A stretch of 64,000 bases of DNA from a virus: positions 39,265 through 103,264 of IMG/VR virus record IMGVR_UViG_3300037504_000888; one strand, given 5' to 3'. The notes beneath the pieces were generated by a model. The model saw only the letters and a list, made by a program, of their open reading frames with translations, had not been told where the DNA came from and did not search any database. The translations under genes were made by a program, and so were the position numbers. Positions 1-64,000 of the stretch are shown here, one piece after another; within the stretch, counting starts at the first letter, position 1; every line of letters starts with the position of its first letter.

Positions 1-2
1 TT

Positions 3-818
3 ACGCGTTTGCTCAAGTTGTCGCAGTCCATTGTGGGCGGTGGCGGCTACAACCAGGCTACCTTTGTCAGCGTCAACGGACCCTCTGGTACGGGCCCGTT
101 CAATGGTCTCAACAACGAGCCGGCGACGGTGACATGGATCACCCCCCATTTTTGGATGGGTGGGCAGAATGACTACCCGTTCTTTTATGGGCACGCTCCG
201 TACAACTCAGACGACCTGGATACGGAGTTCTTCAACCCGCCCTTCTTCTTGGCGGGTTCTCGGTATGAGAGTCACGGCCTTCCGTCGCCCAACGGACGAG
301 TCAATCAGGCGTTTTCCTGGGGTGGGTTTGACAAGAGAAGCGGTACCGCTCCGGATCGACGCGGCATCATGTACGGCGACGGTTCCCTCGAGTGCGTTCG
401 TGTAGCCGCCGACCTGCACTCGCTGGCACCAATACAAGACTTCATCAATTCGAGTGGCGACACAGCTACCCTAGACGCCTATCTCCAAGGTACCTACGCG
501 CAGTCGGAAACAGGGTTCAACGTTCACTGCAACGTTAACACCGGTGCAACCGGTACAGGTACTATCAACTTCAACTTCTACGCGGGCGGGCTTGCCACAA
601 TGCCCCTGGGTACTCGTTGTACGGTGACTTTGAACGTCACTGTCGACACCCTGGATGACCTCGTGCTCAACTGGGGTGGGGACATTCCCTTCCTCTTCAG
701 TGGAGGCGAAGACCAGGTGCCCCCGGATGTCGTGGGGGTGTACAAGTGGGAGGGCCTAGTCACCCTCGTTGGCAGTAGCGTCAGAACTTGGCTGATGACT
801 CGTACAGACTACATCTGA
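3..818 (+). CDS. Virion/tail-associated protein, 5'-truncated by the window edge
   Basis: Frame open to the window start; Gly/Thr/Asn-rich beta-strand composition; upstream of fibre-like genes. Confidence 0.45.
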   Translation, partial: TRLLKLSQSIVGGGGYNQATFVSVNGPSGTGPFNGLNNEPATVTWITPHFWMGGQNDYPFFYGHAPYNSDDLDTEFFNPPFFLAGSRYESHGLPSPNGRVNQAFSWGGFDKRSGTAPDRRGIMYGDGSLECVRVAADLHSLAPIQDFINSSGDTATLDAYLQGTYAQSETGFNVHCNVNTGATGTGTINFNFYAGGLATMPLGTRCTVTLNVTVDTLDDLVLNWGGDIPFLFSGGEDQVPPDVVGVYKWEGLVTLVGSSVRTWLMTRTDYI

Positions 819-825
819 GGATACG

Positions 826-2286
826 ATGAGCTCACACGCAGAGATTCAATCCCGTCGACTGGTACGACCTGAGACGGATCTTGTCAGTATCAGTAGTGGT
901 GGCACTTACGAGTGGGACCCCCGTAAGAGCGGGACGTTGAATGTCGTTACAACGGGAACCAATTACGCCCCGCTGGAGATCAACTTTCATCCGGACTACG
1001 TTCCCGTAAGAGGGGAGACGTTGCGCATCGAAGGCCGGGAAGGAGTTGTCGGTGGCTTCCTCTCTCAAGGCATGATCGACCTGCAGAGCATCGTGGTCTC
1101 GGAGTCTGGCCCACGTCCCCGGCAAAACTTCGGGGGTACGTTGGTGTATGGTCGAGTCAACTCGTCACCTGTTTCGGACCAATGGTTCTTCTACCCTGAC
1201 GTGGAGCCCCCCACCGCGGAAGACGTTGTCCGATCTCTGCACGCGTACTCCGTTATTGCTGATGGCATCTCCGCGGTAGCTCAGACTTTTGTGGGTCCCA
1301 CATTTCCTCTTCCGGACCAGGGGGAAATAGTCAAGTGCAGTATTGCTAACGACGCCACTCTCGACCTCACGTACTTGCAGCCCTTGTGGAGTACCCGCGT
1401 TACTAGTGATACGTGGGCCTACGGAAGTCCGAGCTGGGTCAACAACTGGATGCTGAGTGATGGTCGCACCTATTATGGTTGTCAGGCTGAAGGTTCGACG
1501 GGCACTCAGCTGGGTGGCTGGACGTCAGCAAGCTCCACCGGCTCGCAGTTTGGTGCGCATGCGTCCGCAGAAAGTGTCTGGGTGGTCGACACCGATACGA
1601 CGGACGCCAATGAAGTGGGCATTCTTCTTATTCTCCCTTCGGGTAGTGTGTCTATCAACCGGTCAACCGACGGTGGTTCCAACTGGACAGGTATCGCGGG
1701 ACTGTCGATTGGCACTGAGACAGTGACCGCTGTCATCCCTGACGTTAGAATCGGCGGAGGAAGGTCTGGCACCTTCTTCGTACTCACTGCAGAGGGCTCG
1801 GTCTGGTACTTCACAGGCGCAGGGGGTATCGGGAGCCCTTCGAACCATCAGGTAGTTGGTCCTACTGGAAGCGCCTTCCGGTGCGGAGTGTTCGACTCGT
1901 TCACTGGAGACGCCTACTTCGGAGGGGACGACGGGCAGGTCTACCGAGCCATCGGGGACGACTGGACAAACACAGCCAACTACGAGTCCACGGGCAACAT
2001 CAGCTCCGTTTACACCGTACGAGCGATGGCCTTCGCCGAGTCACGGCTACAACTGTACACGCTGCTCGGAAGAGATCGAGGAGGTTCGATCGGTGAGGAG
2101 GTCTTCGTCGCTCGTAGCGACACCAGAGCCATCTACTGGACGACCGCGCCCCTACACGCCTACTACGATGCCGCCGTTGTATACCCACCCCACTTGGACG
2201 CTTTCGGTGGTTACCTGTACCTTAGTATCCCACTACAGGCAAACGACCAACAACCGGTTCAGTTCTACCGGATGCTAGCGGTTTAG
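826..2286 (+). CDS. Tail fibre/receptor-binding-like protein with beta-propeller (BNR/Asp-box) region
   Basis: GAGGA RBS; Asp-box-like RSTDGGSNWT; repeated short beta-strand units. Confidence 0.5.
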   Translation: MSSHAEIQSRRLVRPETDLVSISSGGTYEWDPRKSGTLNVVTTGTNYAPLEINFHPDYVPVRGETLRIEGREGVVGGFLSQGMIDLQSIVVSESGPRPRQNFGGTLVYGRVNSSPVSDQWFFYPDVEPPTAEDVVRSLHAYSVIADGISAVAQTFVGPTFPLPDQGEIVKCSIANDATLDLTYLQPLWSTRVTSDTWAYGSPSWVNNWMLSDGRTYYGCQAEGSTGTQLGGWTSASSTGSQFGAHASAESVWVVDTDTTDANEVGILLILPSGSVSINRSTDGGSNWTGIAGLSIGTETVTAVIPDVRIGGGRSGTFFVLTAEGSVWYFTGAGGIGSPSNHQVVGPTGSAFRCGVFDSFTGDAYFGGDDGQVYRAIGDDWTNTANYESTGNISSVYTVRAMAFAESRLQLYTLLGRDRGGSIGEEVFVARSDTRAIYWTTAPLHAYYDAAVVYPPHLDAFGGYLYLSIPLQANDQQPVQFYRMLAV

Positions 2287-2295
2287 GAGGAGAAC

Positions 2296-2712
2296 ATGAA
2301 CAATCTGCTTGCTGAGTTCAGCCTGCTGGGGGTGTGCGCCCTGGCCGTTGCTATCGTCGTGCTCAGCGCCTTGGTGCGCAAGACGCTCGAGCTCATCTGG
2401 CCCTGGCTCTCCAAGGTCGAGGTGGTATCGAAGCAGCAGAGAGTGGCGGAGTATCACAACCAGGTGGCGCGCTTCTACAACGAGCTCGGCCTCTACGTGC
2501 TGCCCTACGTCATCGGCTCGCTCATCGCCATTGGCAAGATCACGTTCGTCTTTGGCTCCATCGAGACCTACGCAGGTCGGTGGATCTTCTCCATGCTCGT
2601 GGCGACATTCAGCGCTCTCTTCTACAAGAGCATCAAGAAGGCCATCCCGGGTCTGCTCGGTGTGCAAGTCGAGACCAGTGACAAGATCCTCGAGCTGCCG
2701 AAGAAGGAGTAG
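2296..2712 (+). CDS. Holin-like membrane protein (about 3 TM helices)
   Basis: AGGAGG RBS; 138 aa, three hydrophobic segments, charged C-terminus. Confidence 0.5.
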   Translation: MNNLLAEFSLLGVCALAVAIVVLSALVRKTLELIWPWLSKVEVVSKQQRVAEYHNQVARFYNELGLYVLPYVIGSLIAIGKITFVFGSIETYAGRWIFSMLVATFSALFYKSIKKAIPGLLGVQVETSDKILELPKKE

Positions 2713-2715
2713 CTC

Positions 2716-3099
2716 ATGCCCTTCTGGATGGTCCTAAGCATCTGGTGGGTGGAGAAGGCCGAGCCCTGGTTGAAGCGCAACTGGCATTGGATGGTAGCCG
2801 CCACGGGCGGCCTCGTGCTTTTCATCTTCGCCATCACCAAAAAGAGGCCCAAGGTCGAGATCGTTTCAACCGAGCTCTCGGGGGCCGACCAGGTGAAGCG
2901 GGACCTCGAGGAGCAGAAGCGCGCCGAGGAGGCCGTGCTCAAGGACGAGCGCGACTCCGACCTCAAGAAGGCCGAGGAGCAGCGTAACGACACCATCAGC
3001 GGTCTCCTTGAGGATCAAGAGGACCGTGCTGAGAGCCCGCCTGAAGGGGATTCTCTCACTGACTTCCTCAAGGACGTTGGGAAGGACGTGCGTAGATGA
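2716..3099 (+). CDS. Membrane-anchored coiled-coil protein (i-spanin-like)
   Basis: N-terminal TM (WMVAATGGLVLFIFAI) then charged helical domain; next to holin-like gene. Confidence 0.35.
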   Translation: MPFWMVLSIWWVEKAEPWLKRNWHWMVAATGGLVLFIFAITKKRPKVEIVSTELSGADQVKRDLEEQKRAEEAVLKDERDSDLKKAEEQRNDTISGLLEDQEDRAESPPEGDSLTDFLKDVGKDVRR

Positions 3100-3629
3100 A
3101 GTATGACGACGAGCTGCTAGCGACGCTGGAAGAGTTCCCCAGGTTCCGCATCAAGTTCAAGCACGAGAGCTGGTTCATGAAGCTCCTGAACGTGCTGCTG
3201 CTGATCGTCACTTTCGGTCAGCAGCGTGGGTTCATGACGCGGTTCATTACCACTATCGGTCGATACATGTGGGTTCCGAGGGATTGGGGGGAGTGGAACG
3301 ACAAGGGGCGTGCCCTCATCCTGCGTCACGAACGCGTTCATATGCGTCAGCAGGAGTCCTTGGGCATGGTTGTCTACGTGCTGACGTACCTCTTGTGGCC
3401 CATCCCCATACTCTGGGCAAATGGGCGCACCGAGCTTGAGATGGATGCGTACGAGGAGACGCTGCGGGGGTTCTATGAGTACTTTGGGGCTGCCGCTCTG
3501 CGTGACCCCGAGCTCCGCAAGAGCATAATCAAGCACTTCACCAGTGGCGACTACGCGTGGATGTGGGTGGGTCGTCGTCGCATCGAACGGTGGTACGACG
3601 ACGCCATTGCGCGGATTCTTGATCGATAG
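3096..3629 (+). CDS. HExxH zinc metallopeptidase-like membrane protein (DUF4157-like)
   Basis: LRHERVH motif plus downstream ELEMDAY third ligand; hydrophobic segments; ATGA overlap with upstream gene. Confidence 0.55.
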   Translation: MKYDDELLATLEEFPRFRIKFKHESWFMKLLNVLLLIVTFGQQRGFMTRFITTIGRYMWVPRDWGEWNDKGRALILRHERVHMRQQESLGMVVYVLTYLLWPIPILWANGRTELEMDAYEETLRGFYEYFGAAALRDPELRKSIIKHFTSGDYAWMWVGRRRIERWYDDAIARILDR

Positions 3630-3630
3630 C

Positions 3631-3639
3631 TGGTAGAAT
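3631..3639 (+). promoter_or_regulatory. Extended -10 promoter (TGgTAGAAT), probably leaderless transcript
   Basis: TGGTAGAAT ends 5 nt before ATG 3645; no Shine-Dalgarno in between. Confidence 0.45.
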
Positions 3640-3644
3640 GGGGC

Positions 3645-6521
3645 ATGTCCGAGTGGGACTCCTTTTTCAAACACGCTCGCGTCAAGACGAAGCTGAAGTC
3701 CCATCAGGAGCGCGTCGTCGAGCGTATGAAGAGCGAAGACCAGCCGGGGTTGGTCGTCGCTCATGGGCTTGGTAGCGGCAAGACGCTCACGTCCATTGCT
3801 ACGCAGGACGCCCTGGGCTTGCCCGCTACGGTGGCCGTCCCAGCGGCGCTGCAAGCGAACTACCGCAAGGAGATGGACAAGCACCTCGAAGGCACCAGCC
3901 CTGAGGCGTCCTTGACTACCTTGCAGCGCATCAGCCGCGCCGGCGACATCGGCCACGCCAACCCCATGTTGGTGGTCGACGAAGCCCACAAGGCCCGTGA
4001 GATCAACACGAAGACGTACAAGGCGTTGAAGAAGGGTATTGAGAATACCGACAAGCGGCTGCTACTCACCGCCAGCCCCTTCTACAACCGGCCGAACGAC
4101 ATCGCCCCACTCGTAAACCTGGCCGCCGGCGAGACCGTCCTCGAGGCGCACCCGACGGACTTCAAGAAGAAGTACGTCAAGGAGCGCGTCATCAAGCCAG
4201 GGCTCATCGGCAAGTACGTCAAGGGCGCGCAGCCCGGTGTTGTCGAGGAGCTGAATCCCAAACAGAAGGCGTTCCTCGAGGGCACCTTCCGTAAGTGGGT
4301 CGACTACCACCCGAACTCGACTGAGGGCTTCCCCGAGGTGAAGCGGCAGCAGGTCGAGGTGCCGATGACGCAGCGCCAGCTTCAGGCGTACGACGCCATG
4401 ATGGGTACGGCGCCGCCCTGGCTGGCACACAAGGTGAAGAAGGGCCTGCCACCCAGCAAGCAGGAGTCGAAGGAGCTCAACGCATTCATGAGTGCGGTGC
4501 GGCAGATCTCGAACACCACCCGTGGCTTCTCTCCTGAGGAGAAGCCGCAGGAGCCGAAGATCGAGACCGCCTTCAACCGCATGCAGGACACGCTGAAGAA
4601 GGACGAGGATGCCAAGGGGGTCGTCTACTCGAACTTCCTCGAGTCGGGGCTCAAGCCCTACAAGGAACGGCTGCAGAAAGCCAACATTCCGTTCGGTGAG
4701 TTTACCGGCGATATGAAGAAGAAAGAGCGTGACCAGCTCGTTCGGGACTACAACGAGGGTAAGAAGAAGGTCCTGCTCCTCAGTTCCGCCGGTGGTGAGG
4801 GGCTTGACCTAAAAGGCACACGGCTCATGCAGGTCATGGAGCCGCACTGGAATGCGGAGAAGCTCAAGCAGGTGGAAGGCCGCGGGATTCGCTTCAAGAG
4901 CCATGACCACCTGCCTCCGGAGAAGCGCAACGTCACAGTGGAGAACTACCTGGCGACGCGGCCTCCACGGAAGGGGCTCTCGAAGCTGGTGCTAGGCAAG
5001 GATAGCGGCGGCAGTTCCGACCAGTACCTACGGCAAATGAGCGAGGACAAAGAGAAGCTCATCAAGCAGTTCAGGAGCCTCATGGAAGACGACCAGGAGA
5101 AGACCTCTGCGGCGACCAAGTTGGTGAGCCCAGACCTCTTGGCGCTGCCACATAAATACGACCTGACACCAGGAAGTAGCTCCGCGAAGAAGGTAGATCA
5201 CATTGCTGAGGAGTTTGGAGAGTCCGGCTACGACATGGAACGACCACCGCTGGTGGGGTACGAGGTGGCGCCCGATGACATCCAGCTACTTGATGGAGGG
5301 CACCGCGCTCAAGCAGCTCAACGGGCGGGCATTGACGTGCCCGTGCTGGTGAAGTCTCGAGACGCTATGCTAGCGGCACGTGACACCCCCGAGTGGGAGG
5401 CGTTTGGGCACACCGACACCCCAGCCAAGGATCTGTTGAGCGATGGGAAGACAACTATGAACGCAGCCGACATCGTCAAGGAAGCCAAGACCCTCGGCGG
5501 CTTCTACAAGGGCAAACCGAGTTCTCCCGACACGGTGAAGAAGACCGTGGAGTTTCAGGGCCTGAAGATCAAGGTGGATCGCCCCAAGGGGTTCATCATG
5601 TTCGGTGAGGACTCCAAGGGAGAGGAGTGGAAACGCAAGTACAAGGTCGACTACGGCTTCATTCCCAAGACCGTGGGCGGCGACGGTGATGGACTCGACG
5701 TCTTCATTGGACCGAACAAGAAGAGCAAGAAGGCGTTCTGGGCCGTACAACGGAAAGACGATGGCACCTTTGACGAGTACAAGGTCTTCGTCGGCTTCGA
5801 CAACCGCGACGAGGCGGTGGCTTGCTATCGGGCGCACATCCCGAAGAAGTACTTCGGGAGGATGATCACTATGACGGTGGAGATGATGAAGGCAATGCTG
5901 GGGACCAACCCTGACGAGGTCGTTGAGGGTGTAAAGACAGCGGAGTGGGCTGGCTTTTTCGACGAGGTAAACAAGCTAGCCGCGCTGGTTCTCCCAAACA
6001 AGGCTCGGGGCTTCATGGGGCGTGCTGACGAGCTTTTGCAAGGGGGACGGGTGGGCAAGTTGAAGGACGTAGCAGAAGAGGCCGTGCGTACCGCCAGGCT
6101 GGTTGACCCCTCTACACAGGGAGGGGAGGCTGAGATCATGCGACGGGCGTTCGAAAACGTCGCCAACAAGGCCAAGAAGGAGAGCAGGTCTGAGGCACGC
6201 AAGGTGCTTGGTGCCCGCGCGGGCCTAACTACCGCCGTTGCGGGCACCGGTGTGGGTGCAGGTGTCGGCGGTGGGATGCTTCTCAAGAAGAAGCTGCAAC
6301 CTGGGGAGAAGACGGTGGAGGCTGCTTCCAAGTTGGCCGACTCCAGCGTCTTCATGGACGACCCTCGCATGGCGCAGCAGATGGCTATGATGCGTCGGCA
6401 GCAAGGCCACCCCGGCATGCCCCCGCCCATCACCAACCTCAAGCACCCTGGTAACAAGCACCTGAAGCTGGCGTTGCTCGAAGCCGCTATTCAGGGCACG
6501 GCGGGAGTCGGGAGTGTCTGA
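3645..6521 (+). CDS. Polyvalent protein: SNF2-family helicase + ParB/Srx-like domain + inorganic pyrophosphatase-like domain + Gly-rich tail
   Basis: HGLGSGKT, VVDEAH, LTASP, SAGGEGLDL, QVEGRGIR (SF2/SNF2); PPLVG...LLDGGHRAQAA (ParB); DYGFIPKT..GDGDGLDVF...DEYK (PPase-like). Confidence 0.8.
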   Translation: MSEWDSFFKHARVKTKLKSHQERVVERMKSEDQPGLVVAHGLGSGKTLTSIATQDALGLPATVAVPAALQANYRKEMDKHLEGTSPEASLTTLQRISRAGDIGHANPMLVVDEAHKAREINTKTYKALKKGIENTDKRLLLTASPFYNRPNDIAPLVNLAAGETVLEAHPTDFKKKYVKERVIKPGLIGKYVKGAQPGVVEELNPKQKAFLEGTFRKWVDYHPNSTEGFPEVKRQQVEVPMTQRQLQAYDAMMGTAPPWLAHKVKKGLPPSKQESKELNAFMSAVRQISNTTRGFSPEEKPQEPKIETAFNRMQDTLKKDEDAKGVVYSNFLESGLKPYKERLQKANIPFGEFTGDMKKKERDQLVRDYNEGKKKVLLLSSAGGEGLDLKGTRLMQVMEPHWNAEKLKQVEGRGIRFKSHDHLPPEKRNVTVENYLATRPPRKGLSKLVLGKDSGGSSDQYLRQMSEDKEKLIKQFRSLMEDDQEKTSAATKLVSPDLLALPHKYDLTPGSSSAKKVDHIAEEFGESGYDMERPPLVGYEVAPDDIQLLDGGHRAQAAQRAGIDVPVLVKSRDAMLAARDTPEWEAFGHTDTPAKDLLSDGKTTMNAADIVKEAKTLGGFYKGKPSSPDTVKKTVEFQGLKIKVDRPKGFIMFGEDSKGEEWKRKYKVDYGFIPKTVGGDGDGLDVFIGPNKKSKKAFWAVQRKDDGTFDEYKVFVGFDNRDEAVACYRAHIPKKYFGRMITMTVEMMKAMLGTNPDEVVEGVKTAEWAGFFDEVNKLAALVLPNKARGFMGRADELLQGGRVGKLKDVAEEAVRTARLVDPSTQGGEAEIMRRAFENVANKAKKESRSEARKVLGARAGLTTAVAGTGVGAGVGGGMLLKKKLQPGEKTVEAASKLADSSVFMDDPRMAQQMAMMRRQQGHPGMPPPITNLKHPGNKHLKLALLEAAIQGTAGVGSV

Positions 6522-7054
6522 TGAACCTGAAAGCCCTCATCGCCGTCCTTCTCATCCCCGCCACGACCTATGCCGGCGGGGATGACGTCGTCAAGCGCCC
6601 GGAGATTCCGGTGCCGCAACTCACACTGAAGTACGCCCCTGAGCCACTCATTCCAGTGCCCGACGGGGACGACAAGATCGAATTCGTGCGCCAGGGTGAT
6701 GAGGTCCCGTTCAGCGGCCAGCTCTTCGACCCGGCTACGGCGCTGCGCTGGGCTCACTACCTGCAGCAGGCCAAGCTCCGGCTCAAGGAAGACGTGGTAT
6801 ACGAGCGTCGCGTCTGCAACGCCCACCTCGACTACCTGGGCAGTCGGCTCGAGCTCGAGGTGGCCTACAGCGAGGCCGTGGAGAAGGACCTCCGCGCCCG
6901 CGTGTTGGATCTTGAGCAGCGAAACTCCGACATGCAGGAGGAGCTCCGTAGCCCACCCTGGCACAAGTCCAGAGCATTCGGCATAGCTATCGGAGTAGTG
7001 GGAACGTCGCTCGTCGCAGGCCTTAGTGCCTGGGCGGTCATCGAGTCTAGGTAA
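6521..7054 (+). CDS. Secreted coiled-coil protein with C-terminal TM (possible spanin-like lysis accessory)
   Basis: Signal-peptide-like N-terminus (MNLKALIAVLLIPATTYA), heptad region, C-terminal hydrophobic helix. Confidence 0.35.
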   Translation: MNLKALIAVLLIPATTYAGGDDVVKRPEIPVPQLTLKYAPEPLIPVPDGDDKIEFVRQGDEVPFSGQLFDPATALRWAHYLQQAKLRLKEDVVYERRVCNAHLDYLGSRLELEVAYSEAVEKDLRARVLDLEQRNSDMQEELRSPPWHKSRAFGIAIGVVGTSLVAGLSAWAVIESR

Positions 7055-7063
7055 GAGGTAACA

Positions 7064-10021
7064 GTGGCAATCAAGATCAAAGTAGATCAATCTGGAAAGC
7101 CAGTTGGTGTAGCGGGGCAAGCGCGCGAGGACCTCGATCTGGCTGCCGCTGTTACGCTTACAGCGGTCGACGGAGTAGCGGTTACGCAATACCAGTGGGA
7201 GGTTGTTTACGCTCCCCCAAACGAAGCGCTTACCGCCCCAAGTGGGTCGACGCTATCTGCCCCAACCGCCTCGAGTACGACGATCACGCCCGACAACAGG
7301 GGAACCTACTTGATTGATCTACAGGTCAATCAAGGCTTCGGACTTGGTGCTCGCGAGGATGACCGCGCGCGGATCACCTTCTACGCTGGCCCAGCTCTCA
7401 ACTCGGACCCGACGAAGCTCCCTAGGCGGCGACTTGCCGCTTTTGAAACGCGGGAACACAACGTTCCCGACGCGGTGGAGCCCGGAGGGAACGAAAACGG
7501 CTGGGCGCGCGAGTGGGAGAGATGGTTTCGTGCAGTCGAAGCGGCTTTGACAGCGCAAACCCCAACGCTGGCTAATTCCGTTCTGGCGTCGATCGATGGG
7601 GTGACCACTCTTTGGTCGAAGATCACGAATGCCATGGTCGATTCCGCCGCTGGGATCGAGTGGACGAAGTTTCTCGGGGTTGGAACCGAGATCTACGAGC
7701 CGTCAGGGTGGCCGCAGGCTGGCGAAGCGAATGACGCAAACGTAACCCTCAACTACGTGGAAGGGACGCGCACTCTCACACTGACCCACGCTTCGGACTA
7801 CTCGTTCTGGGCAGCAGGACAGCGCTTCACGAAGACGGCGAACGAGAGCATCGTCTGGCCCGACTTCAGCGGAACGCACTTCTTCTACTTCGACAACACG
7901 GGCGCGTTGCAAACCACGCAGAGTACGGACACGTGGATCAACGAAGCGATCGGTGGTGATGGTTGTCCGGTCGCAGCGCTGTACTGGAACGCGACCGAGG
8001 GCGAGGTCTTGTGGATGCTCGACGAGCGCCACGGGATGATGCCTGGCGAGACGCACAAGTGGGCGCATGAGGCAATCAGTGCACAATGGATCGAGGGTGG
8101 CGCGCTCAGTGGGTTCACGTTTGGAGACGGCTCTCTAGACGCACACGCTCAGTTCGACGTCGAGAACGTCATCATCCGCGATGAGGACATTCGCGTCAGT
8201 GTTGTCGCAGGTGACCCCCGCACGCAGACAATGAGCCCCGCCACGATGCGTGGTTACTTCAAGCTCGGCAGCGAGTGGAACTACAAGGACCCGGATGGCT
8301 TCGCTTGCTTGCAGGGAGGCGCGAGCTACCAAGGAGGGACTGTTCCGGCGGGTCGCCTGCGGTACAACGAGATCACGGGCGGTGTCGGGACGATTCCAGA
8401 AGTGCCGAACAACAACGCAGTTCTCGCTCACATCGGGGTGACGACAGAAGGCTCTGGCTATTCCGCTGACGGAAGCTCTACCAACTGGCGCCTCTTCTAC
8501 GTGGTGGGACAGGGTGCTTACGGCACCGTTGGCGACGCGAAGAATGCCGCCCTTCTCGAGCTGAACCAATTGCAGCTGGACGGCTTCCCGCTGGAAGAAG
8601 TCGTGTGGCTCGGAACGGTAGCGTTTCAAACGCGGAACACAGACGCCAATGCGGTGTCGGCACACCTGGAGCAGCCGGATGATGCGCTAGGGAATCCGGT
8701 GGACTACATCGACCAGCGCAACCCGAGCGGGCTTGCAGGTGGAGGAGGAGGCAGTGGCGGTGTCACCGACCACGGACTGCTCACGGGGCTATCAGATACC
8801 GCCGACCACACCTGGGCTCTGCTTGTCGATGGCACTCGACAGGCAACGTATCTCGACGCGCTGAACTACCTGACCATCGGTACGAATGCCGCTGCGAGCG
8901 GCGTAGTTCGAGTCGCGAATGCTGCGTACCACAAGGCACGCAACGCGGCGAACAGCGCTGACCTGAGTCTGCTGGGGCTCAACTCATCCGACGAACTAGA
9001 GCTTGGCGAATCTGGAGTCTCCAACATTACAGCTACCGCATCGACGGCGTTTCAGGCGTCTGTCGGTGGCGTCACCAGAATGATCGTTCAGGGCTCATTC
9101 ACGTCGTTCTACAGCAGTCTCTTGCTAGCTGGCGACTACGTGAGCATCGGAGTGAATGCGGCAACGACCGGAGCGCTCCGCCTGGTGAGCCAGGGGTATA
9201 TCAAGGCACGAAACGCTGCGAACAGCACCGACCTTACGCTCATTGGTCTGAACATCACCGACAGCATCGACATCGGCAGCACTAGCGTTTCGAACATCAC
9301 CAACTACTCATCCTCGTCGTGGCAAGCATTCGTAGGCGGAGGCACACGAGCGAACATTGGATCGTCCGAAGCCACGTTCTACACGAACGTCAAGCTCGGA
9401 AGCACCTACATCTCAGTTGGACCTGCGGCAGCAGCGAGTGGACCTGTTCGCATAGAGCAAGCGAGCTACCTTACCTCACGGAACGCTGGGAACACGGCAG
9501 ACATCGAGCTGATCGGCGTTGCAGCGTCCGATGTCGTTACCCTTGGCACTTCAACCGCTGGAGGCTTCAAGGCGTTCGTGGGGGCAGGCGGTAGCTCGGC
9601 GGTGTTCGACATCGGCGGTGCATCAATCCTCACGCTCACCGAGACCACGGCCGAGTTCGCGTTCAGTGGCGGCAACATCAACCTCGGTGTGGGCTTCATT
9701 TCCGTTGGTCCGTCGCCCGCGCAAAGCGGAGGGTTGCGACTACCCAATGCGGTATGGGTCAAAGCTCGCAACGCTGCGAACAGCGCCGACCTCACAATCA
9801 TCCGCCTCAATTCGAGCGATCAAGTTGAAGTCGGGCCAACGGGAGACGCAGCACTGGAGACCATGAGCGATCGAGTGCACATCTACAAGTTTCTCCAGCT
9901 CTCATCCGTCACCCCACCGTCAGGCACGCCGAGCGGTAGTGATTGGTGGTTCTATGCAGCGTCGGACGGCTTGCACGCGGTGAGCCCTAGTGGAACGGAC
10001 ACAATCATCGCGTCCATCTGA
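7064..10021 (+). CDS. Tail fibre protein with four ~90-aa internal repeats
   Basis: 985 aa Gly/Ala/Ser/Thr-rich; DHGLLTGL..DH fibre motif; ARNAANSADL-type repeat x4. Confidence 0.7.
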   Translation: MAIKIKVDQSGKPVGVAGQAREDLDLAAAVTLTAVDGVAVTQYQWEVVYAPPNEALTAPSGSTLSAPTASSTTITPDNRGTYLIDLQVNQGFGLGAREDDRARITFYAGPALNSDPTKLPRRRLAAFETREHNVPDAVEPGGNENGWAREWERWFRAVEAALTAQTPTLANSVLASIDGVTTLWSKITNAMVDSAAGIEWTKFLGVGTEIYEPSGWPQAGEANDANVTLNYVEGTRTLTLTHASDYSFWAAGQRFTKTANESIVWPDFSGTHFFYFDNTGALQTTQSTDTWINEAIGGDGCPVAALYWNATEGEVLWMLDERHGMMPGETHKWAHEAISAQWIEGGALSGFTFGDGSLDAHAQFDVENVIIRDEDIRVSVVAGDPRTQTMSPATMRGYFKLGSEWNYKDPDGFACLQGGASYQGGTVPAGRLRYNEITGGVGTIPEVPNNNAVLAHIGVTTEGSGYSADGSSTNWRLFYVVGQGAYGTVGDAKNAALLELNQLQLDGFPLEEVVWLGTVAFQTRNTDANAVSAHLEQPDDALGNPVDYIDQRNPSGLAGGGGGSGGVTDHGLLTGLSDTADHTWALLVDGTRQATYLDALNYLTIGTNAAASGVVRVANAAYHKARNAANSADLSLLGLNSSDELELGESGVSNITATASTAFQASVGGVTRMIVQGSFTSFYSSLLLAGDYVSIGVNAATTGALRLVSQGYIKARNAANSTDLTLIGLNITDSIDIGSTSVSNITNYSSSSWQAFVGGGTRANIGSSEATFYTNVKLGSTYISVGPAAAASGPVRIEQASYLTSRNAGNTADIELIGVAASDVVTLGTSTAGGFKAFVGAGGSSAVFDIGGASILTLTETTAEFAFSGGNINLGVGFISVGPSPAQSGGLRLPNAVWVKARNAANSADLTIIRLNSSDQVEVGPTGDAALETMSDRVHIYKFLQLSSVTPPSGTPSGSDWWFYAASDGLHAVSPSGTDTIIASI

Positions 10022-10033
10022 GCGAGGCTGATC

Positions 10034-13000
10034 ATGATAGGCGTAGTGATCCATACACTGGTCAAGGTCTTCGCTGGGACCGTATTCGCCGCGGCTGTAC
10101 CTCCCGACACCGTGACGATCACGAGTACACCTACGACTTTATTTGAACAACAGGAGAATACCGGCGACGCAATCGAGGGAACTACTACAGCCGCCGACGG
10201 CAGTACTGCCACTGCTACTATCAACGGTCAAACATTCGGCACTGATACTGTTTCCGGCGGAGCATTTTCGATCACTGGATTCCCTACGGCTGCGATGATT
10301 GGCACCGGCGTAACGGTAGAGGTCACTGTCGGTACTGGGTCCGCCACGAGCACGACGAACGTTCTAGCAGGGACTGCATACTGGGACGCGAAGCGCGGTA
10401 TCACCTTTACACAGTCCGAGGTAGATGCCGATCTAACTGCTTGGACTCAGGATGGGGCAACAACGTATGATAATGGCGACGGCACCTACACCATCGAGGC
10501 GGTCAGTGGCAATCTGAGAATATACGATCTGGTCACCAACCCGTTGGCAGGTGCAAGATATAGCGACGTATTGTTCAAGGCCAAGTTGGGCACTGGTACT
10601 CCTACCTTGGAGGTACGTCCCGCCGCAGACTATACTGATACCGCTACCTATGACTTGTCTGCAGGCACCATCGCTACCGCCGGTGATGTCTACGGATCAT
10701 ACTACACCTACATAACGGGGCCTGATGCAGATGGGTTCTACACTTGCCGAGTCGGCGCGTACATGGCTTCGTCGGGGGGTCCAGCCGTGGTATTCAAGCT
10801 AACTGGCACGGTCAACCCTGGAGACTCTGTCATCATAAAGGATTTGAATCCAGTGGTGCATCGCCGTGTGGCGTCGTGGTCTGATCAGATTCAAGATCTG
10901 GTAGCATCTGCGCCGACCGATGACGCTAAACCAACCTTCACTGACGTTCCGGTAGGAGCGCTTGCCGATCGTTTATGGTACGACCGCAGCACCTCCAAGG
11001 CTTTGCGCACCGGGGACGTTACCCTGACGTCTGAAACTCATTATGTGATCATCGTAGCAGCGTATTTCGATACGGGAAATGTGCGTAAGCTACTGGAGAC
11101 GCAAAGCGGTCGATACGTGAACATAAGAACTGGAAATCCTGGTGATGTAGAGATAAACGGTACCGGTACAGGAGACATATTCTCAGGGCAACATTTGGTA
11201 ACTTGGATTATCGACGGGACCTCCGGGCGCACCAGGGTAGATGGATCTGATGTGGAATCTGGGATCAGTGTATCCGCTACTGATCTAACTGGAGTCATAG
11301 CGCTAGGTAACTCCTGGGGCGGTGATAACGCTAGATGGTTTGCAAACTATTACGGCATCTACATAGCTGCTGGTTCGAGTGTGCCTCTGACCGACGCCGA
11401 AATCGAAGCTTTAGAAAAGCAGATTAGCGGCTACCACGGGCTAGGGGTAGTTTTCGACACCGTGACGATCGATACGATCACGCAGTCGTCCACCACGAAC
11501 AGTCTCTACACGAACACACCATGCCGTGTTGCTGGCACTTCGACCGCAAGCGATGGCACTACTGTCACGGTAACAGTAGACGGTGAAGCCGCTGGAACGG
11601 GTACCGTAAGCAGCGGTGCATGGCACGTAGACTTCATCGTGACGGCCGCTATGGTTCCGGCGGCTGGTTCCGGCAACCCGGCTACGGTAGAGGCGAGCAT
11701 CACGGGCGCGTCTGATACGTCTTCTGTCAACGTCACGACAGAAACCGCTAGCTTGCTCGGATGGTGGGACCCGTCAGATTCATCGACGCTCAGTTTCGAC
11801 GGCTCGGGGAACGTCAACGGCATCACCGACAAGTACAACTCCTTTGACCTGGCTTGGGACGCTGGCGCCTGGGTGAGTACCGGTGTGCCGACTGGCATCG
11901 TCAACGGGCTCACGGTGTTGGACTGGGAGGGACATTCAGATGCTAGAAGGCTACGGAACACGAGCGCATCGTTGGTATGCGAGCATATTGCGACAGCCTG
12001 TAGGTATGACGCTACCTTGCCTTTCAATTCCTATAGAGGGTTAATCACAGCCGACAGTGGGAGTAACTCCGGACTGTTCCTTTTGGGGTTCCAAAACCGG
12101 GCTCACCTATACAATACACAAGGCCATGATCACTATGTCGATGGCGTCGTTAGGAATGATGATCGAATCGACAATTCTTGGCATCTGATAGAGTCGGAGA
12201 GAGTAAACACCGCGGCCGGTATCATTTTCGGAAACGATCGCGATCAAGCATCACGAGGGTGGAGCGGCCCACAGGGTGAGACACTCGCATGGGACTCGGC
12301 ACTCTCGTCTGGCGCAAGAGAGGCGCTACATCACTACTACGGTGTCAAGTGGGCCACGCCTTACGATCTGGTAGTCGAAAACGTTACACAGGACGTACTA
12401 GACGGCACGGTATTCACAAACGGACGATGTCGCATCAATGGTACCTCGACGGAAGCGGACGGCACTACCGTAACGGTAACGGTAGATGGGGAGACTGCTG
12501 GCACGGGTACCGTAAGCAGTGGTGAGTGGTACGTAGACTTCCTCGTAACTAGCGCCATGGTTCCGGCTGGAGGTAGCGGCACTAGCTCCAGCATTGTGGT
12601 TTCGACCGCTACGCATAGCACCGATGCTAGTATCAACGTCACGAGTGAGGCGGTGAACGTGCTCGGGTGGTACGATCCAAGCGAGTCGGCTTACGTGTCG
12701 CTTGACGGTTCGGGGAACATCGACGGCCTGACTGATAGATCGAGCGCGGGGAACGATCTCACGTGGAACTCTGGCAGCGGCGCGTCTACTGGCGTGCCGA
12801 CGACTACGGTCAACGGGTTGACTGCATGTGATTGGGGTAATGCCGATGATAAGCGTTGGTTGGAAAACACGGGGTCGCAGGTGATTCAGTACGTGTCTGC
12901 TGTATCTAGGTATGACGGAGTAATACCGTTCGATCAATACGCTGGGCCGGCTGGAGCTAACACAACCAGCAGTCCACAAGGTGCGTTCTTTTCCTCCGCT

Positions 13001-13276
13001 AGTGTTGGCGCTAGTGCGTGGTACGATGCAGCTGCTGGCCTTAACCATTTCCGCGACGGTGTTGACACAGGATCGGTGGATACATCCTTACATTTTTACG
13101 AAGCTATTAGCTCCGCAAACACTAGTACCGGGCTTATCGTAGGCAACGATCGCGCAGTCAGTAGTCGCTCATGGAACGGCCCTACGGGTGAGATGCTAGC
13201 GCTCGATGCAGTGCCATCGTCAAACTACCAAGAGGCCGAGCTCGACTACATCCAAACCAAGTGGGGTACGCCGTAA
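10034..13276 (+). CDS. Virion adhesin/fibre protein with three Ig-like + LamG/concanavalin-like modules
   Basis: Repeated GTST..DGTTVTVTVDGE.AGTGTVSSG.W; W(W/Y)DPS...V.G(I/L)TD and (I/V)GNDR...R.W.GP.GE motifs typical of LamG-like phage domains. Confidence 0.65.
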   Translation: MIGVVIHTLVKVFAGTVFAAAVPPDTVTITSTPTTLFEQQENTGDAIEGTTTAADGSTATATINGQTFGTDTVSGGAFSITGFPTAAMIGTGVTVEVTVGTGSATSTTNVLAGTAYWDAKRGITFTQSEVDADLTAWTQDGATTYDNGDGTYTIEAVSGNLRIYDLVTNPLAGARYSDVLFKAKLGTGTPTLEVRPAADYTDTATYDLSAGTIATAGDVYGSYYTYITGPDADGFYTCRVGAYMASSGGPAVVFKLTGTVNPGDSVIIKDLNPVVHRRVASWSDQIQDLVASAPTDDAKPTFTDVPVGALADRLWYDRSTSKALRTGDVTLTSETHYVIIVAAYFDTGNVRKLLETQSGRYVNIRTGNPGDVEINGTGTGDIFSGQHLVTWIIDGTSGRTRVDGSDVESGISVSATDLTGVIALGNSWGGDNARWFANYYGIYIAAGSSVPLTDAEIEALEKQISGYHGLGVVFDTVTIDTITQSSTTNSLYTNTPCRVAGTSTASDGTTVTVTVDGEAAGTGTVSSGAWHVDFIVTAAMVPAAGSGNPATVEASITGASDTSSVNVTTETASLLGWWDPSDSSTLSFDGSGNVNGITDKYNSFDLAWDAGAWVSTGVPTGIVNGLTVLDWEGHSDARRLRNTSASLVCEHIATACRYDATLPFNSYRGLITADSGSNSGLFLLGFQNRAHLYNTQGHDHYVDGVVRNDDRIDNSWHLIESERVNTAAGIIFGNDRDQASRGWSGPQGETLAWDSALSSGAREALHHYYGVKWATPYDLVVENVTQDVLDGTVFTNGRCRINGTSTEADGTTVTVTVDGETAGTGTVSSGEWYVDFLVTSAMVPAGGSGTSSSIVVSTATHSTDASINVTSEAVNVLGWYDPSESAYVSLDGSGNIDGLTDRSSAGNDLTWNSGSGASTGVPTTTVNGLTACDWGNADDKRWLENTGSQVIQYVSAVSRYDGVIPFDQYAGPAGANTTSSPQGAFFSSASVGASAWYDAAAGLNHFRDGVDTGSVDTSLHFYEAISSANTSTGLIVGNDRAVSSRSWNGPTGEMLALDAVPSSNYQEAELDYIQTKWGTP

Positions 13277-13291
13277 CCTCAGGAGACGACA

Positions 13292-13765
13292 ATGGACATA
13301 GCAACACTGAAAAGCAAGGCCGTCGAGAAGTTCGGCGCCGACGCAACGATCATCTACACACCCGACCTGGCGTCGGATAGTCCTGGTGAGCAGCACGCAA
13401 AACTTCCCGGTGTGGAGACCTACACGGCCTTCGTGAAGGAGCCCCTGGGAGCAACCGGATTTCGCACGTCTACCTACTCGATCCATGTGACTGAGAGAGG
13501 CACTGTAGATGAAGAGGCTCGTTTCGAGCGAGTGGATATCGATCCTACAGAATCGAACGACGCGAAGTTCATTCGGCTCCTCAACGAGGAGGTGGAATCG
13601 CTGCGTTCAGCAGGGACGATTCGGCGCGCGTGGATCGATCCATCATCGCCTCAATACCTCACCCCGAGCCGGCTCATCCGGGCGGTGCTCGATTCGAACG
13701 GGACTGAGATAGCGCGCGAGTACTATCTCGCCGCCGATGGAACGCTGCAATTCGATGCAGTGTAA
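13292..13765 (+). CDS. Hypothetical protein (fibre-associated)
   Basis: AGGAGA RBS; position directly after fibre genes. Confidence 0.5.
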   Translation: MDIATLKSKAVEKFGADATIIYTPDLASDSPGEQHAKLPGVETYTAFVKEPLGATGFRTSTYSIHVTERGTVDEEARFERVDIDPTESNDAKFIRLLNEEVESLRSAGTIRRAWIDPSSPQYLTPSRLIRAVLDSNGTEIAREYYLAADGTLQFDAV

Positions 13766-13777
13766 GGAGCTTGAACC

Positions 13778-14173
13778 GTGGCACAGAATACGTGGCTGAA
13801 GAAAACGGTCTTTCGGGGCTCTGGCGGTAGCAGCGTTACCGTGAACATCACGATGGATGTAAGCGAGATCACGGCAACGGACGCCACGATCGCCGTGACG
13901 CTCCGGCTCTGTGCCATGGTGACGGGCACAAGCTCGAATACGCAGATGAAGGAGATTCGAGCGATGTTCGTGAAGGACTCAAACTCGGGCTCATTACGTG
14001 CAGCCGCAGGCCCGACAGAGATACTCGACATCGGTCAAACGAGTGGCTTCATTGGCACGATGACCGCAGACGCTCCCGACTCGAACACCATTCGCATCCA
14101 AGTACCTACGGGCCCCACAGCTGGAATCCTTTTGCGCGGCGTGATGACCGCGCATGTTGACCACGTGACCTAA
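13778..14173 (+). CDS. Hypothetical virion protein
   Basis: AAGGAG RBS; beta-rich 131 aa. Confidence 0.5.
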   Translation: MAQNTWLKKTVFRGSGGSSVTVNITMDVSEITATDATIAVTLRLCAMVTGTSSNTQMKEIRAMFVKDSNSGSLRAAAGPTEILDIGQTSGFIGTMTADAPDSNTIRIQVPTGPTAGILLRGVMTAHVDHVT

Positions 14174-14937
14174 TGATCTGGCTCATTGTTCCTTTCAGCC
14201 GTCCTGCGTTCGCCGCCAATGTGGTGGCAAACTATCGGCGACAGAGCATCTACGCGCGGCTCGTATGGGTGCACAACGGACCAGCGAGAGGTGAAGCGCT
14301 GGAGACCCCAGGCGAGCACCTAGAGAGCGAAAGCGGGCTCGCAGAGCCTATGAATGCGGGTCTGGCTTACGTACGAAAGAAGGGCGCGCCGACAGACTGG
14401 TTTTGCAAGTGGGACGATGATGACTACTACGGACCCGACTACGTACGAACGGTGATCGATGGCATCGAGCGCGGGGCTGATATTGTAGGACGGTCTGCTG
14501 CGTGGGTACGGACTGAAACCGAGAGGTTGTGGTTCATCGAAGGCTTGCAGAACCAATGGAGCAACGATCTGGGGTTTCACGGGCCGACGCTTGCGAGCGC
14601 GATCGACTGCCCGAACTTTCCGCTCGTAGATGAGTGGGGCGAAGACTTCGCATGGCTCAACGAGATGGCAGCTGCGGGTCGGTCTAAGCGCTGGCACTCC
14701 AGCGCACATGACTTCTGCTGGATGCGACGAGGACCGGAACATGGGCACGCCTTTCCCTTCAGCGCGCCTACACTCGCGGGCATGCAAGCGTTCAACGTGT
14801 ATGACTGCGGACCGTTCCTATTGGAGACCACGCGCACAACATCGCCGCGTTTCAAACACATTGTGCGAAAGCCAGAGGACGGCGAGCAAGTCGAACGCAT
14901 GTTCGACGAGATGCACCTAGCGAGGAGCCAGCGATGA
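14173..14937 (+). CDS. Glycosyltransferase family 2 (GT-A fold)
   Basis: N-terminal LIVPF strand, WFCKWDDDDYY DxD motif, GED catalytic motif. Confidence 0.75.
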   Translation: MIWLIVPFSRPAFAANVVANYRRQSIYARLVWVHNGPARGEALETPGEHLESESGLAEPMNAGLAYVRKKGAPTDWFCKWDDDDYYGPDYVRTVIDGIERGADIVGRSAAWVRTETERLWFIEGLQNQWSNDLGFHGPTLASAIDCPNFPLVDEWGEDFAWLNEMAAAGRSKRWHSSAHDFCWMRRGPEHGHAFPFSAPTLAGMQAFNVYDCGPFLLETTRTTSPRFKHIVRKPEDGEQVERMFDEMHLARSQR

Positions 14938-15743
14938 GGCGTCACGTTTCAATAGGGCCGGCTGTGCCCATGCGATGGCTCAGCGTGAAGGTTACGAACC
15001 ATTGTCCGCATGAATGTTCTTACTGCGTCAGCGGCTCGAACGCAGAGCACCCTCGATGGGGTGTCGAGTTCGTTGAAGAAGAAGTGCTCACACAAGCCGC
15101 ACAGGTCGATGCGGTAGAGATCACGGGAGGCGAGCCGCTGCGCGAAGCGTTGCTGGCTGAGTTGCTGTACAAGCTACACCGGGACCACGCTGTGCGAATC
15201 AACCTGCTCACCGCTGGGAGCCGCAACCGGCACGATCGTCGCGCCCTCCAGGAATTGCGGGTTGGAGACCACGTGCACTTCACGCACCACATTAGCGAGC
15301 GTGATAACGAGCAAGAGATTCGTGCATGCCTTTACGACCTTCCTTCTGGCGTAGACGCCACGGTGAAGGTTTTGGGGCTCGATGAAGAGTCAGTGCGTGG
15401 CGCCATGCAACGATGGACTGACGTCCGCGTGATGCCAGCGCTGGTCGGGCAGTACCCACGTCCGCTCAACCTTCCGTGGCCTGACGACTATCCGCGGTGG
15501 CTCAGCCTACGAGTTCGCTTCGATGATGGTAGCGAAGAGGTCGTGCCCCCAGCTCGTGCCATCCACGACGGCTTTACGCGTGTGAACGGTTGGAAGTGCT
15601 CGGCTGGTACAGTCATCAATGAGTGGGGGATGCGGATGAGCACGTGGTGCAACTCTCGACAACTTGGCCGCTGTCAGGCTCGCTTTTGCGACTGCGGCTC
15701 CGACCTTCTCTTGGGGGTAAAGGTTTCGGGTTTGGCAAGCTAG
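14934..15743 (+). CDS. Radical SAM enzyme with C-terminal Cys-rich (Twitch/SPASM-like) cluster
   Basis: TNHCPHECSYC (CxxxCxxC), ITGGEPL, C-terminal CSAG...WC...C...CDC. Confidence 0.8.
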   Translation: MRRHVSIGPAVPMRWLSVKVTNHCPHECSYCVSGSNAEHPRWGVEFVEEEVLTQAAQVDAVEITGGEPLREALLAELLYKLHRDHAVRINLLTAGSRNRHDRRALQELRVGDHVHFTHHISERDNEQEIRACLYDLPSGVDATVKVLGLDEESVRGAMQRWTDVRVMPALVGQYPRPLNLPWPDDYPRWLSLRVRFDDGSEEVVPPARAIHDGFTRVNGWKCSAGTVINEWGMRMSTWCNSRQLGRCQARFCDCGSDLLLGVKVSGLAS

Positions 15744-15768
15744 TAGTTCGACCTACATACTTGGAGCT

Positions 15769-15803
15769 AAGAAAAAAGAGGGGCGGGCCCTAGAGGCCCG
15801 CCC
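15769..15803 (-). terminator. Intrinsic terminator of the leftward replication operon
   Basis: 9-bp stem GGGCGGGCC/GGCCCGCCC (15781-15803), followed on the minus strand by CTCTTTTTTCTT; sits between convergent operons. Confidence 0.8.
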
Positions 15804-15966
15804 ATTCGTGCGTCTCGAGTTGCCGTCGCGGGGTTGTACGGCCGAAGACGTCGAGGCCGAGGCGTCGAACGAGGTCTTGCAGCTCCCCGTCCGACGCGCT
15901 CAAGTCTACCTCGGCGACGTCGTCAGCCCGGGGCAGGACGCACCCGGGCCAGACGGTCGTCTTCAG
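15790..15966 (-). CDS. Unannotated 58-codon ORF (CTG start or -1 frameshift extension), Rho-N/HeH-like
   Basis: LKTTVWPG...SDGELQDLVRRLGLDV...; CTG overlaps upstream TGA (CTGA); G-run 8 nt upstream. Confidence 0.4.
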   Translation of the reverse strand: MKTTVWPGCVLPRADDVAEVDLSASDGELQDLVRRLGLDVFGRTTPRRQLETHEWAGL

Positions 15967-16748
15967 CCCTGTTGTCCCCCCAAGGACTGCAGGAACTGCT
16001 CGAGCTCGCCCCCGTTGAGAGCCGACGCGAGCTCGGTGGTGAGGTCTCCGCGTTGACGGTGCATCGCAGCTTCGACGAACGTCACGAGTAGGAGCAGCGT
16101 GGTGCCGGTAATCTGATTGCTGACAGCAGCCTGGTTCTTGAGTTCGGTGAGTGCTGCTACGAGCTGGCCCTGCGACTGCGTGAGGGCCTGGATGCTCTGA
16201 GAGATCTTCTGCTGGTTGCTGATGATGGTGGCCAGCGGGTCAGGGTCGTTGGAGAACGTCGGCTGCCGGACGTCAGCTGCCGGGGCAGGAGGAGTGGCAG
16301 CCGGGGCGGCAGGAGCAGCAGGAGGGGCGGCAGGGGCGGCAGGAGCGGCCGGGGCGGCCTGTTGGGGAATCCCGACTGCTCCGGGCATGGAGATGGCAGG
16401 AGCGGCCGCCGGGGCGGCAGGAGCTGATGGACCCGGCATGGACATCTGCTGTGAGGGCATCTGTGGGGCTCCGCTTGGCATGGCCGGCTGCTGTGGGGCC
16501 GGCTGCTGTGGGGCTGATGCTGCCTGGGCCGGAGCAACACCCTGACCGGCATCCTTGGCCTGGAGCACGGCGAGCAGGCGCTCTGCTTGCTGATCGGGAG
16601 GAGCGCTCGAATAGGCGATCTTGTCGTTATGATCGGCGAAGGCGTTCTCCTGGTTCATGATCCTGAAGCGGAGGCTCGGGCGGAGCTGTTCTTGGATGTA
16701 GTTGAGGTCCCGGGGGATGGTGTCGGCGTTGATGGTTCCTACGCTCAT
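15963..16748 (-). CDS. Pro/Ala/Gln-rich protein with C-terminal coiled coil
   Basis: ATGA overlap with upstream gene at 16745-16748 and GAGGA RBS define the start; long low-complexity centre. Confidence 0.65.
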   Translation of the reverse strand: MSVGTINADTIPRDLNYIQEQLRPSLRFRIMNQENAFADHNDKIAYSSAPPDQQAERLLAVLQAKDAGQGVAPAQAASAPQQPAPQQPAMPSGAPQMPSQQMSMPGPSAPAAPAAAPAISMPGAVGIPQQAAPAAPAAPAAPPAAPAAPAATPPAPAADVRQPTFSNDPDPLATIISNQQKISQSIQALTQSQGQLVAALTELKNQAAVSNQITGTTLLLLVTFVEAAMHRQRGDLTTELASALNGGELEQFLQSLGGQQG

Positions 16749-17155
16749 GATCTTTTCCTCAGTTGCTTGATGAGTTGGGTATTTTGGGGGGCCTGGTTCG
16801 ACACGCAGGCAATCACCTGCATGTCGGTGCAACCAAAGCACGGCCTCGGGTTCGCCTTGGTTGGGTCTGGGTGCTTCATATCCTTGGCGGGACACTTCAA
16901 CTGTGGGCGGAGGGTCCGCCAGTACTGCTCGATGAAGGCGATGAGTCCCTCGCGCAGCTCGTCGATGGGGTGCTCGACGTCACTGAAGTCTTCTGGCAAC
17001 CAGTCTCTTAGCGCGTCGATGAGACGGGTTCGCTCCCAGGCGGGATGAACGTTGAGCCCAGCGTGACGGCAGAGCTGATAGAGCTCGGTGTGATTCAGTC
17101 GGTCGAAGAGGTCATAGTCGATGCTGGTTGTAGATGAAGACGTCAACGGGTCCAT
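16745..17155 (-). CDS. Rho-N/HeH-like domain protein with Cys motif
   Basis: LNHTELYQLCRHAGL...RTRLIDAL helix-extension-helix pattern; CP...CFGC...C. Confidence 0.5.
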   Translation of the reverse strand: MDPLTSSSTTSIDYDLFDRLNHTELYQLCRHAGLNVHPAWERTRLIDALRDWLPEDFSDVEHPIDELREGLIAFIEQYWRTLRPQLKCPAKDMKHPDPTKANPRPCFGCTDMQVIACVSNQAPQNTQLIKQLRKRS

Positions 17156-17606
17156 CCTCCTGTTCCGCGTTCCAGGCCCAAAGCTCGAAGTACGCCTCCC
17201 CGCCTGGGGGTGCCTGTACCTTCATCGAAGTGACACAGACGTGTTGTGAATCGTCATGCCCGCAAGCGTCGACCAACGCATCTTCTAGAACCTTGAGGTA
17301 GTTGGATGCGTCAAGTTTCTTATGCCGTGTCTTTGCCTTTTTTGGCCACCCGCGGTTGTAGAGCTCTTGGAAGTAGAGCACAACGATAATCGAGTATTCT
17401 CCGGACGGGCTGGAGAAGAACTTCAGCACCTCCGGGTGGTTTCGCGCGAGCCATGTCTTGAACTCGCGTTTGTACTTCTTGCCGGTGTTGTTGAGCACCC
17501 GCAGAATCACGGGCTTGCCCTTGGGGTTGTTCTTCGGCCTTGCCAGCTTGCTGAAGTAGGCGTTGTTCATCGACGGTGGGAAGAACGGGCACTTGATGTG
17601 GATCAC
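17112..17606 (-). CDS. rusA: RusA-family Holliday junction resolvase
   Basis: PPSMN N-terminus; KLDASNYLKVLEDAL...DDSQ catalytic motif. Confidence 0.75.
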   Translation of the reverse strand: MIHIKCPFFPPSMNNAYFSKLARPKNNPKGKPVILRVLNNTGKKYKREFKTWLARNHPEVLKFFSSPSGEYSIIVVLYFQELYNRGWPKKAKTRHKKLDASNYLKVLEDALVDACGHDDSQHVCVTSMKVQAPPGGEAYFELWAWNAEQEDGPVDVFIYNQHRL

Positions 17607-18235
17607 TGACTGAATCTCCGGGGCCCAGAACGGTGCTGTCGCCCATGGATGTCCACATCCTGTCCCCGTATGGTGACGCGTCGACTCAGTAGGGCGCTGG
17701 TGCGCTCGATGCTGGATAGGAAGCCTTCTAGAACCTTCTTCTGCGAGGTGATCTCTGCGATGCGTTGTTCGATCTGCCGGGGGTACGGCTGGCGTTCAGC
17801 GGCCTCTTTGAGCTCGGTCTCGCTAGGTACGTCGGATTTCTTGGAGGCGTGAAGCTTTGCGTCATCGCGCAGTGCGGTTTTGAACTCCCGAACGATGTCC
17901 TTGTACTCCCGGTGGCGAACCTCTAGCTCGGCTTCGACAAAGCCAAGAAGCCTCTTGCAGAGGTCGAACCAGTGGTTGACCTCAGCCATCAGACGCTCGA
18001 ATTCCTCCCCTTCTAGATCCACGAACTGGTCGGGGGTGAGCGTCGGATAGGGGCAGACCGGAGGGGAGATATTCTCGTTGAACCCCTTCAGAGCCAGCTC
18101 TTGTATGGCTTTGGAGTAGGTATCTTCCCACTCCGCGGTGATTGCGTCTTGCTGGTCATCGGGGACGTAGCCGTTGACGTTGACGTTGAGGGTCACTTGG
18201 TCAGCCTCCTTGGTGGTGACGTCTTCTTTCTCCAC
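17603..18235 (-). CDS. Helical coiled-coil protein (possible UvsY-like recombination mediator)
   Basis: Long amphipathic helices; located in the recombination cluster; function inferred from context only. Confidence 0.35.
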   Translation of the reverse strand: MEKEDVTTKEADQVTLNVNVNGYVPDDQQDAITAEWEDTYSKAIQELALKGFNENISPPVCPYPTLTPDQFVDLEGEEFERLMAEVNHWFDLCKRLLGFVEAELEVRHREYKDIVREFKTALRDDAKLHASKKSDVPSETELKEAAERQPYPRQIEQRIAEITSQKKVLEGFLSSIERTSALLSRRVTIRGQDVDIHGRQHRSGPRRFSQ

Positions 18236-19050
18236 GTCGTGTGCAGCTTGAGGATGGTGGGGCGGCAGGTTTCACTGAAGGCACACCACTTGCAGGGCAT
18301 CCCCTCCTCGCGGTCGGGGAGTGTGCCAGCTTGGAGGTGCTGATGGGCGAGCTGGCTGCGACCCTCAAGCGTGTTCCACTCGTTGCGGTTGAACGGCACG
18401 ACCCACGGTGCCGTGGGGGGTGTCCAGTTGCTGTTCGACTTGTTGTAGTAGAGAAACCACATCAGCGGTACGTCGAGGGCTTTCTGATACAGGGTGGCCT
18501 GCTGTAGGTGGTGGTCCTTGGGTCCTGTCAGCTTCTCGAACTCATCGGCGGACGTCGTCTTGATCTCCCAGCCGAGGCGTAGGTAGGGCTGACCCACTGT
18601 GTCGCAAAAGGTGAACACACCGTCGCAAGATGAGGAGTAGTCGTACTGGGCGGATACGCCGCCCAGGTTTTTGTCGATCCTCACCTCGTCCTCGAGCGAC
18701 ACCTGGCCGAGTGTTGTTGCGCAGACCTCCTCGAACTCAGTCTGCAGAAGCGCGTGCAGCATGGTGCCGACGTCGAAGCGGTTCTGCATGTTCACGTCGG
18801 GGTTGGCTGCCTGGCGCGGCTCACCTCGCAGCGCATAGACGGCCTGCCTCACGCAGGTGTTCAACTCGGAGGCATGAAGCCCAGGCGAGCGATTACTGTT
18901 GTCTCCGAAGTGCACCGCAACAGTGCGTCCGCCGACGTCCCGTTTCTTCCAGTCTTCGTAGGCTGGGCCGAGCCAAGCAACCTGCTCGAGCAAGCTCTTC
19001 CAGTTGTTGTGTGGGTCGTACAGGTCGTCAATCGTCAGTAGCCTTGGCAT
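18193..19050 (-). CDS. Solo Cas4-like PD-(D/E)XK exonuclease with Fe-S cysteines
   Basis: HASELNTC.R, G..LH, DG, WEIKT, Q...Y, CKWCAFSETC. Confidence 0.8.
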   Translation of the reverse strand: MPRLLTIDDLYDPHNNWKSLLEQVAWLGPAYEDWKKRDVGGRTVAVHFGDNSNRSPGLHASELNTCVRQAVYALRGEPRQAANPDVNMQNRFDVGTMLHALLQTEFEEVCATTLGQVSLEDEVRIDKNLGGVSAQYDYSSSCDGVFTFCDTVGQPYLRLGWEIKTTSADEFEKLTGPKDHHLQQATLYQKALDVPLMWFLYYNKSNSNWTPPTAPWVVPFNRNEWNTLEGRSQLAHQHLQAGTLPDREEGMPCKWCAFSETCRPTILKLHTTWRKKTSPPRRLTK

Positions 19051-19546
19051 GCTTCTCCCATTCGCTGCGCGGCACGAGCACCCACGAGTCCTCGGTCCGT
19101 AGGGTCTGTGGGTCTTTGAAGTCGACTACGAAGACAGGGATTTCACCCAGTGCGCACTCCGACCGAATCTTGTCGAGCTCGGTGCGCCGCACTGAGTAGC
19201 TTTTCTTCATCGTGTACTTCGCCTCAATACGGTACTTGCCGGCGACACGAACGTCGCCCTCGTAACCGGTTTGGTTCCCACTTCCGTAATGCCGCCGGCC
19301 GCCTGTGGTTTGCGCCAGCTTCTCTTCCTGCTTCACAGAGGCCCTCTTCATCTTCTTCTTCGAGTGCTTGGGCCGGCTCTCCTTGGGTGGGTGGAGGATG
19401 ACGGGTATGTGATGCGTCGCGTGCTCACAAGGTAGGAGCGCCTGGTCGACGAGGAAGTCACCGCGGTAGCCGTCATCAGTCGTGAGTTCGACGATGATGG
19501 CCCCTGCGGTGGTGCGGGTGAGAAGGGCGCCTATCGATACAAACAC
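19028..19546 (-). CDS. PD-(D/E)XK endonuclease (phage Holliday-junction-resolvase-like); start uncertain
   Basis: QEEKLA...GGRR..GSG...GDV...RIEAKYT; GTG at 19546 overlaps the recA stop region. Confidence 0.65.
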   Translation of the reverse strand: MFVSIGALLTRTTAGAIIVELTTDDGYRGDFLVDQALLPCEHATHHIPVILHPPKESRPKHSKKKMKRASVKQEEKLAQTTGGRRHYGSGNQTGYEGDVRVAGKYRIEAKYTMKKSYSVRRTELDKIRSECALGEIPVFVVDFKDPQTLRTEDSWVLVPRSEWEKHAKATDD

Positions 19547-20820
19547 TTGATTCCCGCCGCCGCCATGATGTGGCGACGGAAGTCTAGCTCGAAGTCGAAG
19601 TCCACCTGGAGGCATTCTTTGAAAGCCTCCTCGGTAGGTGCGTACATCCCGTCTAGGGGCTCGCGGGTGACGCCGTTCAGCAACTGCATGCCCTTGTTCG
19701 TATGCAGGAGCAGCCCCTGGCGCTTGGCGAAGAGGATGAGGTCGCCGTGGACGTCGACGTTGCCGGGGAAGAACTCCGAGTAGTAGAAGTTGAACTCGCC
19801 CTTGATGTGGTCGTGGGTGCCAGCCTTGCCCTTAATGGTCTCAAAGCCGGTCTTCTTGCCCACGGTGTAGTCGCGCCCTTGAATCTGGCGCTTGATCTGC
19901 GCCCCCGGCCACATGGCGAGGTCGATGAGCTTGAAGTGCTCAGTGGCCTTGCCGCCGGTGACCTTCCACTCCTTGCCGTACTGGCTGTCATTGGCCCGCA
20001 CCTGTTGGGTGAAGAGCAGGCTGGTGGTATTCCTGCCCTTGTTCACGTAGGGGACGTACTTGGGCCAGAACTTCGTCATCATCAGAGCTCGAGCGGCCCG
20101 AGCAGCATCCTCGTCCATCTCCTTGTCAGCGTCGCGCTGAGGCTCAAGGGATGAGATGGAGTCCACGCCGATGATGTTGAAGACGTTGGACTTCACACAC
20201 TCCAGCACGGTCTGCAGAACCTGCTCGCCGGTGCCACCCTCGATGACATGCAGCGTGCCGATTTGATGCTTGAGGCCCGCGATGCGCTCGTTGTCCCACA
20301 TGGGCAGCCCGAGCTCCATGTCTCGCTGAATCCACTGGCGGATGACGTTGTCAGGCACCTCTACGCGCATACCGGCCTGCAGCATCTGATCGTAGGGCAT
20401 CTGCGTCTCCGAGATGTGCAGCGCACCCATGAACGAGTTGCCGTAGATTTGCTGCTGCATCGCCATGGTACGGAAGAGCAGCCAGGTCTTCCCAGCATTG
20501 TAGACGCCGGAGATCATGCAGGCTCCGCCAGCGGGGAAGCCCCCACCGAGAGCGACGTCGAGCTCCACGATGCCGGTGGGGCGTCGAAGGGTGTAGACGG
20601 TCTCCATCTGACGGGCGGGGATGAGCTTGCCTTCGAGCTTGTTCATCACCGTGTTGAGGGCTCGGGTGCGCTCAGCGTCAGTATTGGAGGGGAGCGCCGG
20701 GTCTTTGGTGACCGCCAGGGCCGGACCCGCAGCAGCCCTGGATACGGGGGCGGGTCCGGCTTTCTTCTCGGTCTTTTTGGCGGGCGCCTTCTTCTTTACG
20801 GCTTTCTTCCTCGTGGCCAT
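19531..20820 (-). CDS. recA: RecA/UvsX-like recombinase
   Basis: TGIVELDVALGGG.P.G, Walker A GVYNAGKT, IIGVDSI, QVR, TGGKA; AAGGAG RBS before ATG 20820; Lys/Ala-rich N-tail. Confidence 0.85.
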   Translation of the reverse strand: MATRKKAVKKKAPAKKTEKKAGPAPVSRAAAGPALAVTKDPALPSNTDAERTRALNTVMNKLEGKLIPARQMETVYTLRRPTGIVELDVALGGGFPAGGACMISGVYNAGKTWLLFRTMAMQQQIYGNSFMGALHISETQMPYDQMLQAGMRVEVPDNVIRQWIQRDMELGLPMWDNERIAGLKHQIGTLHVIEGGTGEQVLQTVLECVKSNVFNIIGVDSISSLEPQRDADKEMDEDAARAARALMMTKFWPKYVPYVNKGRNTTSLLFTQQVRANDSQYGKEWKVTGGKATEHFKLIDLAMWPGAQIKRQIQGRDYTVGKKTGFETIKGKAGTHDHIKGEFNFYYSEFFPGNVDVHGDLILFAKRQGLLLHTNKGMQLLNGVTREPLDGMYAPTEEAFKECLQVDFDFELDFRRHIMAAAGIKCLYR

Positions 20821-20978
20821 GGGTCTCCTTGATGTTCGAACGGCTCCGTCCCGTGAACGGGGCACTTCACGACGCTGCCTAGCTTCTCCAGCTCACGGCC
20901 GCATTGCGGGCAGCCTTGGGCAGCCTTCTTCTCGAGGGCGGACTGATCAACGCTTTCATCGACTCCTAGCTTTTCCAT
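20796..20978 (-). CDS. Small zinc-ribbon protein
   Basis: MEKLGVDE...GCPQCG...KCPVHGTEPFE. Confidence 0.55.
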   Translation of the reverse strand: MEKLGVDESVDQSALEKKAAQGCPQCGRELEKLGSVVKCPVHGTEPFEHQGDPWPRGRKP

Positions 20979-21294
20979 TCTTCTTGAGCTCCTTCTTGAG
21001 TAGGGGGGACATGGAGAAGGATACCGCAAAGTAGGCGTCGACGTAGCGTTTGTACTTCACGTCGGGGTTGTGTTTGCTCGCCAGCTCGAACATCTTCTTG
21101 CGCTTGACCTTGGTGACAGTGACTTGTCCCAGCCGAGGAAGAGCGACGGTGCCCTCCTCGACCAAGGTTTCGCGAGCAGCCTCGATGAACAACTTGGTGA
21201 TGAGCGATACGCTCTTTCGGTCCATGCCAAGCTGTGCGGCGACGCGACTGTCTAGAACGAGCTTGGTTCTTTGGCTGTGGTTCTGGTCTCTCAC
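20956..21294 (-). CDS. HU/IHF-family DNA-binding protein
   Basis: VAAQLGMDRKSV..I...FIE....LVEEGTVALPRLG...VSFSMSPLLKKEL. Confidence 0.75.
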   Translation of the reverse strand: MRDQNHSQRTKLVLDSRVAAQLGMDRKSVSLITKLFIEAARETLVEEGTVALPRLGQVTVTKVKRKKMFELASKHNPDVKYKRYVDAYFAVSFSMSPLLKKELKKNGKARSR

Positions 21295-21794
21295 TTGGCC
21301 TCACCCCAGGAATCTCCGACGCCCGCTTCGGCCTCCATGGGACAGGCAAGCTCGATGGGGAACGGGTAGGTCATGATCTCCTCGATGTCCTGCTTTGCGT
21401 CCTCAACGTGTTCTGCTGGCACCTCGAAGACCAGCTCGTCGTGGACCTGCAGCACGATGTGGCAGTCGTACCGTTTATCTAGTCCGTAGGCGGCGAGGTT
21501 GAGCTGAGCCATGCGACAGACATCCGCGGCCGAACCTTGGATCTGGGTATTTACCGCCAAGCGCTCACCCAGGGCCTGCTGGTCCTTGCGGTTGCTGTCG
21601 ATCATGGGAATGTTGCGGCGGCGGCCCATCACGGTGAAGGCGTATCCGTACTTCTTGCCCTCCTCGATGGCCTCCTTCATGAACCGCTCAACGGCAGGGT
21701 AAGTCTTCTTGTACTGTTCGATCTTGGCAATGGCGACGTCCTTGTCGACGCCGAGGTCTCTCGCCAACTTGCCAGGACCCATACCGTAGTTCAA
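21291..21794 (-). CDS. polA: Family A DNA polymerase, exon 2 (end of motif B, motif C)
   Basis: LNYGMG, GY..TVMGRRR, AVNTQIQGSAAD, LQVHDELVFE. Confidence 0.9.
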   Translation of the reverse strand: MNYGMGPGKLARDLGVDKDVAIAKIEQYKKTYPAVERFMKEAIEEGKKYGYAFTVMGRRRNIPMIDSNRKDQQALGERLAVNTQIQGSAADVCRMAQLNLAAYGLDKRYDCHIVLQVHDELVFEVPAEHVEDAKQDIEEIMTYPFPIELACPMEAEAGVGDSWGEAK

Positions 21795-22530
21795 CGTGTT
21801 GTTCCCGAGTTTCCCCGGGCACTGACTATACCTTCGCTCTTGATTCCTTACAGGTGGAGCAATGAACTCCACGAGGCCCAGTGGGCTGGAAACTCGAACT
21901 GCAACTGGCACACTGCCGCGGTTTGAACCGAATCCTTTTCGGCAGGTTGTTCGCACAACCATGCTCGACCTGGTGGCACCGTTTGCACAGTACTTCCAGG
22001 TTGTTCGGGTCAGAGTTCCTCCGGTTTCCGTCCTTGTGATGGACGAGTACCGCGAAACGTCCGCAGCGAAGGCAGCGATCACCGTGAGCGGTAAACGCAA
22101 CCTTCTTGTAGTAGTCCGGCGAGGGGCCACCCTTCCAGGCGTTGTTGTTCGCGCCCTTCTGATTGTAGCCCTTGCGTTCGTACGTGGCGTGCCAGCGTTG
22201 CTTGCAAGATTCGAGATGATGTGCACGTCGGCATGGGGGACACCGTTTACAGTTCGCACCCGTCGGGATGAACTGTTCACCGCATCGGCTACATGTTTTT
22301 TCTTTCCGTTGAACATGTCCCATTCCTATGCGCATACTCAAGAGTGCCTGCCGTGTCAACGAGGGAGCGGGAGTGACTACCCTGCGCTGAAGCGCCCCAC
22401 GTTGAGGGGGCCGTCGCCCCCAAGTCGATACACTACCCAGAACGGTGGGCAGCACGGGATTGTCTTAGGCAGCGAGCCCGTAGAGTTCCCCGTTTTGAGC
22501 AGGTTTTACTTCGGCCTGACTGGTAGGTTG
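21795..22530 (-). mobile_element. Group I self-splicing intron (736 nt) in DNA polymerase motif B
   Basis: Exon ends ...TTCGGT, pairing with GCCGAAG (P1 with U-G at splice site); AAAACGGGGAA (P), AATCCCGTG (Q), TCGACT (R/P7), AAGGTATAGTC (S), P9 CCCGGG-GAAA-CTCGGG, terminal G; splicing restores KNIGFG|LNYG. Confidence 0.9.
21826..22323 (-). CDS. Intron-encoded HNH homing endonuclease with zinc fingers
   Basis: VHHKDGNRRNSDPNNLEVLCKRCHQVEH; NAWKGG; flanking CxxC pairs. Confidence 0.85.
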   Translation of the reverse strand: MGHVQRKEKTCSRCGEQFIPTGANCKRCPPCRRAHHLESCKQRWHATYERKGYNQKGANNNAWKGGPSPDYYKKVAFTAHGDRCLRCGRFAVLVHHKDGNRRNSDPNNLEVLCKRCHQVEHGCANNLPKRIRFKPRQCASCSSSFQPTGPRGVHCSTCKESRAKV

Positions 22531-24021
22531 ACCGAAGCCGATGTTCTTGGCGTCAGAACGGTAGGCCGCGTGGTCCACCAGGTACTCCAACAGGTTGGCT
22601 CCGGCACGTTGGGTGATGCCGGGGCTCAACTCTTCCGCCTTCATGGCGAGATCGGCGGGGTCCATCGACGCAGCGTCCTTGCTGAGTTTCTTGCCGGCAG
22701 CGACGTCCTCGTAGATGGTGTCGTACATCAGCGCGGCGTTGCCGGAGTGGATATCCCAGCTCCGTAGGAAGATGTCGATCATCGGTTTCTCCATGGCGGC
22801 AGCTGCCAGGAGTCGCATCTCCAGCTGCGAGTAGTCTGCTGCGATTACCTTCCAACCAGGCTCGGTGATGAATGCACTGCGCAAGTTCCAGTGGTCATTC
22901 TCCGGGCGCGGGATGTTCTGGAGGTTCGGGTCGCTCGAGCTCAATCTTCCCGTCCTGGCGACGTCCTGATTGAAGTTCGAGTGGATACGGTCGTAGGGGT
23001 CGAGTAGCTCATGCAGGCCGTCTATGTATGTGCCAAGCAGCTTCGTGTACTCGCGGTGCTCCAGGATGAGCGCTGCTACCGGATCGTGGTTCTTGTAGTA
23101 CTCGAGGAAGGGCTCATTGCACTGAGGTTTTCGGACGCCGCTCTTACCGCCGCTCGTCATCGATAGTGGAGTGAGGTTCGCGATCTCGAAGAAGTACCTC
23201 TGCAGCTGCGGAGTACTTTTGGGGTTGAGCATGAAGCCTGCCTCACGAACGATGTCGCGCTCGATCTGTCGAATCTTGGCGTGCGCTTCGGGACGGGCTG
23301 CCTCGAACTGCGCGCGGTTGACTTTGATGCCACGCCGCTCCATTGCCCACAGCGCCTTGGTGTAAGGCACCTCGACGCGCTCGAAGAAGTCCCAGAGTGT
23401 TGAGATGTAGGGTGGGACGTTCGTGAACAGCGAGTAGGTGTACTCACCCTGCAGCGTTTGTTTGAGCGACTCCCAGCACTTCAGAGTGCCCCAGGCGTCG
23501 TTGGCGGCGTACTCTACCAGCAGGTCGAAGTTTTCCCGCTCGGCGCGCATGATGACCTCTTCTGCGCTTTGCTTCTTGCCGATCCTCCCGAACGTGTCCT
23601 CGAAGTCGGCCCAGGTCCATCCGAGGATGTGGTTGGCGATGAACTTGAGCTTGTGAGGCTTGTCCTCGTACAACAGCGCATGCATCACCTGTACGTCGTG
23701 CCAGTCGCCGGTGATGTTGAGGCCGTAGTTCGCCAGCATGTGCATGTCGAATTTGGCGTTAGCAAGAATCCAGGTCTTCGATGGGTCGGCGAACGCCCTC
23801 TGGCAATGAACGAGCACATCCGCTCGTAACGTCGCTCGGCTGTTGCCCCAAGCAACTGACCAGTAGAGAGGTACGTCGCCCCACTTACTGAGGCCCGTTG
23901 TCTCGGTGTCGATGGCGATGTGCTTCTCGCCCTCGATGGCGTTGACTAGGTACTGGATCTGGTCGTGAGTAGAGTCCCTCGACACGTACAGCGTGTCGGG
24001 CATATCGATGTTCCAGCTCAT
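22531..24021 (-). CDS. polA: Family A DNA polymerase, exon 1 (3'-5' exonuclease, motif A, start of motif B); spliced product 664 aa
   Basis: GGAGGTGG RBS; IAIDTETTG, ANAKFD, YAANDA, TGRLSSSDPNLQNIP, ADYSQLEMR, RSDAKNIGFG. Confidence 0.9.
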
Positions 24022-24039
24022 TCCACCTCCTATCGGGGA

Positions 24040-24068
24040 GGCCCGCCCCGGGTTCACCGGGGCGGACC
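24040..24068 (-). other. 12-bp GC hairpin between the SSB-like gene and the polymerase RBS
   Basis: GGTCCGCCCCGG-TGAAC-CCGGGGCGGGCC; no U-tract. Confidence 0.6.
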
Positions 24069-24072
24069 ACTG

Positions 24073-24090
24073 CTACTACTACTACTACTA

Positions 24091-24093
<3 letters not shown>
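24073..24093 (-). repeat. (TAG)7 tandem stop codons flanked by CAG codons
   Basis: + strand (cta)7; minus strand CAG CAG (TAG)7 CAG. Confidence 0.95.
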
Positions 24094-25452
<1,359 letters not shown>

Positions 25453-25468
25453 GATTGGCCTTTTTCTT

Positions 25469-26497
25469 TCATAGGGGTTCGTCGACCCGTTCTTGCCGCT
25501 CGAGGAAGCGATGGAGCCAGTTGTAGTAGGGCATCGCTTCCGCGAATTGTTCCCAGACCTCGTCAGATGTGAGGTCGTCTGGTTGTGCCTTCTCGTCTTC
25601 GATGAGACGGTCTGGGTACTCGATGATCCGTACCCTGGGTGAGCTCTTGAGTAGCTCTTGCGCCGCGGTTATCGTTCCGGTTCGCCCCGCGAAGTTGTTG
25701 TCGAGGAACAGGTACACCGTTCCCGACAGCCACTCAAGAATCCATCGTTGCTCCCAGGACAGATAAGATCCCATCAGAGCAACGACGTTCTTCAACCCCG
25801 CCTGCCACACCCACATAGCGGCCTTGTAGCCCTCAACGACGATGATGTTCGTCTGGTCGGGTGTATATTGGACAAGGGGTGGGACCACTTGATGCGCGTT
25901 GTATAGCACGAAACGGCGGTCCCAGCCGTAGCGCGCGGGGAGCTCCCAGGCGGTGTACTCCTTGTCGTAGATCTTATATCGGGGCTTTACCCCGTCGTGG
26001 ACCGTTCTGCCGGAGATGCCGACGAGCTCCCCCTTGATGTCTCGGATGGGGTACGTGATGCGTTCATGCCATCGGTCCCACCCAACCTCGAAGTGGCGCA
26101 GCGTTTCTTCGTGGAATCCTGCCGACACCATGTCCTGGTGCGTGTAGTCGAGAAGGCCCAGGAAGGCGTCGGGTATGGGCGTAATGTCGAAGACGCCTGG
26201 CCGCGTCGGGTCGGGTGGGGCCGGAGAGGCTTTCCGTGCCTCGTCGAGGAGGACTTTGTACTTTTGGTCAACGATGGACCGGGGTACGCCGAGTTCTCGT
26301 AGGAACGTCTTGAGATTGCCTTTGGCGTGGCAGGCATGGCAGAAGTACACGCCGTTGACGAGCGACATGGCGAAGGATGCCGAGGTATCGTCGTGGAACG
26401 GGCACAACGCCATGATGTTTTCGGACCCGGAGGGTCGCACCTTGTTCAAGTACTTGTGCGCCAGGTCCAGAACTTCGCCCGTGATGTCGATGAACAT
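25469..26497 (-). CDS. DnaG-type DNA primase
   Basis: CHC2 finger CPFHDD...CHAC; YPIRD..G.LVGISGR; Toprim VVEGY...LDNN.AG. Confidence 0.85.
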   Translation of the reverse strand: MFIDITGEVLDLAHKYLNKVRPSGSENIMALCPFHDDTSASFAMSLVNGVYFCHACHAKGNLKTFLRELGVPRSIVDQKYKVLLDEARKASPAPPDPTRPGVFDITPIPDAFLGLLDYTHQDMVSAGFHEETLRHFEVGWDRWHERITYPIRDIKGELVGISGRTVHDGVKPRYKIYDKEYTAWELPARYGWDRRFVLYNAHQVVPPLVQYTPDQTNIIVVEGYKAAMWVWQAGLKNVVALMGSYLSWEQRWILEWLSGTVYLFLDNNFAGRTGTITAAQELLKSSPRVRIIEYPDRLIEDEKAQPDDLTSDEVWEQFAEAMPYYNWLHRFLERQERVDEPL

Positions 26498-26499
26498 TA

Positions 26500-27891
26500 C
26501 TACATCACTTCCTGAGCCTCTATCACACCTCGAGCGGAGTCCAGATTTTCACGGCGCTCATCCATCTTTCTTGGCTCCCTCTTCTTCCTGTTGTCGGGGA
26601 CCTCGTCGTCGCCGCGAACCGCACGTTCGGCATCCTTCGAGGACAACTCTCCGTAGTAGCCGAAGTTATGAGCTGGGTAGCCGTAGATGCGGAACCCGTC
26701 CAGCTTGTATCTCCGGGTTGCGCCGCCCATGACTAGGGCGAGGGTTTCCTTTCCTTTCTTCCATTCGTTCACGACGCGAATGAGCATCGTGCAGTCCTGC
26801 CCAAGCGAGTCGCTGAAGGCAACCTCCTCGGTATTGGCCTCTTCGTTCTTCGCGGCGTCGCGGTTGGCTTGAACGGTGGCAACGACCGGAATCTTGTTGC
26901 GTAGGATGAGCTGACGCATGGCGCGGCTGATGGCGGCTACCCGTTCATTCATCTTCCGCGCCCCAGTCGCGTCGCTCATCAGATACATACCATCGACGAA
27001 GCACGCGTGGGGCTTGTAGTGGTCGACCTTCGATTGCAACCACTGAACTGTGTCTTGACCTGGGGCTACGTCTTGCGCCGACAAGCAGACCACCATCATG
27101 GTCTCACGCATGACGGTGAGCCACTCGACGACGTTATGCATCTCGGCGCGCTCCTCGGGCGTCAGCGCACCCTGAGTGAAGCGCTCGTAGTCGGCCTTGG
27201 CGAGCACGCAGGCGATTCGCTCGAACATCTCGTCGGCATCCATCTCTTTCGTGTAGATGAGGATGCGCATGCCGCACTCGAGCGATATAAACCAGGCAAT
27301 CAGGTAGCACAGAACCCACGTCTTCATCGACTTGGGTCTGCCATAGAGGATCATGTAGTCGGTCGGTCGAAGCCCTAGCGTTGAAGTTTGCATGGGCTCC
27401 CACGGCCAGGGGGCGAGACTGACTCGCTCGCCGCGTTCTATGGCGCAGTACTGCTGCCAAACGCGCGACACACCGTCTGCTAGATGGACATCCACCTTCT
27501 TCGGTGAGCAGTCGTTCTGCATGTCGATGGCCTGCTGCGCGAGCAGGTTCACTGCTGCCGTAGGGTCGGCGTCTACAATATTGTCGACCTGCAGAAGCAG
27601 CTGCCGCGTCTGTGTCTTGATACGGTCGGCCCTCACCTCCTTGCAGAGGGCTTCTGTAGTCATGCCGGGGTCGTCGCAGAGTACGAAGTTCGGGAACCTT
27701 TGCGCCAGGGCGTTTGGTCCCCAGACGCTGCCGGCGGTTTCAGGGGTTGCGTTGTACGCGGCGACCATCTGGAACATGCCCAGTGTCTCGCTCTGCGTGA
27801 AGTCGCCTTGCGTGATGCCCCACTCTAGGACTTCGTTGAGATTTCCCGATCGGACGATGCGGGACAGTAGTTGATGCTGCCAGGATGCCAT
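26500..27891 (-). CDS. DnaB-like replicative helicase
   Basis: YGRPKSMKT, KEMD, FVDGMYLM, QANR, SDSLGQD. Confidence 0.85.
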   Translation of the reverse strand: MASWQHQLLSRIVRSGNLNEVLEWGITQGDFTQSETLGMFQMVAAYNATPETAGSVWGPNALAQRFPNFVLCDDPGMTTEALCKEVRADRIKTQTRQLLLQVDNIVDADPTAAVNLLAQQAIDMQNDCSPKKVDVHLADGVSRVWQQYCAIERGERVSLAPWPWEPMQTSTLGLRPTDYMILYGRPKSMKTWVLCYLIAWFISLECGMRILIYTKEMDADEMFERIACVLAKADYERFTQGALTPEERAEMHNVVEWLTVMRETMMVVCLSAQDVAPGQDTVQWLQSKVDHYKPHACFVDGMYLMSDATGARKMNERVAAISRAMRQLILRNKIPVVATVQANRDAAKNEEANTEEVAFSDSLGQDCTMLIRVVNEWKKGKETLALVMGGATRRYKLDGFRIYGYPAHNFGYYGELSSKDAERAVRGDDEVPDNRKKREPRKMDERRENLDSARGVIEAQEVM

Positions 27892-27910
27892 GTGTATCTT
27901 CTTCCCCAGC

Positions 27911-27921
27911 GCCGTTATGCC
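27911..27921 (-). promoter_or_regulatory. Candidate promoter motif GGCATAACnGC (copy 1)
   Basis: About 20 nt upstream of the helicase start; core lies in the loop of an 8-bp inverted repeat CCAGCGCC/GGCGCTGG. Confidence 0.5.
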
Positions 27922-28029
27922 CAGGGCGCTGGAGACCTTTCAGGACCCTCCACGGTAGGCGCGTGCGCTGCCTTGGGCAACGCCGCAAAGCCTATGGCTA
28001 GATGTTGGGGTGAATGGGGAGACGAACCA

Positions 28030-28365
28030 CTACATCTGGGGTACGCCGTCCCCGCCTACGTGCTCTCCGAGCCCGGCGGCCTGGACCGCGCGTCGGGGCT
28101 CAGCGGGCTTTGTGCCATCCAGGACCGTGGCGTCTGCCATTACGGCGCGGGCCAAGTCTTCCTCCATGGCCTGCATCAGCTCAGTGAGCTTCTTCTGCGT
28201 CTCTTTGCTCCAGACGTTCCCCTCGCCCTTATGCCAGCAGCTGACGCCGGTGGCGGGGTCGACGATGGCGGCCGTGGCCTTCACTTCCATCGATCCCTTC
28301 GTCATGTCGACGGAGAGCTGCGCCAAACGCAGCTCCGTCATCTTCATCGTTCCTCGTACCGGCAT
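28030..28365 (-). CDS. Hypothetical protein
   Basis: Tiles the operon; typical codon usage. Confidence 0.55.
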   Translation of the reverse strand: MPVRGTMKMTELRLAQLSVDMTKGSMEVKATAAIVDPATGVSCWHKGEGNVWSKETQKKLTELMQAMEEDLARAVMADATVLDGTKPAEPRRAVQAAGLGEHVGGDGVPQM

Positions 28366-28369
28366 TCAT

Positions 28370-28705
28370 CTACTCTAGCGGAGGGAGGCCAAGCGCCCCA
28401 CTCTGAAGTGATGTCATGTGGTGGGCCATGGTGTACGCGGCCTCTCCGGCGAGCGCGATGTCGCTCTCCATGGAGGCACAGGGGCAGGAGATCGTCACGG
28501 CGACGCTCATACGATTGTAGTCCGGGTGGGCGTTTTTGAGGGTAACTGTGACGCGCGAGCTCGGTGTACCCGACGCTTCCTGTTGTGCTGCGCGGTTCGC
28601 CAGGATGGCGAAGGGGTCGGTGTTCGCCAACCCCTGCGATACTTCCTGGAACCCGTTGCGCGTGATGACCTGCTGCCACGTGGCGGGGTCCACGCGGTTG
28701 CTCAC
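28370..28705 (-). CDS. Hypothetical protein
   Basis: GTGA overlap with upstream gene. Confidence 0.55.
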   Translation of the reverse strand: MSNRVDPATWQQVITRNGFQEVSQGLANTDPFAILANRAAQQEASGTPSSRVTVTLKNAHPDYNRMSVAVTISCPCASMESDIALAGEAAYTMAHHMTSLQSGALGLPPLE

Positions 28706-29133
28706 GGCAGCGCTCCGGCGTTGGGGACATGGTAGCGGTTCTCGACCTTGACGACCTCTTCGTAGAGCTCCTGGTCGATCTCACCACGGGCGAGCATGGT
28801 CTTGAGCTGCCTGATGCCCATCTTGGCCTCGTTCTTGGTCTTGATGCTACCACCGCCGGCGATGAACTTCTCGCGGCCCACGGCGTTCAGCACCTTATCC
28901 CCGTCGACCCTCTCCACCTGCTGGTAGAGGTCGAAGTCGCTGCACTTGACGCCGGCAGCGCGAACGGCCTTTTCGGCCGCTTCGCGTGTCTGGTTGAGAT
29001 GTTCGAGGTACTGCCCCAGCTGCTCGAAGAACTGCGGGTTGAGCTGCTTGAATTGCTCGTACATCCCTTTGGCTTGTTCATAGTTCATGACCTCGGGAAT
29101 GTCCTGAGGGTCCTTAGTCGTAATCTGAGCCAA
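28702..29133 (-). CDS. Hypothetical protein
   Basis: Tiles the operon; GAGGA RBS. Confidence 0.55.
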   Translation of the reverse strand: MAQITTKDPQDIPEVMNYEQAKGMYEQFKQLNPQFFEQLGQYLEHLNQTREAAEKAVRAAGVKCSDFDLYQQVERVDGDKVLNAVGREKFIAGGGSIKTKNEAKMGIRQLKTMLARGEIDQELYEEVVKVENRYHVPNAGALP

Positions 29134-29989
29134 TGTAGACTTCCTCGTCCAACGACGCGTCGACGGCGTCGTCGGACAGTTCGTATTTCACTACGGACTC
29201 GCCGTAGACCTCCTGCATGTAAGCGGCGTAGATGTTGCGAGCCTTCTGCAACCCGCTCACGAAGTGGTGCATTGGGGAGCCTAGGCGACGGTCCTTTCGA
29301 TTCGCCGCGGCGAAGGCCGGGTGTATGATGGGTATGACCGGGTAGGTCACGAGGTTCTGCTTGTAGGGTGCGATGAGCTGTCCCCGCACCTTGCGTGCCC
29401 AGGCGCCCTTCGGCGTCAGCTGTGGGATGAAGCCGGCTCCGGGTATCGAGACCTTTTGCAGGGTGCCGTTCTCGGCTTGTATCTTCACTGAACGACCCAA
29501 CACCGACTCAGCGGCAGAGCCCCCAAGTGTGACGATGAGCACGGGGTCGACCGCGTACACTTGATGCCAGAGCCGCGGGCGGCAAGCGAGCATCTGCGAC
29601 GGCTTCGGGGTATCGTCCTTGACGACGTACTCCTCCTTCTTCGTCTTCCAGTTCTTTCGCGTCAGTTTGTTGCCCTGGTTATCGTAGGCGTAGTCCCATG
29701 ACCGGCAGCAAACCGCGTTGGTGATGTAGTAGCGCTTGAACTCCAGCTCCTTGAGCATGTCGCGCAGGAACTGACCGCTCCTACCGATGAAGGGTCGGCC
29801 GTGGGCTTCTTCGTCTTTGCCCGGCCCTTCTCCGATGAACATGACGCCTCTGTCGTCGCCCTCTCCAAAAACGAAGGAGCCTCCCACCTGTATGCGGGAG
29901 ACTCCTAAGTCACACTCCTGGCACTCGGACCAGTTCTCTTCGATGGCGGGCAGCGTCACGCGAAAGCTGGGTCGAACCTCAGCTTTCAC
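29114..29989 (-). CDS. Uracil-DNA glycosylase family 4 (Fe-S)
   Basis: CQECDL, MFIGEGPG..E...GRPFIG.SG..L, NAVCCR, HPA. Confidence 0.85.
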   Translation of the reverse strand: MKAEVRPSFRVTLPAIEENWSECQECDLGVSRIQVGGSFVFGEGDDRGVMFIGEGPGKDEEAHGRPFIGRSGQFLRDMLKELEFKRYYITNAVCCRSWDYAYDNQGNKLTRKNWKTKKEEYVVKDDTPKPSQMLACRPRLWHQVYAVDPVLIVTLGGSAAESVLGRSVKIQAENGTLQKVSIPGAGFIPQLTPKGAWARKVRGQLIAPYKQNLVTYPVIPIIHPAFAAANRKDRRLGSPMHHFVSGLQKARNIYAAYMQEVYGESVVKYELSDDAVDASLDEEVYIGSDYD

Positions 29990-30470
29990 GCTGGCCGCCT
30001 CCGAAGCCGTTTGGTCTCATGAAGCCAGGAGGCATCCCCGGAGGTATCTGCGGATTGCCCGGCTGCGGATTGCCCTGCTGCGGAAGACTGTTCGCCATCG
30101 ACAGCCCAGCGCGGCGGGCACGAGCCTGGACCATCTGGTCCATCAGCTGTCCGTACATCTCTTCGTAGCGCCGGCCTCGGTCATTCATGTCGGCGTAGTA
30201 GCGAACGTTGCTGATGACCACGTCGATGTAGGTGGGGCCTTCCTCGAGGTCGATAGGCACCATCGACGGGGAGTAGAGCGTGGCGACCTGGCCCTGAGGG
30301 CCTGCCGGTAGTCGTGTGCAACCGACATCTAGCTCGACGGCCTCTTCGACATGTGCCTTGTCCCCAGGGGCGAGCCCTGGGGGAATCCTGCCGACCAGGC
30401 GTCGCGAGCCGCTGTCGATTACGGCCCAAGCAAGGTCTGGATGTTCGTTGTTCTGCTGTTTTTCGTCCAT
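29979..30470 (-). CDS. Hypothetical protein with Pro/Gly/Gln-rich tail
   Basis: ATG 30470 (MDEKQQ...) overlapping the end of the helicase gene. Confidence 0.55.
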   Translation of the reverse strand: MDEKQQNNEHPDLAWAVIDSGSRRLVGRIPPGLAPGDKAHVEEAVELDVGCTRLPAGPQGQVATLYSPSMVPIDLEEGPTYIDVVISNVRYYADMNDRGRRYEEMYGQLMDQMVQARARRAGLSMANSLPQQGNPQPGNPQIPPGMPPGFMRPNGFGGGQRES

Positions 30471-32194
30471 GTCTGTGGGTATCCGATGTAGAGGGGTTGG
30501 AACGGGCCGCCCTCGTCGTTGGGCCAGTCCCGCAGGTGCTGCGCGAGCTTCTTGCTCATGCCAATGCACTGACCGACGTTGTCCACTACCGCTACCAGAG
30601 TCGGCGTCTTCTTGCCAGGCAATGGACGGGTGGGTCTGCCGAGCAACTGTTGTAGGCCGTTTCGGCTCGAGAAAAGCGAACTGAGGATGACCGTGTCGAG
30701 CCGGGGGCAATCCATGCCTTCTTTGCCGTACTTCGTGACGGCGAAGATGATGTTTTTGCTGCCCAGCATCTCCTGGCGGGTTTTGGCGGGCACATCGTAG
30801 GTGAGCAACCCAGTCTGTTGTGCCCGCGCGACGAGGTTCTTTACGTACTGCCTCTGCCTCTTCTTCAGCTCGTTTTGAATCTTCTTATGAATCTCGAACT
30901 GCTTGAACGCTTGATCGACCTGGGTGAGCTCGGCGTCGAATTGCACCAAGTCAGCCGGTGTGGCTTTGGGGTTCCGCTTTTGCCTCTCGAGCTTCTCCTT
31001 CTTCTTCGCTAGCTTGGCCTGCTCTTTCTTGGTCAGATCGATAGGCGTCAGCGTCTCCCCGAATTCCGCTGGGGTGGGGATGGGGATGTCGGTGTAGAGC
31101 TGTCCGGCGGTGGCGCCGAGCTCGTACATCGCCATCAGGTTGACGACCTCGTCCACCGAGTTCGATAGAACCAGGATGCAACGCCCGTTGTTGCCCGCTT
31201 CGTTGACCAGGTCGATGATCAGCTGCAACCGCTGCGTCCACTGTCCGAAGAACGTCTGGACCTTGCTGAGATGTACTTCCTGGTTGATATCGAGGCACAT
31301 GGTCCTAACAATGGGGTCGCTCAGATTGAGTTCTAGTCCTGACCAGTAGAACGCGAATCGAGGTGTCAGCGTGGGGCTCAGGTCCTTGAACAGTACTTTG
31401 CCTACGTGGACGTCGGCGATGACATGCAAGCCGTCGTCGCGCTCCGGGGTGGCCGTGAGTGAATAGCGGGACCCGTAGAACATCGCCGCCGTGGTAGCGA
31501 AGGTGGGCGCGCTGATGTGATGTCCCTCATCCCAGAAGATTTGTCCGAACCACCTCCGGGCTTCTTCGGGAATGGTGTCAGCCCAGTTGGCGATCGAGTG
31601 GTAAGTAGCAAGGACGAGACCCTTCTTCCATTCCCTCTTACCGTCGCCGAAGAAGCCAATCCCCCCGGGCACGTACAACATCTTTTCCGCCTCTTTCCTC
31701 CACTGATAAAGCAGATTGATGTTGTCGCACATCACTAGCGCTGGCACCTCGCCCGTGGCAATCTTGTAGAGCGCGATGACGGTCTTGCCCCTGCCACAGG
31801 CGAGCTGCAACACGCCTCCGGGTGCGTCGTAGAGCGCCTTTACGCTTCGCCGCTGTACATCGAGCCCCGTGCTTATGAGCGTCACCTGCCCGTCCACCAG
31901 CTCGGGGCGGTGGTCGAGCAGGATGCTGTGTTGGAAGGGGATGTGCGGGTAGTTCTGGGGGCGGCAGTCGACTACTGGGAATGGCAGCCGCATCGGGTCC
32001 CAGAAGGCTCGGGGGACTAGCAAATGGTCATGGGACTCACGCCACAAGTACAAGAACCGTTCTTGTCCTGTGTAGCTGTCGCTCAGTACGTGGGTGAGCG
32101 CGGACTTCGTAGCGTCTACGCTGATGTACTGCTTGGGCACCCAGAGCCACCGGTCGAGGTAGCCCTGAGTGCCCTTACGGAGGATGACCTTCAT
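30419..32194 (-). CDS. Superfamily 2 DNA helicase (UvsW/ResIII-like)
   Basis: LACGRGKT, WDEGHH, LTATPER, EGMD.P.LD, QLLGRPTR; ATGA overlap at 32191-32194. Confidence 0.85.
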   Translation of the reverse strand: MKVILRKGTQGYLDRWLWVPKQYISVDATKSALTHVLSDSYTGQERFLYLWRESHDHLLVPRAFWDPMRLPFPVVDCRPQNYPHIPFQHSILLDHRPELVDGQVTLISTGLDVQRRSVKALYDAPGGVLQLACGRGKTVIALYKIATGEVPALVMCDNINLLYQWRKEAEKMLYVPGGIGFFGDGKREWKKGLVLATYHSIANWADTIPEEARRWFGQIFWDEGHHISAPTFATTAAMFYGSRYSLTATPERDDGLHVIADVHVGKVLFKDLSPTLTPRFAFYWSGLELNLSDPIVRTMCLDINQEVHLSKVQTFFGQWTQRLQLIIDLVNEAGNNGRCILVLSNSVDEVVNLMAMYELGATAGQLYTDIPIPTPAEFGETLTPIDLTKKEQAKLAKKKEKLERQKRNPKATPADLVQFDAELTQVDQAFKQFEIHKKIQNELKKRQRQYVKNLVARAQQTGLLTYDVPAKTRQEMLGSKNIIFAVTKYGKEGMDCPRLDTVILSSLFSSRNGLQQLLGRPTRPLPGKKTPTLVAVVDNVGQCIGMSKKLAQHLRDWPNDEGGPFQPLYIGYPQTWTKNSRTTNIQTLLGP

Positions 32195-33009
32195 TGTCCG
32201 TTGGTGTTCTGCGGCGGAGCTGGGGACTGAGGGACAGGGTATGTACTCCACGGAACGAAGTCGAGGGCGTTTGCCATGCCGACCAGCATGAATTTCAGCC
32301 CGGTACGCAGCCCAGCGTAGGCCACCATCTTCATCACGTTGCCGTCGTAGGGTTCAGGCACCGACAGCGGGGACGGCACCTGCATCCCTGGTGATGGGTA
32401 GTTCTGCGGCACATAGCTGGGATGTGGCGCCATCTCTGGAGGCACGTAGGCCATCGGAACTGGAGCCTGTGGGTGCTGGTAGTGGACTTGTCCCGCTTGC
32501 GGGTGCTGCGCTTGGGGTCTGGGTTGTACTACTTGCTGCTGGGCCACTCGACCGGGCTGCTGCATCTGTCGAGGCTGCTGCACGACGGTGGTCTGGATAT
32601 TGCCCACTACAGGGCGATGGGGGGTCATCGTCGTAGGTGACTGGACTGGAGTAGACATCGGGGTGGGCAGCGCCTGCGGGGATGACGCCTGCTTGACCTC
32701 GACGCTGTGGTACGGCTTCTTGGTGAGGGTATTCATCACGGGGACGAGATGCTCCTTGTTCCTCTTGTCCTGTGCTGCTGAGCAGCGAGACTCGAAACTA
32801 CACTTGGGGCGGATGTGACTTCCGCCCTCCCAATGGGTGGGGTCCGCGCCGCCCCGGCATTTGGGGTTGTTCGGGTCCCACATCTGGGCGTAACAACGGG
32901 GAGCTTTCTGGCCGCAGGTGCTGCACACCATCTTCTCGCCACCGTCAGCCGTGCTGATGATCTCGGCCGTCATGCGCTTGCAAGACGGACACTCGAAGTG
33001 CTCTGTCAT
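32191..33009 (-). CDS. Zinc-finger protein with Pro/Gln-rich region and C-terminal hydrophobic helix
   Basis: AGGAGG RBS; CPSC...CSTC...C...C...C...C; Q/P-rich middle. Confidence 0.6.
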   Translation of the reverse strand: MTEHFECPSCKRMTAEIISTADGGEKMVCSTCGQKAPRCYAQMWDPNNPKCRGGADPTHWEGGSHIRPKCSFESRCSAAQDKRNKEHLVPVMNTLTKKPYHSVEVKQASSPQALPTPMSTPVQSPTTMTPHRPVVGNIQTTVVQQPRQMQQPGRVAQQQVVQPRPQAQHPQAGQVHYQHPQAPVPMAYVPPEMAPHPSYVPQNYPSPGMQVPSPLSVPEPYDGNVMKMVAYAGLRTGLKFMLVGMANALDFVPWSTYPVPQSPAPPQNTNGQ

Positions 33010-33044
33010 CTTCCTCCTGGGGGTTATGGGCCTGTCGCGTCACA

Positions 33045-33055
33045 GCGGTTATGCC
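33045..33055 (-). promoter_or_regulatory. Candidate promoter motif GGCATAACnGC (copy 2)
   Basis: In the divergent intergenic region, about 36 nt upstream of ATG 33009. Confidence 0.5.
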
Positions 33056-33135
33056 AGCTTCCCTACGCTTTTTGATGCTGCTAGGTGTAGTCTTGCAGTT
33101 GTAGTTCTGCGCCACTAGGCTGTGCCGAGGTACCC

Positions 33136-34566
33136 ATGGAGAAGATCAGCGGACTCGTTCTCGACGCCCACGACGACGTCACCGGCTACATCGCAAAGGG
33201 CATTTGGCCCGAGCTCAGCGACGTGCCCGACTTGGTGAAGACCGCCGCGGCCATCACGCCCGAGCAACGCGAGGCACTGCCCGATGACGTCTTCGCTCTC
33301 GTTCTTCGCCACGGCGACGTCACGATGCGTAAGTACGCTTGTGTCGACGCTGGGAACGTGGCGCTCAACATCGCCTACTTCCTGTCCTCGTACAACAAGC
33401 TGCCGGTCGAGGCCATCAAGACGGCCGCGGCGAACCTCGAGACCGCGTGTCACTGGTACGACATCGAGCCGCCAGAGGAGCTGAAGAAGCTCAGTACCGG
33501 CAACATCCCCGTCATTGGCAAGCAGCAGGTCTGGAAGGACATGGACGGGACGACCTACTCCAAGAACGACCAGAGTTGGGACTTGGAGAAGAACGCTGAG
33601 GTGAGTGGTAGCTACGATCAGCCGAAGCAAGTAACCAAGGAGAAGGTCGACCCCACCCGTGGTCGCAAGAGCGCGGTGAAGACGGCGGAGGAGCAGTTCG
33701 AGGAGAGCCTCGCTGGTGAAACACTCGAGCGCGGTCAGGACATGCCCACTGAGGACCAGCCCAAATCGTTGCCGCAGGTGAAGAAGACTCTGACGCCGCA
33801 CGTCGACGTGTCGAGCCACGAACCCCCGAAGCTCATCACGAAGAAGGAGGCTAGTCGTTTTGCGATGCCTAGTATCCAACGCTACCCCCTCGATGGTTTC
33901 GATCAGGTGAAGATGGCCAGCGCCTACTTCGATGAGCAGTGCCGCTTCATGGACCCACCCGACCGTCGGGAGTTCGCCCACAACCTGGTGAAGCGGGCCT
34001 CGGAGCTCGAGCTCCCCGTCAGCGAAATCGCCCGCAACTACGGAGAGAACGAGGGTTACGCAAAAGAAGCTCAGCTCATCATGGCCATTGACCAGCGAGC
34101 TACGCTGCTCAAGGCCCATGCCGACCAAGACTTCGAGGAGGGTGTGAAGACCGCGAGTGCCTACGTGCTCGGGCTCTACGACCAGCTCTTCAATCAGCGA
34201 CAGCAGATGCCGGCTGAGGTGTGGGCAGGAGCGATGCACGAGATCGACAAACTGGCCGGGCTCGACGAGTTCTATGGCACCGAGCTCGATGACCCCTGGC
34301 TCGCCACCTTTTCCAAGCTGGCCGAGGAGGCGAACCCCAAAGACACCGTGGTCATCGGCAACGAATACATGACGGTCGAAGACCTCGAGAACTACGCCCA
34401 GCGGGGCGGCGAGCCCCTTGAGGGGCGTTTCGGTGAGGACTTCGTCAAGGAGTTCCAGGCCGACCCGAAGGGCATCTTCGACTCATTGCCAGTCGACCAG
34501 AAGAAGGTCATCATGCGGATGGTCAACAACGGGCACTCTGTCATTCAGGGCGCTTCCGCATCGTGA
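33136..34566 (+). CDS. Head-module protein rich in K-x-A motifs
   Basis: About ten KTAA/KNA/KEA/KMA/KRA/KLA motifs; first gene of the portal operon. Confidence 0.6.
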   Translation: MEKISGLVLDAHDDVTGYIAKGIWPELSDVPDLVKTAAAITPEQREALPDDVFALVLRHGDVTMRKYACVDAGNVALNIAYFLSSYNKLPVEAIKTAAANLETACHWYDIEPPEELKKLSTGNIPVIGKQQVWKDMDGTTYSKNDQSWDLEKNAEVSGSYDQPKQVTKEKVDPTRGRKSAVKTAEEQFEESLAGETLERGQDMPTEDQPKSLPQVKKTLTPHVDVSSHEPPKLITKKEASRFAMPSIQRYPLDGFDQVKMASAYFDEQCRFMDPPDRREFAHNLVKRASELELPVSEIARNYGENEGYAKEAQLIMAIDQRATLLKAHADQDFEEGVKTASAYVLGLYDQLFNQRQQMPAEVWAGAMHEIDKLAGLDEFYGTELDDPWLATFSKLAEEANPKDTVVIGNEYMTVEDLENYAQRGGEPLEGRFGEDFVKEFQADPKGIFDSLPVDQKKVIMRMVNNGHSVIQGASAS

Positions 34567-34572
34567 TGACCC

Positions 34573-35406
34573 ATGGCTCGAGACGACGAGGACTTCTTCC
34601 GGCCTGAGCCGGACCCACCCATTCAGCAGCGCATTCAGCGGCTGATTCGTGGCCCGTTCAAGAAGGTCCTCGAGGACGATGAAGCACAGGAGGACGAGTC
34701 GGACGCCGTCATAGAGACGGTGGAGTACGAGGATGACCGGGTGCGCACAGACGTGTCGCCGGCCGTCCCAATGCCGACGACCATCAACCTCTTCCAACAC
34801 CCGGATGCCCACCCCTTCGTGTTGGACCTGGCGCTGCTCCGCAAGTACGGTCCTGAGTGGATGCAGTGGGAGCCCGAGACCCTCGAGGGACGAATCCGCA
34901 TCGACTTTCGCAGCACGTTGAGCCAGCTCAACCTAGACAAGCTGCATGCGGTCGCCAACCTGCATTTGGTGGACACATTCTGGGACCACTGGACCGTTTT
35001 CAGTCCATGTGCGCAGGCACTCACTATGGTGCCGCCCGACTTCCGGGTGATGCAGGCCTTGACCGTTCCTCAGCTGCTCATCGCTGTCGACACGGCTGAG
35101 AAGATCAGGTCCGGTATGGAGTACTCCCTCGAAGTTCGGACCTACATGGAGCTCTGCTACTTGTACGACGGTATGGCCTGTCCCATTGCGCCGCTCGACG
35201 ACCTCCTCGACATCGACGCGTCGGAGTATGAGATTGACTGCGAGAGCATCAACGAGCGCTGGGACGACGTTCGGTCGAGCGGAAAAGCCCCGAAGGGTGG
35301 TACGGTAGAAGATGAGCAGCTTCGTCGCATGCTCGAGGCCCACCAACTCCTCGAGGAGAACCGTCAACTCCTGCAGGACCAGCTTCCGCTTCTGTACAAT
35401 GCCTGA
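34573..35406 (+). CDS. Acidic hypothetical protein (head module)
   Basis: Tiles the operon. Confidence 0.55.
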   Translation: MARDDEDFFRPEPDPPIQQRIQRLIRGPFKKVLEDDEAQEDESDAVIETVEYEDDRVRTDVSPAVPMPTTINLFQHPDAHPFVLDLALLRKYGPEWMQWEPETLEGRIRIDFRSTLSQLNLDKLHAVANLHLVDTFWDHWTVFSPCAQALTMVPPDFRVMQALTVPQLLIAVDTAEKIRSGMEYSLEVRTYMELCYLYDGMACPIAPLDDLLDIDASEYEIDCESINERWDDVRSSGKAPKGGTVEDEQLRRMLEAHQLLEENRQLLQDQLPLLYNA

Positions 35407-36676
35407 CATCGACCCCTTCATCCTTCGCTGCATGCACGACGAGGTCGTGAAGGTGGCCTTTCTCGGGTCGTTGGCGCGGCAGGGCGTGCAGGCCGTCGGT
35501 AAGGCGGGTGGCAAGCTGTTGGCCAACAAGGGTGTCCAGTCCGCGGGCCGGCATGTTGCGCAGTCTGTCGGTGACGTAGGGGCCGGGATGGGTGTCGGCG
35601 CTGCCTCTGGTGGTCTGATTGGTGCCGGTACGGAAGGTTACAAGGGGTACCAGGAAGAGGGCGCCTCGGGCGCCGTGTCCCGAGGACTGCAGGGCGGTAT
35701 GAGGGGGGCGGGCCTTGGTGCGGCTATGGGCGGTGTTGCGGGCCTGGCGTCGGGAGGTCGAGCCACCGTCTCGGAGCTAGGCAAGACGCTCACGAAGGGC
35801 AAGTACAACCCCCTGGGTACCGCCGTGCGAACTGGACAGCGTAACCTTCACAGCGTCACGGGGCTCGCCCCCGGGGGTGCCAAGCGGGGCACCAAGGAGT
35901 ACGCGAATGCGCTGCGGGGCATGAAGATGGAGGGCTGGAAAGCCAAGGGAACCGCACAGGCGGCAGCGAAGACTAGGCGGCAGGCCGAGCAGGCCGTTGC
36001 CAAGTCCAAGCGCAAGGTGCACCGCGGGGAGAAGAACCTCGAGAGGGCGATCAAGAGCGGGGACCCCGCTGCCATCCGCAAGGCCGAGAGGTCTCTGGCT
36101 CGTGATTCACGGGCTATCCACAAGGGTGAAAAGGCTGTGGGGAAAGCCACGGATGCGCTCGACCGGGCAAGCGAGGAGGCCAAGTCGGTCGAGGACGCCT
36201 GGCAGGCGGGCATGACAAGCCTCCCGGGCGTGGCTGGGGCCGTGAAGGAGAAGGGTGTCGGTTCGTTGTGGGAGCACGGCATCAAACCACAGACGAAGAC
36301 CCTCTCCGGTAAGGCCATGTTGGCAGCGCCGGTGGCCCTGGCCGCGCCCACGCTGGCCACGGAGGAGGACGAAGAGGGTCGAGGGCGCGCCGAGCGCTTC
36401 AGCAAGTCCCTGGTCGAGAACGCGGCCTACACGACCACGCCGATGATTCCCTTGGTCGGCAGCGACATTATGGGGCGCTCTATCGGTGCAGCGGCGGGGC
36501 TTGGGGGGCGCAACATCGACAAGCTCATCGGCGCCGTGAAGCGCAAGCCCACGAGCGAACTTGGGGAGTCCCCCGGTGTGCCCGCCACCGATGGTGACAG
36601 TGAGGGCGGAATTCCCGTGGAGCGTGTGGTGAGCAACGCAGCACAGGGCAAGCCTCCGGAGGACATGCTGGTATGA
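35399..36676 (+). CDS. Gly/Ala-rich protein with glycine-zipper helices (possible ejection/internal head protein)
   Basis: ATG 35399 (MPDIDP...MHDEVVKVA); GxxxG-rich hydrophobic helices; coiled coil. Confidence 0.5.
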   Translation: MPDIDPFILRCMHDEVVKVAFLGSLARQGVQAVGKAGGKLLANKGVQSAGRHVAQSVGDVGAGMGVGAASGGLIGAGTEGYKGYQEEGASGAVSRGLQGGMRGAGLGAAMGGVAGLASGGRATVSELGKTLTKGKYNPLGTAVRTGQRNLHSVTGLAPGGAKRGTKEYANALRGMKMEGWKAKGTAQAAAKTRRQAEQAVAKSKRKVHRGEKNLERAIKSGDPAAIRKAERSLARDSRAIHKGEKAVGKATDALDRASEEAKSVEDAWQAGMTSLPGVAGAVKEKGVGSLWEHGIKPQTKTLSGKAMLAAPVALAAPTLATEEDEEGRGRAERFSKSLVENAAYTTTPMIPLVGSDIMGRSIGAAAGLGGRNIDKLIGAVKRKPTSELGESPGVPATDGDSEGGIPVERVVSNAAQGKPPEDMLV

Positions 36677-38757
36677 GCTTTTCGTTCGGTAACTTCGCTC
36701 TCGGTGGCCCCTCTAGCCCGATGCGCTTTGCGCAGGGGCAGACCCGCGGGCGCATTCAGGGCGGCGGTCAGATTCAGGGGATCAACTACCCGAGCCCGTT
36801 CTTCGACATTGCTCACACGTACCTGCCGACGACGGTCAAGCAGCTCTTCAAGTTCTGCCGCTACTACTTCCTCACCAACCCGCTCATCAACGCCGTCGTG
36901 ATGAAGATGAGCGAGTACCCGGTCACCGACATCGTAGTCGACCACGAGGACCCACAAGTGGTGACGAAGTGGACGGACTACCTTCACGATACTGTGCGCG
37001 TCCGCTCCTTCCAGGTCGAGTGTGGGCTTGACTACCACTGTTACGGCACCTGCCCGGTGTCGATGAGCTTTCCGTTCCAGAAGTACCTGACTTGTCGCAA
37101 CTGCGGGTTCAGTGAGCAGGCGAAGAAGACCCGCAACCGCTGGATCTACACTAGTCACGAGTTCCGCTTGACTTGCCCGAAGTGCGGGCACGTCGGCGCC
37201 GCCACACCAAAGGACTGGTACTACCGAGATGCCTCCAGCATCCGCCCGGTGCGCTGGAACGTCGAGGACATCGAAGTCAACTACAACGACATCACTGGCG
37301 AGAGCACGTACTTCTACAACATCCCCGCTCCGCTGAGAGCCGATATCACGCTCGGCAAGAAGGACGTTGTGGAGGGGATGCCGCAGATCTTCTTGCAGGC
37401 CATCCGTCAGCAGAAGGGCGTGGTTTTCTCGAAGAACAACTTTTTTGCCCTCAAACGCGCCACCCTCGCCTGGCAGGACCGTGGCTGGGGTATTCCGATG
37501 ATTCTGCCCGTCCTCAAGGACGCGTTCTACCTGCAGATCATGAAGAAGGCGCAGGAAGCCATTTTGCTTGAGCACATCGTGCCTCTACGTGTCATCTTTC
37601 CGCAGGCGGCGAGCGGCACGTCAGACCCATATACGACAATCAATCTACAGGATTGGCGTGACCAGATGGCGGCCGAGATTGCCCGCTGGCGCCACGACAA
37701 CAACTACATCCCCATCATGCCGCTGCCCATTGGTAACCAGAGCATCGGCGGCGACGGCAAGGCCTTGCTGCTCAGCGGCGAGATGATGCAGCTAGGCGAG
37801 CAGATCATCATGGGCTTGGGTGTTCCACGGGAGTTCCTGCAGGGTGGTCTGAGCTACGCGGGCACCAACGTCTCGATGCGCATGTTGGAGAATGCGTTCC
37901 TCAGCTACATCGGCCGACAGCGCCAGATGGTGAACTGGATGGTGGAGATGGCCGCTCACTTCATGGGGTGGCCGAAGGTCAACGTCCGTTTCAAGCCGTT
38001 CAAGATGGCGGACGACCTGCAGCGCAAGTCGTATCTGTTCCAGTTGAACCAAGCGCAGAAGATCTCCGACACCACACTGCTCGCCGACGCCGACCTCGAC
38101 ATCGAGGAGGAGAACGACATCATGGTGCGCGAGGCCGCGCGTCGTATCGAGGCTACGAAGAAGAGTCAGCTCGCCATGGCCGAGATTCAGGGCGAGAGCC
38201 AGATTATCATGCAGAAGATGCAGGCCAAGGCGCAACGGGCCATGCAGCAAGCTATGCAGCAGCCACCCGCGCCTGGCGAGCCCGGTGGTCCTCCCCCTCC
38301 GGATCACCCTGCTGCGGAGGTCGTGGGCCAAGGCGGGGGAGCCCCTGTGGTTGGCGGGCATGCCGACCCGCCCGCGCTGCCCGGGTCGGGTGGTGGAGGG
38401 GCGGCCAGGTCCGTACCTCAGGGGGCTGAAAGCCAGCTCAGCGCCGAGCAGGACTTGGGGGTAGAAGAGGGGCAGCCCGAGCAGATGCCTGGCGATGTCA
38501 TTCAGCTCGCCGAGGGCTACGCTGCCCAGATCCTGCAGCTTCCTGCGGAGCAGCAGGAGTTGGCGCTTCAGGCCATCGAGGCTCAGAGCCCCGACCTCTT
38601 CCAGCTAGTCAGCGAGTTCATGTCGCTGATGCAGAAGGGTACGGCGGGTCAGGCCATGATGCCGGGGGACGCCCAGGGTGGCCCGGAGACCGGTGGTGTC
38701 GACCAGCGTCCGTTACCCGAAGTGCTGCCGCCACGGCGTGAAGCGGCTCTAGTCTGA
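36673..38757 (+). CDS. Portal protein (putative) with zinc-ribbon insertion
   Basis: NPLINAVV.KMSEYPVT, DY..YG, GWG.P...P, LGVP.EFL.G motif order typical of portals; CRNC...CPKC insert. Confidence 0.65.
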   Translation: MSFSFGNFALGGPSSPMRFAQGQTRGRIQGGGQIQGINYPSPFFDIAHTYLPTTVKQLFKFCRYYFLTNPLINAVVMKMSEYPVTDIVVDHEDPQVVTKWTDYLHDTVRVRSFQVECGLDYHCYGTCPVSMSFPFQKYLTCRNCGFSEQAKKTRNRWIYTSHEFRLTCPKCGHVGAATPKDWYYRDASSIRPVRWNVEDIEVNYNDITGESTYFYNIPAPLRADITLGKKDVVEGMPQIFLQAIRQQKGVVFSKNNFFALKRATLAWQDRGWGIPMILPVLKDAFYLQIMKKAQEAILLEHIVPLRVIFPQAASGTSDPYTTINLQDWRDQMAAEIARWRHDNNYIPIMPLPIGNQSIGGDGKALLLSGEMMQLGEQIIMGLGVPREFLQGGLSYAGTNVSMRMLENAFLSYIGRQRQMVNWMVEMAAHFMGWPKVNVRFKPFKMADDLQRKSYLFQLNQAQKISDTTLLADADLDIEEENDIMVREAARRIEATKKSQLAMAEIQGESQIIMQKMQAKAQRAMQQAMQQPPAPGEPGGPPPPDHPAAEVVGQGGGAPVVGGHADPPALPGSGGGGAARSVPQGAESQLSAEQDLGVEEGQPEQMPGDVIQLAEGYAAQILQLPAEQQELALQAIEAQSPDLFQLVSEFMSLMQKGTAGQAMMPGDAQGGPETGGVDQRPLPEVLPPRREAALV

Positions 38758-38771
38758 TCGAGGGCTAGTTA

Positions 38772-38806
38772 CATTGGGCGGTGCCCCTGAGAGGGGCCGC
38801 CCAATG
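38772..38806. terminator. Hairpin between convergent portal and VWA genes
   Basis: CATTGGGCGG-TG-CCCCT-GAG-AGGGG-CCGCCCAATG. Confidence 0.6.
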
Positions 38807-38825
38807 CGTGGTCATAGGGTTTTGG

Positions 38826-40235
38826 TCAAGTGCGGTAGTTGCCGCTGAAGGGGTCTTGTACTTCTTGTCGCTTGTCGCAGACGACCATCTTGCCCCACGG
38901 TGCCGGACGGCACGAGTAAGGCGTGCGGACAATGCACCACACCACTTCGAGGCCTCGAGGCTGGTGCTCCGGGGCAGGACCGGCTCCATCGGTGAAGAAC
39001 ACCAGCAAGTTCGGTCGTGGTCGAAGTTGCATTACCTTCTGGAAGACGGGGATGAAGTTCGTGCCACCACGGCCCTTGTAGCTGATGGATGGCATCTTTC
39101 GCAGACTGATGCGCTCGCAGCGCTCTACCTGCGTGTCCGCCTGGATGAGCCACGCCTCCTGTAGTCCCATCTTCTTCAGCAGGTGGTAGCCCTCACTACG
39201 CGCCTCAATGAGCTGGTCGGTGCCCATGGAGAGCGAGGTGTCCTCAGCGATGGCAACGAGCACGCGCTGACTGACGACGCCCGAGGACGTCACGCCGACG
39301 AGCGCTCCACCTATGCTGGGGTTGCGCATGGAGAAGTCGCTGCATCCAGCCACAATCTCCTTGCTGCGGCGCAGGACTCGTTTGAGTTCACGGCGCCAGT
39401 CGACCTCCGGCGCCTTGATCTTGGTCTGAATGAGCTGCTCGAATCGACCGGGGACGGAGCCCCGGCCGAATTGCTGCATGTGCTCTTCGATGCGGTCGAG
39501 CGTGGTGCGGCGGATGGCATCGACTTCGGCCTCGCTCTTGCCGTATTGCGCGTCGAGTTCCTGCTCGATGTGGTCGAAGAGCGTCGAGCCGGCGCCGGAA
39601 CCGCAGGTACCAGCGCCTATCTTCTTCTGCCAGCCCTGACCGCTTCCGGTGCCGCTCTCTGGCTGCTGTTCGCCTTTGCCTTTCTTGCCCTTGTCACTGT
39701 CGGTGTCGGGGTTAGGTGGAGGATTGCCACCCATGGCGCAGTTCATGAACTGCTGAAGCTGCTGCTGTTGCTGTTGCATCTGACGAGAGAGCAGCTCGTA
39801 GTACTGTTCCATGGTCAACCCCGGCGGGTGGTTAAACTTCTCCGGGTAGACGACCCACGTAGGAAGCTTCCATCCCTCCTCTCGTAGGTTGTAGTTGATG
39901 GCTTCGTCGCCGGCGATGTTGGCCAGGTCCCCGTTCGGTAAAGCCTCGATGCGGTCGAAGCCGCGCAGTGGGTGCTCCACCTCGTGGTAGAGGCAGGCAC
40001 CCAGGACCTCGTCAGGGTTGGAGCCCGGCTCCGTAGGGTTGAGTTCCGGGTCGTTGAGCAGCCACTCGCCGTTTACGTAAAGCACCAGACCTTTGGTGAT
40101 GCCCATCGTTACCCCCTTGTACGGAACGATGATGGGCGTCATCTCGAGCAGGGTGCTGGCTACATACTCTGCATAGTACAGTATGTAGCCACGACCTTGG
40201 GCTAGCTTGTTGAGGGCATCGGATTCTATGCTCAT
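38826..40235 (-). CDS. DUF2201-like metallopeptidase + VWA domain protein
   Basis: YHEVEH, NIAGDEAIN, MIDAS DTSLSM, GRGGTNF, FFTDG. Confidence 0.8.
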   Translation of the reverse strand: MSIESDALNKLAQGRGYILYYAEYVASTLLEMTPIIVPYKGVTMGITKGLVLYVNGEWLLNDPELNPTEPGSNPDEVLGACLYHEVEHPLRGFDRIEALPNGDLANIAGDEAINYNLREEGWKLPTWVVYPEKFNHPPGLTMEQYYELLSRQMQQQQQQLQQFMNCAMGGNPPPNPDTDSDKGKKGKGEQQPESGTGSGQGWQKKIGAGTCGSGAGSTLFDHIEQELDAQYGKSEAEVDAIRRTTLDRIEEHMQQFGRGSVPGRFEQLIQTKIKAPEVDWRRELKRVLRRSKEIVAGCSDFSMRNPSIGGALVGVTSSGVVSQRVLVAIAEDTSLSMGTDQLIEARSEGYHLLKKMGLQEAWLIQADTQVERCERISLRKMPSISYKGRGGTNFIPVFQKVMQLRPRPNLLVFFTDGAGPAPEHQPRGLEVVWCIVRTPYSCRPAPWGKMVVCDKRQEVQDPFSGNYRT

Positions 40236-41464
40236 GATGGGCCCTTGTAGTACTTCAACAACTTCGAGTCGTACAACGTCGAGCAGACCTCTTCAGCGAC
40301 GTCGGCGACGTCCGGATCGTCGTGAGTGGTGTCGAGGTTGGCAGAGACGAGTTGCTGGGTGGGTTGGACCGTGATGTCGGCGAAGCCCGAGTTCACAATG
40401 GCGTCGTTCAGCAGGTTCCAGCAGGCCACGGCCTTGGCTGCTTGTTCCTTCTTGTCCTTGATGTCGGCGACGTGAGCTGCGCAGGAATTGAAAACTACTC
40501 GGGCAATATCGATGCGTTTGGGGATTGTCCAACCCTTCGTCAGTACATCGTGCGGTTTGGGCAGGTCGAACTTGCGGGCGTAGTTCGCCCATTCAACGGC
40601 CAAGCCCTTGCCGACTAACGCCTCGACGATGTCCGTCTCGAGACTGGGGTCGAAGCCCAGGCAACGAACGGCGCAAACGCCGTGGATGGCCCATTCCCAG
40701 GTGCGGTGTGATGGCCAAGCACCCGCAGCACGGGGGTCATCCGAGTCGGGTTGGTCGAACAGCTTGCTGCGCCTGTGCTCCTTGCCATCGGCATCTTTGA
40801 CGATGAACTGGCTGTTGTTCGCCATCATGAAGTCTTCAGCGAGTGCGGCGACGTTGGGCCATTCGAACGGCCAGTTCTGCTTGACGCGGTCCTCGCCGAC
40901 ACGGATGCCTTCGACGTTCGGCTGGTTGCGCTTCATGATGTAGTCGCACCACTCTCGCGGCGTCGGGGGGTCGTACTGGAAGTGGGCGACGCGGTTGGCC
41001 ATGGGGACCTCGAGGTCGTGGCCGTTGGCGGCTATGTCCGCTGGGTTCATCGCCATGACGATGCGGACGCCGACGGGCAGGACGTACTCACCAACAGTGC
41101 GCTCGTTGACGAACGAGAGCAGGGCGGCCTGTACGGCGGGGGGCGCTGTGGAAATCTCGTCGAGGTAGATGACCGCCACCTGGTCGTCCACCGCATGGAG
41201 AACCTGTGGCAGCGCGCAGCGGAGCATGAACCCCTCACTGGTGTTGGCAGGGAAACCACCGATATGCTCGGGGGTTTTCGTCGCTGCATAGATGGGGTAG
41301 CAGTTCATACCGGTCCAACTGACTACCGTTCTGATGCGCTTGCTCTTACCGGTGCCTGGGGCACCGATGTAGTTCGGGACGATTCCCCAGGGACACAACG
41401 GGTCGTTGGGGTCCTCAAGCGGCGTCAGAAGGCACGCCAGCAGACTCTGTTCGAACTTGCCCAT
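40232..41464 (-). CDS. MoxR-family AAA+ ATPase
   Basis: AGGAGG RBS; GAPGTGKS, YLDEI..APP.VQAALL, AMNP, ANR; paired with VWA gene. Confidence 0.85.
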   Translation of the reverse strand: MGKFEQSLLACLLTPLEDPNDPLCPWGIVPNYIGAPGTGKSKRIRTVVSWTGMNCYPIYAATKTPEHIGGFPANTSEGFMLRCALPQVLHAVDDQVAVIYLDEISTAPPAVQAALLSFVNERTVGEYVLPVGVRIVMAMNPADIAANGHDLEVPMANRVAHFQYDPPTPREWCDYIMKRNQPNVEGIRVGEDRVKQNWPFEWPNVAALAEDFMMANNSQFIVKDADGKEHRRSKLFDQPDSDDPRAAGAWPSHRTWEWAIHGVCAVRCLGFDPSLETDIVEALVGKGLAVEWANYARKFDLPKPHDVLTKGWTIPKRIDIARVVFNSCAAHVADIKDKKEQAAKAVACWNLLNDAIVNSGFADITVQPTQQLVSANLDTTHDDPDVADVAEEVCSTLYDSKLLKYYKGPS

Positions 41465-41750
41465 TCCTCCTCCTTTCCAGAACGAGATTGACTTCGGGGC
41501 ACCATTGCGCCCCGATTGCCGTGATCACGGTCTTCTTCTTCAAGACCAAATAGCCCTTTTCTTTTCCGTAGCTAAAGGGAACGTAGGTACCGCCAGGCAC
41601 TTTGATGAGTTCGTCGTGTTCCGTGGCGCGCTCAATGGCTTTCGCGACCTTATCCAGGATTCTGGTCTGAGGGGCGGTGGAAGCGGCCTTCCACCGCTCC
41701 CGTATCCTCCTCAGCGCATGGGCGGTCACGTAGTTCAGACCGACACCCAA
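41415..41750 (-). CDS. Small protein with T.HA..R..ER motif (RelE-like/DUF4258-like fold)
   Basis: YVTAHALRRIRER...TVITAI. Confidence 0.45.
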   Translation of the reverse strand: MGVGLNYVTAHALRRIRERWKAASTAPQTRILDKVAKAIERATEHDELIKVPGGTYVPFSYGKEKGYLVLKKKTVITAIGAQWCPEVNLVLERRRNGQVRTESAGVPSDAA

Positions 41751-42310
41751 GGTTGCTTTCTCCTTTCACGCTCGCGTTCGATGGCATCTTCTTTGATGCC
41801 GCTTTCTTCGTCCCACAACTCGATGAGCGAGACGTTCAACTCGTTCAAGCACGTTGTGCAGAGGTAGTCGGGGTAGGAGTGAAAAGCGACGTCGAGGACG
41901 TCGCTAAGGTTTGGTTGGTACGCAGAGAGCTCGAATTGTCCGTCGTGGATAACGCCGAGCTCCTCGCCCTCGGCTACCTCGGAGGAGCAGCACGAGCAGA
42001 TACAAGCCACGTTGTGCTTGTTCTTGTCGACCTTAATAGGGTCGAGGTCCTCCATGTACTCGAGCAGTGAGCGCTCCGTCTCTTCCCAGCACTTCTTATG
42101 GAAGAAGTAAGGAGCGTGGGTGAAGTCCCCGTCCTCGTCCAGAATCTTCTCGAAGTGCAGCACCCACTGCTGTGAGGTTTGGTCGAAGATGCGGTAGGGA
42201 CGCACTACTTGTATGAGCCCGACCTGATCGCTCGGGTCGAACTCTTCCCCGCAGCCTCCACAGCTGTGAGCCATCTGCATCAGCACCCGGCGTACCCGGG
42301 ATGGGCTCAT
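41735..42310 (-). CDS. Acidic double zinc-finger hypothetical protein
   Basis: CGGC...HKKC and CSCC...CTTC; ATGA overlap at 42307-42310. Confidence 0.55.
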   Translation of the reverse strand: MSPSRVRRVLMQMAHSCGGCGEEFDPSDQVGLIQVVRPYRIFDQTSQQWVLHFEKILDEDGDFTHAPYFFHKKCWEETERSLLEYMEDLDPIKVDKNKHNVACICSCCSSEVAEGEELGVIHDGQFELSAYQPNLSDVLDVAFHSYPDYLCTTCLNELNVSLIELWDEESGIKEDAIERERERRKQPWVSV

Positions 42311-42918
42311 AGGTCTCTCCACGTTAGGTCCTCCTGCTCGACTTTCTTCCACCGGCGGTGGAGTGTGTCGAGCGCGATATCAGGACCAAGCCCCGTCTCC
42401 GGGTCGTAGTCCATGACCAAGATGTCGAGTCGCTGCACGTCTCGGTTCTTGCTGGTATGTAAGCGCCGACGGAGTTCGATCTCCGGCAGCGGGTAGTAGC
42501 CGCCCGCCTCTTGCGCGAAGTCCCGACGGATGTCGAGCTCGCAGAAGTGCAGGTCGTCGGCTACGTCTTCTTCGTCCATCCACAGCCCATACCAACCCTC
42601 GAGCTCATCCCCGATCTCGGGGTACTTCTCCTGCGTCCAGGGGCATAGCTCGCCGGGCTTAACTTGGCCCAGGAGCAAGTCGAGGTCTTGCTGGCTGACG
42701 AACGAAACGATGTTGTGACCGTCCACGACGCGAATCCTCGCTCCATGGTTGGGTCGGTTCATGAGCGGCTTGAAGCCGCCTGTTACGGTCCACACGCGAC
42801 CCGTGTCGTACGGGTCGCGGAATCTACATCCAATCTGAGTCGGGGTCTCGATCAGCATACGCGTCCCAGGCACGCATTCGAGCGACCTCTCGTACGCGTT
42901 CAGGATCGGCATTGTCAT
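42307..42918 (-). CDS. Hypothetical protein
   Basis: AGGAG RBS; 203 aa. Confidence 0.55.
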   Translation of the reverse strand: MTMPILNAYERSLECVPGTRMLIETPTQIGCRFRDPYDTGRVWTVTGGFKPLMNRPNHGARIRVVDGHNIVSFVSQQDLDLLLGQVKPGELCPWTQEKYPEIGDELEGWYGLWMDEEDVADDLHFCELDIRRDFAQEAGGYYPLPEIELRRRLHTSKNRDVQRLDILVMDYDPETGLGPDIALDTLHRRWKKVEQEDLTWRDL

Positions 42919-43038
42919 TCTCCTGCTGTAGTTTCTCTGCGGCTAGAAAAGGCCAACGGTCGGCGCACCAGAGTGCGAGGCCCTGAAGTACGCCGACCGT
43001 TAGTCCCAGCAGGAACACTTCGTCCTGCCACACCCTCA

Positions 43039-43185
43039 CTACCTGGAGTCCTCCTTCCTCCCCCTGTTGTTTTGCCGATTGGAGTCCTCCTTTTTCTTCG
43101 ACTCGTCGTCGCTGGAGGTCTTCTCGTTGTCGTCTGTGGGTGGCTCCCACAGACTTGCTTTTTCTTCTTTCAATTGGCTCGTCAA
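43039..43185 (-). CDS. Small highly charged 48-aa protein, first gene of the leftward block
   Basis: AAGGAG RBS, TTG start: MTSQLKEEKASLWEPPTDDNEK... Confidence 0.45.
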   Translation of the reverse strand: MTSQLKEEKASLWEPPTDDNEKTSSDDESKKKEDSNRQNNRGRKEDSR

Positions 43186-43224
43186 TGGTTCTCCTTGCGA
43201 GCGAGGGTATACGCGCCCGTCGAA

Positions 43225-43235
43225 GCTGTTATGCC
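43225..43235 (-). promoter_or_regulatory. Candidate promoter motif GGCATAACnGC (copy 3)
   Basis: In the divergent intergenic region, about 40 nt upstream of TTG 43185. Confidence 0.5.
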
Positions 43236-43291
43236 GGTGAATAGCGCGTTGTTGCCGGCCAGAAGCTGGCTGATGTACGCTATGGAGGCGT

Positions 43292-46200
43292 ATGGCCTAC
43301 ACTGATCCAAAAGAGGCGTTTGAGGACCTGAAGGCAGCTACCCTAGAGGGGCTGACTGCGAACTTTCCCATCACCGGGAAGAAGCAGACCATTGAGCTCG
43401 ACGGGCTCGAGGTGAAAGAGGATCACCTTGACCCTGACGATATCGAGACGCAGCACGAGGCCAAGGTGAAGGGAAAGAGCTGGGCTGCGCCGATCTACGG
43501 CAACCTGGTCATGCGCAATACCGCCACGGGTGATGTCGTCGACAGGAAGCGGGTGAAGCTCGGTGACGTCCCACATATGACGAAGCGCCACGCCTACATC
43601 GTCAACGGTGGAGAGTTCCAGGTCGACAACCAGTGGCGGCTCAAGCCTGGTGTATACGTCCGACGTACAAAGGGTGGTGTGGGTAGGGTCGAGTCGCAGT
43701 TCAACGTCCCCAATCGTTCTAACTTCGCTGTCACCTACGACCAGGACAAGCGCACGTTCAAGATGAAGCGGGGCAAGTCTGAGGCCATTCCGGTCTACCC
43801 GTTGATGAAAGAGCTTGGGGTCGACGACGACGAGCTCGAGAAGACGTGGGGTAAGGAGATCCTGGAGGCCAACAAGAGTGCTCGCGCCAAGACCAATGCG
43901 CTCGAGGCATTCTTCAAGGCCGACAAGAAGCGAGCGCCCAAAGACAAGGATGAAGCGCGACAGTACTTCCATCAGGTGATGCGGGAGTCCGAGCTGCGAA
44001 AGGACTCCACCGAGCTCACGATGGGCAAGTCGTTCGACCACATCAACGGCGACCTATTTAAGCGCGCCACCACCAAGATGATCAAGGTGATGAACGGTGA
44101 CGAGCAGGAAGATGAGCGAGACAGTCTGGTCTTCAAGGACCTCCGCACCGCCGCCGATCATGTGAAGGAGAGACTCACCTCCCCGAACGTACAGAAGGCC
44201 ATCAAGGCGCGCACTGACCGCAAGATAGACCAGTCTGACAGCATCCGGCAGGTCATCAAGGGCGAGCTCTTCAGCGCGCCGCTCAAGCAGACCTTCACCA
44301 GCAACGCGCTCTCCCGGGACGCCGACCAGGTCAACCCCGTGGAGATGCTGGCCTCGAGCTTCCAGACTACTGTCATGGGCGCCGGCGGCATCCAGAGTGA
44401 CCATACTCTTAGCGAGGAGGTGAAGCTCATCAGCCCCAGCCACCTGGGCTTCCTCGACCCGGTCAAGACCCCTGAGGGTGGACGAACAGGCGTGACGCTG
44501 CGGCTGCCGATGGGAGTGGAGAAGAGCAAGGATGGCCGCCCCGTCATTCCCGTGTACAACGTGAAGACCGGGAAAATGGAGCAGATCGATCCGCTTCAGT
44601 TCCACAAGTCTCGCGTCGTGCTCCCCGATCAGGTGAAGTGGGAGAAGGGTAAGCCAAAACCCATCGGTGAATCGGTGGTGATGAGCCAGAAAGGAAACGA
44701 GATCGAGGACGGCAGCTTCAACGACGCACAGTACGTGCTGACGAAGCCGAGCCAGATGTTCTCGATGACGACGAACCTCATCCCCTTTCTGGGGAACAAC
44801 TCCGGCAACCGCGCCACCTACGCGGCCACGCAGATGGAGCAGGCCATCAGTCTACAGGGGCGAGAAAAACCGCTGGTGCAGTCAGGCACAGGTAGTCGTG
44901 ACATCAAGACCTTCGAAGACTTCGTAGGCCGCAACAGCGCTCAGGTCTCGGACACTGATGGTGAGGTCATCGCCGTCAACAAGAAGCATGTCTCCATCAA
45001 GCGCCCCGATGGAACGGTGAAGAAGGTTGGGCTCTATAACAACTTCCCGCTCAACGACCAGAAGTCCGTGCTTACCAGCGAACCCAAGGTCAAAGTCGGT
45101 CAGAAGGTGAAGAAGGGAGACTTGGTCGCTGACAACAACTTCACCGAGGACGGGAGTCTGGCGCTCGGCACCAATCTCGTCTCGGGCTACGTGCCTTTCA
45201 AGGGGCTGAACTTCGAGGACGGTGTCGTCATTAGCGAGAGTGCTGCCAAGAAGATGAGTTCAGTCCATATGCACAAGCCGTCCATCACGGTAGGCAAGGA
45301 TCTCGTCACCGACGTCAAAAACTTCTACGTCAATCACCCTACGACGTTTACCAAGGACCAGAAGAACTTGCTTGGAGACGACGGCGTGGTGAAGGTGGGA
45401 CAGAAGGTCATGCCTGGTGACCCGTTGGTGCTTGCCAGTAAGCCCTACGAATCGAAGGGGTCGCTCAGTCTTCATAAGCTGCGCAAGAGCATGTCCAACC
45501 AGCACATGGACCAAAGCCTCACATGGAAGAGCGATTACCCAGGTGAGGTGGTGGGTGTACACAGGAACAAGAAGGGAGAGCTCAGCGTCCATGTGAAGAC
45601 CATCGAGCCGATGCAGATCGGCGATAAGATGACTGGACGCGCTGGCAACAAAGGCATCGTCACAGCAGTTCTGCCCGACTCTGAGATGCCACAGCTCAAG
45701 AAGGGCTTGCAGACGAATGTGGGTGCCAAGGACCTAGTCGGTAAGGAGCTGCAGAAGGATGCGGTCATCGGCGGCAAGAAGTACCAGGCCGGTACCAAGA
45801 TCGACAACAGCTTGGCGCAGGAGATGCGGCAGAAGGACCCGAACGCCGCGGTGGTCGTCAAACAGAACCTCGAGGTCGCCCTCAACCCCAGCGGCGTGCC
45901 TGGACGCATGAACATGGGCCAGGTGCTAGAGACGGCTGCGGCGAAGATCGCCAAGAAGACCGGCAAGCCCTACGTCGTCGAGAACTTCCGCAGCCACGAC
46001 GACGCCATCACCAAGGTTCAGAAGGAGTTGAAAGACCACGGTCTCGAGGATCAGGAGGATCTAGTCGACCCGGTGACGGGGCAGAGCCTCGGCAAGGCCC
46101 TGGTTGGACCGCAGCATCTCTTCAAGTTGAACTTCCAGATCGACAAGAAGGTCAGCGTTCGCTCCGGTATGCACCTTGAAGGTGCCGAGCCCGAGGGCTA

Positions 46201-49200
46201 CGACCCGTCTACGCTCATTCCGCAGGGCGGTGGCAAGACCGGCGGTCAGTCGATGGGTAACCTCGGGATGTACTCGTTGTTGGCCCACGGCGCCAAGTCG
46301 AACATCCGAGAGATGCAGACTTGGAAAAGCGAGGGCCCCGACCCGCGGGAGAAGTGGGACTCGCAGCACATTGATGTATGGAAGGCGATGATGACGGGCG
46401 AGGAACCCCCTCCACCCAAGAAGACCTTCGCGTTCCAGAAGTTCGAGGACATGATGCGCGCCAGCGGTATCAACATCGAGCGCAAGGGCAACAAGATGCA
46501 GCTCGTGCCCCTCACCGATGCGCAGGTACTAGAGATGTCTTCGGGCGAGGTAAAGAACTCGAACGCTGCAGTGGGTTGGGCAAAGGACAAGCAGGGAGAG
46601 CCCAAGCCCATCAAAGACGGCATCTTCGATCCACGCCTGACGGGTGGTCACGGTGGCAAGAAGTGGAGCCACATGACGCTGCCCGAGCCGATGCCGAATC
46701 CGGTTTTCGAAGGCGCCATTCAGAAGGTGCTGGGGTTGACTGAGAAGCAGTATGAGGCTGTCGTCACTGGCGAAAAGGGCATCAAGGACGGCAAGGTCGT
46801 CTCCGCCAATGAACGAGGGGCGAAGTTTGGGGGTGGTGCCATCGCCGGCATGCTCGAGAAGGTCGATCTCGACTCCGAGTTGAAGAGGGCCGAGAAGGAA
46901 CTGAAAGAGATGAAGTTGCCTGCGGACTTGGCACACCGTGATGGTACTCAGGCGGTTGACAAGACGGCGAAGAAGGTACGCATGCTACGGGCGCTGAAGT
47001 CCGCCGATATGAGTCCCAAGGACGCCTACACCATCAAGAACCTGCCGGTCATGCCCCCGATGATGCGCCCAGTGAGCTTCCTGCCCAGCGGCGACATGAG
47101 CGAGGCGGATATCAACGCGCTCTACACCCGTTTCGGCGGCATCGCTAAGAACATGAAGGACCCAGACTGGCGTGGTCTGCCGACGTCCAAGAAGAAAGAA
47201 GACTACTCCAAGCTTTACGACGGCATGCGAACGTTGATGGGGGTCGGTCCCAACTGGGATAATCGAGGTAAGCAGCCCAAGGGATTGCTTCTACAGATGG
47301 CCGGCAAGAATCCCAAGTCAGGCTATTTCCAGGATACACTGCTCAGTCGTAGGCAGGACATGACGATGCGGGGCACCATTACCCCCGAGCCGCACATGAG
47401 CATTGACGAGGTCGGCTTGCCCACGGCCAAAGCAATGGACTTGTTTCGCCCCTTCGTCGTCGAGAAGCTGCAGACCATGGGTCATGCAAGCTCGCCGCGT
47501 GAGGCGCTCGATATACTATCGAAGGAGCGCAAGAAGAAGCTTCCGAACAAGGCCGTGACCAAGGCGCTCGACTTGGTCATGGATGAGAGACCCGTCATGC
47601 TCAAGCGCGACCCGTCGCTACACAAACACAGCGTACAAGCATTTCGAGCGCGCCGTGCACCAGGCAAGGCCATCCAGATCCACCCATTGGTGACCGGCGG
47701 CTTCAACGCGGACTTCGATGGGGACACGATGGCGGCGTACGTGCCGGTGGGCAAGGACGCCGTCAAGGAAGCGTTCGACATGATGCCGTCGAAGAACATC
47801 TACAACGAGGCAAGCGGCAAGGTGATGTACACGCCGAGCCTCGATTCCAGTCTGGGTCTCTACAAACTAAGCCGGGTGACGGGAGACTCGAAGAAGGAGT
47901 TCAAGACCCACGCCGACCTACTGAAAGCGGCGCAGAAGGGTCAGGTCTCGATGACCGATACGGCTACAGTCGGCGGCAAGAAGACCACGGCTGGTCGCGT
48001 CATGCTCGCCAGCTCTGTGCCGGAGAAGATGTCCAATACCATGCTGCACGACCTCAACTTGAAGCTTGACAAGGGCGGCGTGAATCGCGTCTACACGCAG
48101 CTCGCCAAAGAGCACAAGGATGAGTTCGGAGACGCCGCTGGCAAGCTGATGAACTTGGGGTACGAGGCCAGCTTCGGTGCAGTGAAGGTTCAGAATCCCT
48201 CCACCAAGGGCACGGCCTTTGCTGTCGAGAAGGAGGGTGAGGACCCGAAGAAGCATGTGCAGTTCCTTCCCATGGGTGGTACGCACTCATTCGGGCTCAA
48301 GGACTTTTCCCCCGACAAGTCGGTGCGTGACCCGATCATCAAGACAACGCAAAAGAAGGTTGAAGACATTCAGAAGAAGACAGGTCTCTCCAAGAAGGAG
48401 AAGGATCGGCAGATTACCGAGCTCTGGTTCGATGCCACCGAGAAGATAGAGAAGAAACACGAGGAGAAGAGCAAGAGGAGTCCTAACAACCTGCAGCTGA
48501 TGAAGGAGGCTGGCGTCAAGCCGAGCCCTGACCAGTACCGCCAGCTCACACTGGCTCCGATGCTGCTCACCGACAGCGCCAACCGGGTACTGCCCAAGCC
48601 GGTGACGAAGAGCTACTCCGAGGGACTCGACGTGGGCTCATACTGGAATCAGATGAGCGGTGCTCGCCGCGGTAGCGTGTTGAAGGTGCAGGAGGTGCAG
48701 GACCCGGGCTACTTCACCAAGCGTCTGATGAACGTCAACATGGGTTCGCAGGTGTCTGCGGATGACTGCCAAACGGGGCGTGGCGTAGCGATGAACGTCG
48801 GCGACCAGAACATCTACGACCGTGAGTTGGCACAGGACATGAAGGTCAAAGGGGCGGTGCTCCCCAGGGGCACAACGTTGACTCCTGACGTTGTGCAGAC
48901 CATCAAAGCTGCAGACAAGAACGCGAACATCTTGGTGCGCAGCCCACTCAAGTGCCAGCACGATAGCGGTATCTGTCAGCATTGTGCGGGACGGTCCCCC
49001 GACGGTGACTACTACAAAAAGGGCACTAACGTTGGCGTGCTAGCGACGCAGGCGCTGGGTGAGCGGTCGACGCAGCTCACGCTAAAGGCGTTTCACTCCG
49101 GTGGGATCGCCAAACGCGACCAGGGCCTGGTCAACGACTTCAAACGCGTTCTCGAATTGACGGAGATGCCAAAAGACATCCCGAACCAGGCGACTGTAGC

Positions 49201-49915
49201 CATGAAAGGTGGGACTATCACGAAGGTCGAGAAGGACCCCACGGGCCTTCTCGTTCATGTCGGGGGGCGCAAGCACCTCATTCCCAAGGATCAGTTCGGC
49301 AACCCGTTGTGGGAGCCCCTGAAGGGCAAGGAGACGGCTGGGTGGAAGCCACCCAAGGTCGGTGACAAGGTGGCCCCAGGCCAAGTGTTGAGTGACCCCA
49401 GCCGTACCAACGTCAACGTGCGCGACCTCTACAAGGCCACCAACAGCATTGAGAAAGTGCAGAACCACATGGTGAATGAGCTGCACGGTATCTACGGCAA
49501 AGAAGGCGTGCGGCGCCAGCACGTCGAGCTCGCGGTGAAGAACATGTCGAATATCACACGGGTGGAAGACCCCGGAGACGACAGCGACGTGATCAAGGGC
49601 GACTTCGTGGCCACATCCAGCCTGCAGGGGAAAAACCGCGAGTTGGTGAAGAAGGGCAAGAAGCCCGTCATGCATAAGCCGGTGTTGAGAGGCATCGACG
49701 TGATGCCGCGCGAGGTGCAAGAAGACTGGATGGCGAAGATGAACCACAACCGCATCCGACAGACCGTCGCCGACGCAGCGACCTACGGACAGGCATCTGA
49801 GCTACATGGGACCAACCCCATCCCTGGTATGGCCTACGGTGCTGAGTTCGGCATGACTGAGAAGGACAAGCGCCTCAAGCCGCATCTCAAAGACGTGCCG
49901 GAGTGGGCTTACTGA
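43292..49915 (+). CDS. Single-chain multisubunit-type DNA-directed RNA polymerase (beta-beta' fusion)
   Basis: beta: TPEG..TG, GLNFEDG, GDKMTGRAGNKG, NPSGVPGRMNMGQ, GGQSMG; beta': KRDPSLH, FNADFDGD (core 47705-47725), GARRG, GYFTKRL, QALGERSTQLTLKAFH; GGAGG RBS. Confidence 0.95.
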   Translation: MAYTDPKEAFEDLKAATLEGLTANFPITGKKQTIELDGLEVKEDHLDPDDIETQHEAKVKGKSWAAPIYGNLVMRNTATGDVVDRKRVKLGDVPHMTKRHAYIVNGGEFQVDNQWRLKPGVYVRRTKGGVGRVESQFNVPNRSNFAVTYDQDKRTFKMKRGKSEAIPVYPLMKELGVDDDELEKTWGKEILEANKSARAKTNALEAFFKADKKRAPKDKDEARQYFHQVMRESELRKDSTELTMGKSFDHINGDLFKRATTKMIKVMNGDEQEDERDSLVFKDLRTAADHVKERLTSPNVQKAIKARTDRKIDQSDSIRQVIKGELFSAPLKQTFTSNALSRDADQVNPVEMLASSFQTTVMGAGGIQSDHTLSEEVKLISPSHLGFLDPVKTPEGGRTGVTLRLPMGVEKSKDGRPVIPVYNVKTGKMEQIDPLQFHKSRVVLPDQVKWEKGKPKPIGESVVMSQKGNEIEDGSFNDAQYVLTKPSQMFSMTTNLIPFLGNNSGNRATYAATQMEQAISLQGREKPLVQSGTGSRDIKTFEDFVGRNSAQVSDTDGEVIAVNKKHVSIKRPDGTVKKVGLYNNFPLNDQKSVLTSEPKVKVGQKVKKGDLVADNNFTEDGSLALGTNLVSGYVPFKGLNFEDGVVISESAAKKMSSVHMHKPSITVGKDLVTDVKNFYVNHPTTFTKDQKNLLGDDGVVKVGQKVMPGDPLVLASKPYESKGSLSLHKLRKSMSNQHMDQSLTWKSDYPGEVVGVHRNKKGELSVHVKTIEPMQIGDKMTGRAGNKGIVTAVLPDSEMPQLKKGLQTNVGAKDLVGKELQKDAVIGGKKYQAGTKIDNSLAQEMRQKDPNAAVVVKQNLEVALNPSGVPGRMNMGQVLETAAAKIAKKTGKPYVVENFRSHDDAITKVQKELKDHGLEDQEDLVDPVTGQSLGKALVGPQHLFKLNFQIDKKVSVRSGMHLEGAEPEGYDPSTLIPQGGGKTGGQSMGNLGMYSLLAHGAKSNIREMQTWKSEGPDPREKWDSQHIDVWKAMMTGEEPPPPKKTFAFQKFEDMMRASGINIERKGNKMQLVPLTDAQVLEMSSGEVKNSNAAVGWAKDKQGEPKPIKDGIFDPRLTGGHGGKKWSHMTLPEPMPNPVFEGAIQKVLGLTEKQYEAVVTGEKGIKDGKVVSANERGAKFGGGAIAGMLEKVDLDSELKRAEKELKEMKLPADLAHRDGTQAVDKTAKKVRMLRALKSADMSPKDAYTIKNLPVMPPMMRPVSFLPSGDMSEADINALYTRFGGIAKNMKDPDWRGLPTSKKKEDYSKLYDGMRTLMGVGPNWDNRGKQPKGLLLQMAGKNPKSGYFQDTLLSRRQDMTMRGTITPEPHMSIDEVGLPTAKAMDLFRPFVVEKLQTMGHASSPREALDILSKERKKKLPNKAVTKALDLVMDERPVMLKRDPSLHKHSVQAFRARRAPGKAIQIHPLVTGGFNADFDGDTMAAYVPVGKDAVKEAFDMMPSKNIYNEASGKVMYTPSLDSSLGLYKLSRVTGDSKKEFKTHADLLKAAQKGQVSMTDTATVGGKKTTAGRVMLASSVPEKMSNTMLHDLNLKLDKGGVNRVYTQLAKEHKDEFGDAAGKLMNLGYEASFGAVKVQNPSTKGTAFAVEKEGEDPKKHVQFLPMGGTHSFGLKDFSPDKSVRDPIIKTTQKKVEDIQKKTGLSKKEKDRQITELWFDATEKIEKKHEEKSKRSPNNLQLMKEAGVKPSPDQYRQLTLAPMLLTDSANRVLPKPVTKSYSEGLDVGSYWNQMSGARRGSVLKVQEVQDPGYFTKRLMNVNMGSQVSADDCQTGRGVAMNVGDQNIYDRELAQDMKVKGAVLPRGTTLTPDVVQTIKAADKNANILVRSPLKCQHDSGICQHCAGRSPDGDYYKKGTNVGVLATQALGERSTQLTLKAFHSGGIAKRDQGLVNDFKRVLELTEMPKDIPNQATVAMKGGTITKVEKDPTGLLVHVGGRKHLIPKDQFGNPLWEPLKGKETAGWKPPKVGDKVAPGQVLSDPSRTNVNVRDLYKATNSIEKVQNHMVNELHGIYGKEGVRRQHVELAVKNMSNITRVEDPGDDSDVIKGDFVATSSLQGKNRELVKKGKKPVMHKPVLRGIDVMPREVQEDWMAKMNHNRIRQTVADAATYGQASELHGTNPIPGMAYGAEFGMTEKDKRLKPHLKDVPEWAY

Positions 49916-49916
49916 T

Positions 49917-51170
49917 ATGGCACTGAAGGACGTCGACGACCAAGCCAAGAATCCGCTCGCGCGGACTGGCATGCGCACCTCGTGGACTCAACCCGAGGGC
50001 GGGATGCCAGCTTACATCCACGAGGCACGGGTCATCGACTTCAACCTGTCCAACTGGACCGTCGACGTGCGCACCCAGTTCGACCAGAAGTTCTTCCCCA
50101 ACGTGCAGGTGGCGAGCCCCTACCTTCATCCCAATCGGGGCGAGGGGCTCTACGTCATGCCCGAGGTCAACTCCAAGTGCCTCATCGCCATCCCCAGTGA
50201 TGGGCCGCCTCCGTTCGTGCTGGCGTTCATCATGCCCACCGAGAAGACGGACGACATTGACACCGAGGAGGTGCAGGGAAAGAGCGGGATGGGCAACTCC
50301 ACCTTCGCGGGGGGCCGCCCTCGAGCGAAACCAGGAGACATCTACTTGAAGGGGCGTGACGGGCAGTTCATCGTTCTGCACCGTGGGGGTGTGCTGCAAG
50401 TGGGGTCGACCGAGCTGGCGCAGCGCCTCTACATCCCGCTAGGAAACATCGTCACGGACATCAGCCAGAACTACGAGCACCACAACACGGGCGGCACCAT
50501 CAACTGGGGCATCAGCTCGAGCTCGACGGATGAGCAGCCGGAGACGGAGTACTTCCAGACCTTCAGGCTCTACGCCAACGATGAGTTCTCCGATGTGAAG
50601 GTCGCCATCGGCAGGGTGAATCAGCCGCAGCCTGAGCCTTCGGGGGACGACTACGAGCTCAGCCGCAATACCCAGTTCGGACTCGGTGAGAGCGGCCCCA
50701 TCTGCGTCGAGCTCGCCGTCACCCCGCAGGGCTACGAGACGGCCAGTGGCGCGCCGAAGACCAATGGCGCGGCCACGAACCTGAAGTTCCAGTTCGACAC
50801 CCTCGGAAATGGCTTCATGCGGGCCGAAGGGAACATGAACATTCGCATCAAGAAGAAACTACATCTGAAAGCGGATGACGATCTGACCGTCACCAGCGAC
50901 GGCATCCTCACACTCTCAGCACCGAAGTCGAAGATGCGCTTAGAGGCCAAAGACGGCATCGAGATCTTGTCGAAGGGTGGGTCCATTGCCTTGAACGGTG
51001 GCGGTACTCCGGTCGCTGCTGTAGGGTCAGCGGTGGATGTTCTCGTCACGCTGCCCATCCCCATCGCGACGCCGGCGGGTCCCGGTACCATCGTTCCTGG
51101 TCCCAATGCACGCCTTACCGGCATCATCGCCAATGGTTCATCGACCGTACAAGTGCCGAAGCCGGGGTGA
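49917..51170 (+). CDS. Baseplate spike (gpV/gp5-like OB fold) with PAAR-like C-terminus
   Basis: ARVID...TVDV...G.GLYVMPEVNSKCLI; short beta-helix-like repeats; GTPVAAVGS...IANGSSTV. Confidence 0.55.
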   Translation: MALKDVDDQAKNPLARTGMRTSWTQPEGGMPAYIHEARVIDFNLSNWTVDVRTQFDQKFFPNVQVASPYLHPNRGEGLYVMPEVNSKCLIAIPSDGPPPFVLAFIMPTEKTDDIDTEEVQGKSGMGNSTFAGGRPRAKPGDIYLKGRDGQFIVLHRGGVLQVGSTELAQRLYIPLGNIVTDISQNYEHHNTGGTINWGISSSSTDEQPETEYFQTFRLYANDEFSDVKVAIGRVNQPQPEPSGDDYELSRNTQFGLGESGPICVELAVTPQGYETASGAPKTNGAATNLKFQFDTLGNGFMRAEGNMNIRIKKKLHLKADDDLTVTSDGILTLSAPKSKMRLEAKDGIEILSKGGSIALNGGGTPVAAVGSAVDVLVTLPIPIATPAGPGTIVPGPNARLTGIIANGSSTVQVPKPG

Positions 51171-51173
51171 CGT

Positions 51174-51818
51174 GTGGCGCTGACCATCATAGAGTCTGGT
51201 GGGCTCGGTGAGTTCAATGTGGGACTGAACGCAGCCGTCGGGTTCTTGAACCCGCTGGGTGCGCAGATCGACGCGCTCATCTCCGCAGGGCTCGGCCCCT
51301 TCCAGGCGGACCTCAGTGCCCGCCTCAATGCGGCCTTGGCCGCGCAGGCTGGGCTGGCATTACAAGTGAGCGTCAACCCCATAGCCAGTCTTCAGGTCCT
51401 GCTCAGTGCCGTGGCGGGGCTGCAGGCGGCGCTACAAGCTGCGTTGTCCCTGAGCCTCGGCCTTGGGGTCAACACGCAGCTCAGCGCCCAGCTGAGCGTC
51501 GTGTCTGCTCTCAGCGGTACGTTGGCCGTTCAGCTGGGTGCGCTGAAGCTGGCGGTACAACTGGCGCTGCAGGTCAAAATCCCAGCTTTGCGACTGGCAG
51601 CCGAGCTCAATGCCTCACTCACGGCCAACCCGGTGTTCTTCATCGTCTACGAAGGAAACCTCGGTACCGTGGGGAGCGAGTTGCAGGCGGCTTACAATGC
51701 CGGTCTGGTAGACGGCAGCAACCAGATTCTTCCCACCAGCGACGTCTACGGAATCACACTGCTCAGTGACGTGAACATCGTCAAGGACGCGCTGAAAACC
51801 ATCTTCAAGAGCCCCTAG
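51174..51818 (+). CDS. Ala/Leu-rich helical virion protein
   Basis: Long hydrophobic heptad region; follows the spike gene. Confidence 0.5.
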   Translation: MALTIIESGGLGEFNVGLNAAVGFLNPLGAQIDALISAGLGPFQADLSARLNAALAAQAGLALQVSVNPIASLQVLLSAVAGLQAALQAALSLSLGLGVNTQLSAQLSVVSALSGTLAVQLGALKLAVQLALQVKIPALRLAAELNASLTANPVFFIVYEGNLGTVGSELQAAYNAGLVDGSNQILPTSDVYGITLLSDVNIVKDALKTIFKSP

Positions 51819-51858
51819 CTTTGGTTCTGAACGCCCTGGAGAGGATAATCAAACCGAC

Positions 51859-53955
51859 ATGACTCAGCCGCTGTTTCATACCCTGGACGAGTTCATCGAA
51901 AAGACGGCCGGCGAGGTCAACCTCCCGGACGACCCGAACCAGTGGGCACAGAGCATCCTGCAGGAGCTCTACAAGCAGGTTCCGTACATCACGGATTACC
52001 AGCCGCACGTCCAGATGCAACGGGTCGATGCCGAGCGAGGTTACGGCCTAGGTCACGTCGAGATTCAGAACCAGACCGAGGCGCCGATGAATACGGACCC
52101 GGAGATGCTCGAAGCGACGGGTGTCCGCACGGTCCGCATTCCGTTCGTCATCAAGGAGAAGAAGCTCTCCCCGTTCGACCTGCTGGTGAACGACATGGGC
52201 AAGATGCTGCCACTCACCGAGAACCGGTTGAGGCAGGCGCTCTTCCGGCCTCAGGCGTTCGACGTTACTTCGAGGACCCCAGGCGACCAGAGCATGATCG
52301 GACAGCTCTACCCGCCCTACCGCCAGAACTACGGCTTCGGTGGGGGCGGCATTTCCATGAACGCTAGTGGCGGTATGGGGATGGGCAAGGTGGGTTCCGC
52401 CCTCGAGAACTTCCTCGACCCCGACGCGAAGACCGCGTCCAAGGCTCCTCCACAGCCCTTGCCGAAGAAACGGGGCTTCACCAAGTCCGCTGGCAGCTTG
52501 TTGAGCAACATTCTTCCGACCATCACGAGCGCTGACCACCAGCGCTTCACCGACGAGCTGCAGAAGAGCGCCAGTTACCTGTATGCGAACGCCAGCCTGT
52601 CGTGCGACTCGTTCAACGACATCCTCGGCGCCATCGTGAATACCGAGCCCAGCATGGAGAAGGCTGGCAGTTGGAAAGCATGGCTGCCCACCAGTGTGGC
52701 ACAGGTGCGTAGAACCAGCGACGGCTACGCCGTGAAGACGGCCAGTCATCACATCTGGGACCCCGACGAGGAGATCGTAGACCGGGGCGAGGTGGTGCGC
52801 CGCTTCGGCGTGAAGGTAGCCATGGACGCCGACACCAGCGGGGCCGTGACGGTCTCTGACCAGGAGGGTGTGACCGGCGAGGAGAGCCTCAACGAGATCG
52901 CCCCCGTCACCAAGCCAGGGTTCTACAAAGTCAAAGAGACCACCGGCAAGGAGCACATCGGCTACGTCGTTCCGTCACTCATCGACCTTAGTGGTGAGCT
53001 CGTGCCCATCGCCTTGTTCACCAACGGCAGCGTCGTTGCCGTACAGGGAGAGATCTGGGGGGAGGACGTGGGTGAGGGTACTGAGCTGCCGAGCGGCCCT
53101 GTAGGCAACGACGGCGCGTTCTACCAGATGGGTGAGGATGGCATCGAGATGACGGTGCCCTTCAATTTTCAGGACTCCTACACTTTTGGTACGCAGCCCA
53201 AGGTATTCCGAGGCACGACCTTCGACGGACGACCGAGCGAGGTCAGCGTGCAGCCGAACCTGGCAGGGGTCACTCCGGTCGACAACGGTCGCGTTCTGGT
53301 GCCGGAGGACTGGAACTGGTTACCTCTCGACGGTGTTGACACGGTGGTTCTGGTGGGTGGCGAGGAGGCCGACAGCCTCGACCCGATGGACAAGGCATCG
53401 TGCGTGCACGTGCGCAGCGACGGAGACAGCTTCAGCTTCGAGGGCGTACCCTTGGCCAAACTCGGCGCTGCTCAGACCCAGTGGCTAGCGCTCGACGACG
53501 CTATGTTCCTGCTTGCCGGGCTCGGCGTGAACCAAGAGCACGGTGTGAAGAAGCTGGCTGAGGCCGCGGCCTTCAAGGCTCCGCAGAGCATCCGCATCGG
53601 GCGCGTCATCGAAGACGGCGCTACACACATCAAGGAGTCGATGGCCCGCGCTGCCGAGCTCGTGGAGGGCATGTCCGCGTTCAAGCAGCCCATTTTGCTC
53701 AAAGAGGCCACCACCTTCCCCGACCCCACCACAGTGGACACGGTCCTCAGCCTCGGGTTCATCAACCCAGAGAACGTCCTGAGCTTCGTCGGCTACTTGC
53801 CGGACCTCGAGGACGTCCAGACCAAGCTCTGTGAGCTGCTCTTCAGCGTCCGTATCGGTCTGAAGAACATCCCTCAATCGGCGCTCGAGCGTGCCATCCG
53901 TTCTCTCGAGGAGACCATCGAGGGCTTGAAGGTTCTTGGCTTCCAAGGCTCCTGA
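51859..53955 (+). CDS. Large head-module protein rich in K-x-A motifs
   Basis: About twelve KTA/KSA/KVA/KLA/KEA-type motifs; preceded by GATAAT -10-like element. Confidence 0.6.
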   Translation: MTQPLFHTLDEFIEKTAGEVNLPDDPNQWAQSILQELYKQVPYITDYQPHVQMQRVDAERGYGLGHVEIQNQTEAPMNTDPEMLEATGVRTVRIPFVIKEKKLSPFDLLVNDMGKMLPLTENRLRQALFRPQAFDVTSRTPGDQSMIGQLYPPYRQNYGFGGGGISMNASGGMGMGKVGSALENFLDPDAKTASKAPPQPLPKKRGFTKSAGSLLSNILPTITSADHQRFTDELQKSASYLYANASLSCDSFNDILGAIVNTEPSMEKAGSWKAWLPTSVAQVRRTSDGYAVKTASHHIWDPDEEIVDRGEVVRRFGVKVAMDADTSGAVTVSDQEGVTGEESLNEIAPVTKPGFYKVKETTGKEHIGYVVPSLIDLSGELVPIALFTNGSVVAVQGEIWGEDVGEGTELPSGPVGNDGAFYQMGEDGIEMTVPFNFQDSYTFGTQPKVFRGTTFDGRPSEVSVQPNLAGVTPVDNGRVLVPEDWNWLPLDGVDTVVLVGGEEADSLDPMDKASCVHVRSDGDSFSFEGVPLAKLGAAQTQWLALDDAMFLLAGLGVNQEHGVKKLAEAAAFKAPQSIRIGRVIEDGATHIKESMARAAELVEGMSAFKQPILLKEATTFPDPTTVDTVLSLGFINPENVLSFVGYLPDLEDVQTKLCELLFSVRIGLKNIPQSALERAIRSLEETIEGLKVLGFQGS

Positions 53956-54638
53956 TGTACCCCTCGTTTTTCGACGAGATGCACAAGATTGCGGACGCGG
54001 CTCAAGCTGCACCTGCGCCCAACCCGGTGTTGGACAAGATGAAGGCCAGGGCTGGCGAGATGGGTGTGCCCATTCGGACCTTCATGGACATGTTCACTGA
54101 CTTCGAGGACAACCTCACCGAAGAGGGTAAGAACCTCGATGAGAAAGGCCGACAGGAAGCAGCCACACAGATGGAGCGGGATCTTACGGCCTTCTACCAC
54201 CCCGACAAGCATTCGGTGTACCTGGGAGAGAACATAGACCCGGCCATCCTGGCCCATGAACTCGGCCATGCGGATCAGAAGGGGAGCCTCATCCAGAACA
54301 GGGTGGCTCGAGAACTTCATAATTCTAGCGCACCTGTTGGGGCTTTGACCGGAGTGGGGCTGGCGGCGCTCCGGGGTTCTGATATGTCGCACCCAGCGGT
54401 GAACGTGGCTGGTGCGGCGCTCCCTGTGGTGATGGGGGCACCCACGATGGCGAACGAAGCCATAGCGTCTTTCAAGGGCTACAAGATGCTTCAGGATGCG
54501 GGGGCTAGCGCGGATGAGCTCAAAGGTGCTCGAAAGCGGTTGCGCAAGGCTTTCGGCACCTACACAGTGGAGCCGCTTGCTGGAACGGTGCTGTCTACCG
54601 CCGGCGCGGTTGTCCCGAAGAGCCTCTTGCAGTCGTAG
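53955..54638 (+). CDS. HExxH zinc metallopeptidase with hydrophobic helices
   Basis: LAHELGHA...NEAIAS; N-terminal FFDEMHKIA. Confidence 0.65.
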   Translation: MYPSFFDEMHKIADAAQAAPAPNPVLDKMKARAGEMGVPIRTFMDMFTDFEDNLTEEGKNLDEKGRQEAATQMERDLTAFYHPDKHSVYLGENIDPAILAHELGHADQKGSLIQNRVARELHNSSAPVGALTGVGLAALRGSDMSHPAVNVAGAALPVVMGAPTMANEAIASFKGYKMLQDAGASADELKGARKRLRKAFGTYTVEPLAGTVLSTAGAVVPKSLLQS

Positions 54639-54684
54639 ATTCTGCAGTTCTTGACGTCGTGGCTGTAATCCGCCACCTTCTTCG

Positions 54685-55623
54685 GTGATGATTCGTCGCA
54701 GCCCTGCCGAGTACTACATCAAGTACTTGTTGCTTCATCCAGATGACTACGGGGACGGGGACATCGAGCGCACTCTGCGCGAGCACCACCTCGACTATCC
54801 CAGCGGGGATTATCTGGCTCGCCTACGAAGTCGGATGCGCCCCCCAAAGCCCTTCTACCCGATGAACGACCGGCATCAGCCGTCGTTCAAGTACTTGGTC
54901 ATCGAGAAGGTCCACACGCTCTTTCACCCCGACCGGCGGACCCATGCGGCTCTCGACATATTGAACACGCCGCGGGTCAAGGAGGTGGTCGAAGTAATGG
55001 CCATCGTCGGTGACCCACCAGCGCTGACCGTGACGCGGCTGCGTAAGATGGGGCTGGGAGAGTACAAGACGGCTGACATTCTGCGCTACCAGCACTTCTT
55101 CTGGAACGTGAGTCTCGTCGACGCTACGGAGCTTCGGGCGCTGATGACCAAGCGTGTCGACGACATGGCACTCGACGACCCGAACAATCCTGGGAGCGTC
55201 GTGGCCTACAAGGCGATGAAGCGAGCGCAGTACAATGACTCACGGTTTGATGCAGTCAACTCCCCGTGTAGTGCGCTCAGCGCCATGCGGTTGCAGATCC
55301 GCTTTGGCTACATGCCAGACCGCATCGACACCACGCGGTTGGCAGGGCTAGGTGCGCACGTGTGTGGGCTGGCCGCCGGCGAGGCGCCATTGGTGGGTGG
55401 ACCCAAAGCGGCGCAGAACGCCCGGGATTACGCCATCGCGGCGAAGAACCTGGCTGAGCTGCGCCAGATGCTGGGCGCACCTGACGAGTCCATACGCAAG
55501 GACCTTTATGCACTGGGCGTGCAGACTGCGAGTGCTGAGGACGTGCCTCACATCGACTCTTTGACTGAGGGTGACTACACTGATGGCTTCATCCTGACGG
55601 AGGGCGAGAATGTCGAGAAGTGA
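54685..55623 (+). CDS. Hypothetical protein (terminase small subunit candidate by position)
   Basis: Helical 312 aa upstream of terL; no diagnostic motif recognised. Confidence 0.4.
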   Translation: MMIRRSPAEYYIKYLLLHPDDYGDGDIERTLREHHLDYPSGDYLARLRSRMRPPKPFYPMNDRHQPSFKYLVIEKVHTLFHPDRRTHAALDILNTPRVKEVVEVMAIVGDPPALTVTRLRKMGLGEYKTADILRYQHFFWNVSLVDATELRALMTKRVDDMALDDPNNPGSVVAYKAMKRAQYNDSRFDAVNSPCSALSAMRLQIRFGYMPDRIDTTRLAGLGAHVCGLAAGEAPLVGGPKAAQNARDYAIAAKNLAELRQMLGAPDESIRKDLYALGVQTASAEDVPHIDSLTEGDYTDGFILTEGENVEK

Positions 55624-56083
55624 AGTGGGTGTGAGGGTGTCCGAGGTGGAGAGCGACAAATCGGCGGAGTTCGGAAGAGGTTTGGACAACGGTCTCGTCG
55701 AGTGGAGGCCGATGGAGTTCCAGCAGCAGACCTACAACAACTTCCACGTAGAGTACGCTTTCCTCGACGGCAACTTCGTAGTTCACTTCTACGTTCACCC
55801 AAACGCTCCGCAGGTCTTCCCAGAGGCGCTGCTCGAGAGTTGGTGGCAGGGCACATTCGCTCATGCGTTGAGTTCTGTAGCGCAGGAGTACTTCCGAGCT
55901 ACGTTGCCGCGCATCGTGGCGAAGTACACCCTGGAGACGGCAAGCTGGTGGTTCAAGGCGCAGGGGTACGGGGAGTTGCTCGATCCAATCGCTTTTCTTC
56001 ACGGTTTCTTCGAGCTTCTTGACGAAACTCTTCCGACCGTAGACGGGCGGCCTCCTGCTTGTGAAGCGGCCACGGCTTCATAG
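55610..56083 (+). CDS. Hypothetical protein
   Basis: GGAGG RBS; aromatic-rich 157 aa. Confidence 0.5.
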   Translation: MSRSEVGVRVSEVESDKSAEFGRGLDNGLVEWRPMEFQQQTYNNFHVEYAFLDGNFVVHFYVHPNAPQVFPEALLESWWQGTFAHALSSVAQEYFRATLPRIVAKYTLETASWWFKAQGYGELLDPIAFLHGFFELLDETLPTVDGRPPACEAATAS

Positions 56084-56339
56084 TGAAGACCAACTGCTTC
56101 TTCTTGTAGTGAAAGTCCACGGCTTTCCACCCACATCGTTTCAGGAACTGCCGAATGAACCCGTTGACGTACTTCGGTGTCCCCTTGGGCAGAGGCGCTC
56201 GCATCGACAGAAGGACCTGCACCTGATGCTCCGTGGGGTTGACGCCGTAACCCCCGGTGAAGTGGTCGCCGCCGGCGGACAACCAAGGCCACACCTGAGC
56301 CAGAGCCTCGCTGGGGTCTGCCGTTTCTTGGGGGTCCAT
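55953..56339 (-). CDS. Hypothetical protein
   Basis: Fills the gap before terL with plausible composition. Confidence 0.4.
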   Translation of the reverse strand: MDPQETADPSEALAQVWPWLSAGGDHFTGGYGVNPTEHQVQVLLSMRAPLPKGTPKYVNGFIRQFLKRCGWKAVDFHYKKKQLVFTMKPWPLHKQEAARLRSEEFRQEARRNREEKRLDRATPRTPAP

Positions 56340-58134
56340 GGGTGAAGCTGCGTTGAAGATGACTCCCGAGGATCTCGAGGAGGACTACGACGATTCTTGG
56401 TACGAGGATGAGGTCTGGCGGCCTGAGTCCGAGGTCGAAGAGGAGCCCATCGTACTCGAGCGGGCTCGGGACAAGCTACCAGAGATCCCCAAAATTCTAC
56501 CAAGCCAGTTCACATCTGGGGTCTTCCAGATGCCCAAGCCGGACGGCACCGGCTACGCGCCCTTCTCCTTTGAGGGGCGCCGGCACCTGCAACGCATCTA
56601 CGACACACCGGCGCGCAAGGTGCTCATGTGCTGCGGGCGGCAGGTCGAGAAGTCCACACTGCTCGGGAACCTCAGCCTCGCCTACATGACGCTTGTCGTC
56701 GGTCTGCGCATCCTATTCGTCTCGCCCTCCAGCACGCAGACGAAGACGTTCAGCAACGACCGCATCAAGGAGCCCATCGAGACAAGCCCACTGTTGACGC
56801 GGTTCACAACGAGCATGCTGACGAAGAACATCTTCGAGAAGCAGTTCGTGAACCGGTCGATGATTACCATGCGGTACGCGTACCTCAACGCGGATCGAAC
56901 TCGTGGCATCCCAGCGTGGCAGCTCTTCCTCGATGAGATTCAGGACATCCTGCGGGACAACATCCCGGTCATCGAGCACTGTCTTAGCCACGCCCCAGAG
57001 ATGTGGCGACGACAAGTGTACTCCGGCACACCGAAGAGCCTCGACAACATCATTGAGGACTATCGCGCCAATCAAAGCACGCAGGGAGAGTGGGTCGTTC
57101 CTTGTGAGGGTTGTAGACACTGGAACGTGTTGGGCGAAAAGAACATCGGCAAAAAGGGTGTCATCTGCGCCAAGTGCGGCAAGCCCATCGACCCGCAGGG
57201 ACCACGAGCACAGTGGGCCTGGATGGTCAAACCCGACCCTACGGACCCGAACAAGGTGCCCTGGGAGAGCTACCGCATACCTCAGCTCATGGTGCCGTGG
57301 AAGCTCAGCGAGGAGGGCTGGGCTGAGGTCCTTTACGGTTACGAGAACTACCCACGCGCCAAGTTCATGAACGAGACTCTCGGCATCTCGTTCGAGTCTG
57401 GGATGCGCCCCATCACCACAGCGCAGATGCGGGACGCTTGTGGTGAGCACTCGATGAACGACCTAGAGACGGTGCGCACCCTTAGCTTGTCGCAGCCTTT
57501 TTTCATGGGGGTCGACTGGGGTACAGGCGACAACGCTTATACCGTCTGCGTGATTGCTACCTACGTCGAGAACCGCTTCCGCGTTCTGTTCGCTCACCGC
57601 TTCGTAGGGGAAGAATCCGACCCTAACGTTCAGTTGAAGAAGCTCGTCGACCTCGGCAGACACTTCAACATTGCCATATTCGGCTGTGACTACGGCTTCG
57701 GCTTTGGGATGAACCACCACCTGGTGCGCGCCTTCGGTGCGCCTCGCGTGATGAAGTACCAGTACATGGGACAACTCGCGAAGAAGGTGTTGTGGGACGA
57801 GAAAATGCAGCGCTGGAAGGCGCACCGCACCGAGGTGATGAGCGCCATCTTCGAGGCGATTAAGAAGAAGAAGTGCGAGTTTCCCAAGTGGGAGGAGTTC
57901 AAGGCGCCCTACGCCAAGGACTTCACCAACATCTACTCCGAGTACAACGAACGGCTGCGCATCGTGCAGTACGACCACAAGCCAGGCAATCCTGACGACA
58001 CGTTCCACGCGTTCACTTACGCTTGGCTCGCCTCGATGATTGTGATACCCCGCCCAGACATCATCTCTCCCTCGAAGGAGGATGAGGACGGGAGACCGAT
58101 CAGCCCTTACTCGGGCCCCGTCGACCAGGGTTAG
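56338..58134 (+). CDS. Terminase large subunit (lambda gpA-like)
   Basis: GRQVEKST, LFLDEIQD, SGTPK, CEGC...CAKC, GVDWG nuclease, DDTFHA. Confidence 0.85.
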   Translation: MGEAALKMTPEDLEEDYDDSWYEDEVWRPESEVEEEPIVLERARDKLPEIPKILPSQFTSGVFQMPKPDGTGYAPFSFEGRRHLQRIYDTPARKVLMCCGRQVEKSTLLGNLSLAYMTLVVGLRILFVSPSSTQTKTFSNDRIKEPIETSPLLTRFTTSMLTKNIFEKQFVNRSMITMRYAYLNADRTRGIPAWQLFLDEIQDILRDNIPVIEHCLSHAPEMWRRQVYSGTPKSLDNIIEDYRANQSTQGEWVVPCEGCRHWNVLGEKNIGKKGVICAKCGKPIDPQGPRAQWAWMVKPDPTDPNKVPWESYRIPQLMVPWKLSEEGWAEVLYGYENYPRAKFMNETLGISFESGMRPITTAQMRDACGEHSMNDLETVRTLSLSQPFFMGVDWGTGDNAYTVCVIATYVENRFRVLFAHRFVGEESDPNVQLKKLVDLGRHFNIAIFGCDYGFGFGMNHHLVRAFGAPRVMKYQYMGQLAKKVLWDEKMQRWKAHRTEVMSAIFEAIKKKKCEFPKWEEFKAPYAKDFTNIYSEYNERLRIVQYDHKPGNPDDTFHAFTYAWLASMIVIPRPDIISPSKEDEDGRPISPYSGPVDQG

Positions 58135-58846
58135 GAAAGTAGATGTGGTCGTGAAGAACGTGCGTGACGGGATCGGCGTCTGTCTCGGGGAACTCGGTTC
58201 GTGCGAAGGACACCCCTCGTCGCTTCGTAACGTAGACCCACGCAGCCTGCCTGAGGTTCCGACGCGCTACTGCGAGCTCCACGTTGGCGGCTACGACCTT
58301 GTGGTCGTAGAGCTCTCCAATGGCCGGGCAGTCCTCGTACAACTTTTGGGCCATATCGAGGAACGGTCTCCATGGTTCGGCATGGTCGGCGTAGCATTCG
58401 ACGAGGTGAAAGAACTCCTCGTGAATGCCGAAGAGGAGCTTGCACCACTCACGAACGTCAGCGAGGCTCAGCTTTGGCTCCAACACGTCCTTCTGAGCCT
58501 TCCAGAGCAACCCAAGAACCTCGTTTTCATCGCTACCGACACGGGCTGCAGTGACCCCCTGCATCCGTTCGAGCATCTCTACGCGACGCTCGAGCGCGCT
58601 GTTCCGAGCTGAGAGTTGTACGATGACCTCCTGCATCTCGAGGAGCGTAGGTACCCGCCGTTCTTCCCGGGCTTGGGCCAGTGCCGCCACCTCTTCGCGG
58701 TCGAACCTCAGGTTTTGTCTCAGCTGCCCGACGCCCCGCAGTGCCCCGGTGCGGTGCATCGTGTAGACTGTTTGGGTGTCAACGCCGAGGATCTCGGCGG
58801 CCTCTTTCGCTGGAATGCCTTCTGTTCCCATGCTCGTTCGCGACAT
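58100..58846 (-). CDS. MerR/excisionase-type (HTH_17) DNA-binding regulator with coiled coil
   Basis: AKEAAEILGVDTQTVY....G.L......LRFDREEV. Confidence 0.7.
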   Translation of the reverse strand: MSRTSMGTEGIPAKEAAEILGVDTQTVYTMHRTGALRGVGQLRQNLRFDREEVAALAQAREERRVPTLLEMQEVIVQLSARNSALERRVEMLERMQGVTAARVGSDENEVLGLLWKAQKDVLEPKLSLADVREWCKLLFGIHEEFFHLVECYADHAEPWRPFLDMAQKLYEDCPAIGELYDHKVVAANVELAVARRNLRQAAWVYVTKRRGVSFARTEFPETDADPVTHVLHDHIYFPNPGRRGPSKG

Positions 58847-58866
58847 GATACTCCTGGTATAGGCCT

Positions 58867-59856
58867 ATGACCCAGTACGATCTACCTCCTCAGGCTGCTC
58901 TTCAGCAATCTTCAGCACGTCCGCTGTCCGGTGAAGAGCTCGAGACGTATGGCAAACACGCCGCCGCGAAGTACGCATGTGGCGAGTGCTGCAGCCTCAA
59001 TGCGGCCGTTGTCGAGACGGTCAAACAAGCGGGTCTGAGTCCCGAGCAGGTGAAGCGGGTCTGCGAGTTCGCCAACACCGATGCGTTCCTCAAGGAGTTC
59101 AAGAAGGAAGCGGCTTCTTCGAAGTACGTCATGTTCGAGAGCGGCCCCGCCGACTTCAGCGAGGTCCTCAAGGACCTGAACGATGGCGGCGGTGGTAGTG
59201 TCTTCGACCGCGGTAATGCGGACTACGCCCACGCCCCAGCCGTGGTGAAGATTGGCGCTGCTAGGCAGCAGTCGATGGAGAAGACTGCTAGCGCCGACCA
59301 GAAGTCTTCTCGTGCCGATGAGGTTCTCGCCGACGCCTTTGCCATCGACAAGACAGCAGAGCCACTCCCCTACGCCAACTCCCTACAAGATGTCCACGAG
59401 CTCCAAGACAAGCTCTCGACGGCGCGCGACAGCGCAACCGCGGAGTTGTCCGCCTTGGAGACCATCATGCTGGACGCCACCGAGGACTTGTACCAACGCG
59501 TCAAGCAGGCCGCCCTCGAAGGGATGCCGCTCGGTCACGTGGTTCAGGCGTGGGACCAGGCGCTGGCGCCAAATCCGGCGTTGGTGAAGGCGGCCTTTGC
59601 CCAGATCGGCCCCCGGCTGCAGGAAGAGGGGGTCTTCAATAGCCTCGACGCCCTAGGTCAGAGCCTCACCAAGACGGCGGGCCTCCGGGCGATCGTCGAT
59701 GAGACTCATCCCATCGTGTCGGCCTTTGGGGCCTACTGCGAGGGAACCGAAAAGCTGGCGATGCTCCGTGCCGCCAGGCAGGAGTTCATCGACGGGATTA
59801 ACCAACTGACTCTGTTCGGAAAGTCCGTCAACGAACACTACCCGGAGCAAGTGTGA
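58867..59856 (+). CDS. Head-module protein rich in K-x-A motifs
   Basis: About ten KHA/KQA/KEA/KTA/KLA motifs; LSPEQVKRVCEFAN. Confidence 0.6.
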   Translation: MTQYDLPPQAALQQSSARPLSGEELETYGKHAAAKYACGECCSLNAAVVETVKQAGLSPEQVKRVCEFANTDAFLKEFKKEAASSKYVMFESGPADFSEVLKDLNDGGGGSVFDRGNADYAHAPAVVKIGAARQQSMEKTASADQKSSRADEVLADAFAIDKTAEPLPYANSLQDVHELQDKLSTARDSATAELSALETIMLDATEDLYQRVKQAALEGMPLGHVVQAWDQALAPNPALVKAAFAQIGPRLQEEGVFNSLDALGQSLTKTAGLRAIVDETHPIVSAFGAYCEGTEKLAMLRAARQEFIDGINQLTLFGKSVNEHYPEQV

Positions 59857-60692
59857 TGAACCCCATCGACGAGTACATCATGGCCAAGGAGGCCGCCGGG
59901 TTCGGGAAGAAGGTCGGCGACTTCTTCAAGAGCGACCCTGGTCGGATCGCCGCAGGCGCCATCGGTACTACAATGGCAACAGCAGGACTCATGGCGGCTC
60001 CTACAGCGGCCAACAAGGTCTATCAGGCGGCTACGAAGCGACAACGCTTCAACGAGATGTTGGACATGAACACGGACCTTGCTGCCTTCAAGAACGAGTC
60101 GCCGGAGGCTGAGAAGCAGTTCAACGCCATGTACAACTCGTTGCACCGGCTCAGCCCCAAGTTTGCTCGTGACCCTCTCGTTGCCGGCAGCTACATGCGG
60201 CAGATGACGATGAATCCCGACAATGCGGGAAAGGTACTCGTCGAATCGATCAAGGGCCACCCCGCCTCCAGCATGCCCAGCATGGGCGACGCGTGGCGCG
60301 CCGGCGCTGGAGCTGGTGGGCGCGTGGTTGGTATGGGCATCGAGCGCGGCATGGACCCGAACTACGGAGCACAGCAGAGGCTCAAGGGCATGGAGCTCCA
60401 GAGAGGGCTTCGAGATGTCGGTCGCGACCTTGCAGTGCCCGACTCTCGTTACCAGATGGAGCAGGAAAAGCGGGACCTCGAGCTGCAACGAGATGTCGGG
60501 AAGGTTCAACAAGATCTGGCTGGGCCCACCCCGCTCGAGACGCTTCGCGAAGAGGCCGAGGAAGCGAAGCTCATCTCTGAACTTGGCAGTCGACCATCTC
60601 CGAGCTACGACCAGATCCGTAAGAACGTTGCTGAGATGGAGCTGGAAGCAAAGCAGGAACGGCTGGCGAAGGATATGCACGGCGGACAGTAA
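59853..60692 (+). CDS. Head-module protein with hydrophobic helices and coiled coil
   Basis: N-terminal IDEYIMAKEAA; tiles the operon. Confidence 0.55.
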   Translation: MMNPIDEYIMAKEAAGFGKKVGDFFKSDPGRIAAGAIGTTMATAGLMAAPTAANKVYQAATKRQRFNEMLDMNTDLAAFKNESPEAEKQFNAMYNSLHRLSPKFARDPLVAGSYMRQMTMNPDNAGKVLVESIKGHPASSMPSMGDAWRAGAGAGGRVVGMGIERGMDPNYGAQQRLKGMELQRGLRDVGRDLAVPDSRYQMEQEKRDLELQRDVGKVQQDLAGPTPLETLREEAEEAKLISELGSRPSPSYDQIRKNVAEMELEAKQERLAKDMHGGQ

Positions 60693-63688
60693 TGCTCAAG
60701 GTCAGCACGTTCGCGTCCGAGAACGAGCTGGGCTACACGGCGGTTCCGCTTTTTGGCCCAGCAGACGGGGAGTTCGAGAAGAACGCTAGCGCTTCTCTTT
60801 TACCTCCAGTTCTCCAGTACATCGAGACTCTGCGGCCCAAGAAGGACTCGCAGTACGTCTTGGTGAACGCTTTGGCCGCGGGTGAGTACTTCGGATGCTT
60901 CCCGGCAGGCACGCTCGTCGAGACCGACACGGGGGAGCAGCCCATCGAGGAGGTCGAGCCGGGAGCGTTGGTTCGGACGCACCTCAACCGGCACCAGAAG
61001 GTGCTGGCGCGCATCCCGAAGCAGGCTGATGAGCTGTGCGACCTCTACGTTCAAGGGTTTCCCAGCAACCTTCCATCGTTGACGGCAACCCCCAATCACG
61101 AGCTCTGGGTTGTCACCCGTCAGGACTTCGTTCAGACGAAGCGTCGGGTGGTCTGGAAGGGCGACACCAGCACTTCTGTGGAGCAACGGCGTGAGCAGGC
61201 GTTAAAGGAGATGGAGTTCTCCTGGGTGCCCATCGGCAGTCTTCAGCCGGGAGACTACATCGCTGAGCCTTTCCCGCTGGATGAAGACCCCGCGGCGCTG
61301 GGGGATGAGAAGTGGAACTGTCCCGAGGTGGCGTTCCTCATGGGGCTGTATGCTGCCGAGGGGTGTACTGTTACCCGCGCAGAGCGTCCGGGGGAGAACC
61401 ACTACGTCGTCTACGTCACCTCTTCTGAGGAAGAGCAGGTCATCCAGCGTGCTGCACAGCATGCTGAGAAGTTCGGGTACTCATTGTACACGGACCGCTC
61501 CAAAGTTACGTCCATCAGAGCCGAGCTACATTGGCAAGACTTTGCACGCTTGTGCTACGAGCACGTGGGCAAGCTGGGTCCACATAAGAAACTAAGCGCA
61601 GCGCTGACCCGCATGCCGCGTGGGTGGCAGCGTGTGTTCCTTGCCGCCTATGCCGCCGGGGATGGCTGCGTTCGTCAGGGTGGGAAAGAAGACGGGTCGC
61701 AGCGGATGGTATCTGCATCGGCAGCGCTCCTTCGCGGCATGCGTCTCATTCTTGCGCGTTGCGGCCTTGTTGGTTCCATTAGTGGACGCCACAACAAGAA
61801 GGCGACGTGGTACAACGGCAGCCCCATCTACGAGCTCAGCGTTAGCGGGGGGCAACTCAAGGGGCGTGGAACGCCGAAGAGTTACTTGCACCCGGATGGC
61901 TACATCCTTTCTGCGGTGAAGAGGGTTGAGCAGTACGCTTGGCAGGGGGAGGTCTACGACCTGACGGTTGAAGAAGACTCTTCATTCGTCGCATCGGGCA
62001 TCTGTGTCCACAACAGTAATATCAATGGCGATTTCTTTCCTGAGGCGGCGCTCATCCACGCTCCCAGTGGTTGGACGAACAACCCGGTTGTAGATAAGGC
62101 GCTGGCGAAGGACTGGCCCTACGGGTTTCCGACGTTCTACAACGCTCATCCGTACGCTCACCACCGCAACAAGGACCCCAGTCGCGCCTACGGTGAAGTC
62201 GAGCTCGCGTTGTGGAACGACCAGATGAAGCGCGTCGAGCTCGTAGTCCGTGTCGACTACGACAAGTGTGTGCAGTTCGGCGGCGTGCCCGTCTGGGACA
62301 AGCTGGTCAAGGGGCAGTTTCCAGACGTCAGCATGGGGAGCAAAGTCCCCTATGACACCAGCTCCATCACACTGGACTGGGAGTTGTACCGCAAGGCGCA
62401 GGAGACCTTCGACCCGAAGAAGCACAAGCATCCGGGCATCGCCGTCCTCGAGTTTCACAAGAAGCTCAAGAAGAAGGATGGCAAGGGAATCCCCGGCGTC
62501 TCCATCACGCGGGACGACTACGACGAGTACTGTACCAAGCACATGAACCGCATCCTGCCCGATGGCAGGAAGGTGTTCGTCTACAACGACTACCCCCGCT
62601 TCTTCGACATCAGCTTCGTGTTCATCGGCGCCGACCGCACGGCGAAGACCCTGGTCTACATTCACCAGACCAAGGACAAGCCCAGTGTGAAGATCGCTGA
62701 GGCAGGCGAGAAGGTTGCCAGCGTGCAGCAGAAGTGCCTGAATGCCGTCATGGACCTAGCCGAGGCCAACCCGGGCCTTACCGTGATGACTGGTCCTGCC
62801 GACAAGAAGTACGACACGCGCCACTTCTGGGCCGTGGACAAGAAGGGGAAGGTTCACGACCCCACCCGCAGCGACTACAAGCACTACTCCCAAGGCAAGC
62901 CCCTCGACATGGCGGCCAATGCGGAGGCGCTCGGCGAGATTCGGAAGACAGCGGCCATTCCTGAGGAGAACTTCGTCAGCGCCCTCATCAAGGGTGCGGA
63001 ACAACGCAAGCGTGCGGAGATCGAGAAGGAGGTCGTGCCGAGTCAGTTGGCGAGCAAGGCCATCCCCGTGCTGACGAAGACTGAGTCGGACTTGCCAGAC
63101 GAGCTTATCAACGCCATGGCAGCCAAGCCGCTCGACGAGGCGCTTTCTACCTCAAGCGGGCTCTGTATGGTGATCAAGCCGCGTGAGTTTCAACGCATTG
63201 TACTCATCCGCGCCGGTAAGAAGCCGCTAGCGGATGCGCTGGACGACCGGGGCATCCTCTTCCCCAAGACGGAGGAGAGGGACGAAAGCCTGCAACTTTC
63301 TGAGGAAAAAGTGCTTCCGGCGCTCGCCAAAGCGTTGATGCCGATGTTCGACATGAGGTCGGCGATGGCACCTGCGATTGAACGCCGTGTTGTAATTGCG
63401 TTCAACCCGTCGATGGGTGATGTAACGCCTACTTCCCTTCCTTCAGAAGACCTCCGTAAGATTGGAGCTGCATACAGCGCGTACCGCAATCAGCTGATCG
63501 ACATGGCACCCCACGCTCAAGACCTCATCACTAAGACTGCTTCGTCGAAGGACGTCGAGCTCATGAAGGTGGCAAGTGCCGATGCTGATGATATTTTCAC
63601 CCATCTATCCTTCCTCTACATGCGGGATGCCTACTTGGATGAACTCCCGCTTGGTGATGAAACGGAGTCGATGGTACAACTTTCGTAA
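60692..63688 (+). CDS. Prohead (head maturation) protease, HK97/assemblin-like fold, intein-containing, with long C-terminal extension
   Basis: Exteins GEYFG|SNINGDFF, HH.NKD....GEV, DVSMG (catalytic Ser), FFDISFVFIGAD. Confidence 0.7.
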   Translation: MLKVSTFASENELGYTAVPLFGPADGEFEKNASASLLPPVLQYIETLRPKKDSQYVLVNALAAGEYFGCFPAGTLVETDTGEQPIEEVEPGALVRTHLNRHQKVLARIPKQADELCDLYVQGFPSNLPSLTATPNHELWVVTRQDFVQTKRRVVWKGDTSTSVEQRREQALKEMEFSWVPIGSLQPGDYIAEPFPLDEDPAALGDEKWNCPEVAFLMGLYAAEGCTVTRAERPGENHYVVYVTSSEEEQVIQRAAQHAEKFGYSLYTDRSKVTSIRAELHWQDFARLCYEHVGKLGPHKKLSAALTRMPRGWQRVFLAAYAAGDGCVRQGGKEDGSQRMVSASAALLRGMRLILARCGLVGSISGRHNKKATWYNGSPIYELSVSGGQLKGRGTPKSYLHPDGYILSAVKRVEQYAWQGEVYDLTVEEDSSFVASGICVHNSNINGDFFPEAALIHAPSGWTNNPVVDKALAKDWPYGFPTFYNAHPYAHHRNKDPSRAYGEVELALWNDQMKRVELVVRVDYDKCVQFGGVPVWDKLVKGQFPDVSMGSKVPYDTSSITLDWELYRKAQETFDPKKHKHPGIAVLEFHKKLKKKDGKGIPGVSITRDDYDEYCTKHMNRILPDGRKVFVYNDYPRFFDISFVFIGADRTAKTLVYIHQTKDKPSVKIAEAGEKVASVQQKCLNAVMDLAEANPGLTVMTGPADKKYDTRHFWAVDKKGKVHDPTRSDYKHYSQGKPLDMAANAEALGEIRKTAAIPEENFVSALIKGAEQRKRAEIEKEVVPSQLASKAIPVLTKTESDLPDELINAMAAKPLDEALSTSSGLCMVIKPREFQRIVLIRAGKKPLADALDDRGILFPKTEERDESLQLSEEKVLPALAKALMPMFDMRSAMAPAIERRVVIAFNPSMGDVTPTSLPSEDLRKIGAAYSAYRNQLIDMAPHAQDLITKTASSKDVELMKVASADADDIFTHLSFLYMRDAYLDELPLGDETESMVQLS
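60896..62014 (+). mobile_element. Intein (373 aa) with LAGLIDADG homing endonuclease
   Basis: Block A CFPAGTLV, block B TATPNHELW, blocks C/E LMGLYAAEG and LAAYAAGDG, blocks F/G VYDLTVEEDSSFVASGICVHN, +1 Ser. Confidence 0.95.
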
Positions 63689-63785
63689 CAGGCGCAAGCC
63701 AGCGTGGAGAGGGGCCTCCCCTCGAGGAAGCGTGGACGGAATCTGAGCGAACCAGAGCGAACCAGACCACACCCGGAGATGAACC
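63672..63785 (+). promoter_or_regulatory. Extended -10-like element and ~100-nt repeat-containing leader
   Basis: TGGTACAAC at 63672; AGCGTGGA x2; GAGCGAACCA x2 tandem; GGAG RBS. Confidence 0.4.
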
Positions 63786-64000
63786 ATGGGAATGAACCCC
63801 ACTCTCGCTGCCATGTACAACACCCACGGAGCCGGACAGGCACTGCAGGAAGAGCAGGTCAAGGTTGCGCACCTCGACCTCTTCGCCAAGGCCGCCATGG
63901 CCAACGGTATCGACCTCAGTCAGCTCGACGATGAGACGAAGAACGAGCTTTTCGCCGAATTCACCACCAAACTCGCCGAGGAAGACGGCGGCGAGGAGGG
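63786..64000 (+). CDS. Scaffold/head protein candidate, 3'-truncated
   Basis: MGMNPTLAAMYNTHG...QVKVAH...FAKAA...FAEFTTKLAEEDGGEE; follows the prohead protease. Confidence 0.55.
   Translation, partial: MGMNPTLAAMYNTHGAGQALQEEQVKVAHLDLFAKAAMANGIDLSQLDDETKNELFAEFTTKLAEEDGGEE

Follow-up and report, generated by a model that had tools for sequence, protein, structure and literature searches.

K-x-A motifs in head-assembly proteins of an uncultured phage: a candidate recognition sequence of the capsid-maturation protease and a putative capsid-targeting leader

In phage T4, the prohead protease gp21 cuts at (L/I)-x-E sites, the core proteins gp22, gp67 and gp68 are degraded, and a capsid-targeting sequence is present on IPI-III and Alt. 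Herpesvirus assemblin cuts at (V/L/I)-x-A|S, P1 being Ala and P1' a small residue such as Ser, and the capsid of phage HK97 is known to be cross-linked through lysine. The prohead proteases gp175 of phiKZ and gp245 of SPN3US recognise (S/A/G)-x-E or A-X-E; the SPN3US enzyme cleaves behind A-X-E, at sites that have V as P4 and S as P1' (PMC10052503). InPase and DdrB-type ParB have been described as phage-type polyvalent domains that are predicted to be packaged and injected, and the processing of polyvalent proteins was ascribed to a zincin-like MPTase domain within the proteins themselves (Iyer et al. 2017; PMC5512222).

The window analysed here is a stretch of 64,000 nucleotides from an uncultured phage of ~190 kb, and all features for which coordinate ranges are given below are on its + strand. 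A sequence-only reading had proposed that K-x-A motifs recur in unrelated proteins of the head module. Compared with 1000 within-protein shuffles per protein, in which composition was kept, K-x-A was in 3–4-fold excess in ORFs 33136 (13 observed versus 3.4 expected, Poisson P 6e-5), 51859 (8 versus 2.5, P 4e-3) and 58867 (10 versus 2.8, P 7e-4), in the exteins of protease 60692, and in the 71 aa of ORF 63786 included in the window (3 versus 0.7, P 0.03). The protease has 10 K-x-A, 8 of them in the exteins, and h-x-K-x-A-(A/S/G) occurs in it 4 times versus 0.4 expected. Enrichment was thus confirmed for the listed head proteins, ORF 51859 included, for which the earlier count of about 12 motifs was too high unless K-x-(G/S) is included. 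In the enriched set, which was picked after the per-protein counts were known, K-x-A was by far the top gapped residue pair (42 versus 14.8, z 7.7), and no other gapped pair showed a comparable excess over shuffles. The enriched proteins have no mutual homology by BLAST and profile comparison. All other proteins of the window carry K-x-A at chance (116 versus 117.3, z -0.1); hence, fibres and replication enzymes, in which the motif had been called scarce, are merely not enriched rather than depleted. The SNF2 part of ORF 3645 and the RNA polymerase show no enrichment: ORF 3645 as a whole has 8 versus 9.2, and RNA polymerase gene 43292 has 19 versus 16.1, with good-context sites only at chance rate. 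Likewise, shuffles revealed no excess in ORFs 35432, 53955 and 59853.

The enrichment also occurs in orthologues from a clade of >250 IMG/VR contigs. In a 191-kb relative (G001) it was repeated and included proteins encoded beyond the window, of 680 aa (14 versus 6.4) and 123 aa (6 versus 1.4). Over 80 loci, ortholog families gave observed/expected ratios of 3.9, 4.75, 2.2, 1.9 and 1.9, and the comparison families 0.47 (TerL) and 1.27 (MCP). In the cultured Salmonella phage Arash (32% identity in the protease), gp218-225 likewise had K-x-A as their top outlier (44 versus 19.8, z 6.6), and a K-x-A is present in the MCP N-arm of Arash and of nearly all clade orthologues. The published virion proteome of Arash comprises 116 proteins, including nucleotide-metabolism enzymes, and gives coverage and spectral counts; no N-termini are mapped in it. 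As a positive control, the same unbiased test was applied to T4 gp67, gp68, gp21 and gp22 and returned I-x-E (z 4.3) and L-x-E (z 3.8), i.e. the established gp21 motif. The T4 core proteins also showed a mild K-x-A excess (z 2.1), and therefore the signal may in part stem from a general bias of helices towards Lys and Ala.

Alignments of the conserved sites have K at P3 in 438 of 470 cells and A at P1 in 444 of 470; P2 is free, P1' is A, S or G, P4 favours V, E or D, and P5 favours L or F. The P3 lysine is the most strictly conserved residue and is rarely substituted by Arg. The motif behaves like a protease recognition motif, with P3 Lys and P1 Ala fixed, P2 free and P1' small, and the capsid-maturation protease encoded by the phage itself most likely cuts the head-assembly proteins at K-x-A. 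In the library of papers searched, none on a K-x-A cleavage code was found. As in T4, the motif is of the P3-x-P1 type and is concentrated in scaffold/core proteins beside the protease gene; the residues are Lys and Ala in place of Leu/Ile and Glu, and cleavage is a prediction here. In phiKZ and SPN3US, P1 is Glu rather than Ala and P3 is small rather than Lys, whereas the preference for Val at P4 and Ser at P1' is similar to that of the window clade. These phages, which are unrelated to the clade in sequence, share with it a large head with many processed proteins, propeptides that hold several motif copies and may be short (20-24 aa) or long (processing and propeptides being putative here), and a multisubunit-type RNA polymerase gene among the virion genes, but in the window the polymerase beta and beta' form one chain. 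Assemblin shares the P1 Ala and small P1'; it differs in a hydrophobic P3, in having two sites per precursor, and in belonging to animal viruses.

The predicted capsid-maturation (prohead) protease gene (60692..63688, 998 aa) consists of an N-extein (60692-60895), a LAGLIDADG intein (60896-62014; Pfam LAGLIDADG_3, Intein_splicing and Hint_2) and a C-extein (62015-63685), with boundaries set by comparison with G001, where this site is intein-free. The window intein adjoins GS|NINGD and that of G001 directly follows DVSMG, positions that would be typical of active-site insertion. Among possible catalytic residues, H83, H117, H118, S174 and H216 do not vary across 33 orthologues. The protease domain extends to about 62635 and is followed by a linker (62636-63031) and a helical C-terminal domain (63032-63685). 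An AF2 model of an intein-free orthologue (L024, residues 9-273) matched T4 gp21 (5jbl) with a Foldseek probability of 1.00 and TM 0.51, and with Z 8.8 and rmsd 3.0 over 140 of 164 residues in VIA; Z for the pseudorabies, HSV-1, HCMV, KSHV and EBV proteases was 3.6-5.6. The modelled protease thus has the T4 gp21 fold, this being the closest solved fold, and belongs to the same fold superfamily as assemblin. An assignment as an HK97-type protease (Pfam Peptidase_S78) was not supported: the exteins have no Pfam match even at E 10 (S77 and S78 included), a PDB sequence search with a 33-sequence profile gave no match, and language-model leads to S77 and S78 clusters were weak (0.90-0.92). The earlier proposal is otherwise partly supported, by indirect evidence: the recognition-like behaviour of K-x-A, the N-terminal position of the long form, and the InPase and ParB-like domains in the protease linker of relatives. 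The gene order in G001 is TerL, the 58867 orthologue, protease, an acidic 303-aa protein, 680-aa, 123-aa and 178-aa proteins, and MCP (assigned by phrog_2522, E 2.7e-5), which places the protease between the terminase and the scaffold/major capsid genes, as for other proteases of the assemblin/T4 gp21/HK97 gp4 fold.

Like gp21, the protease has sites at its own ends. Upstream of the protease domain is FEKNAS (60779..60787, residue 30), which is FEK[TVN]A[SAG] in 32 of 33 aligned orthologues and has a context score of 5.7 (such scores come from a matrix for which two of the families were the training set). Near the C-terminus are ITKTAS and LMKVASAD (63533..63574, residues 948 and 959; context scores 4.2 and 6.3), the latter kept in 29 of 33 orthologues. 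Five further sites (residues 667, 674, 752, 767 and 773) cluster in the linker (62690..63016), with an insert of ~70 aa between GEKVAS and IRKTAA. The linker is modelled as disordered (pLDDT <50, L024 residues 273-347), and one K-x-A column is kept in all 33 protease sequences between unconserved flanks. The long linker and the helical C-terminal domain, together with the missing Pfam S77 match, distinguish the window protease from gp21. Assemblin is known to be joined to a C-terminal part resembling scaffold, with cleavage at release and maturation sites inside the precursor, an arrangement that is putative here; removal of its own C-terminal piece, as in phiKZ and SPN3US, is likewise predicted.

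Between the terminase and the protease lies a helical 329-aa protein with 10 sites (58867..59856), a candidate scaffold/core protein. Its family has a K-x-A observed/expected ratio of 3.9 over 44 orthologues, and seven sites are kept in 34-43 of them. In the AF2 model (pLDDT 84), two helical domains are accompanied by a linker that is disordered (residues 108-147) and holds MEKTASAD; the model gave no fold match in BFVD, the sole library searched. Helices modelled with confidence contain many of the conserved sites, three of which are in the middle of a helix, and on this model a structural role for the helix-borne sites is conceivable. Downstream of the protease, the contig end cuts an acidic scaffold-like gene (63786..64000, 5' part), the family of which has a ratio of 2.2 over 41 orthologues; 12 sites are present in the complete G001 orthologue of 303 aa. 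ORF 33136 (33136..34566, 476 aa) has its 13 sites at a spacing of about 22-34 aa. In an alignment of 40 sequences at 37-67% identity, seven pairs are invariant or nearly so while the middle residue varies: K35/A37, K66/A68, K152/A154, K182/A184, K237/A239, K259/A261 and K394/A396. Some relatives carry PF20223 (DUF6582), and none of the 283 homologues has a name. ORF 51859 (51859..53955, 698 aa) has 8 sites, with a leader at 51883-51909, linker sites at 52429-52491 and an internal long form at 52546-52572. K236/A238, K293/A295, K565/A567 and K615/A617 do not vary among 4 orthologues, in which the KTA sites of the variable linker turn over. The protein is possibly a portal, a weak lead from a language-model score of 0.88, which is under the reliable range.

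Conservation in disordered linkers and at leader ends suits binding as much as cutting, an i/i+2 pattern suits any extended-strand interaction, and binding is easier to square with those conserved sites of 58867 that lie in seemingly stable helices. Thus, K-x-A might be a docking motif: scaffold, protease tail and cargo would all attach through it to one partner (for example the capsid protein on its inner face, the portal or the C-terminal domain of the protease), with any cleavage occurring elsewhere. This is rather unlikely, since the T4 control gave exactly the same statistical signature for motifs that are cleaved in a related system, and processing better fits both the crowding of the sites, which in 33136 and 58867 come once every 25-35 residues, and their location at module borders of polyprotein-like fusions. 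The small P1' and the P4 Val preference also parallel the mapped SPN3US sites.

The strictness of the lysine, with Arg so rare, and the HK97 precedent would also suit a lysine that is chemically modified or cross-linked during head assembly (e.g. by isopeptide bonds or acylation), the Ala giving access. We give this little credence: no modifying enzyme was found adjoining these genes, the sites are commonest in linkers and in proteins resembling disposable scaffold, and an equally strict Ala two residues on, followed by a small residue, is typical of protease subsites. Finally, a by-product of Lys/Ala-rich helices and shared helix-loop ancestry, without dedicated function, would agree with the helical, Ala-rich nature of the proteins, with several sites located at the C-terminal end of a helix, ahead of an S/T-P-E cap, and with the mild excess in T4 core proteins, but it is already disfavoured and highly improbable given an excess over composition-keeping shuffles matched by no other pair, the non-homology of the enriched proteins, the near-invariance of K and A around a variable residue in 33136, and the persistence of the motif in disordered, otherwise unconserved linkers and in the distant Arash.

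A new P3-x-P1 cleavage specificity combined with a T4-like capsid-targeting leader is the reading we consider reasonably probable. The clade's capsid-maturation protease, of the T4 gp21/herpesvirus assemblin fold, would recognise K-x-A with Lys at P3 and Ala at P1, and would probably cut after Ala, before A, S or G. The 58867 protein, the 63786 family, 33136 and the protease linker and tail would be scaffold/core material that is chopped up and expelled at head maturation, like gp22, gp67 and gp68 in T4. An N-terminal [F/L]-x-D-E-h-x-K-x-A would bring a protein into the prohead core in the manner of the T4 capsid-targeting sequence, and would then be removed at its terminal K-x-A.

The six instances of the longer form, F-x-D-E-h-x-K-x-A, that had been reported earlier were all located: FFDEVNKLA (5955-5981), MHDEVVKVA (35432-35458), LDEFIEKTA (51883-51909), FTDELQKSA (52546-52572), FFDEMHKIA (53967-53993) and IDEYIMAKEA (59865-59894). 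The strict form DE-h-x-K-x-A occurs 4 times in the window versus 0.17 expected (P<0.0005), always in + strand genes and never in the other five frames, and 3 times in G001 versus 0.30 expected. Across the 80 loci, 18 of 56 distinct instances fall within the first 30 residues versus 8.2 expected (P 7e-4, which overstates independence, as many of the 18 are orthologues of one family). The long form heads about ten non-homologous proteins; when the leader was removed from 13 leader-bearing proteins of the window and relatives, just two homologous pairs remained. Every leader examined ends in K-x-A. The leader is portable in its long form. Loose h-x-K-x-A has no significant N-terminal placement within the window and G001 genomes, and significance is reached only by the strict form across the 80 loci. 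Short motif-ending N-terminal leaders on otherwise unrelated proteins are also a feature of T4, and by this analogy the long form probably addresses unrelated proteins into the capsid.

One such protein is Zn-metallopeptidase-like (53955..54638, 227 aa) with the N-terminal leader MYPSFFDEMHKIA (53955-53993; context score 4.8), a leader type that also heads proteins non-homologous to it. The metallopeptidase proposed earlier is recognisable in its match to Pfam Zn_peptidase_2 (E 1.1e-5), which at 25.6 bits is just below the 27-bit cut-off; a papain-like domain, also proposed as cargo, was found by none of the searches. A Gly/Ala-rich 414-aa protein (35432..36676) starts with MHDEVVKVA (context score 3.7), and its G001 orthologue has FEDELLKSA ~12 residues from the start. 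A 279-aa protein (59853..60692), for which no G001 orthologue was detected by BLASTP (E<=1e-5), has MMNPIDEYIMAKEA as its leader (59865-59894), and a Gly-rich hydrophobic segment comes next (59949-59987); this leader is the weakest of all owing to its poor context score of -4.0.

Effector modules such as InPase and the ParB-like module might reach the capsid, and from there be injected, by three routes: behind an N-terminal leader, as polyprotein modules with K-x-A borders, or, in relatives, by insertion into the linker of the protease itself. For the first route, the G001 InPase is a separate protein with a 14-residue leader ending in VKQA at the same junction as in ORF 3645, and the InPase proteins of three further relatives have leaders ending in FLDELQKIA, LEEFQKLA and FGELRKLA. 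The second is represented by ORF 3645 (3645..6521, 958 aa), which joins SNF2 helicase, ParB-like and InPase modules in a polyvalent-type protein (Pfam InPase 1.5e-30, Helicase_C, SNF2-rel). K-x-A/S is found at its module borders, namely FFKHA (3669-3677, N-terminal), EKTSAA (5097-5114), VKEA (5478-5486), VKTA (5934-5942), FFDEVNKLA (5955-5981) and SKLA (6330-6338), and good context at 4 of 8 sites versus 0.8 expected. The ParB assignment is based on a DGGHR-type motif and on homology to a module that G001 carries inside its protease linker (E 2e-33), and not on Pfam, which gave no match. For the third route, the protease linker of another relative (L064) holds InPase PF18823 (E 8e-40), and K-x-A flanks both this InPase and the G001 ParB-like insert. 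The two domains are thus inside the protease linker in relatives, a location that sets the clade apart from T4, and fused to SNF2 in the window. Such shuffling of modules between relatives is shared with polyvalent proteins. ORF 3645 differs from these in lacking a peptidase domain (MPTase, zincin-like) in Pfam searches, in having the putative motif of the head protease at its module borders, and in that its modules also occur inside the protease gene. ORF 3645 further includes a Gly-rich hydrophobic segment (6222-6284).

The source record is a single viral contig of 103,264 bp (G+C ~60%), of which the window is the final 64 kb. The contig covers about half a genome; joining its end to its start gave no sensible frame continuation, and the record is therefore a fragment rather than a circle. 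The closest complete relative, G001 (IMG/VR 3300002243_000001; 191,080 bp, direct terminal repeats), shows synteny in reversed orientation. Its major capsid gene was recognised by a phrog_2522 match (E 2.7e-5). The corresponding gene lies past the end of the window's contig, which also breaks off ORF 63786 (63786-64000) for an acidic, scaffold-like protein. The G001 capsid gene retrieved 253 related IMG/VR stretches of 70-86% identity, many from contigs of 185-195 kb, and thus defines a large uncultured clade. Cultured relatives are distant: TerL is ~26% identical to those of known phages, and for the protease domain the identity is 32% with Salmonella phage Arash gp222 and with Vibrio phages D69, D148, and D181.

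The Lys-x-Ala (K-x-A) motif of the head-module proteins is real, specific, and ancient, and is placed as expected of a protease signal. All six peptides of the longer form, [F/L]-x-D-E-h-x-K-x-A, listed in the sequence-only reading were found where it had placed them. As compared with per-protein shuffles, which control for composition, K-x-A was in excess in ORFs 33136 (13 observed, 3.4 expected), 51859 (8 and 2.5), 58867 (10 and 2.8), and 63786 (3 and 0.7), and h-x-K-x-A-[ASG] occurred in the protease (ORF 60692) 4 times with 0.4 expected. Of all gapped residue pairs in the enriched proteins, K.A was the clear outlier (z 7.7), and in the rest of the proteome it matched chance exactly (z -0.1). 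The wider K-x-[AGS] set first suggested was not enriched proteome-wide as a whole (z 0.2), and the signal resides in K-x-A. By the same shuffles, no excess was found in the SNF2-InPase protein (ORF 3645), the 2207-aa RNA polymerase, the Gly/Ala-rich protein 35432, the Zn-metallopeptidase-like protein 53955, or the leader protein 59853. The strict form, DE-h-x-K-x-A, was present four times against 0.17 expected, each time in a real + strand gene.

Paralogy as the source of the motif was rejected: the K-x-A-rich proteins have no BLAST matches to each other and no internal repeats, and comparison of the 58867 and 33136 family profiles gave a probability of 0.5%. K.A reached z 2.1 in T4, and a small general bias thus exists. 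When the gapped-pair test was applied as a control to T4 gp67, gp68, gp21, and gp22, the top two pairs were I.E (z 4.3) and L.E (z 3.8), gp22 having 16 against 5.8 expected, and T4 non-head proteins were flat. Thus, the K.A signature is that of a known cleavage motif.

The enrichment was reproduced in relatives. The G001 orthologues of the K-x-A-rich proteins were enriched too, as were G001 head proteins of 680 aa (14 against 6.4 expected) and 123 aa (6 against 1.4), whose genes lie past the contig end. Over 80 related loci, the family-wise observed/expected ratio was 4.75 for the 123-aa family, 3.9 for 58867, 3.1 for a 168-aa family, 2.2 for acidic 63786, and 1.9 for both the 680-aa and protease families, with 1.27 for the capsid protein and 0.47 for the terminase. 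K-x-A is present in the N-arm of the capsid protein in nearly all clade members and in that of Arash (gp226, LVKEA). In Arash gp218-225, K.A was the top outlier (44 against 19.8, z 6.6), followed by L.K, and the tail and baseplate genes were flat.

At the conserved sites of the protease and 58867 families, Lys occupied 438 of 470 cells (Arg 21) and Ala 444 of 470 (Ser 10, Gly 5). The middle residue is free, Ala is followed by A, S, or G, and V/E/D are favoured just before Lys, with L/F one further back. Few residues of the 33136 family are invariant or nearly so (40 sequences, 37-67% identity), and the Lys and Ala of seven sites belong to them. By analogy, fixed positions i and i+2 with i+1 free are the pattern expected of an extended, protease-bound strand. 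K-x-A would share a P3-x-P1 scheme with T4 L/I-x-E and with phiKZ/SPN3US A-x-E, where P4 is V and P1' is S; herpesvirus proteases (h-x-A|S) follow this scheme too. A context matrix, for which two of the families served as training set, scored as good 8 of 13 sites in 33136, all three in 63786, 4 of 8 in ORF 3645, and those in the 53955 and 35432 leaders. No description of a Lys-x-Ala head-protease motif turned up in a search of the literature.

The label HK97-type given earlier to the protease has no sequence support. Pfam matched only the intein; apart from intein domains, Pfam, PHROGs, and NCBIfam gave nothing useful, nor did the protease or its profile match any PDB sequence. For the intein-free orthologue of locus L024, AF2 modelling (33-sequence alignment, pLDDT 74) gave a confident domain (9-272), a disordered linker (273-347), and, at the C-terminus, a helical domain. 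The confident domain resembles T4 gp21 (Z 8.8, rmsd 3.0 over 140 aa); its match to herpesvirus proteases is weaker. The protease's K-x-A sites cluster in the linker, one linker column being K-x-A in 33/33 proteases despite varying flanks and linker length. Further sites at residue 30 (32/33) and near the C-terminus (29/33) are at places where gp21-type enzymes trim themselves. K-x-A is most likely cut by this gp21-fold protease, and the long form is most likely a capsid-address leader. Among prohead proteases of the assemblin/gp21 fold, those of T4, phiKZ, and SPN3US cut after Glu, and those of herpesviruses at A|S with a hydrophobic P3. A Lys-x-Ala rule would thus be a new specificity for the family, and would let mature ends, scaffold turnover, and capsid cargo be predicted across a widespread clade (>250 IMG/VR contigs, many about 185-195 kb, Arash, and the Vibrio phages).

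The window protease carries a LAGLIDADG intein (60896-62014) at GS|NINGD. That of the G001 protease (L016:12824-16492, - strand) lies elsewhere, directly after DVSMG, whose Ser is probably catalytic; most relatives' proteases are intein-free. The window protease linker is ~2 times the usual length (132 against about 65 residues), and a ~70-aa insert in it (62711-62953), between GEKVAS and IRKTAA, may be a further small cargo module.

In G001 the protease gene almost directly follows the 58867 orthologue. In the 58867 model (pLDDT 84), MEKTASAD lies in a disordered linker that connects two helical domains. Most of the remaining sites are in loops or at the C-terminal ends of helices, and three are mid-helix. 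The model would fit a gp22-like helical scaffold that is degraded, and does not prove site exposure; its comparison with BFVD gave no meaningful fold match. ORF 51859 (51859-53955) resembles SPP1-type portals weakly by language-model similarity (0.88), the only portal lead in the window, where no portal protein was identified. ORF 36673 (694 aa, 68% identical to its G001 counterpart, no match in a PDB sequence search) is a second portal candidate. Pfam, PHROGs, and NCBIfam searches gave no match for 33136, 34573, 36673, 51859, 58867, or 59853; some 33136 homologues are tagged PF20223 (DUF6582). ORF 33136 contains a YPLD...QVK-x-A-x-AYF block (33880-33960), and in L101 (about 6600-6760) the 51859 orthologue has a similar KYPIHDERHAKNAL block as an insertion in its variable linker.

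ORF 3645 encodes a polyvalent-type protein with SNF2, ParB-like, and InPase parts. The ParB-like module has a homologue (E 2e-33) inserted in the G001 protease linker, where KEASAS and LMKEASAD flank it, and in L064 the protease linker contains an InPase domain (PF18823, E 8e-40) with K-x-A sites on either side. The free-standing InPase of G001 has a 14-residue N-terminal leader ending VKQA, the same junction being VKEA in ORF 3645, and the leaders of InPase proteins of three further relatives end in FLDELQKIA, LEEFQKLA, and FGELRKLA. Arash gp23c, a 'pyrophosphatase', is unrelated, with no BLAST match to InPase. Of the enzymes once listed as capsid cargo, InPase and the ParB-like module are supported as predicted cargo because they are fused to the protease. 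The tagged small proteins and the Zn-peptidase-like protein are plausible cargo; for SNF2, which has no K-x-A excess, and for the polymerase, a cargo role is not supported by the motif. The papain-like domain was not found by any search.

Tentatively, the head protease gene might have a second role in carrying cargo. The modules carried (InPase, ParB-like nuclease, small domains), all of effector type, would be swapped in and out of the disordered linker, or loaded behind a portable leader some 10-17 residues long, and released inside the capsid by cleavage at Lys-x-Ala, a previously unknown specificity. If so, anti-host enzymes would be loaded and delivered in a virus-polyprotein-like manner, and the 'polyvalent protein' phenomenon would be tied directly to head maturation. 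The linker fusions suggest a concrete, testable route for polyvalent-type effector domains into virions, and the leader would serve as a practical tag to package foreign proteins in a cultivable member.

The RNA polymerase (43292-49915, +) is a single 2207-aa ORF combining beta (Rpb2 domains) and beta' (Rpb1 domains), which in Arash are two genes, gp206 and gp216. According to the Arash paper, no protein is more abundant than gp206 in preparations of virions; the virion list is too inclusive to serve as evidence of cargo membership. Just 2 of 19 polymerase sites have good context, the chance rate, and G001 (AYTDLKAG) keeps the polymerase N-terminus AFEDLKAA only in part.

Compared without their leaders, 13 leader-bearing proteins (among them Zn-peptidase-like, Gly-rich, InPase, and small proteins and 51859) gave two homologous pairs only. 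Over the 80 loci, 18 of 56 distinct instances of the strict form, many from one family, fall within the first 30 residues (8.2 expected, P 7e-4); within two genomes, N-terminal enrichment of loose forms was not significant. ORF 59853 (59853-60692) had no BLASTP match (E<=1e-5) among called G001 proteins. Leader proteins with glycine-zipper-like segments might be membrane-inserting ejection proteins. Such Gly/Ala-rich hydrophobic segments follow leaders at 59949-59987, 6222-6284, and 35459-35600, and a similar continuation is seen in G001 51822 and in small ORFs of L087.

Follow-up and report, generated by a model that had tools for sequence, protein, structure and literature searches.

The window analysed here, a stretch of 64,000 nucleotides, is part of an IMG/VR record of an uncultured phage that is roughly 55% complete and comes from a tidal-flat metagenome. 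On its minus strand lies a polA gene that is interrupted by a 736-nt insert (22530..21795), and the insert in turn contains an open reading frame (ORF) for an HNH protein (Table 1). In the mechanical ORF list, polA is represented by two frames, a fragment of 530 aa (24057..22465) and another of which the last 168 codons (21794..21291) encode polymerase. The mechanical ORF starts from a GTG at 24057; the likely start of the protein is the ATG at 24021, which gives MSWNIDM and matches the homologs. Pfam assigned DNA_pol_A_exo1 and positions 4-203 of the DNA_pol_A profile to exon 1, and positions 218-381 of the latter profile to exon 2. Both exons are intact and all catalytic motifs are present. 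The exon-1 frame enters the insert for 21 codons (QPTSQAEVKPAQNGELYGLAA) and ends at a TAA. We looked for a start or ribosome-binding site of its own upstream of exon 2 and saw none.

Table 1 Features of the interrupted polA gene and of the proposed intron (window positions; RNA strands are written 5' to 3')
Feature	Position	Strand	Details
PolA exon 1	22531..24021	minus	3'-5' exonuclease domain and polymerase domain up to ...RSDAKNIGFG
PolA exon 2	21291..21794	minus	LNYGMGPG... via motif C to the stop codon
Group IA intron	21795..22530	minus	736 nt; first base C22530, terminal G at 21795
P1	22509..22537	minus	exon CUUCGGU (22537-22531) with internal guide GCCGAAG (22515-22509)
P3	22347..22503	minus	CCUGC (22503-22499) with GCAGG (22351-22347)
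P4-P6 domain	22434..22493	minus	P4 22493-22488 with 22459-22454; P5/P5a 22484-22463; P6 22451-22434
P7 5' strand	22423..22427	minus	CGACU; partner AGUC-A-G 21827-21822, with bulged A
P7.1 hairpin and branched P7.2	22356..22421	minus	P7.1 22421-22406; P7.2 22405-22356, with sub-hairpins a and b
P8	21835..22346	minus	CACUCUUGA (22346-22338) with UCAAGAGCG (21843-21835); closes the loop holding the ORF
HNH ORF in the P8 loop	21826..22335	minus	169 aa from ATG 22335, or 165 aa from the family-conserved ATG 22323
3' core	21795..21834	minus	J8/7 AAGGUAU 21834-21828; P7' 21827-21822
P9.0 and P9		minus	P9.0 UG/CA 21821-21820 with 21798-21797; P9 CCCGGG-GAAA-CUCGGG 21819-21804

Excision of the 736 nt joins GGT to TTG and gives RSDAKNIGFG|LNYG. 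Three intronless homologs (P0002-P0004, 72-76% identity) encode HRSDAKNIGFGLNYGMG across the joint, which is identical to the predicted ligation product, and the breakpoints 22531|22530 and 21795|21794 restore the frame of these homologs exactly. Both splice sites and the spliced product had been read in this way in an earlier note on the same DNA, and both stand. When the conceptually spliced protein was aligned by BLASTP with E. coli Pol I (the MG1655 polA translation), the junction corresponded, without gaps, to G763|L764. Since R754, K758, F762 and Y766 of E. coli Pol I are all aligned around it, the break lies inside motif B (the O-helix), where the earlier note had also placed it. In a phmmer search of the PDB, the alignment of exon 1 stopped short of motif B owing to an insertion in this PolA at that point.

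Conserved, covarying RNA structure of the insert

All helices of the group I core, including the P3-P7 pseudoknot, P4-P6 and P8, are present in the insert in canonical order. At the 5' splice site, U22531 forms a wobble pair with G22515 in P1, and UCAG (22519-22516) could pair with UUGA of exon 2 to form P10. Within P3 lie P4/P5/P6, the P7 5' strand, P7.1 and P7.2, and the G-C pair of P7 is presumed to be the guanosine-binding site. The loop of sub-hairpin b in P7.2 is UAGUCACU (22379-22372) and is nearly invariant across the intron family described below. The window copy contains two mismatches, one A.C in P8 and one U.U in P7.2. Two other pairings for P7 were considered and rejected. In an extended P7 (UAU with GUG), GU(G/A/C) covaries with its P9.0 partner instead, and an alternative P7 (UUGAC with GUCAG) would leave ~70 nt in J6/7 and disrupt the covarying base of P7.2.

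A search of IMG/VR and JGI contigs by tblastn and pattern scans recovered 12 further distinct introns of 238-711 nt at the identical PolA codon, all on environmental phage contigs (loci L004, L062, L064, L065, L066, L067, L083, L084, L115, L170, L076 and L086). Their host PolAs are only 33-47% identical to the window PolA (measured in 6 of the 12 loci), and five of the 12 introns, each 238-298 nt long, contain no ORF. Common to the family are P1 CUUCGGU/GCCGAAG with its U.G pair, the lack of P2, P3, J3/4 UCAAA, P4 ACGGGG/UCCCGU, P5/P5a, P6 and the P7 5' strand CGACU. Next come the P7.1 hairpin and a P7.2 that is long and branched, then P3' and P8, J8/7 AAGGUAUA, P7' AGUC(A)G, a 2-bp P9.0, a GAAA-capped 6-bp P9 and a terminal G. 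The exceptions are the AT-rich L076 and L086, in which a single composite helix replaces P7.1 and P7.2. The U.G pair at the 5' splice site, which the earlier note had pointed out in the window, and the G at the 3' end occur in 13 of the 13 members, and the window intron has every position that is invariant across them. One pattern scan, CCGTGCTGC-N8-30-GTATCGACT in three big collections, returned 271 matches, of which ~20 are real introns; the others are chance matches, as a pattern with 18 fixed bases is bound to give in hundreds of gigabases, and L060 proved to be a chance match too.

The structure is supported by covariation. In an alignment of the 5' domains of the 13 introns (A3) that was fitted to the model structure, and whose pair counts are therefore biased towards that structure, 94.7% of the cells were standard pairs, compared with 38-44% for slid partners, and 22 of the 42 pairs contained compensatory changes (86 cells); none of 500 shuffles reached the observed values. 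P1 was paired in 96.7% of the cells and P3 in 100%, the latter with compensatory changes in four of its five pairs. On a plain MAFFT alignment, the P7/P9.0/P9 region was 100% paired, with compensatory changes in 6 of 13 pairs, and P9.0 varied as UG/CA, UA/UA, UC/GA and CG/CG. Compensatory changes were thus counted in P3, P4, P5, P5a, P7.1, P7.2, P9.0 and P9. P7 is invariant in all 13 introns, so its sequences are compatible with pairing and covariation is silent there, as it is for the outer four P7.2 pairs, which never vary. No compensatory pair was counted in P6 and P8, which form in each member's own fold or duplex despite differing sequences. Because MAFFT misaligns P6, P7.1 and P8, we used the model-fitted alignment together with an alignment-free check, in which the segments between invariant anchors were folded sequence by sequence. 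In these folds, P6 and P8 formed in 13 of the 13 introns, and P7.1 and P7.2a/b in all 11 close members, with the composite helix in L076 and L086. Both the core elements and the IA-like extra hairpins after P7, which the earlier note had listed, hold up.

We also compared the insert with covariance models. The Rfam model RF00028 (Intron_gpI), which is probably weak on subgroup IA, had no match in the window at gathering thresholds, nor in 21600-22700 at E<=10, and an Rfam cmscan of two other loci, L004 and L014, at E<=1 gave no group I match. The only Rfam row returned (CRISPR-DR7, E 1.1) was rejected as a chance match. A covariance model of our own, R1, was built from the five ORF-less introns, excluding the window and omitting P7, since P7 forms a pseudoknot with P3. 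R1 gave two matches in the window, well above chance, one for the 5' part at 22540..22273 (168 bits, E 1e-48) and one for the 3' part at 21871..21787 (52 bits, E 4e-14); the two matches are the halves of the ribozyme flanking the ORF. No second intron copy was detected in the 103-kb record. The search with group I models that the earlier note had proposed thus failed with Rfam and succeeded with the family-built model. The note had further named the lack of a covariance-model hit as grounds for refutation; taken with Rfam, this criterion would reject the intron wrongly, because only the family-built model matches.

Distribution of the intron and its endonuclease gene

The exon side of the splice site is constrained as well. 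In 13 of the 13 intron-bearing alleles, the Phe-Gly at the splice site is spelled TTC GGT; the 23 distinct intronless viral alleles use GGA, GGC, GGG and GGT for glycine (GGT in 8 of the 23), and both TTC and TTT for phenylalanine. The fixed GGT of the intron-bearing alleles is the glycine codon that P1 pairing requires. In addition, the intron core was more conserved than the 450-nt exon flanks in 66 of 66 pairs, with a mean nucleotide identity of 70% versus 55% (85% versus 59% between the window and L004). Structural constraint would explain this, as would horizontal spread or the two together.

The intron is patchily distributed among close relatives and absent from the closest PolA (76% identity). 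The PolA of P0005 (71% identity, read as protein) stops at ...GFG, as predicted for an insertion at this codon, and that of P0054 (53% identity) ends in a read-through peptide identical to that of the window. On a lake-water contig, the intron and its ORF are ~87% identical to the window over 737 nt, whereas the next 310 nt, in exon 2, did not reach the matching threshold of 85%, a pattern that is a hint, not proof, of recent transfer. A look for RNA runs that contain this sequence returned none, and in the two DNA runs compared with this stretch, we found no intron-less joint.

The ORF in the P8 loop was assigned to the HNH type in the earlier note, and profile searches agreed. PHROG HNH families matched it with a best E of 4e-9, and the Pfam HNH_3 and HNH matches were just under the curated cut-offs (22.4 versus 24.8 and 19.6 versus 21.4, respectively). 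About 40 homologs of the ORF were found in a metagenome protein collection, where they have only generic automatic labels. The protein is laid out as an N-terminal Zn ribbon, an HNH core and a C-terminal Zn ribbon. In an alignment of 30 homologs, the residues of the N-terminal ribbon (C15, C18, C32, C35), the HNH core (C88, C91, H99, H100, N112, C117, C120, H121) and the C-terminal ribbon (C142, C145, C159, C162) were invariant or nearly so. The window ORF is intact and keeps all of these conserved ligands. In an AlphaFold (AF2) model of the protein with a mean pLDDT of 82.6, two small ribbon modules flank a beta-beta-alpha core. The best PDB fold matches of this model were HNH domains (Cas5-HNH, phage GVE2 HNH, PacI and Cas9), with probabilities of 0.97-0.98 but weak E-values of 0.01-0.04.

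The stop codon of the ORF, UAG (21828-21826), falls within J8/7. Many ORFs of the family end in ...KV, and their last codons and stop, AAG GUA UAG, are the conserved J8/7 element, so that the ribozyme core itself spells the end of the gene. Recoding of TAG, which would extend the ORF, was rejected: TAG ends 27 of the 86 long ORFs, and the window has no tRNA. As TAG is an ordinary stop in this genome, the HNH ORF should end there. Other members of the family differ in the state of this gene. The ORF-less L062 and L065 retain remnants of the start of the ORF and of its ...H.C..NLP... end, as expected for the decay stage of the homing cycle. Between L076 and L086 the ribozyme is almost unchanged, yet the ORF is not the same: it is HNH_3/AP2-like in one and of the window type, with an internal stop, in the other.

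Relation to known phage introns

Introns in polA have been described at three sites, which are, in E. coli numbering, 674 (SPO1, SP82, Bastille, Pf-WMP3), 676 (phiL7) and 881 (PhiI, W31) (Kong et al. 2012, PMC3428280). The window site at 763|764 is none of these. The introns of SPO1, SP82, Bastille and Pf-WMP3 (with I-HmuI, I-HmuII, I-BasI and I-PfoP3I) are likewise group IA introns with HNH genes in the part of polA for the fingers subdomain, and splicing and nicking have been demonstrated for these systems (PMC3428280). They are inserted at P674|N675 (PMC3428280), 89 codons upstream of the window site, in agreement with the statement in the earlier note that the classic SPO1-type introns lie further upstream. 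The ORF of Pf-WMP3 is located in P6a (PMC3428280), whereas that of the window is in P8. PhiI/W31 and phiL7 have self-splicing introns in PolA, of type IA2 and with HNH ORFs, but their sites, in motif C and in the PNLQ region, respectively, differ from that of the window (PMC3428280). Our full-text literature searches for a group I intron in the O-helix/motif B of a family A polymerase returned nothing specific. The SPO1-type HNH proteins are not known to have flanking zinc ribbons.

R1 was also run on the whole genomes of phages with experimentally established introns. Among proven self-splicing introns, the best cross-match was the group IA2 intron of T4 nrdD (sunY), where the R1 match (38 bits, E 6e-10) lies shortly before I-TevII and the record annotation reads 'group 1A intron'. 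Four places in phage Twort were matched, two of them in large-terminase intervening sequences (E 6e-8 and 4e-6), which we take to be the orf142 introns, and an unannotated gap in the polA gene of Listeria phage P70 was matched with 45 bits. R1 had no match in the genomes of SPO1, Pf-WMP3, phiL7 and coliphage 4HA13. A blastn search of the window intron against 50,697 phage records gave no match. With the ORF-less L004 intron, blastn gave only a 65-nt core match, in Listeria P70/LP-114 and Weizmannia Youna2, and with the AT-rich L086 copy only exon sequence was matched.

The likeness to the T4 nrdD intron extends through the ribozyme. Both introns have the U.G pair in P1, UAAAA after P1, no P2, hairpins between P7 and P3', P3 formed by (U/C)CUGC with GCAG(A/G), J3/4 CUAAA/UCAAA, P4 ACGGG, the J8/7-P7' sequence GAAG(A/G)UAUAGUC and the GAAGAUAUAGUC element. 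The T4 intron differs in its host gene, nrdD instead of polA, and in its endonuclease, a GIY-YIG protein encoded after P9 instead of an HNH protein in P8. It also differs in the connection of the two extra hairpins, which are joined by a GUA linker in T4. In the window, P7.1 (...GCCCCC) directly abuts the branched P7.2 and runs straight into it (UCAACG...). The linkage of P7.1 and P7.2 by G-U-A is a hallmark of subgroup IA2 (Kong et al. 2012, PMC3428280). The window thus has P7.1 and P7.2 between P7 and P3' but lacks the G-U-A linker, and we therefore filed the family as group IA, close to IA2 and not a typical member of it.

A second intron near this site was found through the endonuclease. 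Using the HNH protein as a tblastn query, we came upon Escherichia phage vB_EcoM_4HA13 (Chaseviridae, NC_049466.2), whose DNA polymerase CDS is a RefSeq two-piece join with an HNH gene inside. We placed its splice sites by means of the U.G pair in P1 and the terminal G. The joined product is then KTTNYA|LNGQYG, and by motif alignment the insertion lies one nucleotide into the L764-equivalent codon; the splice phase is 1 in 4HA13 and 0 in the window. The two endonucleases are homologous and share the layout of an N-terminal Zn ribbon and HNH (hhalign probability 99.2%, E 9e-20). The ribozyme scaffold of 4HA13 is different, with an ORF that begins right after P4' and, as noted above, no match to R1, and its polymerase is so divergent that tblastn gave no match to the window PolA. 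A literature search on the 4HA13 intron found no paper. The combination of a homologous endonuclease with a different ribozyme suggests a putative endonuclease lineage that is specialised on motif-B DNA and occurs in more than one intron scaffold. The earlier view of motif B as a less common insertion site accordingly holds for the literature; it does not hold for the sequences, in which we found 13 distinct loci as well as the RefSeq join one nucleotide away in 4HA13.

Proposed splicing and homing, and competing explanations

Taken together, the exact restoration of the reading frame, the conserved, covarying RNA structure and the homology to proven group IA introns, along with the intact HNH and zinc ligands and the patchy presence among close relatives, lead us to conclude, with a probability of roughly 0.92, that the insert in the PolA gene of this uncultured phage is a mobile intron of group I, subgroup IA.

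For the splicing chemistry, the activity and target of the endonuclease, and homing, we infer the following course. The transcript would fold into the group I core, and an external guanosine in P7 would attack the phosphate that follows U22531, a base kept in P1 through its U.G pairing with the guide. The freed 3' OH of exon 1 would then attack after the terminal G21795, positioned by P9.0 and P10. Ligation of GGU to UUG would restore the O-helix motif RSDAKNIGFGLNYG, so that the full-length polymerase could be translated; on unspliced RNA, translation would stop 21 codons into the intron and leave no more than a truncated protein. The Zn-ribbon/HNH/Zn-ribbon protein, by analogy with I-HmuI, I-BasI and I-PfoP3I, most likely nicks or cuts intronless polA near the motif-B DNA during co-infection, and recombinational repair would then copy the intron into the cut allele.

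The insert might instead be a decayed intron that no longer splices, in which case polA would be a pseudogene, or an intron whose splicing needs a trans factor. Splicing at this locus is predicted from the sequence, the record is an incomplete metagenomic contig, and the window copy has the single mismatches in P8 and P7.2. A decayed copy is nevertheless hard to reconcile with the retention of all family-invariant positions, the 168 + 52 bits on a model made from other copies, two exons with all their catalytic motifs and an HNH ORF with all its conserved ligands. We regard this possibility as very improbable.

Even less credible is a genuinely split polymerase, in which a free-standing HNH gene would lie between two PolA genes whose products assemble without splicing. 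Five relatives have, at the same nucleotide, an insert without any ORF that consists of only 238-298 nt of structured RNA, and in the window a covarying ribozyme is built from the sequences on both sides of the ORF. The break would divide the O-helix at its centre, with F762-G763 on one side and L764-Y766 on the other, no ribosome-binding site is seen before exon 2, and the glycine codon is fixed as GGT, as P1 requires. These observations outweigh the points in favour of two separate genes, namely that gene callers report two ORFs with the HNH gene between them, that exon 2 opens with TTG, a possible start codon, and that some gene 43 splits of T4-like phages provide a precedent. An intein removed at the protein level, for which the PF14890 inteins in the PolA relatives P0016, P0023, P0025 and P0053 and the two in-frame inserts in L014 might speak, is refuted by in-frame stop codons, since the exon-1 frame reaches a TAA 21 codons in and the ORF-less copies stop at once, and there are no Hint/intein motifs and the HNH ORF has a different frame arrangement.

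Within the mobile intron reading, one detail of the structure might bear on the timing of splicing. The P7.2b loop UAGUCAYU (22379-22372) copies the P7 3' strand UAGUCAG (21828-21822). The loop might be a placeholder that pairs transiently with the P7 5' strand CGACU, or might make an undescribed tertiary contact, although we consider this a long shot. A placeholder would keep the core unformed until the real P7' is made, >500 nt downstream and beyond the endonuclease ORF. If so, splicing would be timed to the transcription or the translation of the endonuclease gene, whose stop lies in J8/7.

In kind, the element is a textbook mobile intron, and the basic picture of group I introns in phage replication genes is unchanged. 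What is new is the insertion point, relative to the literature searched, the endonuclease subfamily and a family that the curated model misses. The intron lineage is widespread in the environment and so far uncharacterised. G763|L764 in the O-helix becomes a fourth, well-populated polA intron site beside the three in the literature searched. It is one residue away from F762, which reportedly serves as a biochemical and lifestyle marker in the metagenomic PolA surveys of the Wommack lab, and gene callers truncate such polymerases exactly there. Since Rfam misses the whole lineage, which a small family-specific model recovers easily, a negative Rfam search should not be taken to label split phage genes 'not an intron'. 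Finally, the family is a natural series for the homing cycle, with the endonuclease gene intact, decayed, swapped or lost, and with an unrelated intron at the same site harbouring a relative of this endonuclease.

Endonuclease genes and a shared hairpin in the intron family

The introns of L076 and L086, both AT-rich, belong to the family that occupies the same PolA codon as the window intron. They have nearly identical ribozyme cores, and the endonuclease ORFs in their P8 loops are unrelated to each other. One of these ORFs encodes HNH_3 plus an AP2-like domain, and the other encodes a Zn-ribbon HNH protein resembling that of the window and contains an in-frame TAA. The pair is an example of replacement of the endonuclease gene within one intron. 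The ORF-less introns of L062 and L065 retain short remnants of an endonuclease gene in the P8 loop, namely the GGAATG start region and a C-terminal coding stretch (...HDC..NLP...), which makes both of them deletion derivatives of ORF-bearing introns.

In 11 of the 13 family members, the loop of the P7.2b sub-hairpin has the sequence UAGUCA(Y)U, closed by a covarying stem of three base pairs. The same sequence forms the 3' strand of P7 (UAGUCAG). Pairing of the loop with CGACU, the 5' strand of P7, would be possible, as would pairing with GUUGAC, which lies at the base of P7.2.

Matches in the phages P70 and Twort

A covariance model built from five ORF-less family introns (R1; window copy excluded) matched the Listeria phage P70 genome with 45 bits, placing a group I core at the start of the gap between gp38 and gp41, both of which are annotated as 'DNA polymerase'. 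The gap contains the HNH gene gp39 and breaks motif A (SADFS|QQEPRLLA); no intron is annotated there in the P70 record. In phage Twort, R1 gave two weak matches (E 2e-4); both fall in the stretch separating ORF106, a virion structural gene, from the 'intron encoded nuclease' gene (ORF018), a gap that carries no annotation.

Coordinates of introns, inserts and neighboring features
Feature	Position	Remark
P7.2b loop	window 22372-22379	minus strand
L076 intron	L076:12061-12771	AT-rich
L086 intron	L086:6375-7051	AT-rich
L062 intron	L062:2933-3230	ORF-less
L065 intron	L065:4284-4579	ORF-less
P70 gp38-gp41 gap	L330:2497-3419 = NC_018831.1 33599-34521	R1 match
Twort gap	L343:1658-2214 = NC_007021.1 16658-17214	R1, weak
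453-aa ORF directly upstream of polA	window 24091-25452	minus strand
L014 PolA inserts	5162-6205; 6329-7066	

Surroundings of polA and inserts in related polymerases

Since TAG terminates 27 of the 86 long ORFs in the record and no tRNA gene was found in the window, genome-wide TAG recoding is unsupported. The protein encoded by the ORF just upstream of polA has a long C-terminal tail of low complexity that is rich in Gln and Pro (…QQQQQQQQQQQP…GGQQ).

In the related PolA of L014, the reading frame continues without stop codons through two inserts that have C...HN|T/C boundaries; the first precedes TGRLSS, and the second lies within motif A (DY|..|QLEMR). The inserts are inteins, the first of which includes an HNH-like domain. 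Together with four further intein-bearing PolAs (P0016, P0023, P0025 and P0053), they show that this polymerase family is a hotspot, taking in selfish inserts of several kinds.

Follow-up and report, generated by a model that had tools for sequence, protein, structure and literature searches.

Organisation of the polymerase locus

The window (the whole stretch of DNA analysed, 64,000 nucleotides) belongs to a 103 kb IMG/VR contig from an uncultured tidal-flat phage, with a CheckV completeness of 55%. Its features are listed in Table 1. The RNA polymerase (RNAP) gene has GGAGG 5 nt ahead of the ATG and had been reported in a preliminary description as an uninterrupted 2207-aa reading frame with beta followed by beta', on which the reading frame, Pfam and phmmer agree. 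The Pfam domains of beta (Rpb2_3 and Rpb2_6) occupy aa 344-808, and those of beta' (Rpb1_1, Rpb1_2, Rpb1_4 and Rpb1_5) come after them at aa 1071-2095. Four of the six are above the curated cut-offs, including Rpb2_6 (E 3e-46) and Rpb2_3 (5e-6), while Rpb1_1 and Rpb1_4 are below; E values for Rpb1_2 and Rpb1_5 are 8e-27 and 2e-19. The best phmmer matches among PDB sequences were a bacterial beta' (6e-95) and a bacterial beta (2e-69, from Thermus). Together with the phage genes on both flanks, these matches bear out the proposal of a phage-encoded, bacterial-type, single-chain beta-beta' RNAP.

Table 1. Features of the polymerase locus, with positions counted from the first nucleotide of the window.
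Feature	Coordinates	Strand	Description and basis
Portal protein	36673..38757	+	Orthologue of Arash gp204 / D69 VPHD69_0259; tblastn E 1e-85 to 1e-90; profile E 5e-109
Gene pair, DUF2201 VWA/metallopeptidase-like protein and MoxR-like AAA_5 ATPase	38826..41464	-	Between portal and RNAP; Pfam; synteny in 9 relatives
GCATAAC promoter-like word	43228..43234	-	Points left, away from RNAP gene; one of ~10 intergenic copies in contig
Fused beta-beta' RNAP core	43292..49915	+	One ORF, ATG start, 2207 aa, no internal stop
Beta module, aa 1-1066	43292..46489	+	Bacterial-type; lacks E. coli insertions SI1 and SI2; Rpb2_3/Rpb2_6, Thermus beta (E 2e-69), alignment
Rifampicin-pocket equivalent	44300..44386	+	E. 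coli Q513, H526, R529, S531 replaced by R, S, Q, T; alignment to Salmonella beta
52-aa insertion, aa 806-857	45707..45862	+	Loop between GNKG and LNPSGVP motifs of the beta double-psi barrel
Beta/beta' junction	46466..46513	+	GINIERKG (aa 1059-1066, nt 46466-46489), NK, MQLVPL (aa 1069-1074, nt 46496-46513)
Beta' module, aa 1067-2207	46490..49915	+	Continuous chain
GGHGG loop	46643..46657	+	Replaces beta' N-terminal four-Cys zinc-binding domain (E. coli C70-C88); ~32 aa deleted; alignment
Catalytic NADFDGD loop, aa 1472-1478	47705..47725	+	Motif position, alignment
Bridge helix equivalent, ~aa 1782-1817	48635..48742	+	Alignment to E. coli-numbered beta' 770-805
Second zinc site, C1826, C1888, C1895, C1898	48767..48985	+	Retained; invariant in 10 fused relatives
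Trigger loop/helices, ~aa 1912-1965	49025..49186	+	SI3 insertion absent; alignment
Probable baseplate central spike (gp5 / VgrG / baseplate V-like)	49917..51170	+	417 aa; begins 1 nt past RNAP stop codon
Large terminase subunit (TerL)	56338..58134	+	PHROG 675 E 3e-55; Arash gp1 homologue

The beta module includes GNKGIV at aa 785-790, which is the GNKG lysine motif of the beta double-psi barrel, and the substitutions in the rifampicin pocket predict an enzyme insensitive to rifampicin. At least 7 of 8 more distant fused relatives lack the 52-aa insertion, as do the RNAPs of Salmonella phage Arash, of Vibrio phage D69 and of bacteria, and on these alignments it is specific to the subclade of the window protein. 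It shares 48% identity with P0002, and its GC content is ordinary. Alignment located the junction where it had first been placed, near 46480-46500. MQLVPL aligns near E. coli beta' residue 20, and the two modules are essentially linkerless. NADFDGD, the bridge helix and the trigger loop, earlier called intact, all align with their bacterial counterparts, as does the second zinc site. The enzyme had also been termed compact, which is overstated: E. coli, the yardstick used, carries large lineage-specific insertions, and the smallest sampled bacterial cores (2276-2321 aa) are longer by a mere margin, the window protein being only ~3-6% shorter.

The RNAP gene lies within a virion gene block, as first proposed, with the portal gene 4.5 kb upstream and TerL 6.4 kb downstream. 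The next start codon is at the position given for the adjoining spike gene, whose identity is probable. The 417-aa product has an ESM Atlas feature score of 0.96 to clusters with Phage_base_V or Gp5_OB, ESM Atlas structure rows lead to baseplate V/VgrG, and Pfam gave weak matches to DUF2345 and Phage_base_V. The spike-like gene adjoins RNAP in 10 relatives, and the order portal, RNAP, spike-like gene, TerL is kept in 9-10. A further ORF (42664-43305, +) that appears to overlap the RNAP start is almost certainly spurious, being antisense to real-looking minus-strand ORFs and having no homologue in relatives; RNAP is therefore the first gene of the rightward block. No promoter was identified for this block. 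The equivalent of the leftward GCATAAC word, sATAAs, and an upstream GCAA box are invariant at the same spot in 9 relatives, and the boxed GCATAAS signal was observed at 6 distinct sites against ~0.26 matches expected. A SNF2-pyrophosphatase protein is also encoded near RNAP.

A lineage of phages with fused polymerases

A junction-spanning query of 801 aa matched 1246 proteins of a representative library at E <= 1e-30, ordinary bacterial beta and beta' included. The best 150 of the 1246 all have E < 1e-121; most are 2000-3400 aa with the junction within one aligned stretch, while ~25 have lengths of 492-1878 aa. Under clustering at 50% identity, the undivided fusion is present in at least 150 clusters, and of the best 150 a single cluster (P0007) aligned through the 52-aa insertion. 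More than 119 clusters, at 49-74% identity, are on contigs of up to ~200 kb. The gene is not a one-off: fully fused beta-beta' RNAPs are common, and the window protein is one of hundreds. The carriers form a large lineage of uncultured phages of ~185-190 kb, of which Arash and Vibrio phages D69, D148 and D181 are the only cultured relatives. The five complete relatives have one RNAP gene each. Inteins are frequent in the fully fused relatives. A published description of a fused phage RNAP family was not found in the literature.

A tree of 52 rows and 1995 columns, including 36 bacteria, placed 13 fused proteins with Arash and D69 in one clade (support 100), apart from all of the sampled bacteria (support 100). 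The window protein nests in no sampled bacterial clade and has no cellular synteny, its flanks being phage genes; the nesting that the preliminary description had named as a refutation is not seen. The best bacterial identity is 25-30%.

The RNAP of Arash and D69 is sister to the fused proteins (support 100), with ~30% identity over ~2000 aligned columns. It shares with them the exact beta-beta' junction as well as the loss of the beta' zinc-binding domain, a deletion that alignment finds in all fused relatives. The Arash/D69 gene is immediately downstream of the portal gene, whereas in the window it is ~4.5 kb downstream. In addition, the beta' of Arash/D69 is split after approximately E. coli residue 551 (~aa 1561/1562 of the window protein), which yields one protein of 1525 aa (beta plus beta'-N) and another of ~606 aa (beta'-C), while the window beta' is continuous. 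The split genes are ~4.8 kb and nine genes apart in Arash, and ~0.6 kb and two small genes apart in D69. The Arash RNAP corresponds to gp206 and gp216, and its sigma to gp10 (OQ632216, PMC10585845). In the published annotation of Arash/D69 the genes are called beta and beta', and the fusion is unmentioned.

The polymerases of mReC, the multisubunit-RNAP-encoding Caudovirales (Weinheimer & Aylward 2020, PMC7481178), were likewise found with cellular beta/beta' models in IMG/VR contigs and branch apart from cellular clades, as the window RNAP does from the sampled bacteria. Their definition calls for beta and beta' as distinct proteins of 800 aa or more, with NADxDGD in the latter (PMC7481178), and this two-protein definition leaves out the window RNAP. 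In the published table rows used for the comparison, beta (900-1563 aa) and beta' (899-1391 aa) are two separate proteins, and those rows include no fused chain of ~2150 aa (PMC7481178). Cobetia phage Carin-5, which is mReC-like, also has beta and beta' in two genes, with a sigma gene upstream, and in the RNAP tree it is a long branch of its own.

The phiKZ/AR9 enzymes are also phage two-barrel RNAPs akin to the cellular enzyme, and their virion form transcribes early genes (PMC7598289, PMC7824862). However, in these phages beta and beta' are each split into 2-3 polypeptides, with two paralogous sets (virion and non-virion) and no sigma, whereas the fused lineage has one gene, one chain and, in relatives, a sigma70-family partner. 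The whole polymerase is in one polypeptide in crAss-like gp66, YonO and N4 virion RNAP, as here. The crAss and N4 polymerases are packaged and injected. Cellular beta/beta' models fail to detect the crAss and YonO enzymes, which have diverged too far, whereas the window protein matches bacterial beta/beta' over its full length (E 1e-69 to 1e-95); N4 vRNAP is T7-like and has an unrelated fold.

Partners of the fused chain

In the preliminary description no alpha, omega or sigma gene had been seen in the window, and profile searches (Sigma70_r2, Sigma70_r4, PF01000 for alpha, PF01192 for omega) were empty over the whole 103-kb contig. For sigma this probably reflects truncation of the contig and not a biological trait. 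A conserved sigma70-family gene of ~255 aa is present in 8 relatives, including the five complete ones; its profile matches PDB sigma factors (E 1e-9) and aligns to Arash gp10 with 99% probability (hhalign). In every sufficiently long relative it is 71-76 kb downstream of RNAP. The search for sigma in the rest of the genome, which had been suggested earlier, found none on the contig, which is ~55% complete and ends before the expected position, and succeeded in the relatives. By extension from these relatives, the window RNAP is likely to partner with a sigma factor.

Alpha and omega profiles (PF01000, PF01193, PF01192) gave no match in the five complete relatives, and the same profiles matched in 14 of 14 control genomes. 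Since neither gene is present even in complete relatives, the suggested assembly without a phage alpha is plausible. Host alpha or omega could be recruited by the fused RNAP, and an enzyme that is not self-sufficient, a hybrid with the host alpha dimer and perhaps omega, is possible though on the unlikely side. The protein is bacterial-type throughout, and natural bacterial beta-beta' fusions exist, in Helicobacter (2883 aa), Wolbachia (2839 aa) and a Paceibacterota MAG (2281 aa). Bacteria with such fusions are not known to lack alpha. As in the window protein, a single ORF in each of them leads from the C-terminus of beta into the N-terminus of beta', but the bacterial fusions keep a ~10-25-residue linker, the full beta' N-terminus and the zinc-binding domain, which the window protein lacks. 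Each nests with its own bacterial relatives, and they therefore arose independently of the phage fusion. Against a hybrid, an injected early polymerase must work at once, though host alpha would be available, and the surfaces of the window protein are strongly diverged from bacterial enzymes (25-30% identity). Jumbo-phage multisubunit RNAPs work without alpha, and those of phiKZ and AR9 are not known to have alpha or omega. Published accounts describe the jumbo-phage enzymes as beta/beta'-like polypeptides only, the non-virion enzyme having one further subunit that is phage-specific (PMC7598289, PMC7824862).

Probable packaging in the virion

The preliminary description had raised the possibility that the polymerase is virion-packaged. 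Among the proteins of purified Arash particles gp206 ranks first, with 3516 spectra, ahead of the major capsid protein; gp216 accounts for 1210, and the sigma gp10 for 467 with 100% coverage (PMC10585845). Packaging is plausible because the Arash orthologue of the RNAP leads these spectra; for the window protein it remains an inference, drawn from these proteomic data and from the position among portal, spike-like and terminase genes.

A doubtful but still credible alternative is an active RNAP that is not packaged. Like the phiKZ non-virion RNAP it would be made after infection and transcribe middle or late genes, the early ones being left to host RNAP. The 88 'structural' proteins of Arash include ribonucleotide reductases and ligases, and its authors allow that abundant enzymes may merely co-purify with particles (PMC10585845). 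The N-terminus of the window protein, which aligns with the beta N-terminus, has no apparent capsid-targeting peptide. However, complete relatives have only a single RNAP gene, and that gene is in the virion block directly ahead of the spike-like gene. An excess of Arash RNAP spectra over the major capsid protein, with full coverage of its sigma, also speaks for packaging.

Integrity of the polymerase

That the protein is a relic without catalytic activity, retained for a structural or DNA-binding role in the virion, is very improbable. Loss of the zinc-binding domain and an insertion within the beta barrel loop would fit such a relic, but 10 relatives (52-74% identical to the window protein) show no variation in any of the catalytic and mobile elements, namely GNKG, NADFDGD, the bridge helix, the trigger loop and the second zinc site; the insertion is missing from most of the lineage, and the domain loss is lineage-wide. 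An artefact, whether two neighbouring genes run together by an error of sequencing or assembly or a fragment of bacterial rpoBC wrongly binned with viral DNA, has next to no probability. It is refuted by the identical junction in at least 150 clusters, which come independently from many samples, and in the cultured phages Arash and D69, by phage flanking genes in conserved order, and by the finding that no bacterium exceeds 30% identity among 185,579 species genomes. Nor is the fusion a product of chance or assembly: more than 150 independent protein clusters align across this junction without a break.

Proposed function of the fused polymerase

Taken as a whole, a working, sigma-using, single-chain core that descends from an ancestral fusion and is probably alpha-free and packaged is the explanation we consider likely. 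The gene product would be a working bacterial-type RNAP catalytic core with beta and beta' in one polypeptide. Fusion and loss of the zinc-binding domain would be ancestral to the whole lineage, Arash and D69 included, and the fused branch also keeps beta' undivided. Initiation would most likely use a sigma70-family factor that belongs to the lineage itself and is orthologous to Arash gp10, encoded on the part of the genome missing from the contig, and the promoters are likely to be phage-specific, such as AAAG-N14-GCATAAC ahead of non-structural genes.

Because no alpha or omega is encoded, the covalent linkage probably replaces the alpha dimer in joining the two large subunits. The RNAP gene stands first in a block that also holds virion genes, and in Arash the orthologous protein is the dominant one in the particle proteome. 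For these reasons the enzyme is probably packed in the capsid with sigma, injected, and able to transcribe early genes without the host polymerase. According to a review, jumbo-phage virion RNAPs are delivered into the host as subunits that then have to come together (PMC7598289); a single chain would make this step unnecessary after ejection. More tentatively, the capsid might carry a complete portable bacterial-type machine, a sigma-dependent single chain with neither alpha nor omega that is packed with sigma and possibly the SNF2-pyrophosphatase protein, and the phage might never depend on the host polymerase. If true, this would be the first minimal, single-gene bacterial RNAP core, and would provide a natural test of the role of alpha.

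The fused RNA polymerase gene

The RNA polymerase (RNAP) gene is one ATG-initiated frame of 2207 codons, with GGAGG located 5 nt 5′ of the ATG. The first 1062 aa of the product match bacterial beta in PDB sequences (E 2e-69), ahead of archaeal and eukaryotic subunits by a wide margin, and the C-terminal half matches bacterial beta′ (E 6e-95). The NADFDGD motif, bridge helix, trigger loop (without SI3) and second zinc site are intact, and all four are invariant or nearly so across ten relatives. The frame, the two sets of Pfam domains and the intact motifs bear out the single-frame beta-beta′ RNAP of the preliminary description. Its position for the junction is also correct, as MQLVPL aligns near E. 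coli beta′ residue 20. The gene is real and probably functional.

In the alignment SI1, SI2 and SI3 are absent, and a 52-aa insertion between the GNKG and LNPSGVP motifs of the beta barrel is shared only with the nearest relatives. The enzyme had been called compact, which holds better in comparison with E. coli than with bacteria generally, as its 2207 aa, or 2155 aa minus the private insertion, are only ∼3-6% below the smallest sampled bacterial cores (2276-2321 aa). At the positions of E. coli Q513, H526, R529 and S531 the fused RNAP has R, S, Q and T, respectively. Read against the known rifampicin-resistance map, this altered pocket predicts that phage transcription would be insensitive to the drug. 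An AF2 model across the junction (aa 640-1500) had a mean pLDDT of 55 and a pTM of 0.31, too poor for fold searches.

A 213-aa ORF with a TTG start, which seems to overlap the RNAP start, is probably not a gene. It is of low complexity, lies antisense to two plausible minus-strand ORFs and has no homologue among 10 relatives. With this ORF discounted, RNAP is the first gene of the rightward block.

Features of the window and of the fused RNAP (nt, window positions; aa, residues of the RNAP)
Feature	Position	Strand	Remarks
RNAP gene	nt 43292-49915	+	2207 codons
Beta domains	aa 344-808		Rpb2_3, Rpb2_6 (Pfam)
52-aa insertion	aa 806-857		
Beta/beta′ junction	nt 46466-46513	+	GINIERKG (aa 1059-1066), then NK, then MQLVPL
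Beta′ domains	aa 1071-2095		Rpb1_1, 2, 4, 5 (Pfam)
Glycine loop	aa 1118-1122		GGHGG, replaces beta′ zinc-binding domain
NADFDGD	aa 1472-1478		
SNF2-pyrophosphatase fusion	nt 3645-6521	+	958 aa; homologous to Arash virion protein gp217
Portal	nt 36673-38757		common with Arash
DUF2201 protein and AAA_5 ATPase	nt 38826-41464	-	469 aa and 410 aa
Minus-strand ORFs	nt 42307-42918, 42824-43150	-	plausible
Rejected ORF	nt 42664-43305	+	213 aa, TTG start
Terminator-like hairpin	nt 43132-43154	+	9 bp
227-aa ORF	nt 53955-54638	+	weak Zn_peptidase_2 match
TerL	nt 56338-58134		common with Arash
gp222-like protein	nt 60692-63688	+	998 aa; Arash homologue, with intein
Promoter-like words	nt 17319-17325, 27914-27920, 33048-33054, 43228-43234	-	

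Extent of the fused lineage

The source record, of which the window forms the right 64 kb, is a linear contig of 103,264 bp from a tidal-flat metagenome, with a CheckV completeness of 55%. No RNA run is among the sequencing runs matching it, which are the tidal-flat metagenome that is its probable source and another run with a small share. Among 50,697 phage records, the closest proteins are those of Vibrio phages D69, D148 and D181 and Salmonella phage Arash [GenBank accession number OQ632216], at ∼30% identity, and in the genomes of 185,579 bacterial and archaeal species no relative exceeds 30% identity. Screening 5.8 billion proteins recovered >119 other clusters with 49-74% identity; the contigs bearing them reach 200 kb. 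Lengths are almost always 2120-2215 aa, and the remaining proteins are longer and include intein domains. The 50%-identity representatives were also searched exhaustively with RNAP aa 700-1500, which span the junction, yielding 1246 proteins at E ≤ 1e-30, a tally that takes in ordinary bacterial subunits. All of the best 150 fall at E < 1e-121. Most of them have 2000-3400 aa and align over the junction as a single segment; about 25 are shorter (492-1878 aa) and one is 4739 aa. Complete relatives in IMG/VR are 185-190 kb, two with terminal repeats. Inteins interrupt the RNAP gene of many relatives, giving lengths of 2400-4739 aa, and none is found in that of the present contig. The RNAP described here is an ordinary, intein-free member of a large, essentially undescribed phage lineage.

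Relationship to split phage and bacterial polymerases

Phylogeny was examined in an unrooted LG+G4 tree of 52 concatenated or fused beta-beta′ sequences (1995 columns), including 36 bacteria with 17 phylum labels. The 13 fused phage proteins form one clade with Arash and D69 (support 100), and all 36 bacteria lie across a long branch from it (support 100). The tree shows that the phage lineage, for which nesting in a bacterial rpoBC clade had been the alternative, is not nested within any sampled phylum; being unrooted, it is silent on the depth of branching. The core reading of a phage-encoded single-chain beta-beta′ RNAP is upheld.

In Arash and D69 the enzyme is divided between a 1525-aa protein, in which beta is joined to the N-terminal portion of beta′ with NADFDGD, and a second protein (∼606 aa) for the rest of beta′. 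The two genes are ∼4.8 kb and nine genes apart in Arash and ∼0.6 kb and two small genes apart in D69; in both phages the first lies after the portal gene, with one small ORF in between. The junction is identical to that of the fused RNAP and the beta′ zinc-binding domain is likewise replaced by a short glycine loop; both traits are therefore ancestral to the lineage. From the aligned sequences, its branches differ solely in the presence or absence of a break in beta′ near aa 1561. The Helicobacter, Wolbachia and Paceibacterota fusions in the sample retain linkers, a complete beta′ N-terminus and the zinc-binding domain, and each groups with its own bacterial kin; their origin is therefore independent of the phage fusion.

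The Paceibacterota fusion (2281 aa; L057:172-7017, from a Candidatus Paceibacterota MAG) is from a CPR genome, groups with other CPR sequences and falls outside the classic Helicobacter and Wolbachia cases. Two further MAGs, L080 and L100, labelled uncultured Gammaproteobacteria, carry very compact, overlapping rpoB and rpoC genes (1072-1073 and 1248-1275 aa). They are placed at the base of all sampled bacteria, away from Pseudomonadota, and their taxonomic label or binning therefore looks doubtful.

Sigma, alpha and omega

Neither sigma (Pfam, phmmer, hhalign and six-frame profile searches) nor alpha or omega was detected in the 103-kb contig. The preliminary description noted no sigma gene in the window, but the inference that the phage has none does not hold. 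A conserved gene of ∼255 aa is present in all five complete relatives and in three further long fragments. Its profile matches sigma factors of solved structure at E 1e-9, among them one of 256 aa over the full length, and aligns to the Arash sigma gp10 with an hhalign probability of 99%. In 7/7 relatives where both positions are known, it is located 71-76 kb downstream of the RNAP start. The equivalent spot here would be at about 154-158 kb, beyond the contig end at 103 kb, and the missing sigma is thus most likely an effect of truncation. The beta′ clamp-helix region is present but very unlike the bacterial consensus, which fits a private sigma rather than that of the host.

Each of the five complete relatives has one RNAP gene, and neither alpha nor omega was found in them, with search controls positive in 14/14 genomes. 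Bacterial RNAP is thought to require an alpha dimer for assembly of beta and beta′. That the fused RNAP is independent of alpha is our hypothesis.

Neighbouring genes and virion context

The order portal, minus-strand trio, RNAP, 417-aa, 698-aa, 312-aa and 157-aa genes, TerL is kept in nine to ten relatives. Besides portal and TerL, two large baseplate-region proteins are common to the contig and Arash. The 417-aa gene adjoining RNAP probably encodes the central spike, as predicted from weak Pfam matches (DUF2345 and Phage_base_V) and from ESM Atlas feature and structure neighbours in the baseplate V, gp5 and VgrG families. Its AF2 model, built from a 10-sequence alignment, was too poor for a fold search (mean pLDDT 48.5). 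PHROG and Pfam left most RNAP-neighbouring genes unnamed, and with profiles of these genes derived from the relatives, Arash and D69 yielded almost no additional matches.

Between portal and RNAP lie genes for a DUF2201 VWA/metallopeptidase-like protein (HNH endonuclease according to PHROGs) and a MoxR-like AAA_5 ATPase, found in the same place in 9 relatives; they may be a chaperone-like pair for assembly of virion contents. The SNF2 helicase is fused to an inorganic pyrophosphatase (InPase, E 1.5e-30). Over the N-terminal half of the protein, identity to gp217 is 37%; gp217 is abundant in Arash virions, and its gene directly follows the Arash RNAP. The fusion protein could assist the polymerase in the manner of RapA, removing pyrophosphate. 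An intein (Hint, Intein_splicing, LAGLIDADG_3) is inserted in the homologue of the Arash structural protein gp222. The Zn_peptidase_2 match of a 227-aa ORF (E 1e-5) is below cut-off, and the relatives have no homologue at the equivalent place.

In Arash particles, gp206 has the top spectra count of all proteins (3516), with 1210 for gp216, 1148 for the SNF2 helicase gp217 and 467, at 100% coverage, for the sigma gp10 (PMC10585845). The authors point out that abundant enzymes may co-purify (PMC10585845). In a review of jumbo-phage RNAPs it is pointed out that a multisubunit enzyme carried in the particle depends on its subunits meeting one another once ejected (PMC7598289). Given this point, the Arash proteome, the single RNAP gene per genome and its position in the virion block, packaging and injection would be the most likely mode, with a chance we put a little above even.

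Promoter and terminator signals

The contig contains about ten intergenic copies of GCATAAC, 18-45 nt 5′ of gene starts and mostly preceding minus-strand non-structural genes. Boxed with an upstream A-run (A-run, 10-18 nt, then sGCATAAs), the word is found at six distinct sites, where about 0.26 matches would be expected. The copy at 43228-43234, in the gap before RNAP, faces away from that gene; at the equivalent spot in nine relatives the sATAAs word never varies, nor does a GCAA box at a distance of 16-17 nt. The plus-strand word CTNTTATSCCG 5′ of RNAP was rejected as a signal, not being enriched (3 found, 4.35 expected); on the opposite strand it is the GCATAAC word, enriched in its boxed form. 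Sigma70 consensus sites between 32500 and 52000 are no commoner than in shuffled sequence, and no convincing promoter was found for the RNAP block. A GC-rich hairpin with a T-rich tail, resembling a terminator, is located 140 nt upstream of the RNAP start, with no convincing plus-strand gene 5′ of it.

Comparison with described phage polymerases

Phage-encoded multisubunit-type RNAP is known as a class; the fused lineage is essentially undescribed. The multisubunit-RNAP-encoding Caudovirales (mReC) have an RNAP recognisable by cellular models, and their selection demanded separate beta and beta′ proteins (PMC7481178). In the mReC table rows considered here, each entry has two different proteins, of 900-1563 and 899-1391 aa, and fusion is mentioned for crAssphage only (PMC7481178). 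Metagenome identifiers of the fused relatives matched a single, irrelevant terminase row in the mReC supplement. Cobetia phage Carin-5 has the mReC-like two-gene layout with sigma upstream, and forms a separate long branch in the tree. According to the jumbo-phage literature, the subunits are fragmented, there are two sets of the enzyme and sigma is lacking (PMC7598289, PMC7824862), and gp206 and gp216 of Arash were annotated as beta and beta′, the fusion going unremarked (PMC10585845). No description of a fully fused bacterial-type phage RNAP was found in the searchable open-access literature.

The gain from the present window is modest, being another intein-free member with a private 52-aa insertion. 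Across the lineage, hundreds of divergent phages have the full bacterial-type core in one chain and encode sigma but not alpha or omega. Known solutions for an injected polymerase are the T7-like vRNAP of N4 and the fragmented vRNAP of phiKZ. If the fused enzyme is packaged, as the Arash proteome suggests, it would be a third such route to early transcription; Arash and D69, both in culture, allow a direct test of this idea. Should sigma alone suffice for activity, core and sigma would make up a bacterial-type holoenzyme encoded by two genes, which would be of use to structural and synthetic biology and would bear on the evolution of subunit architecture.
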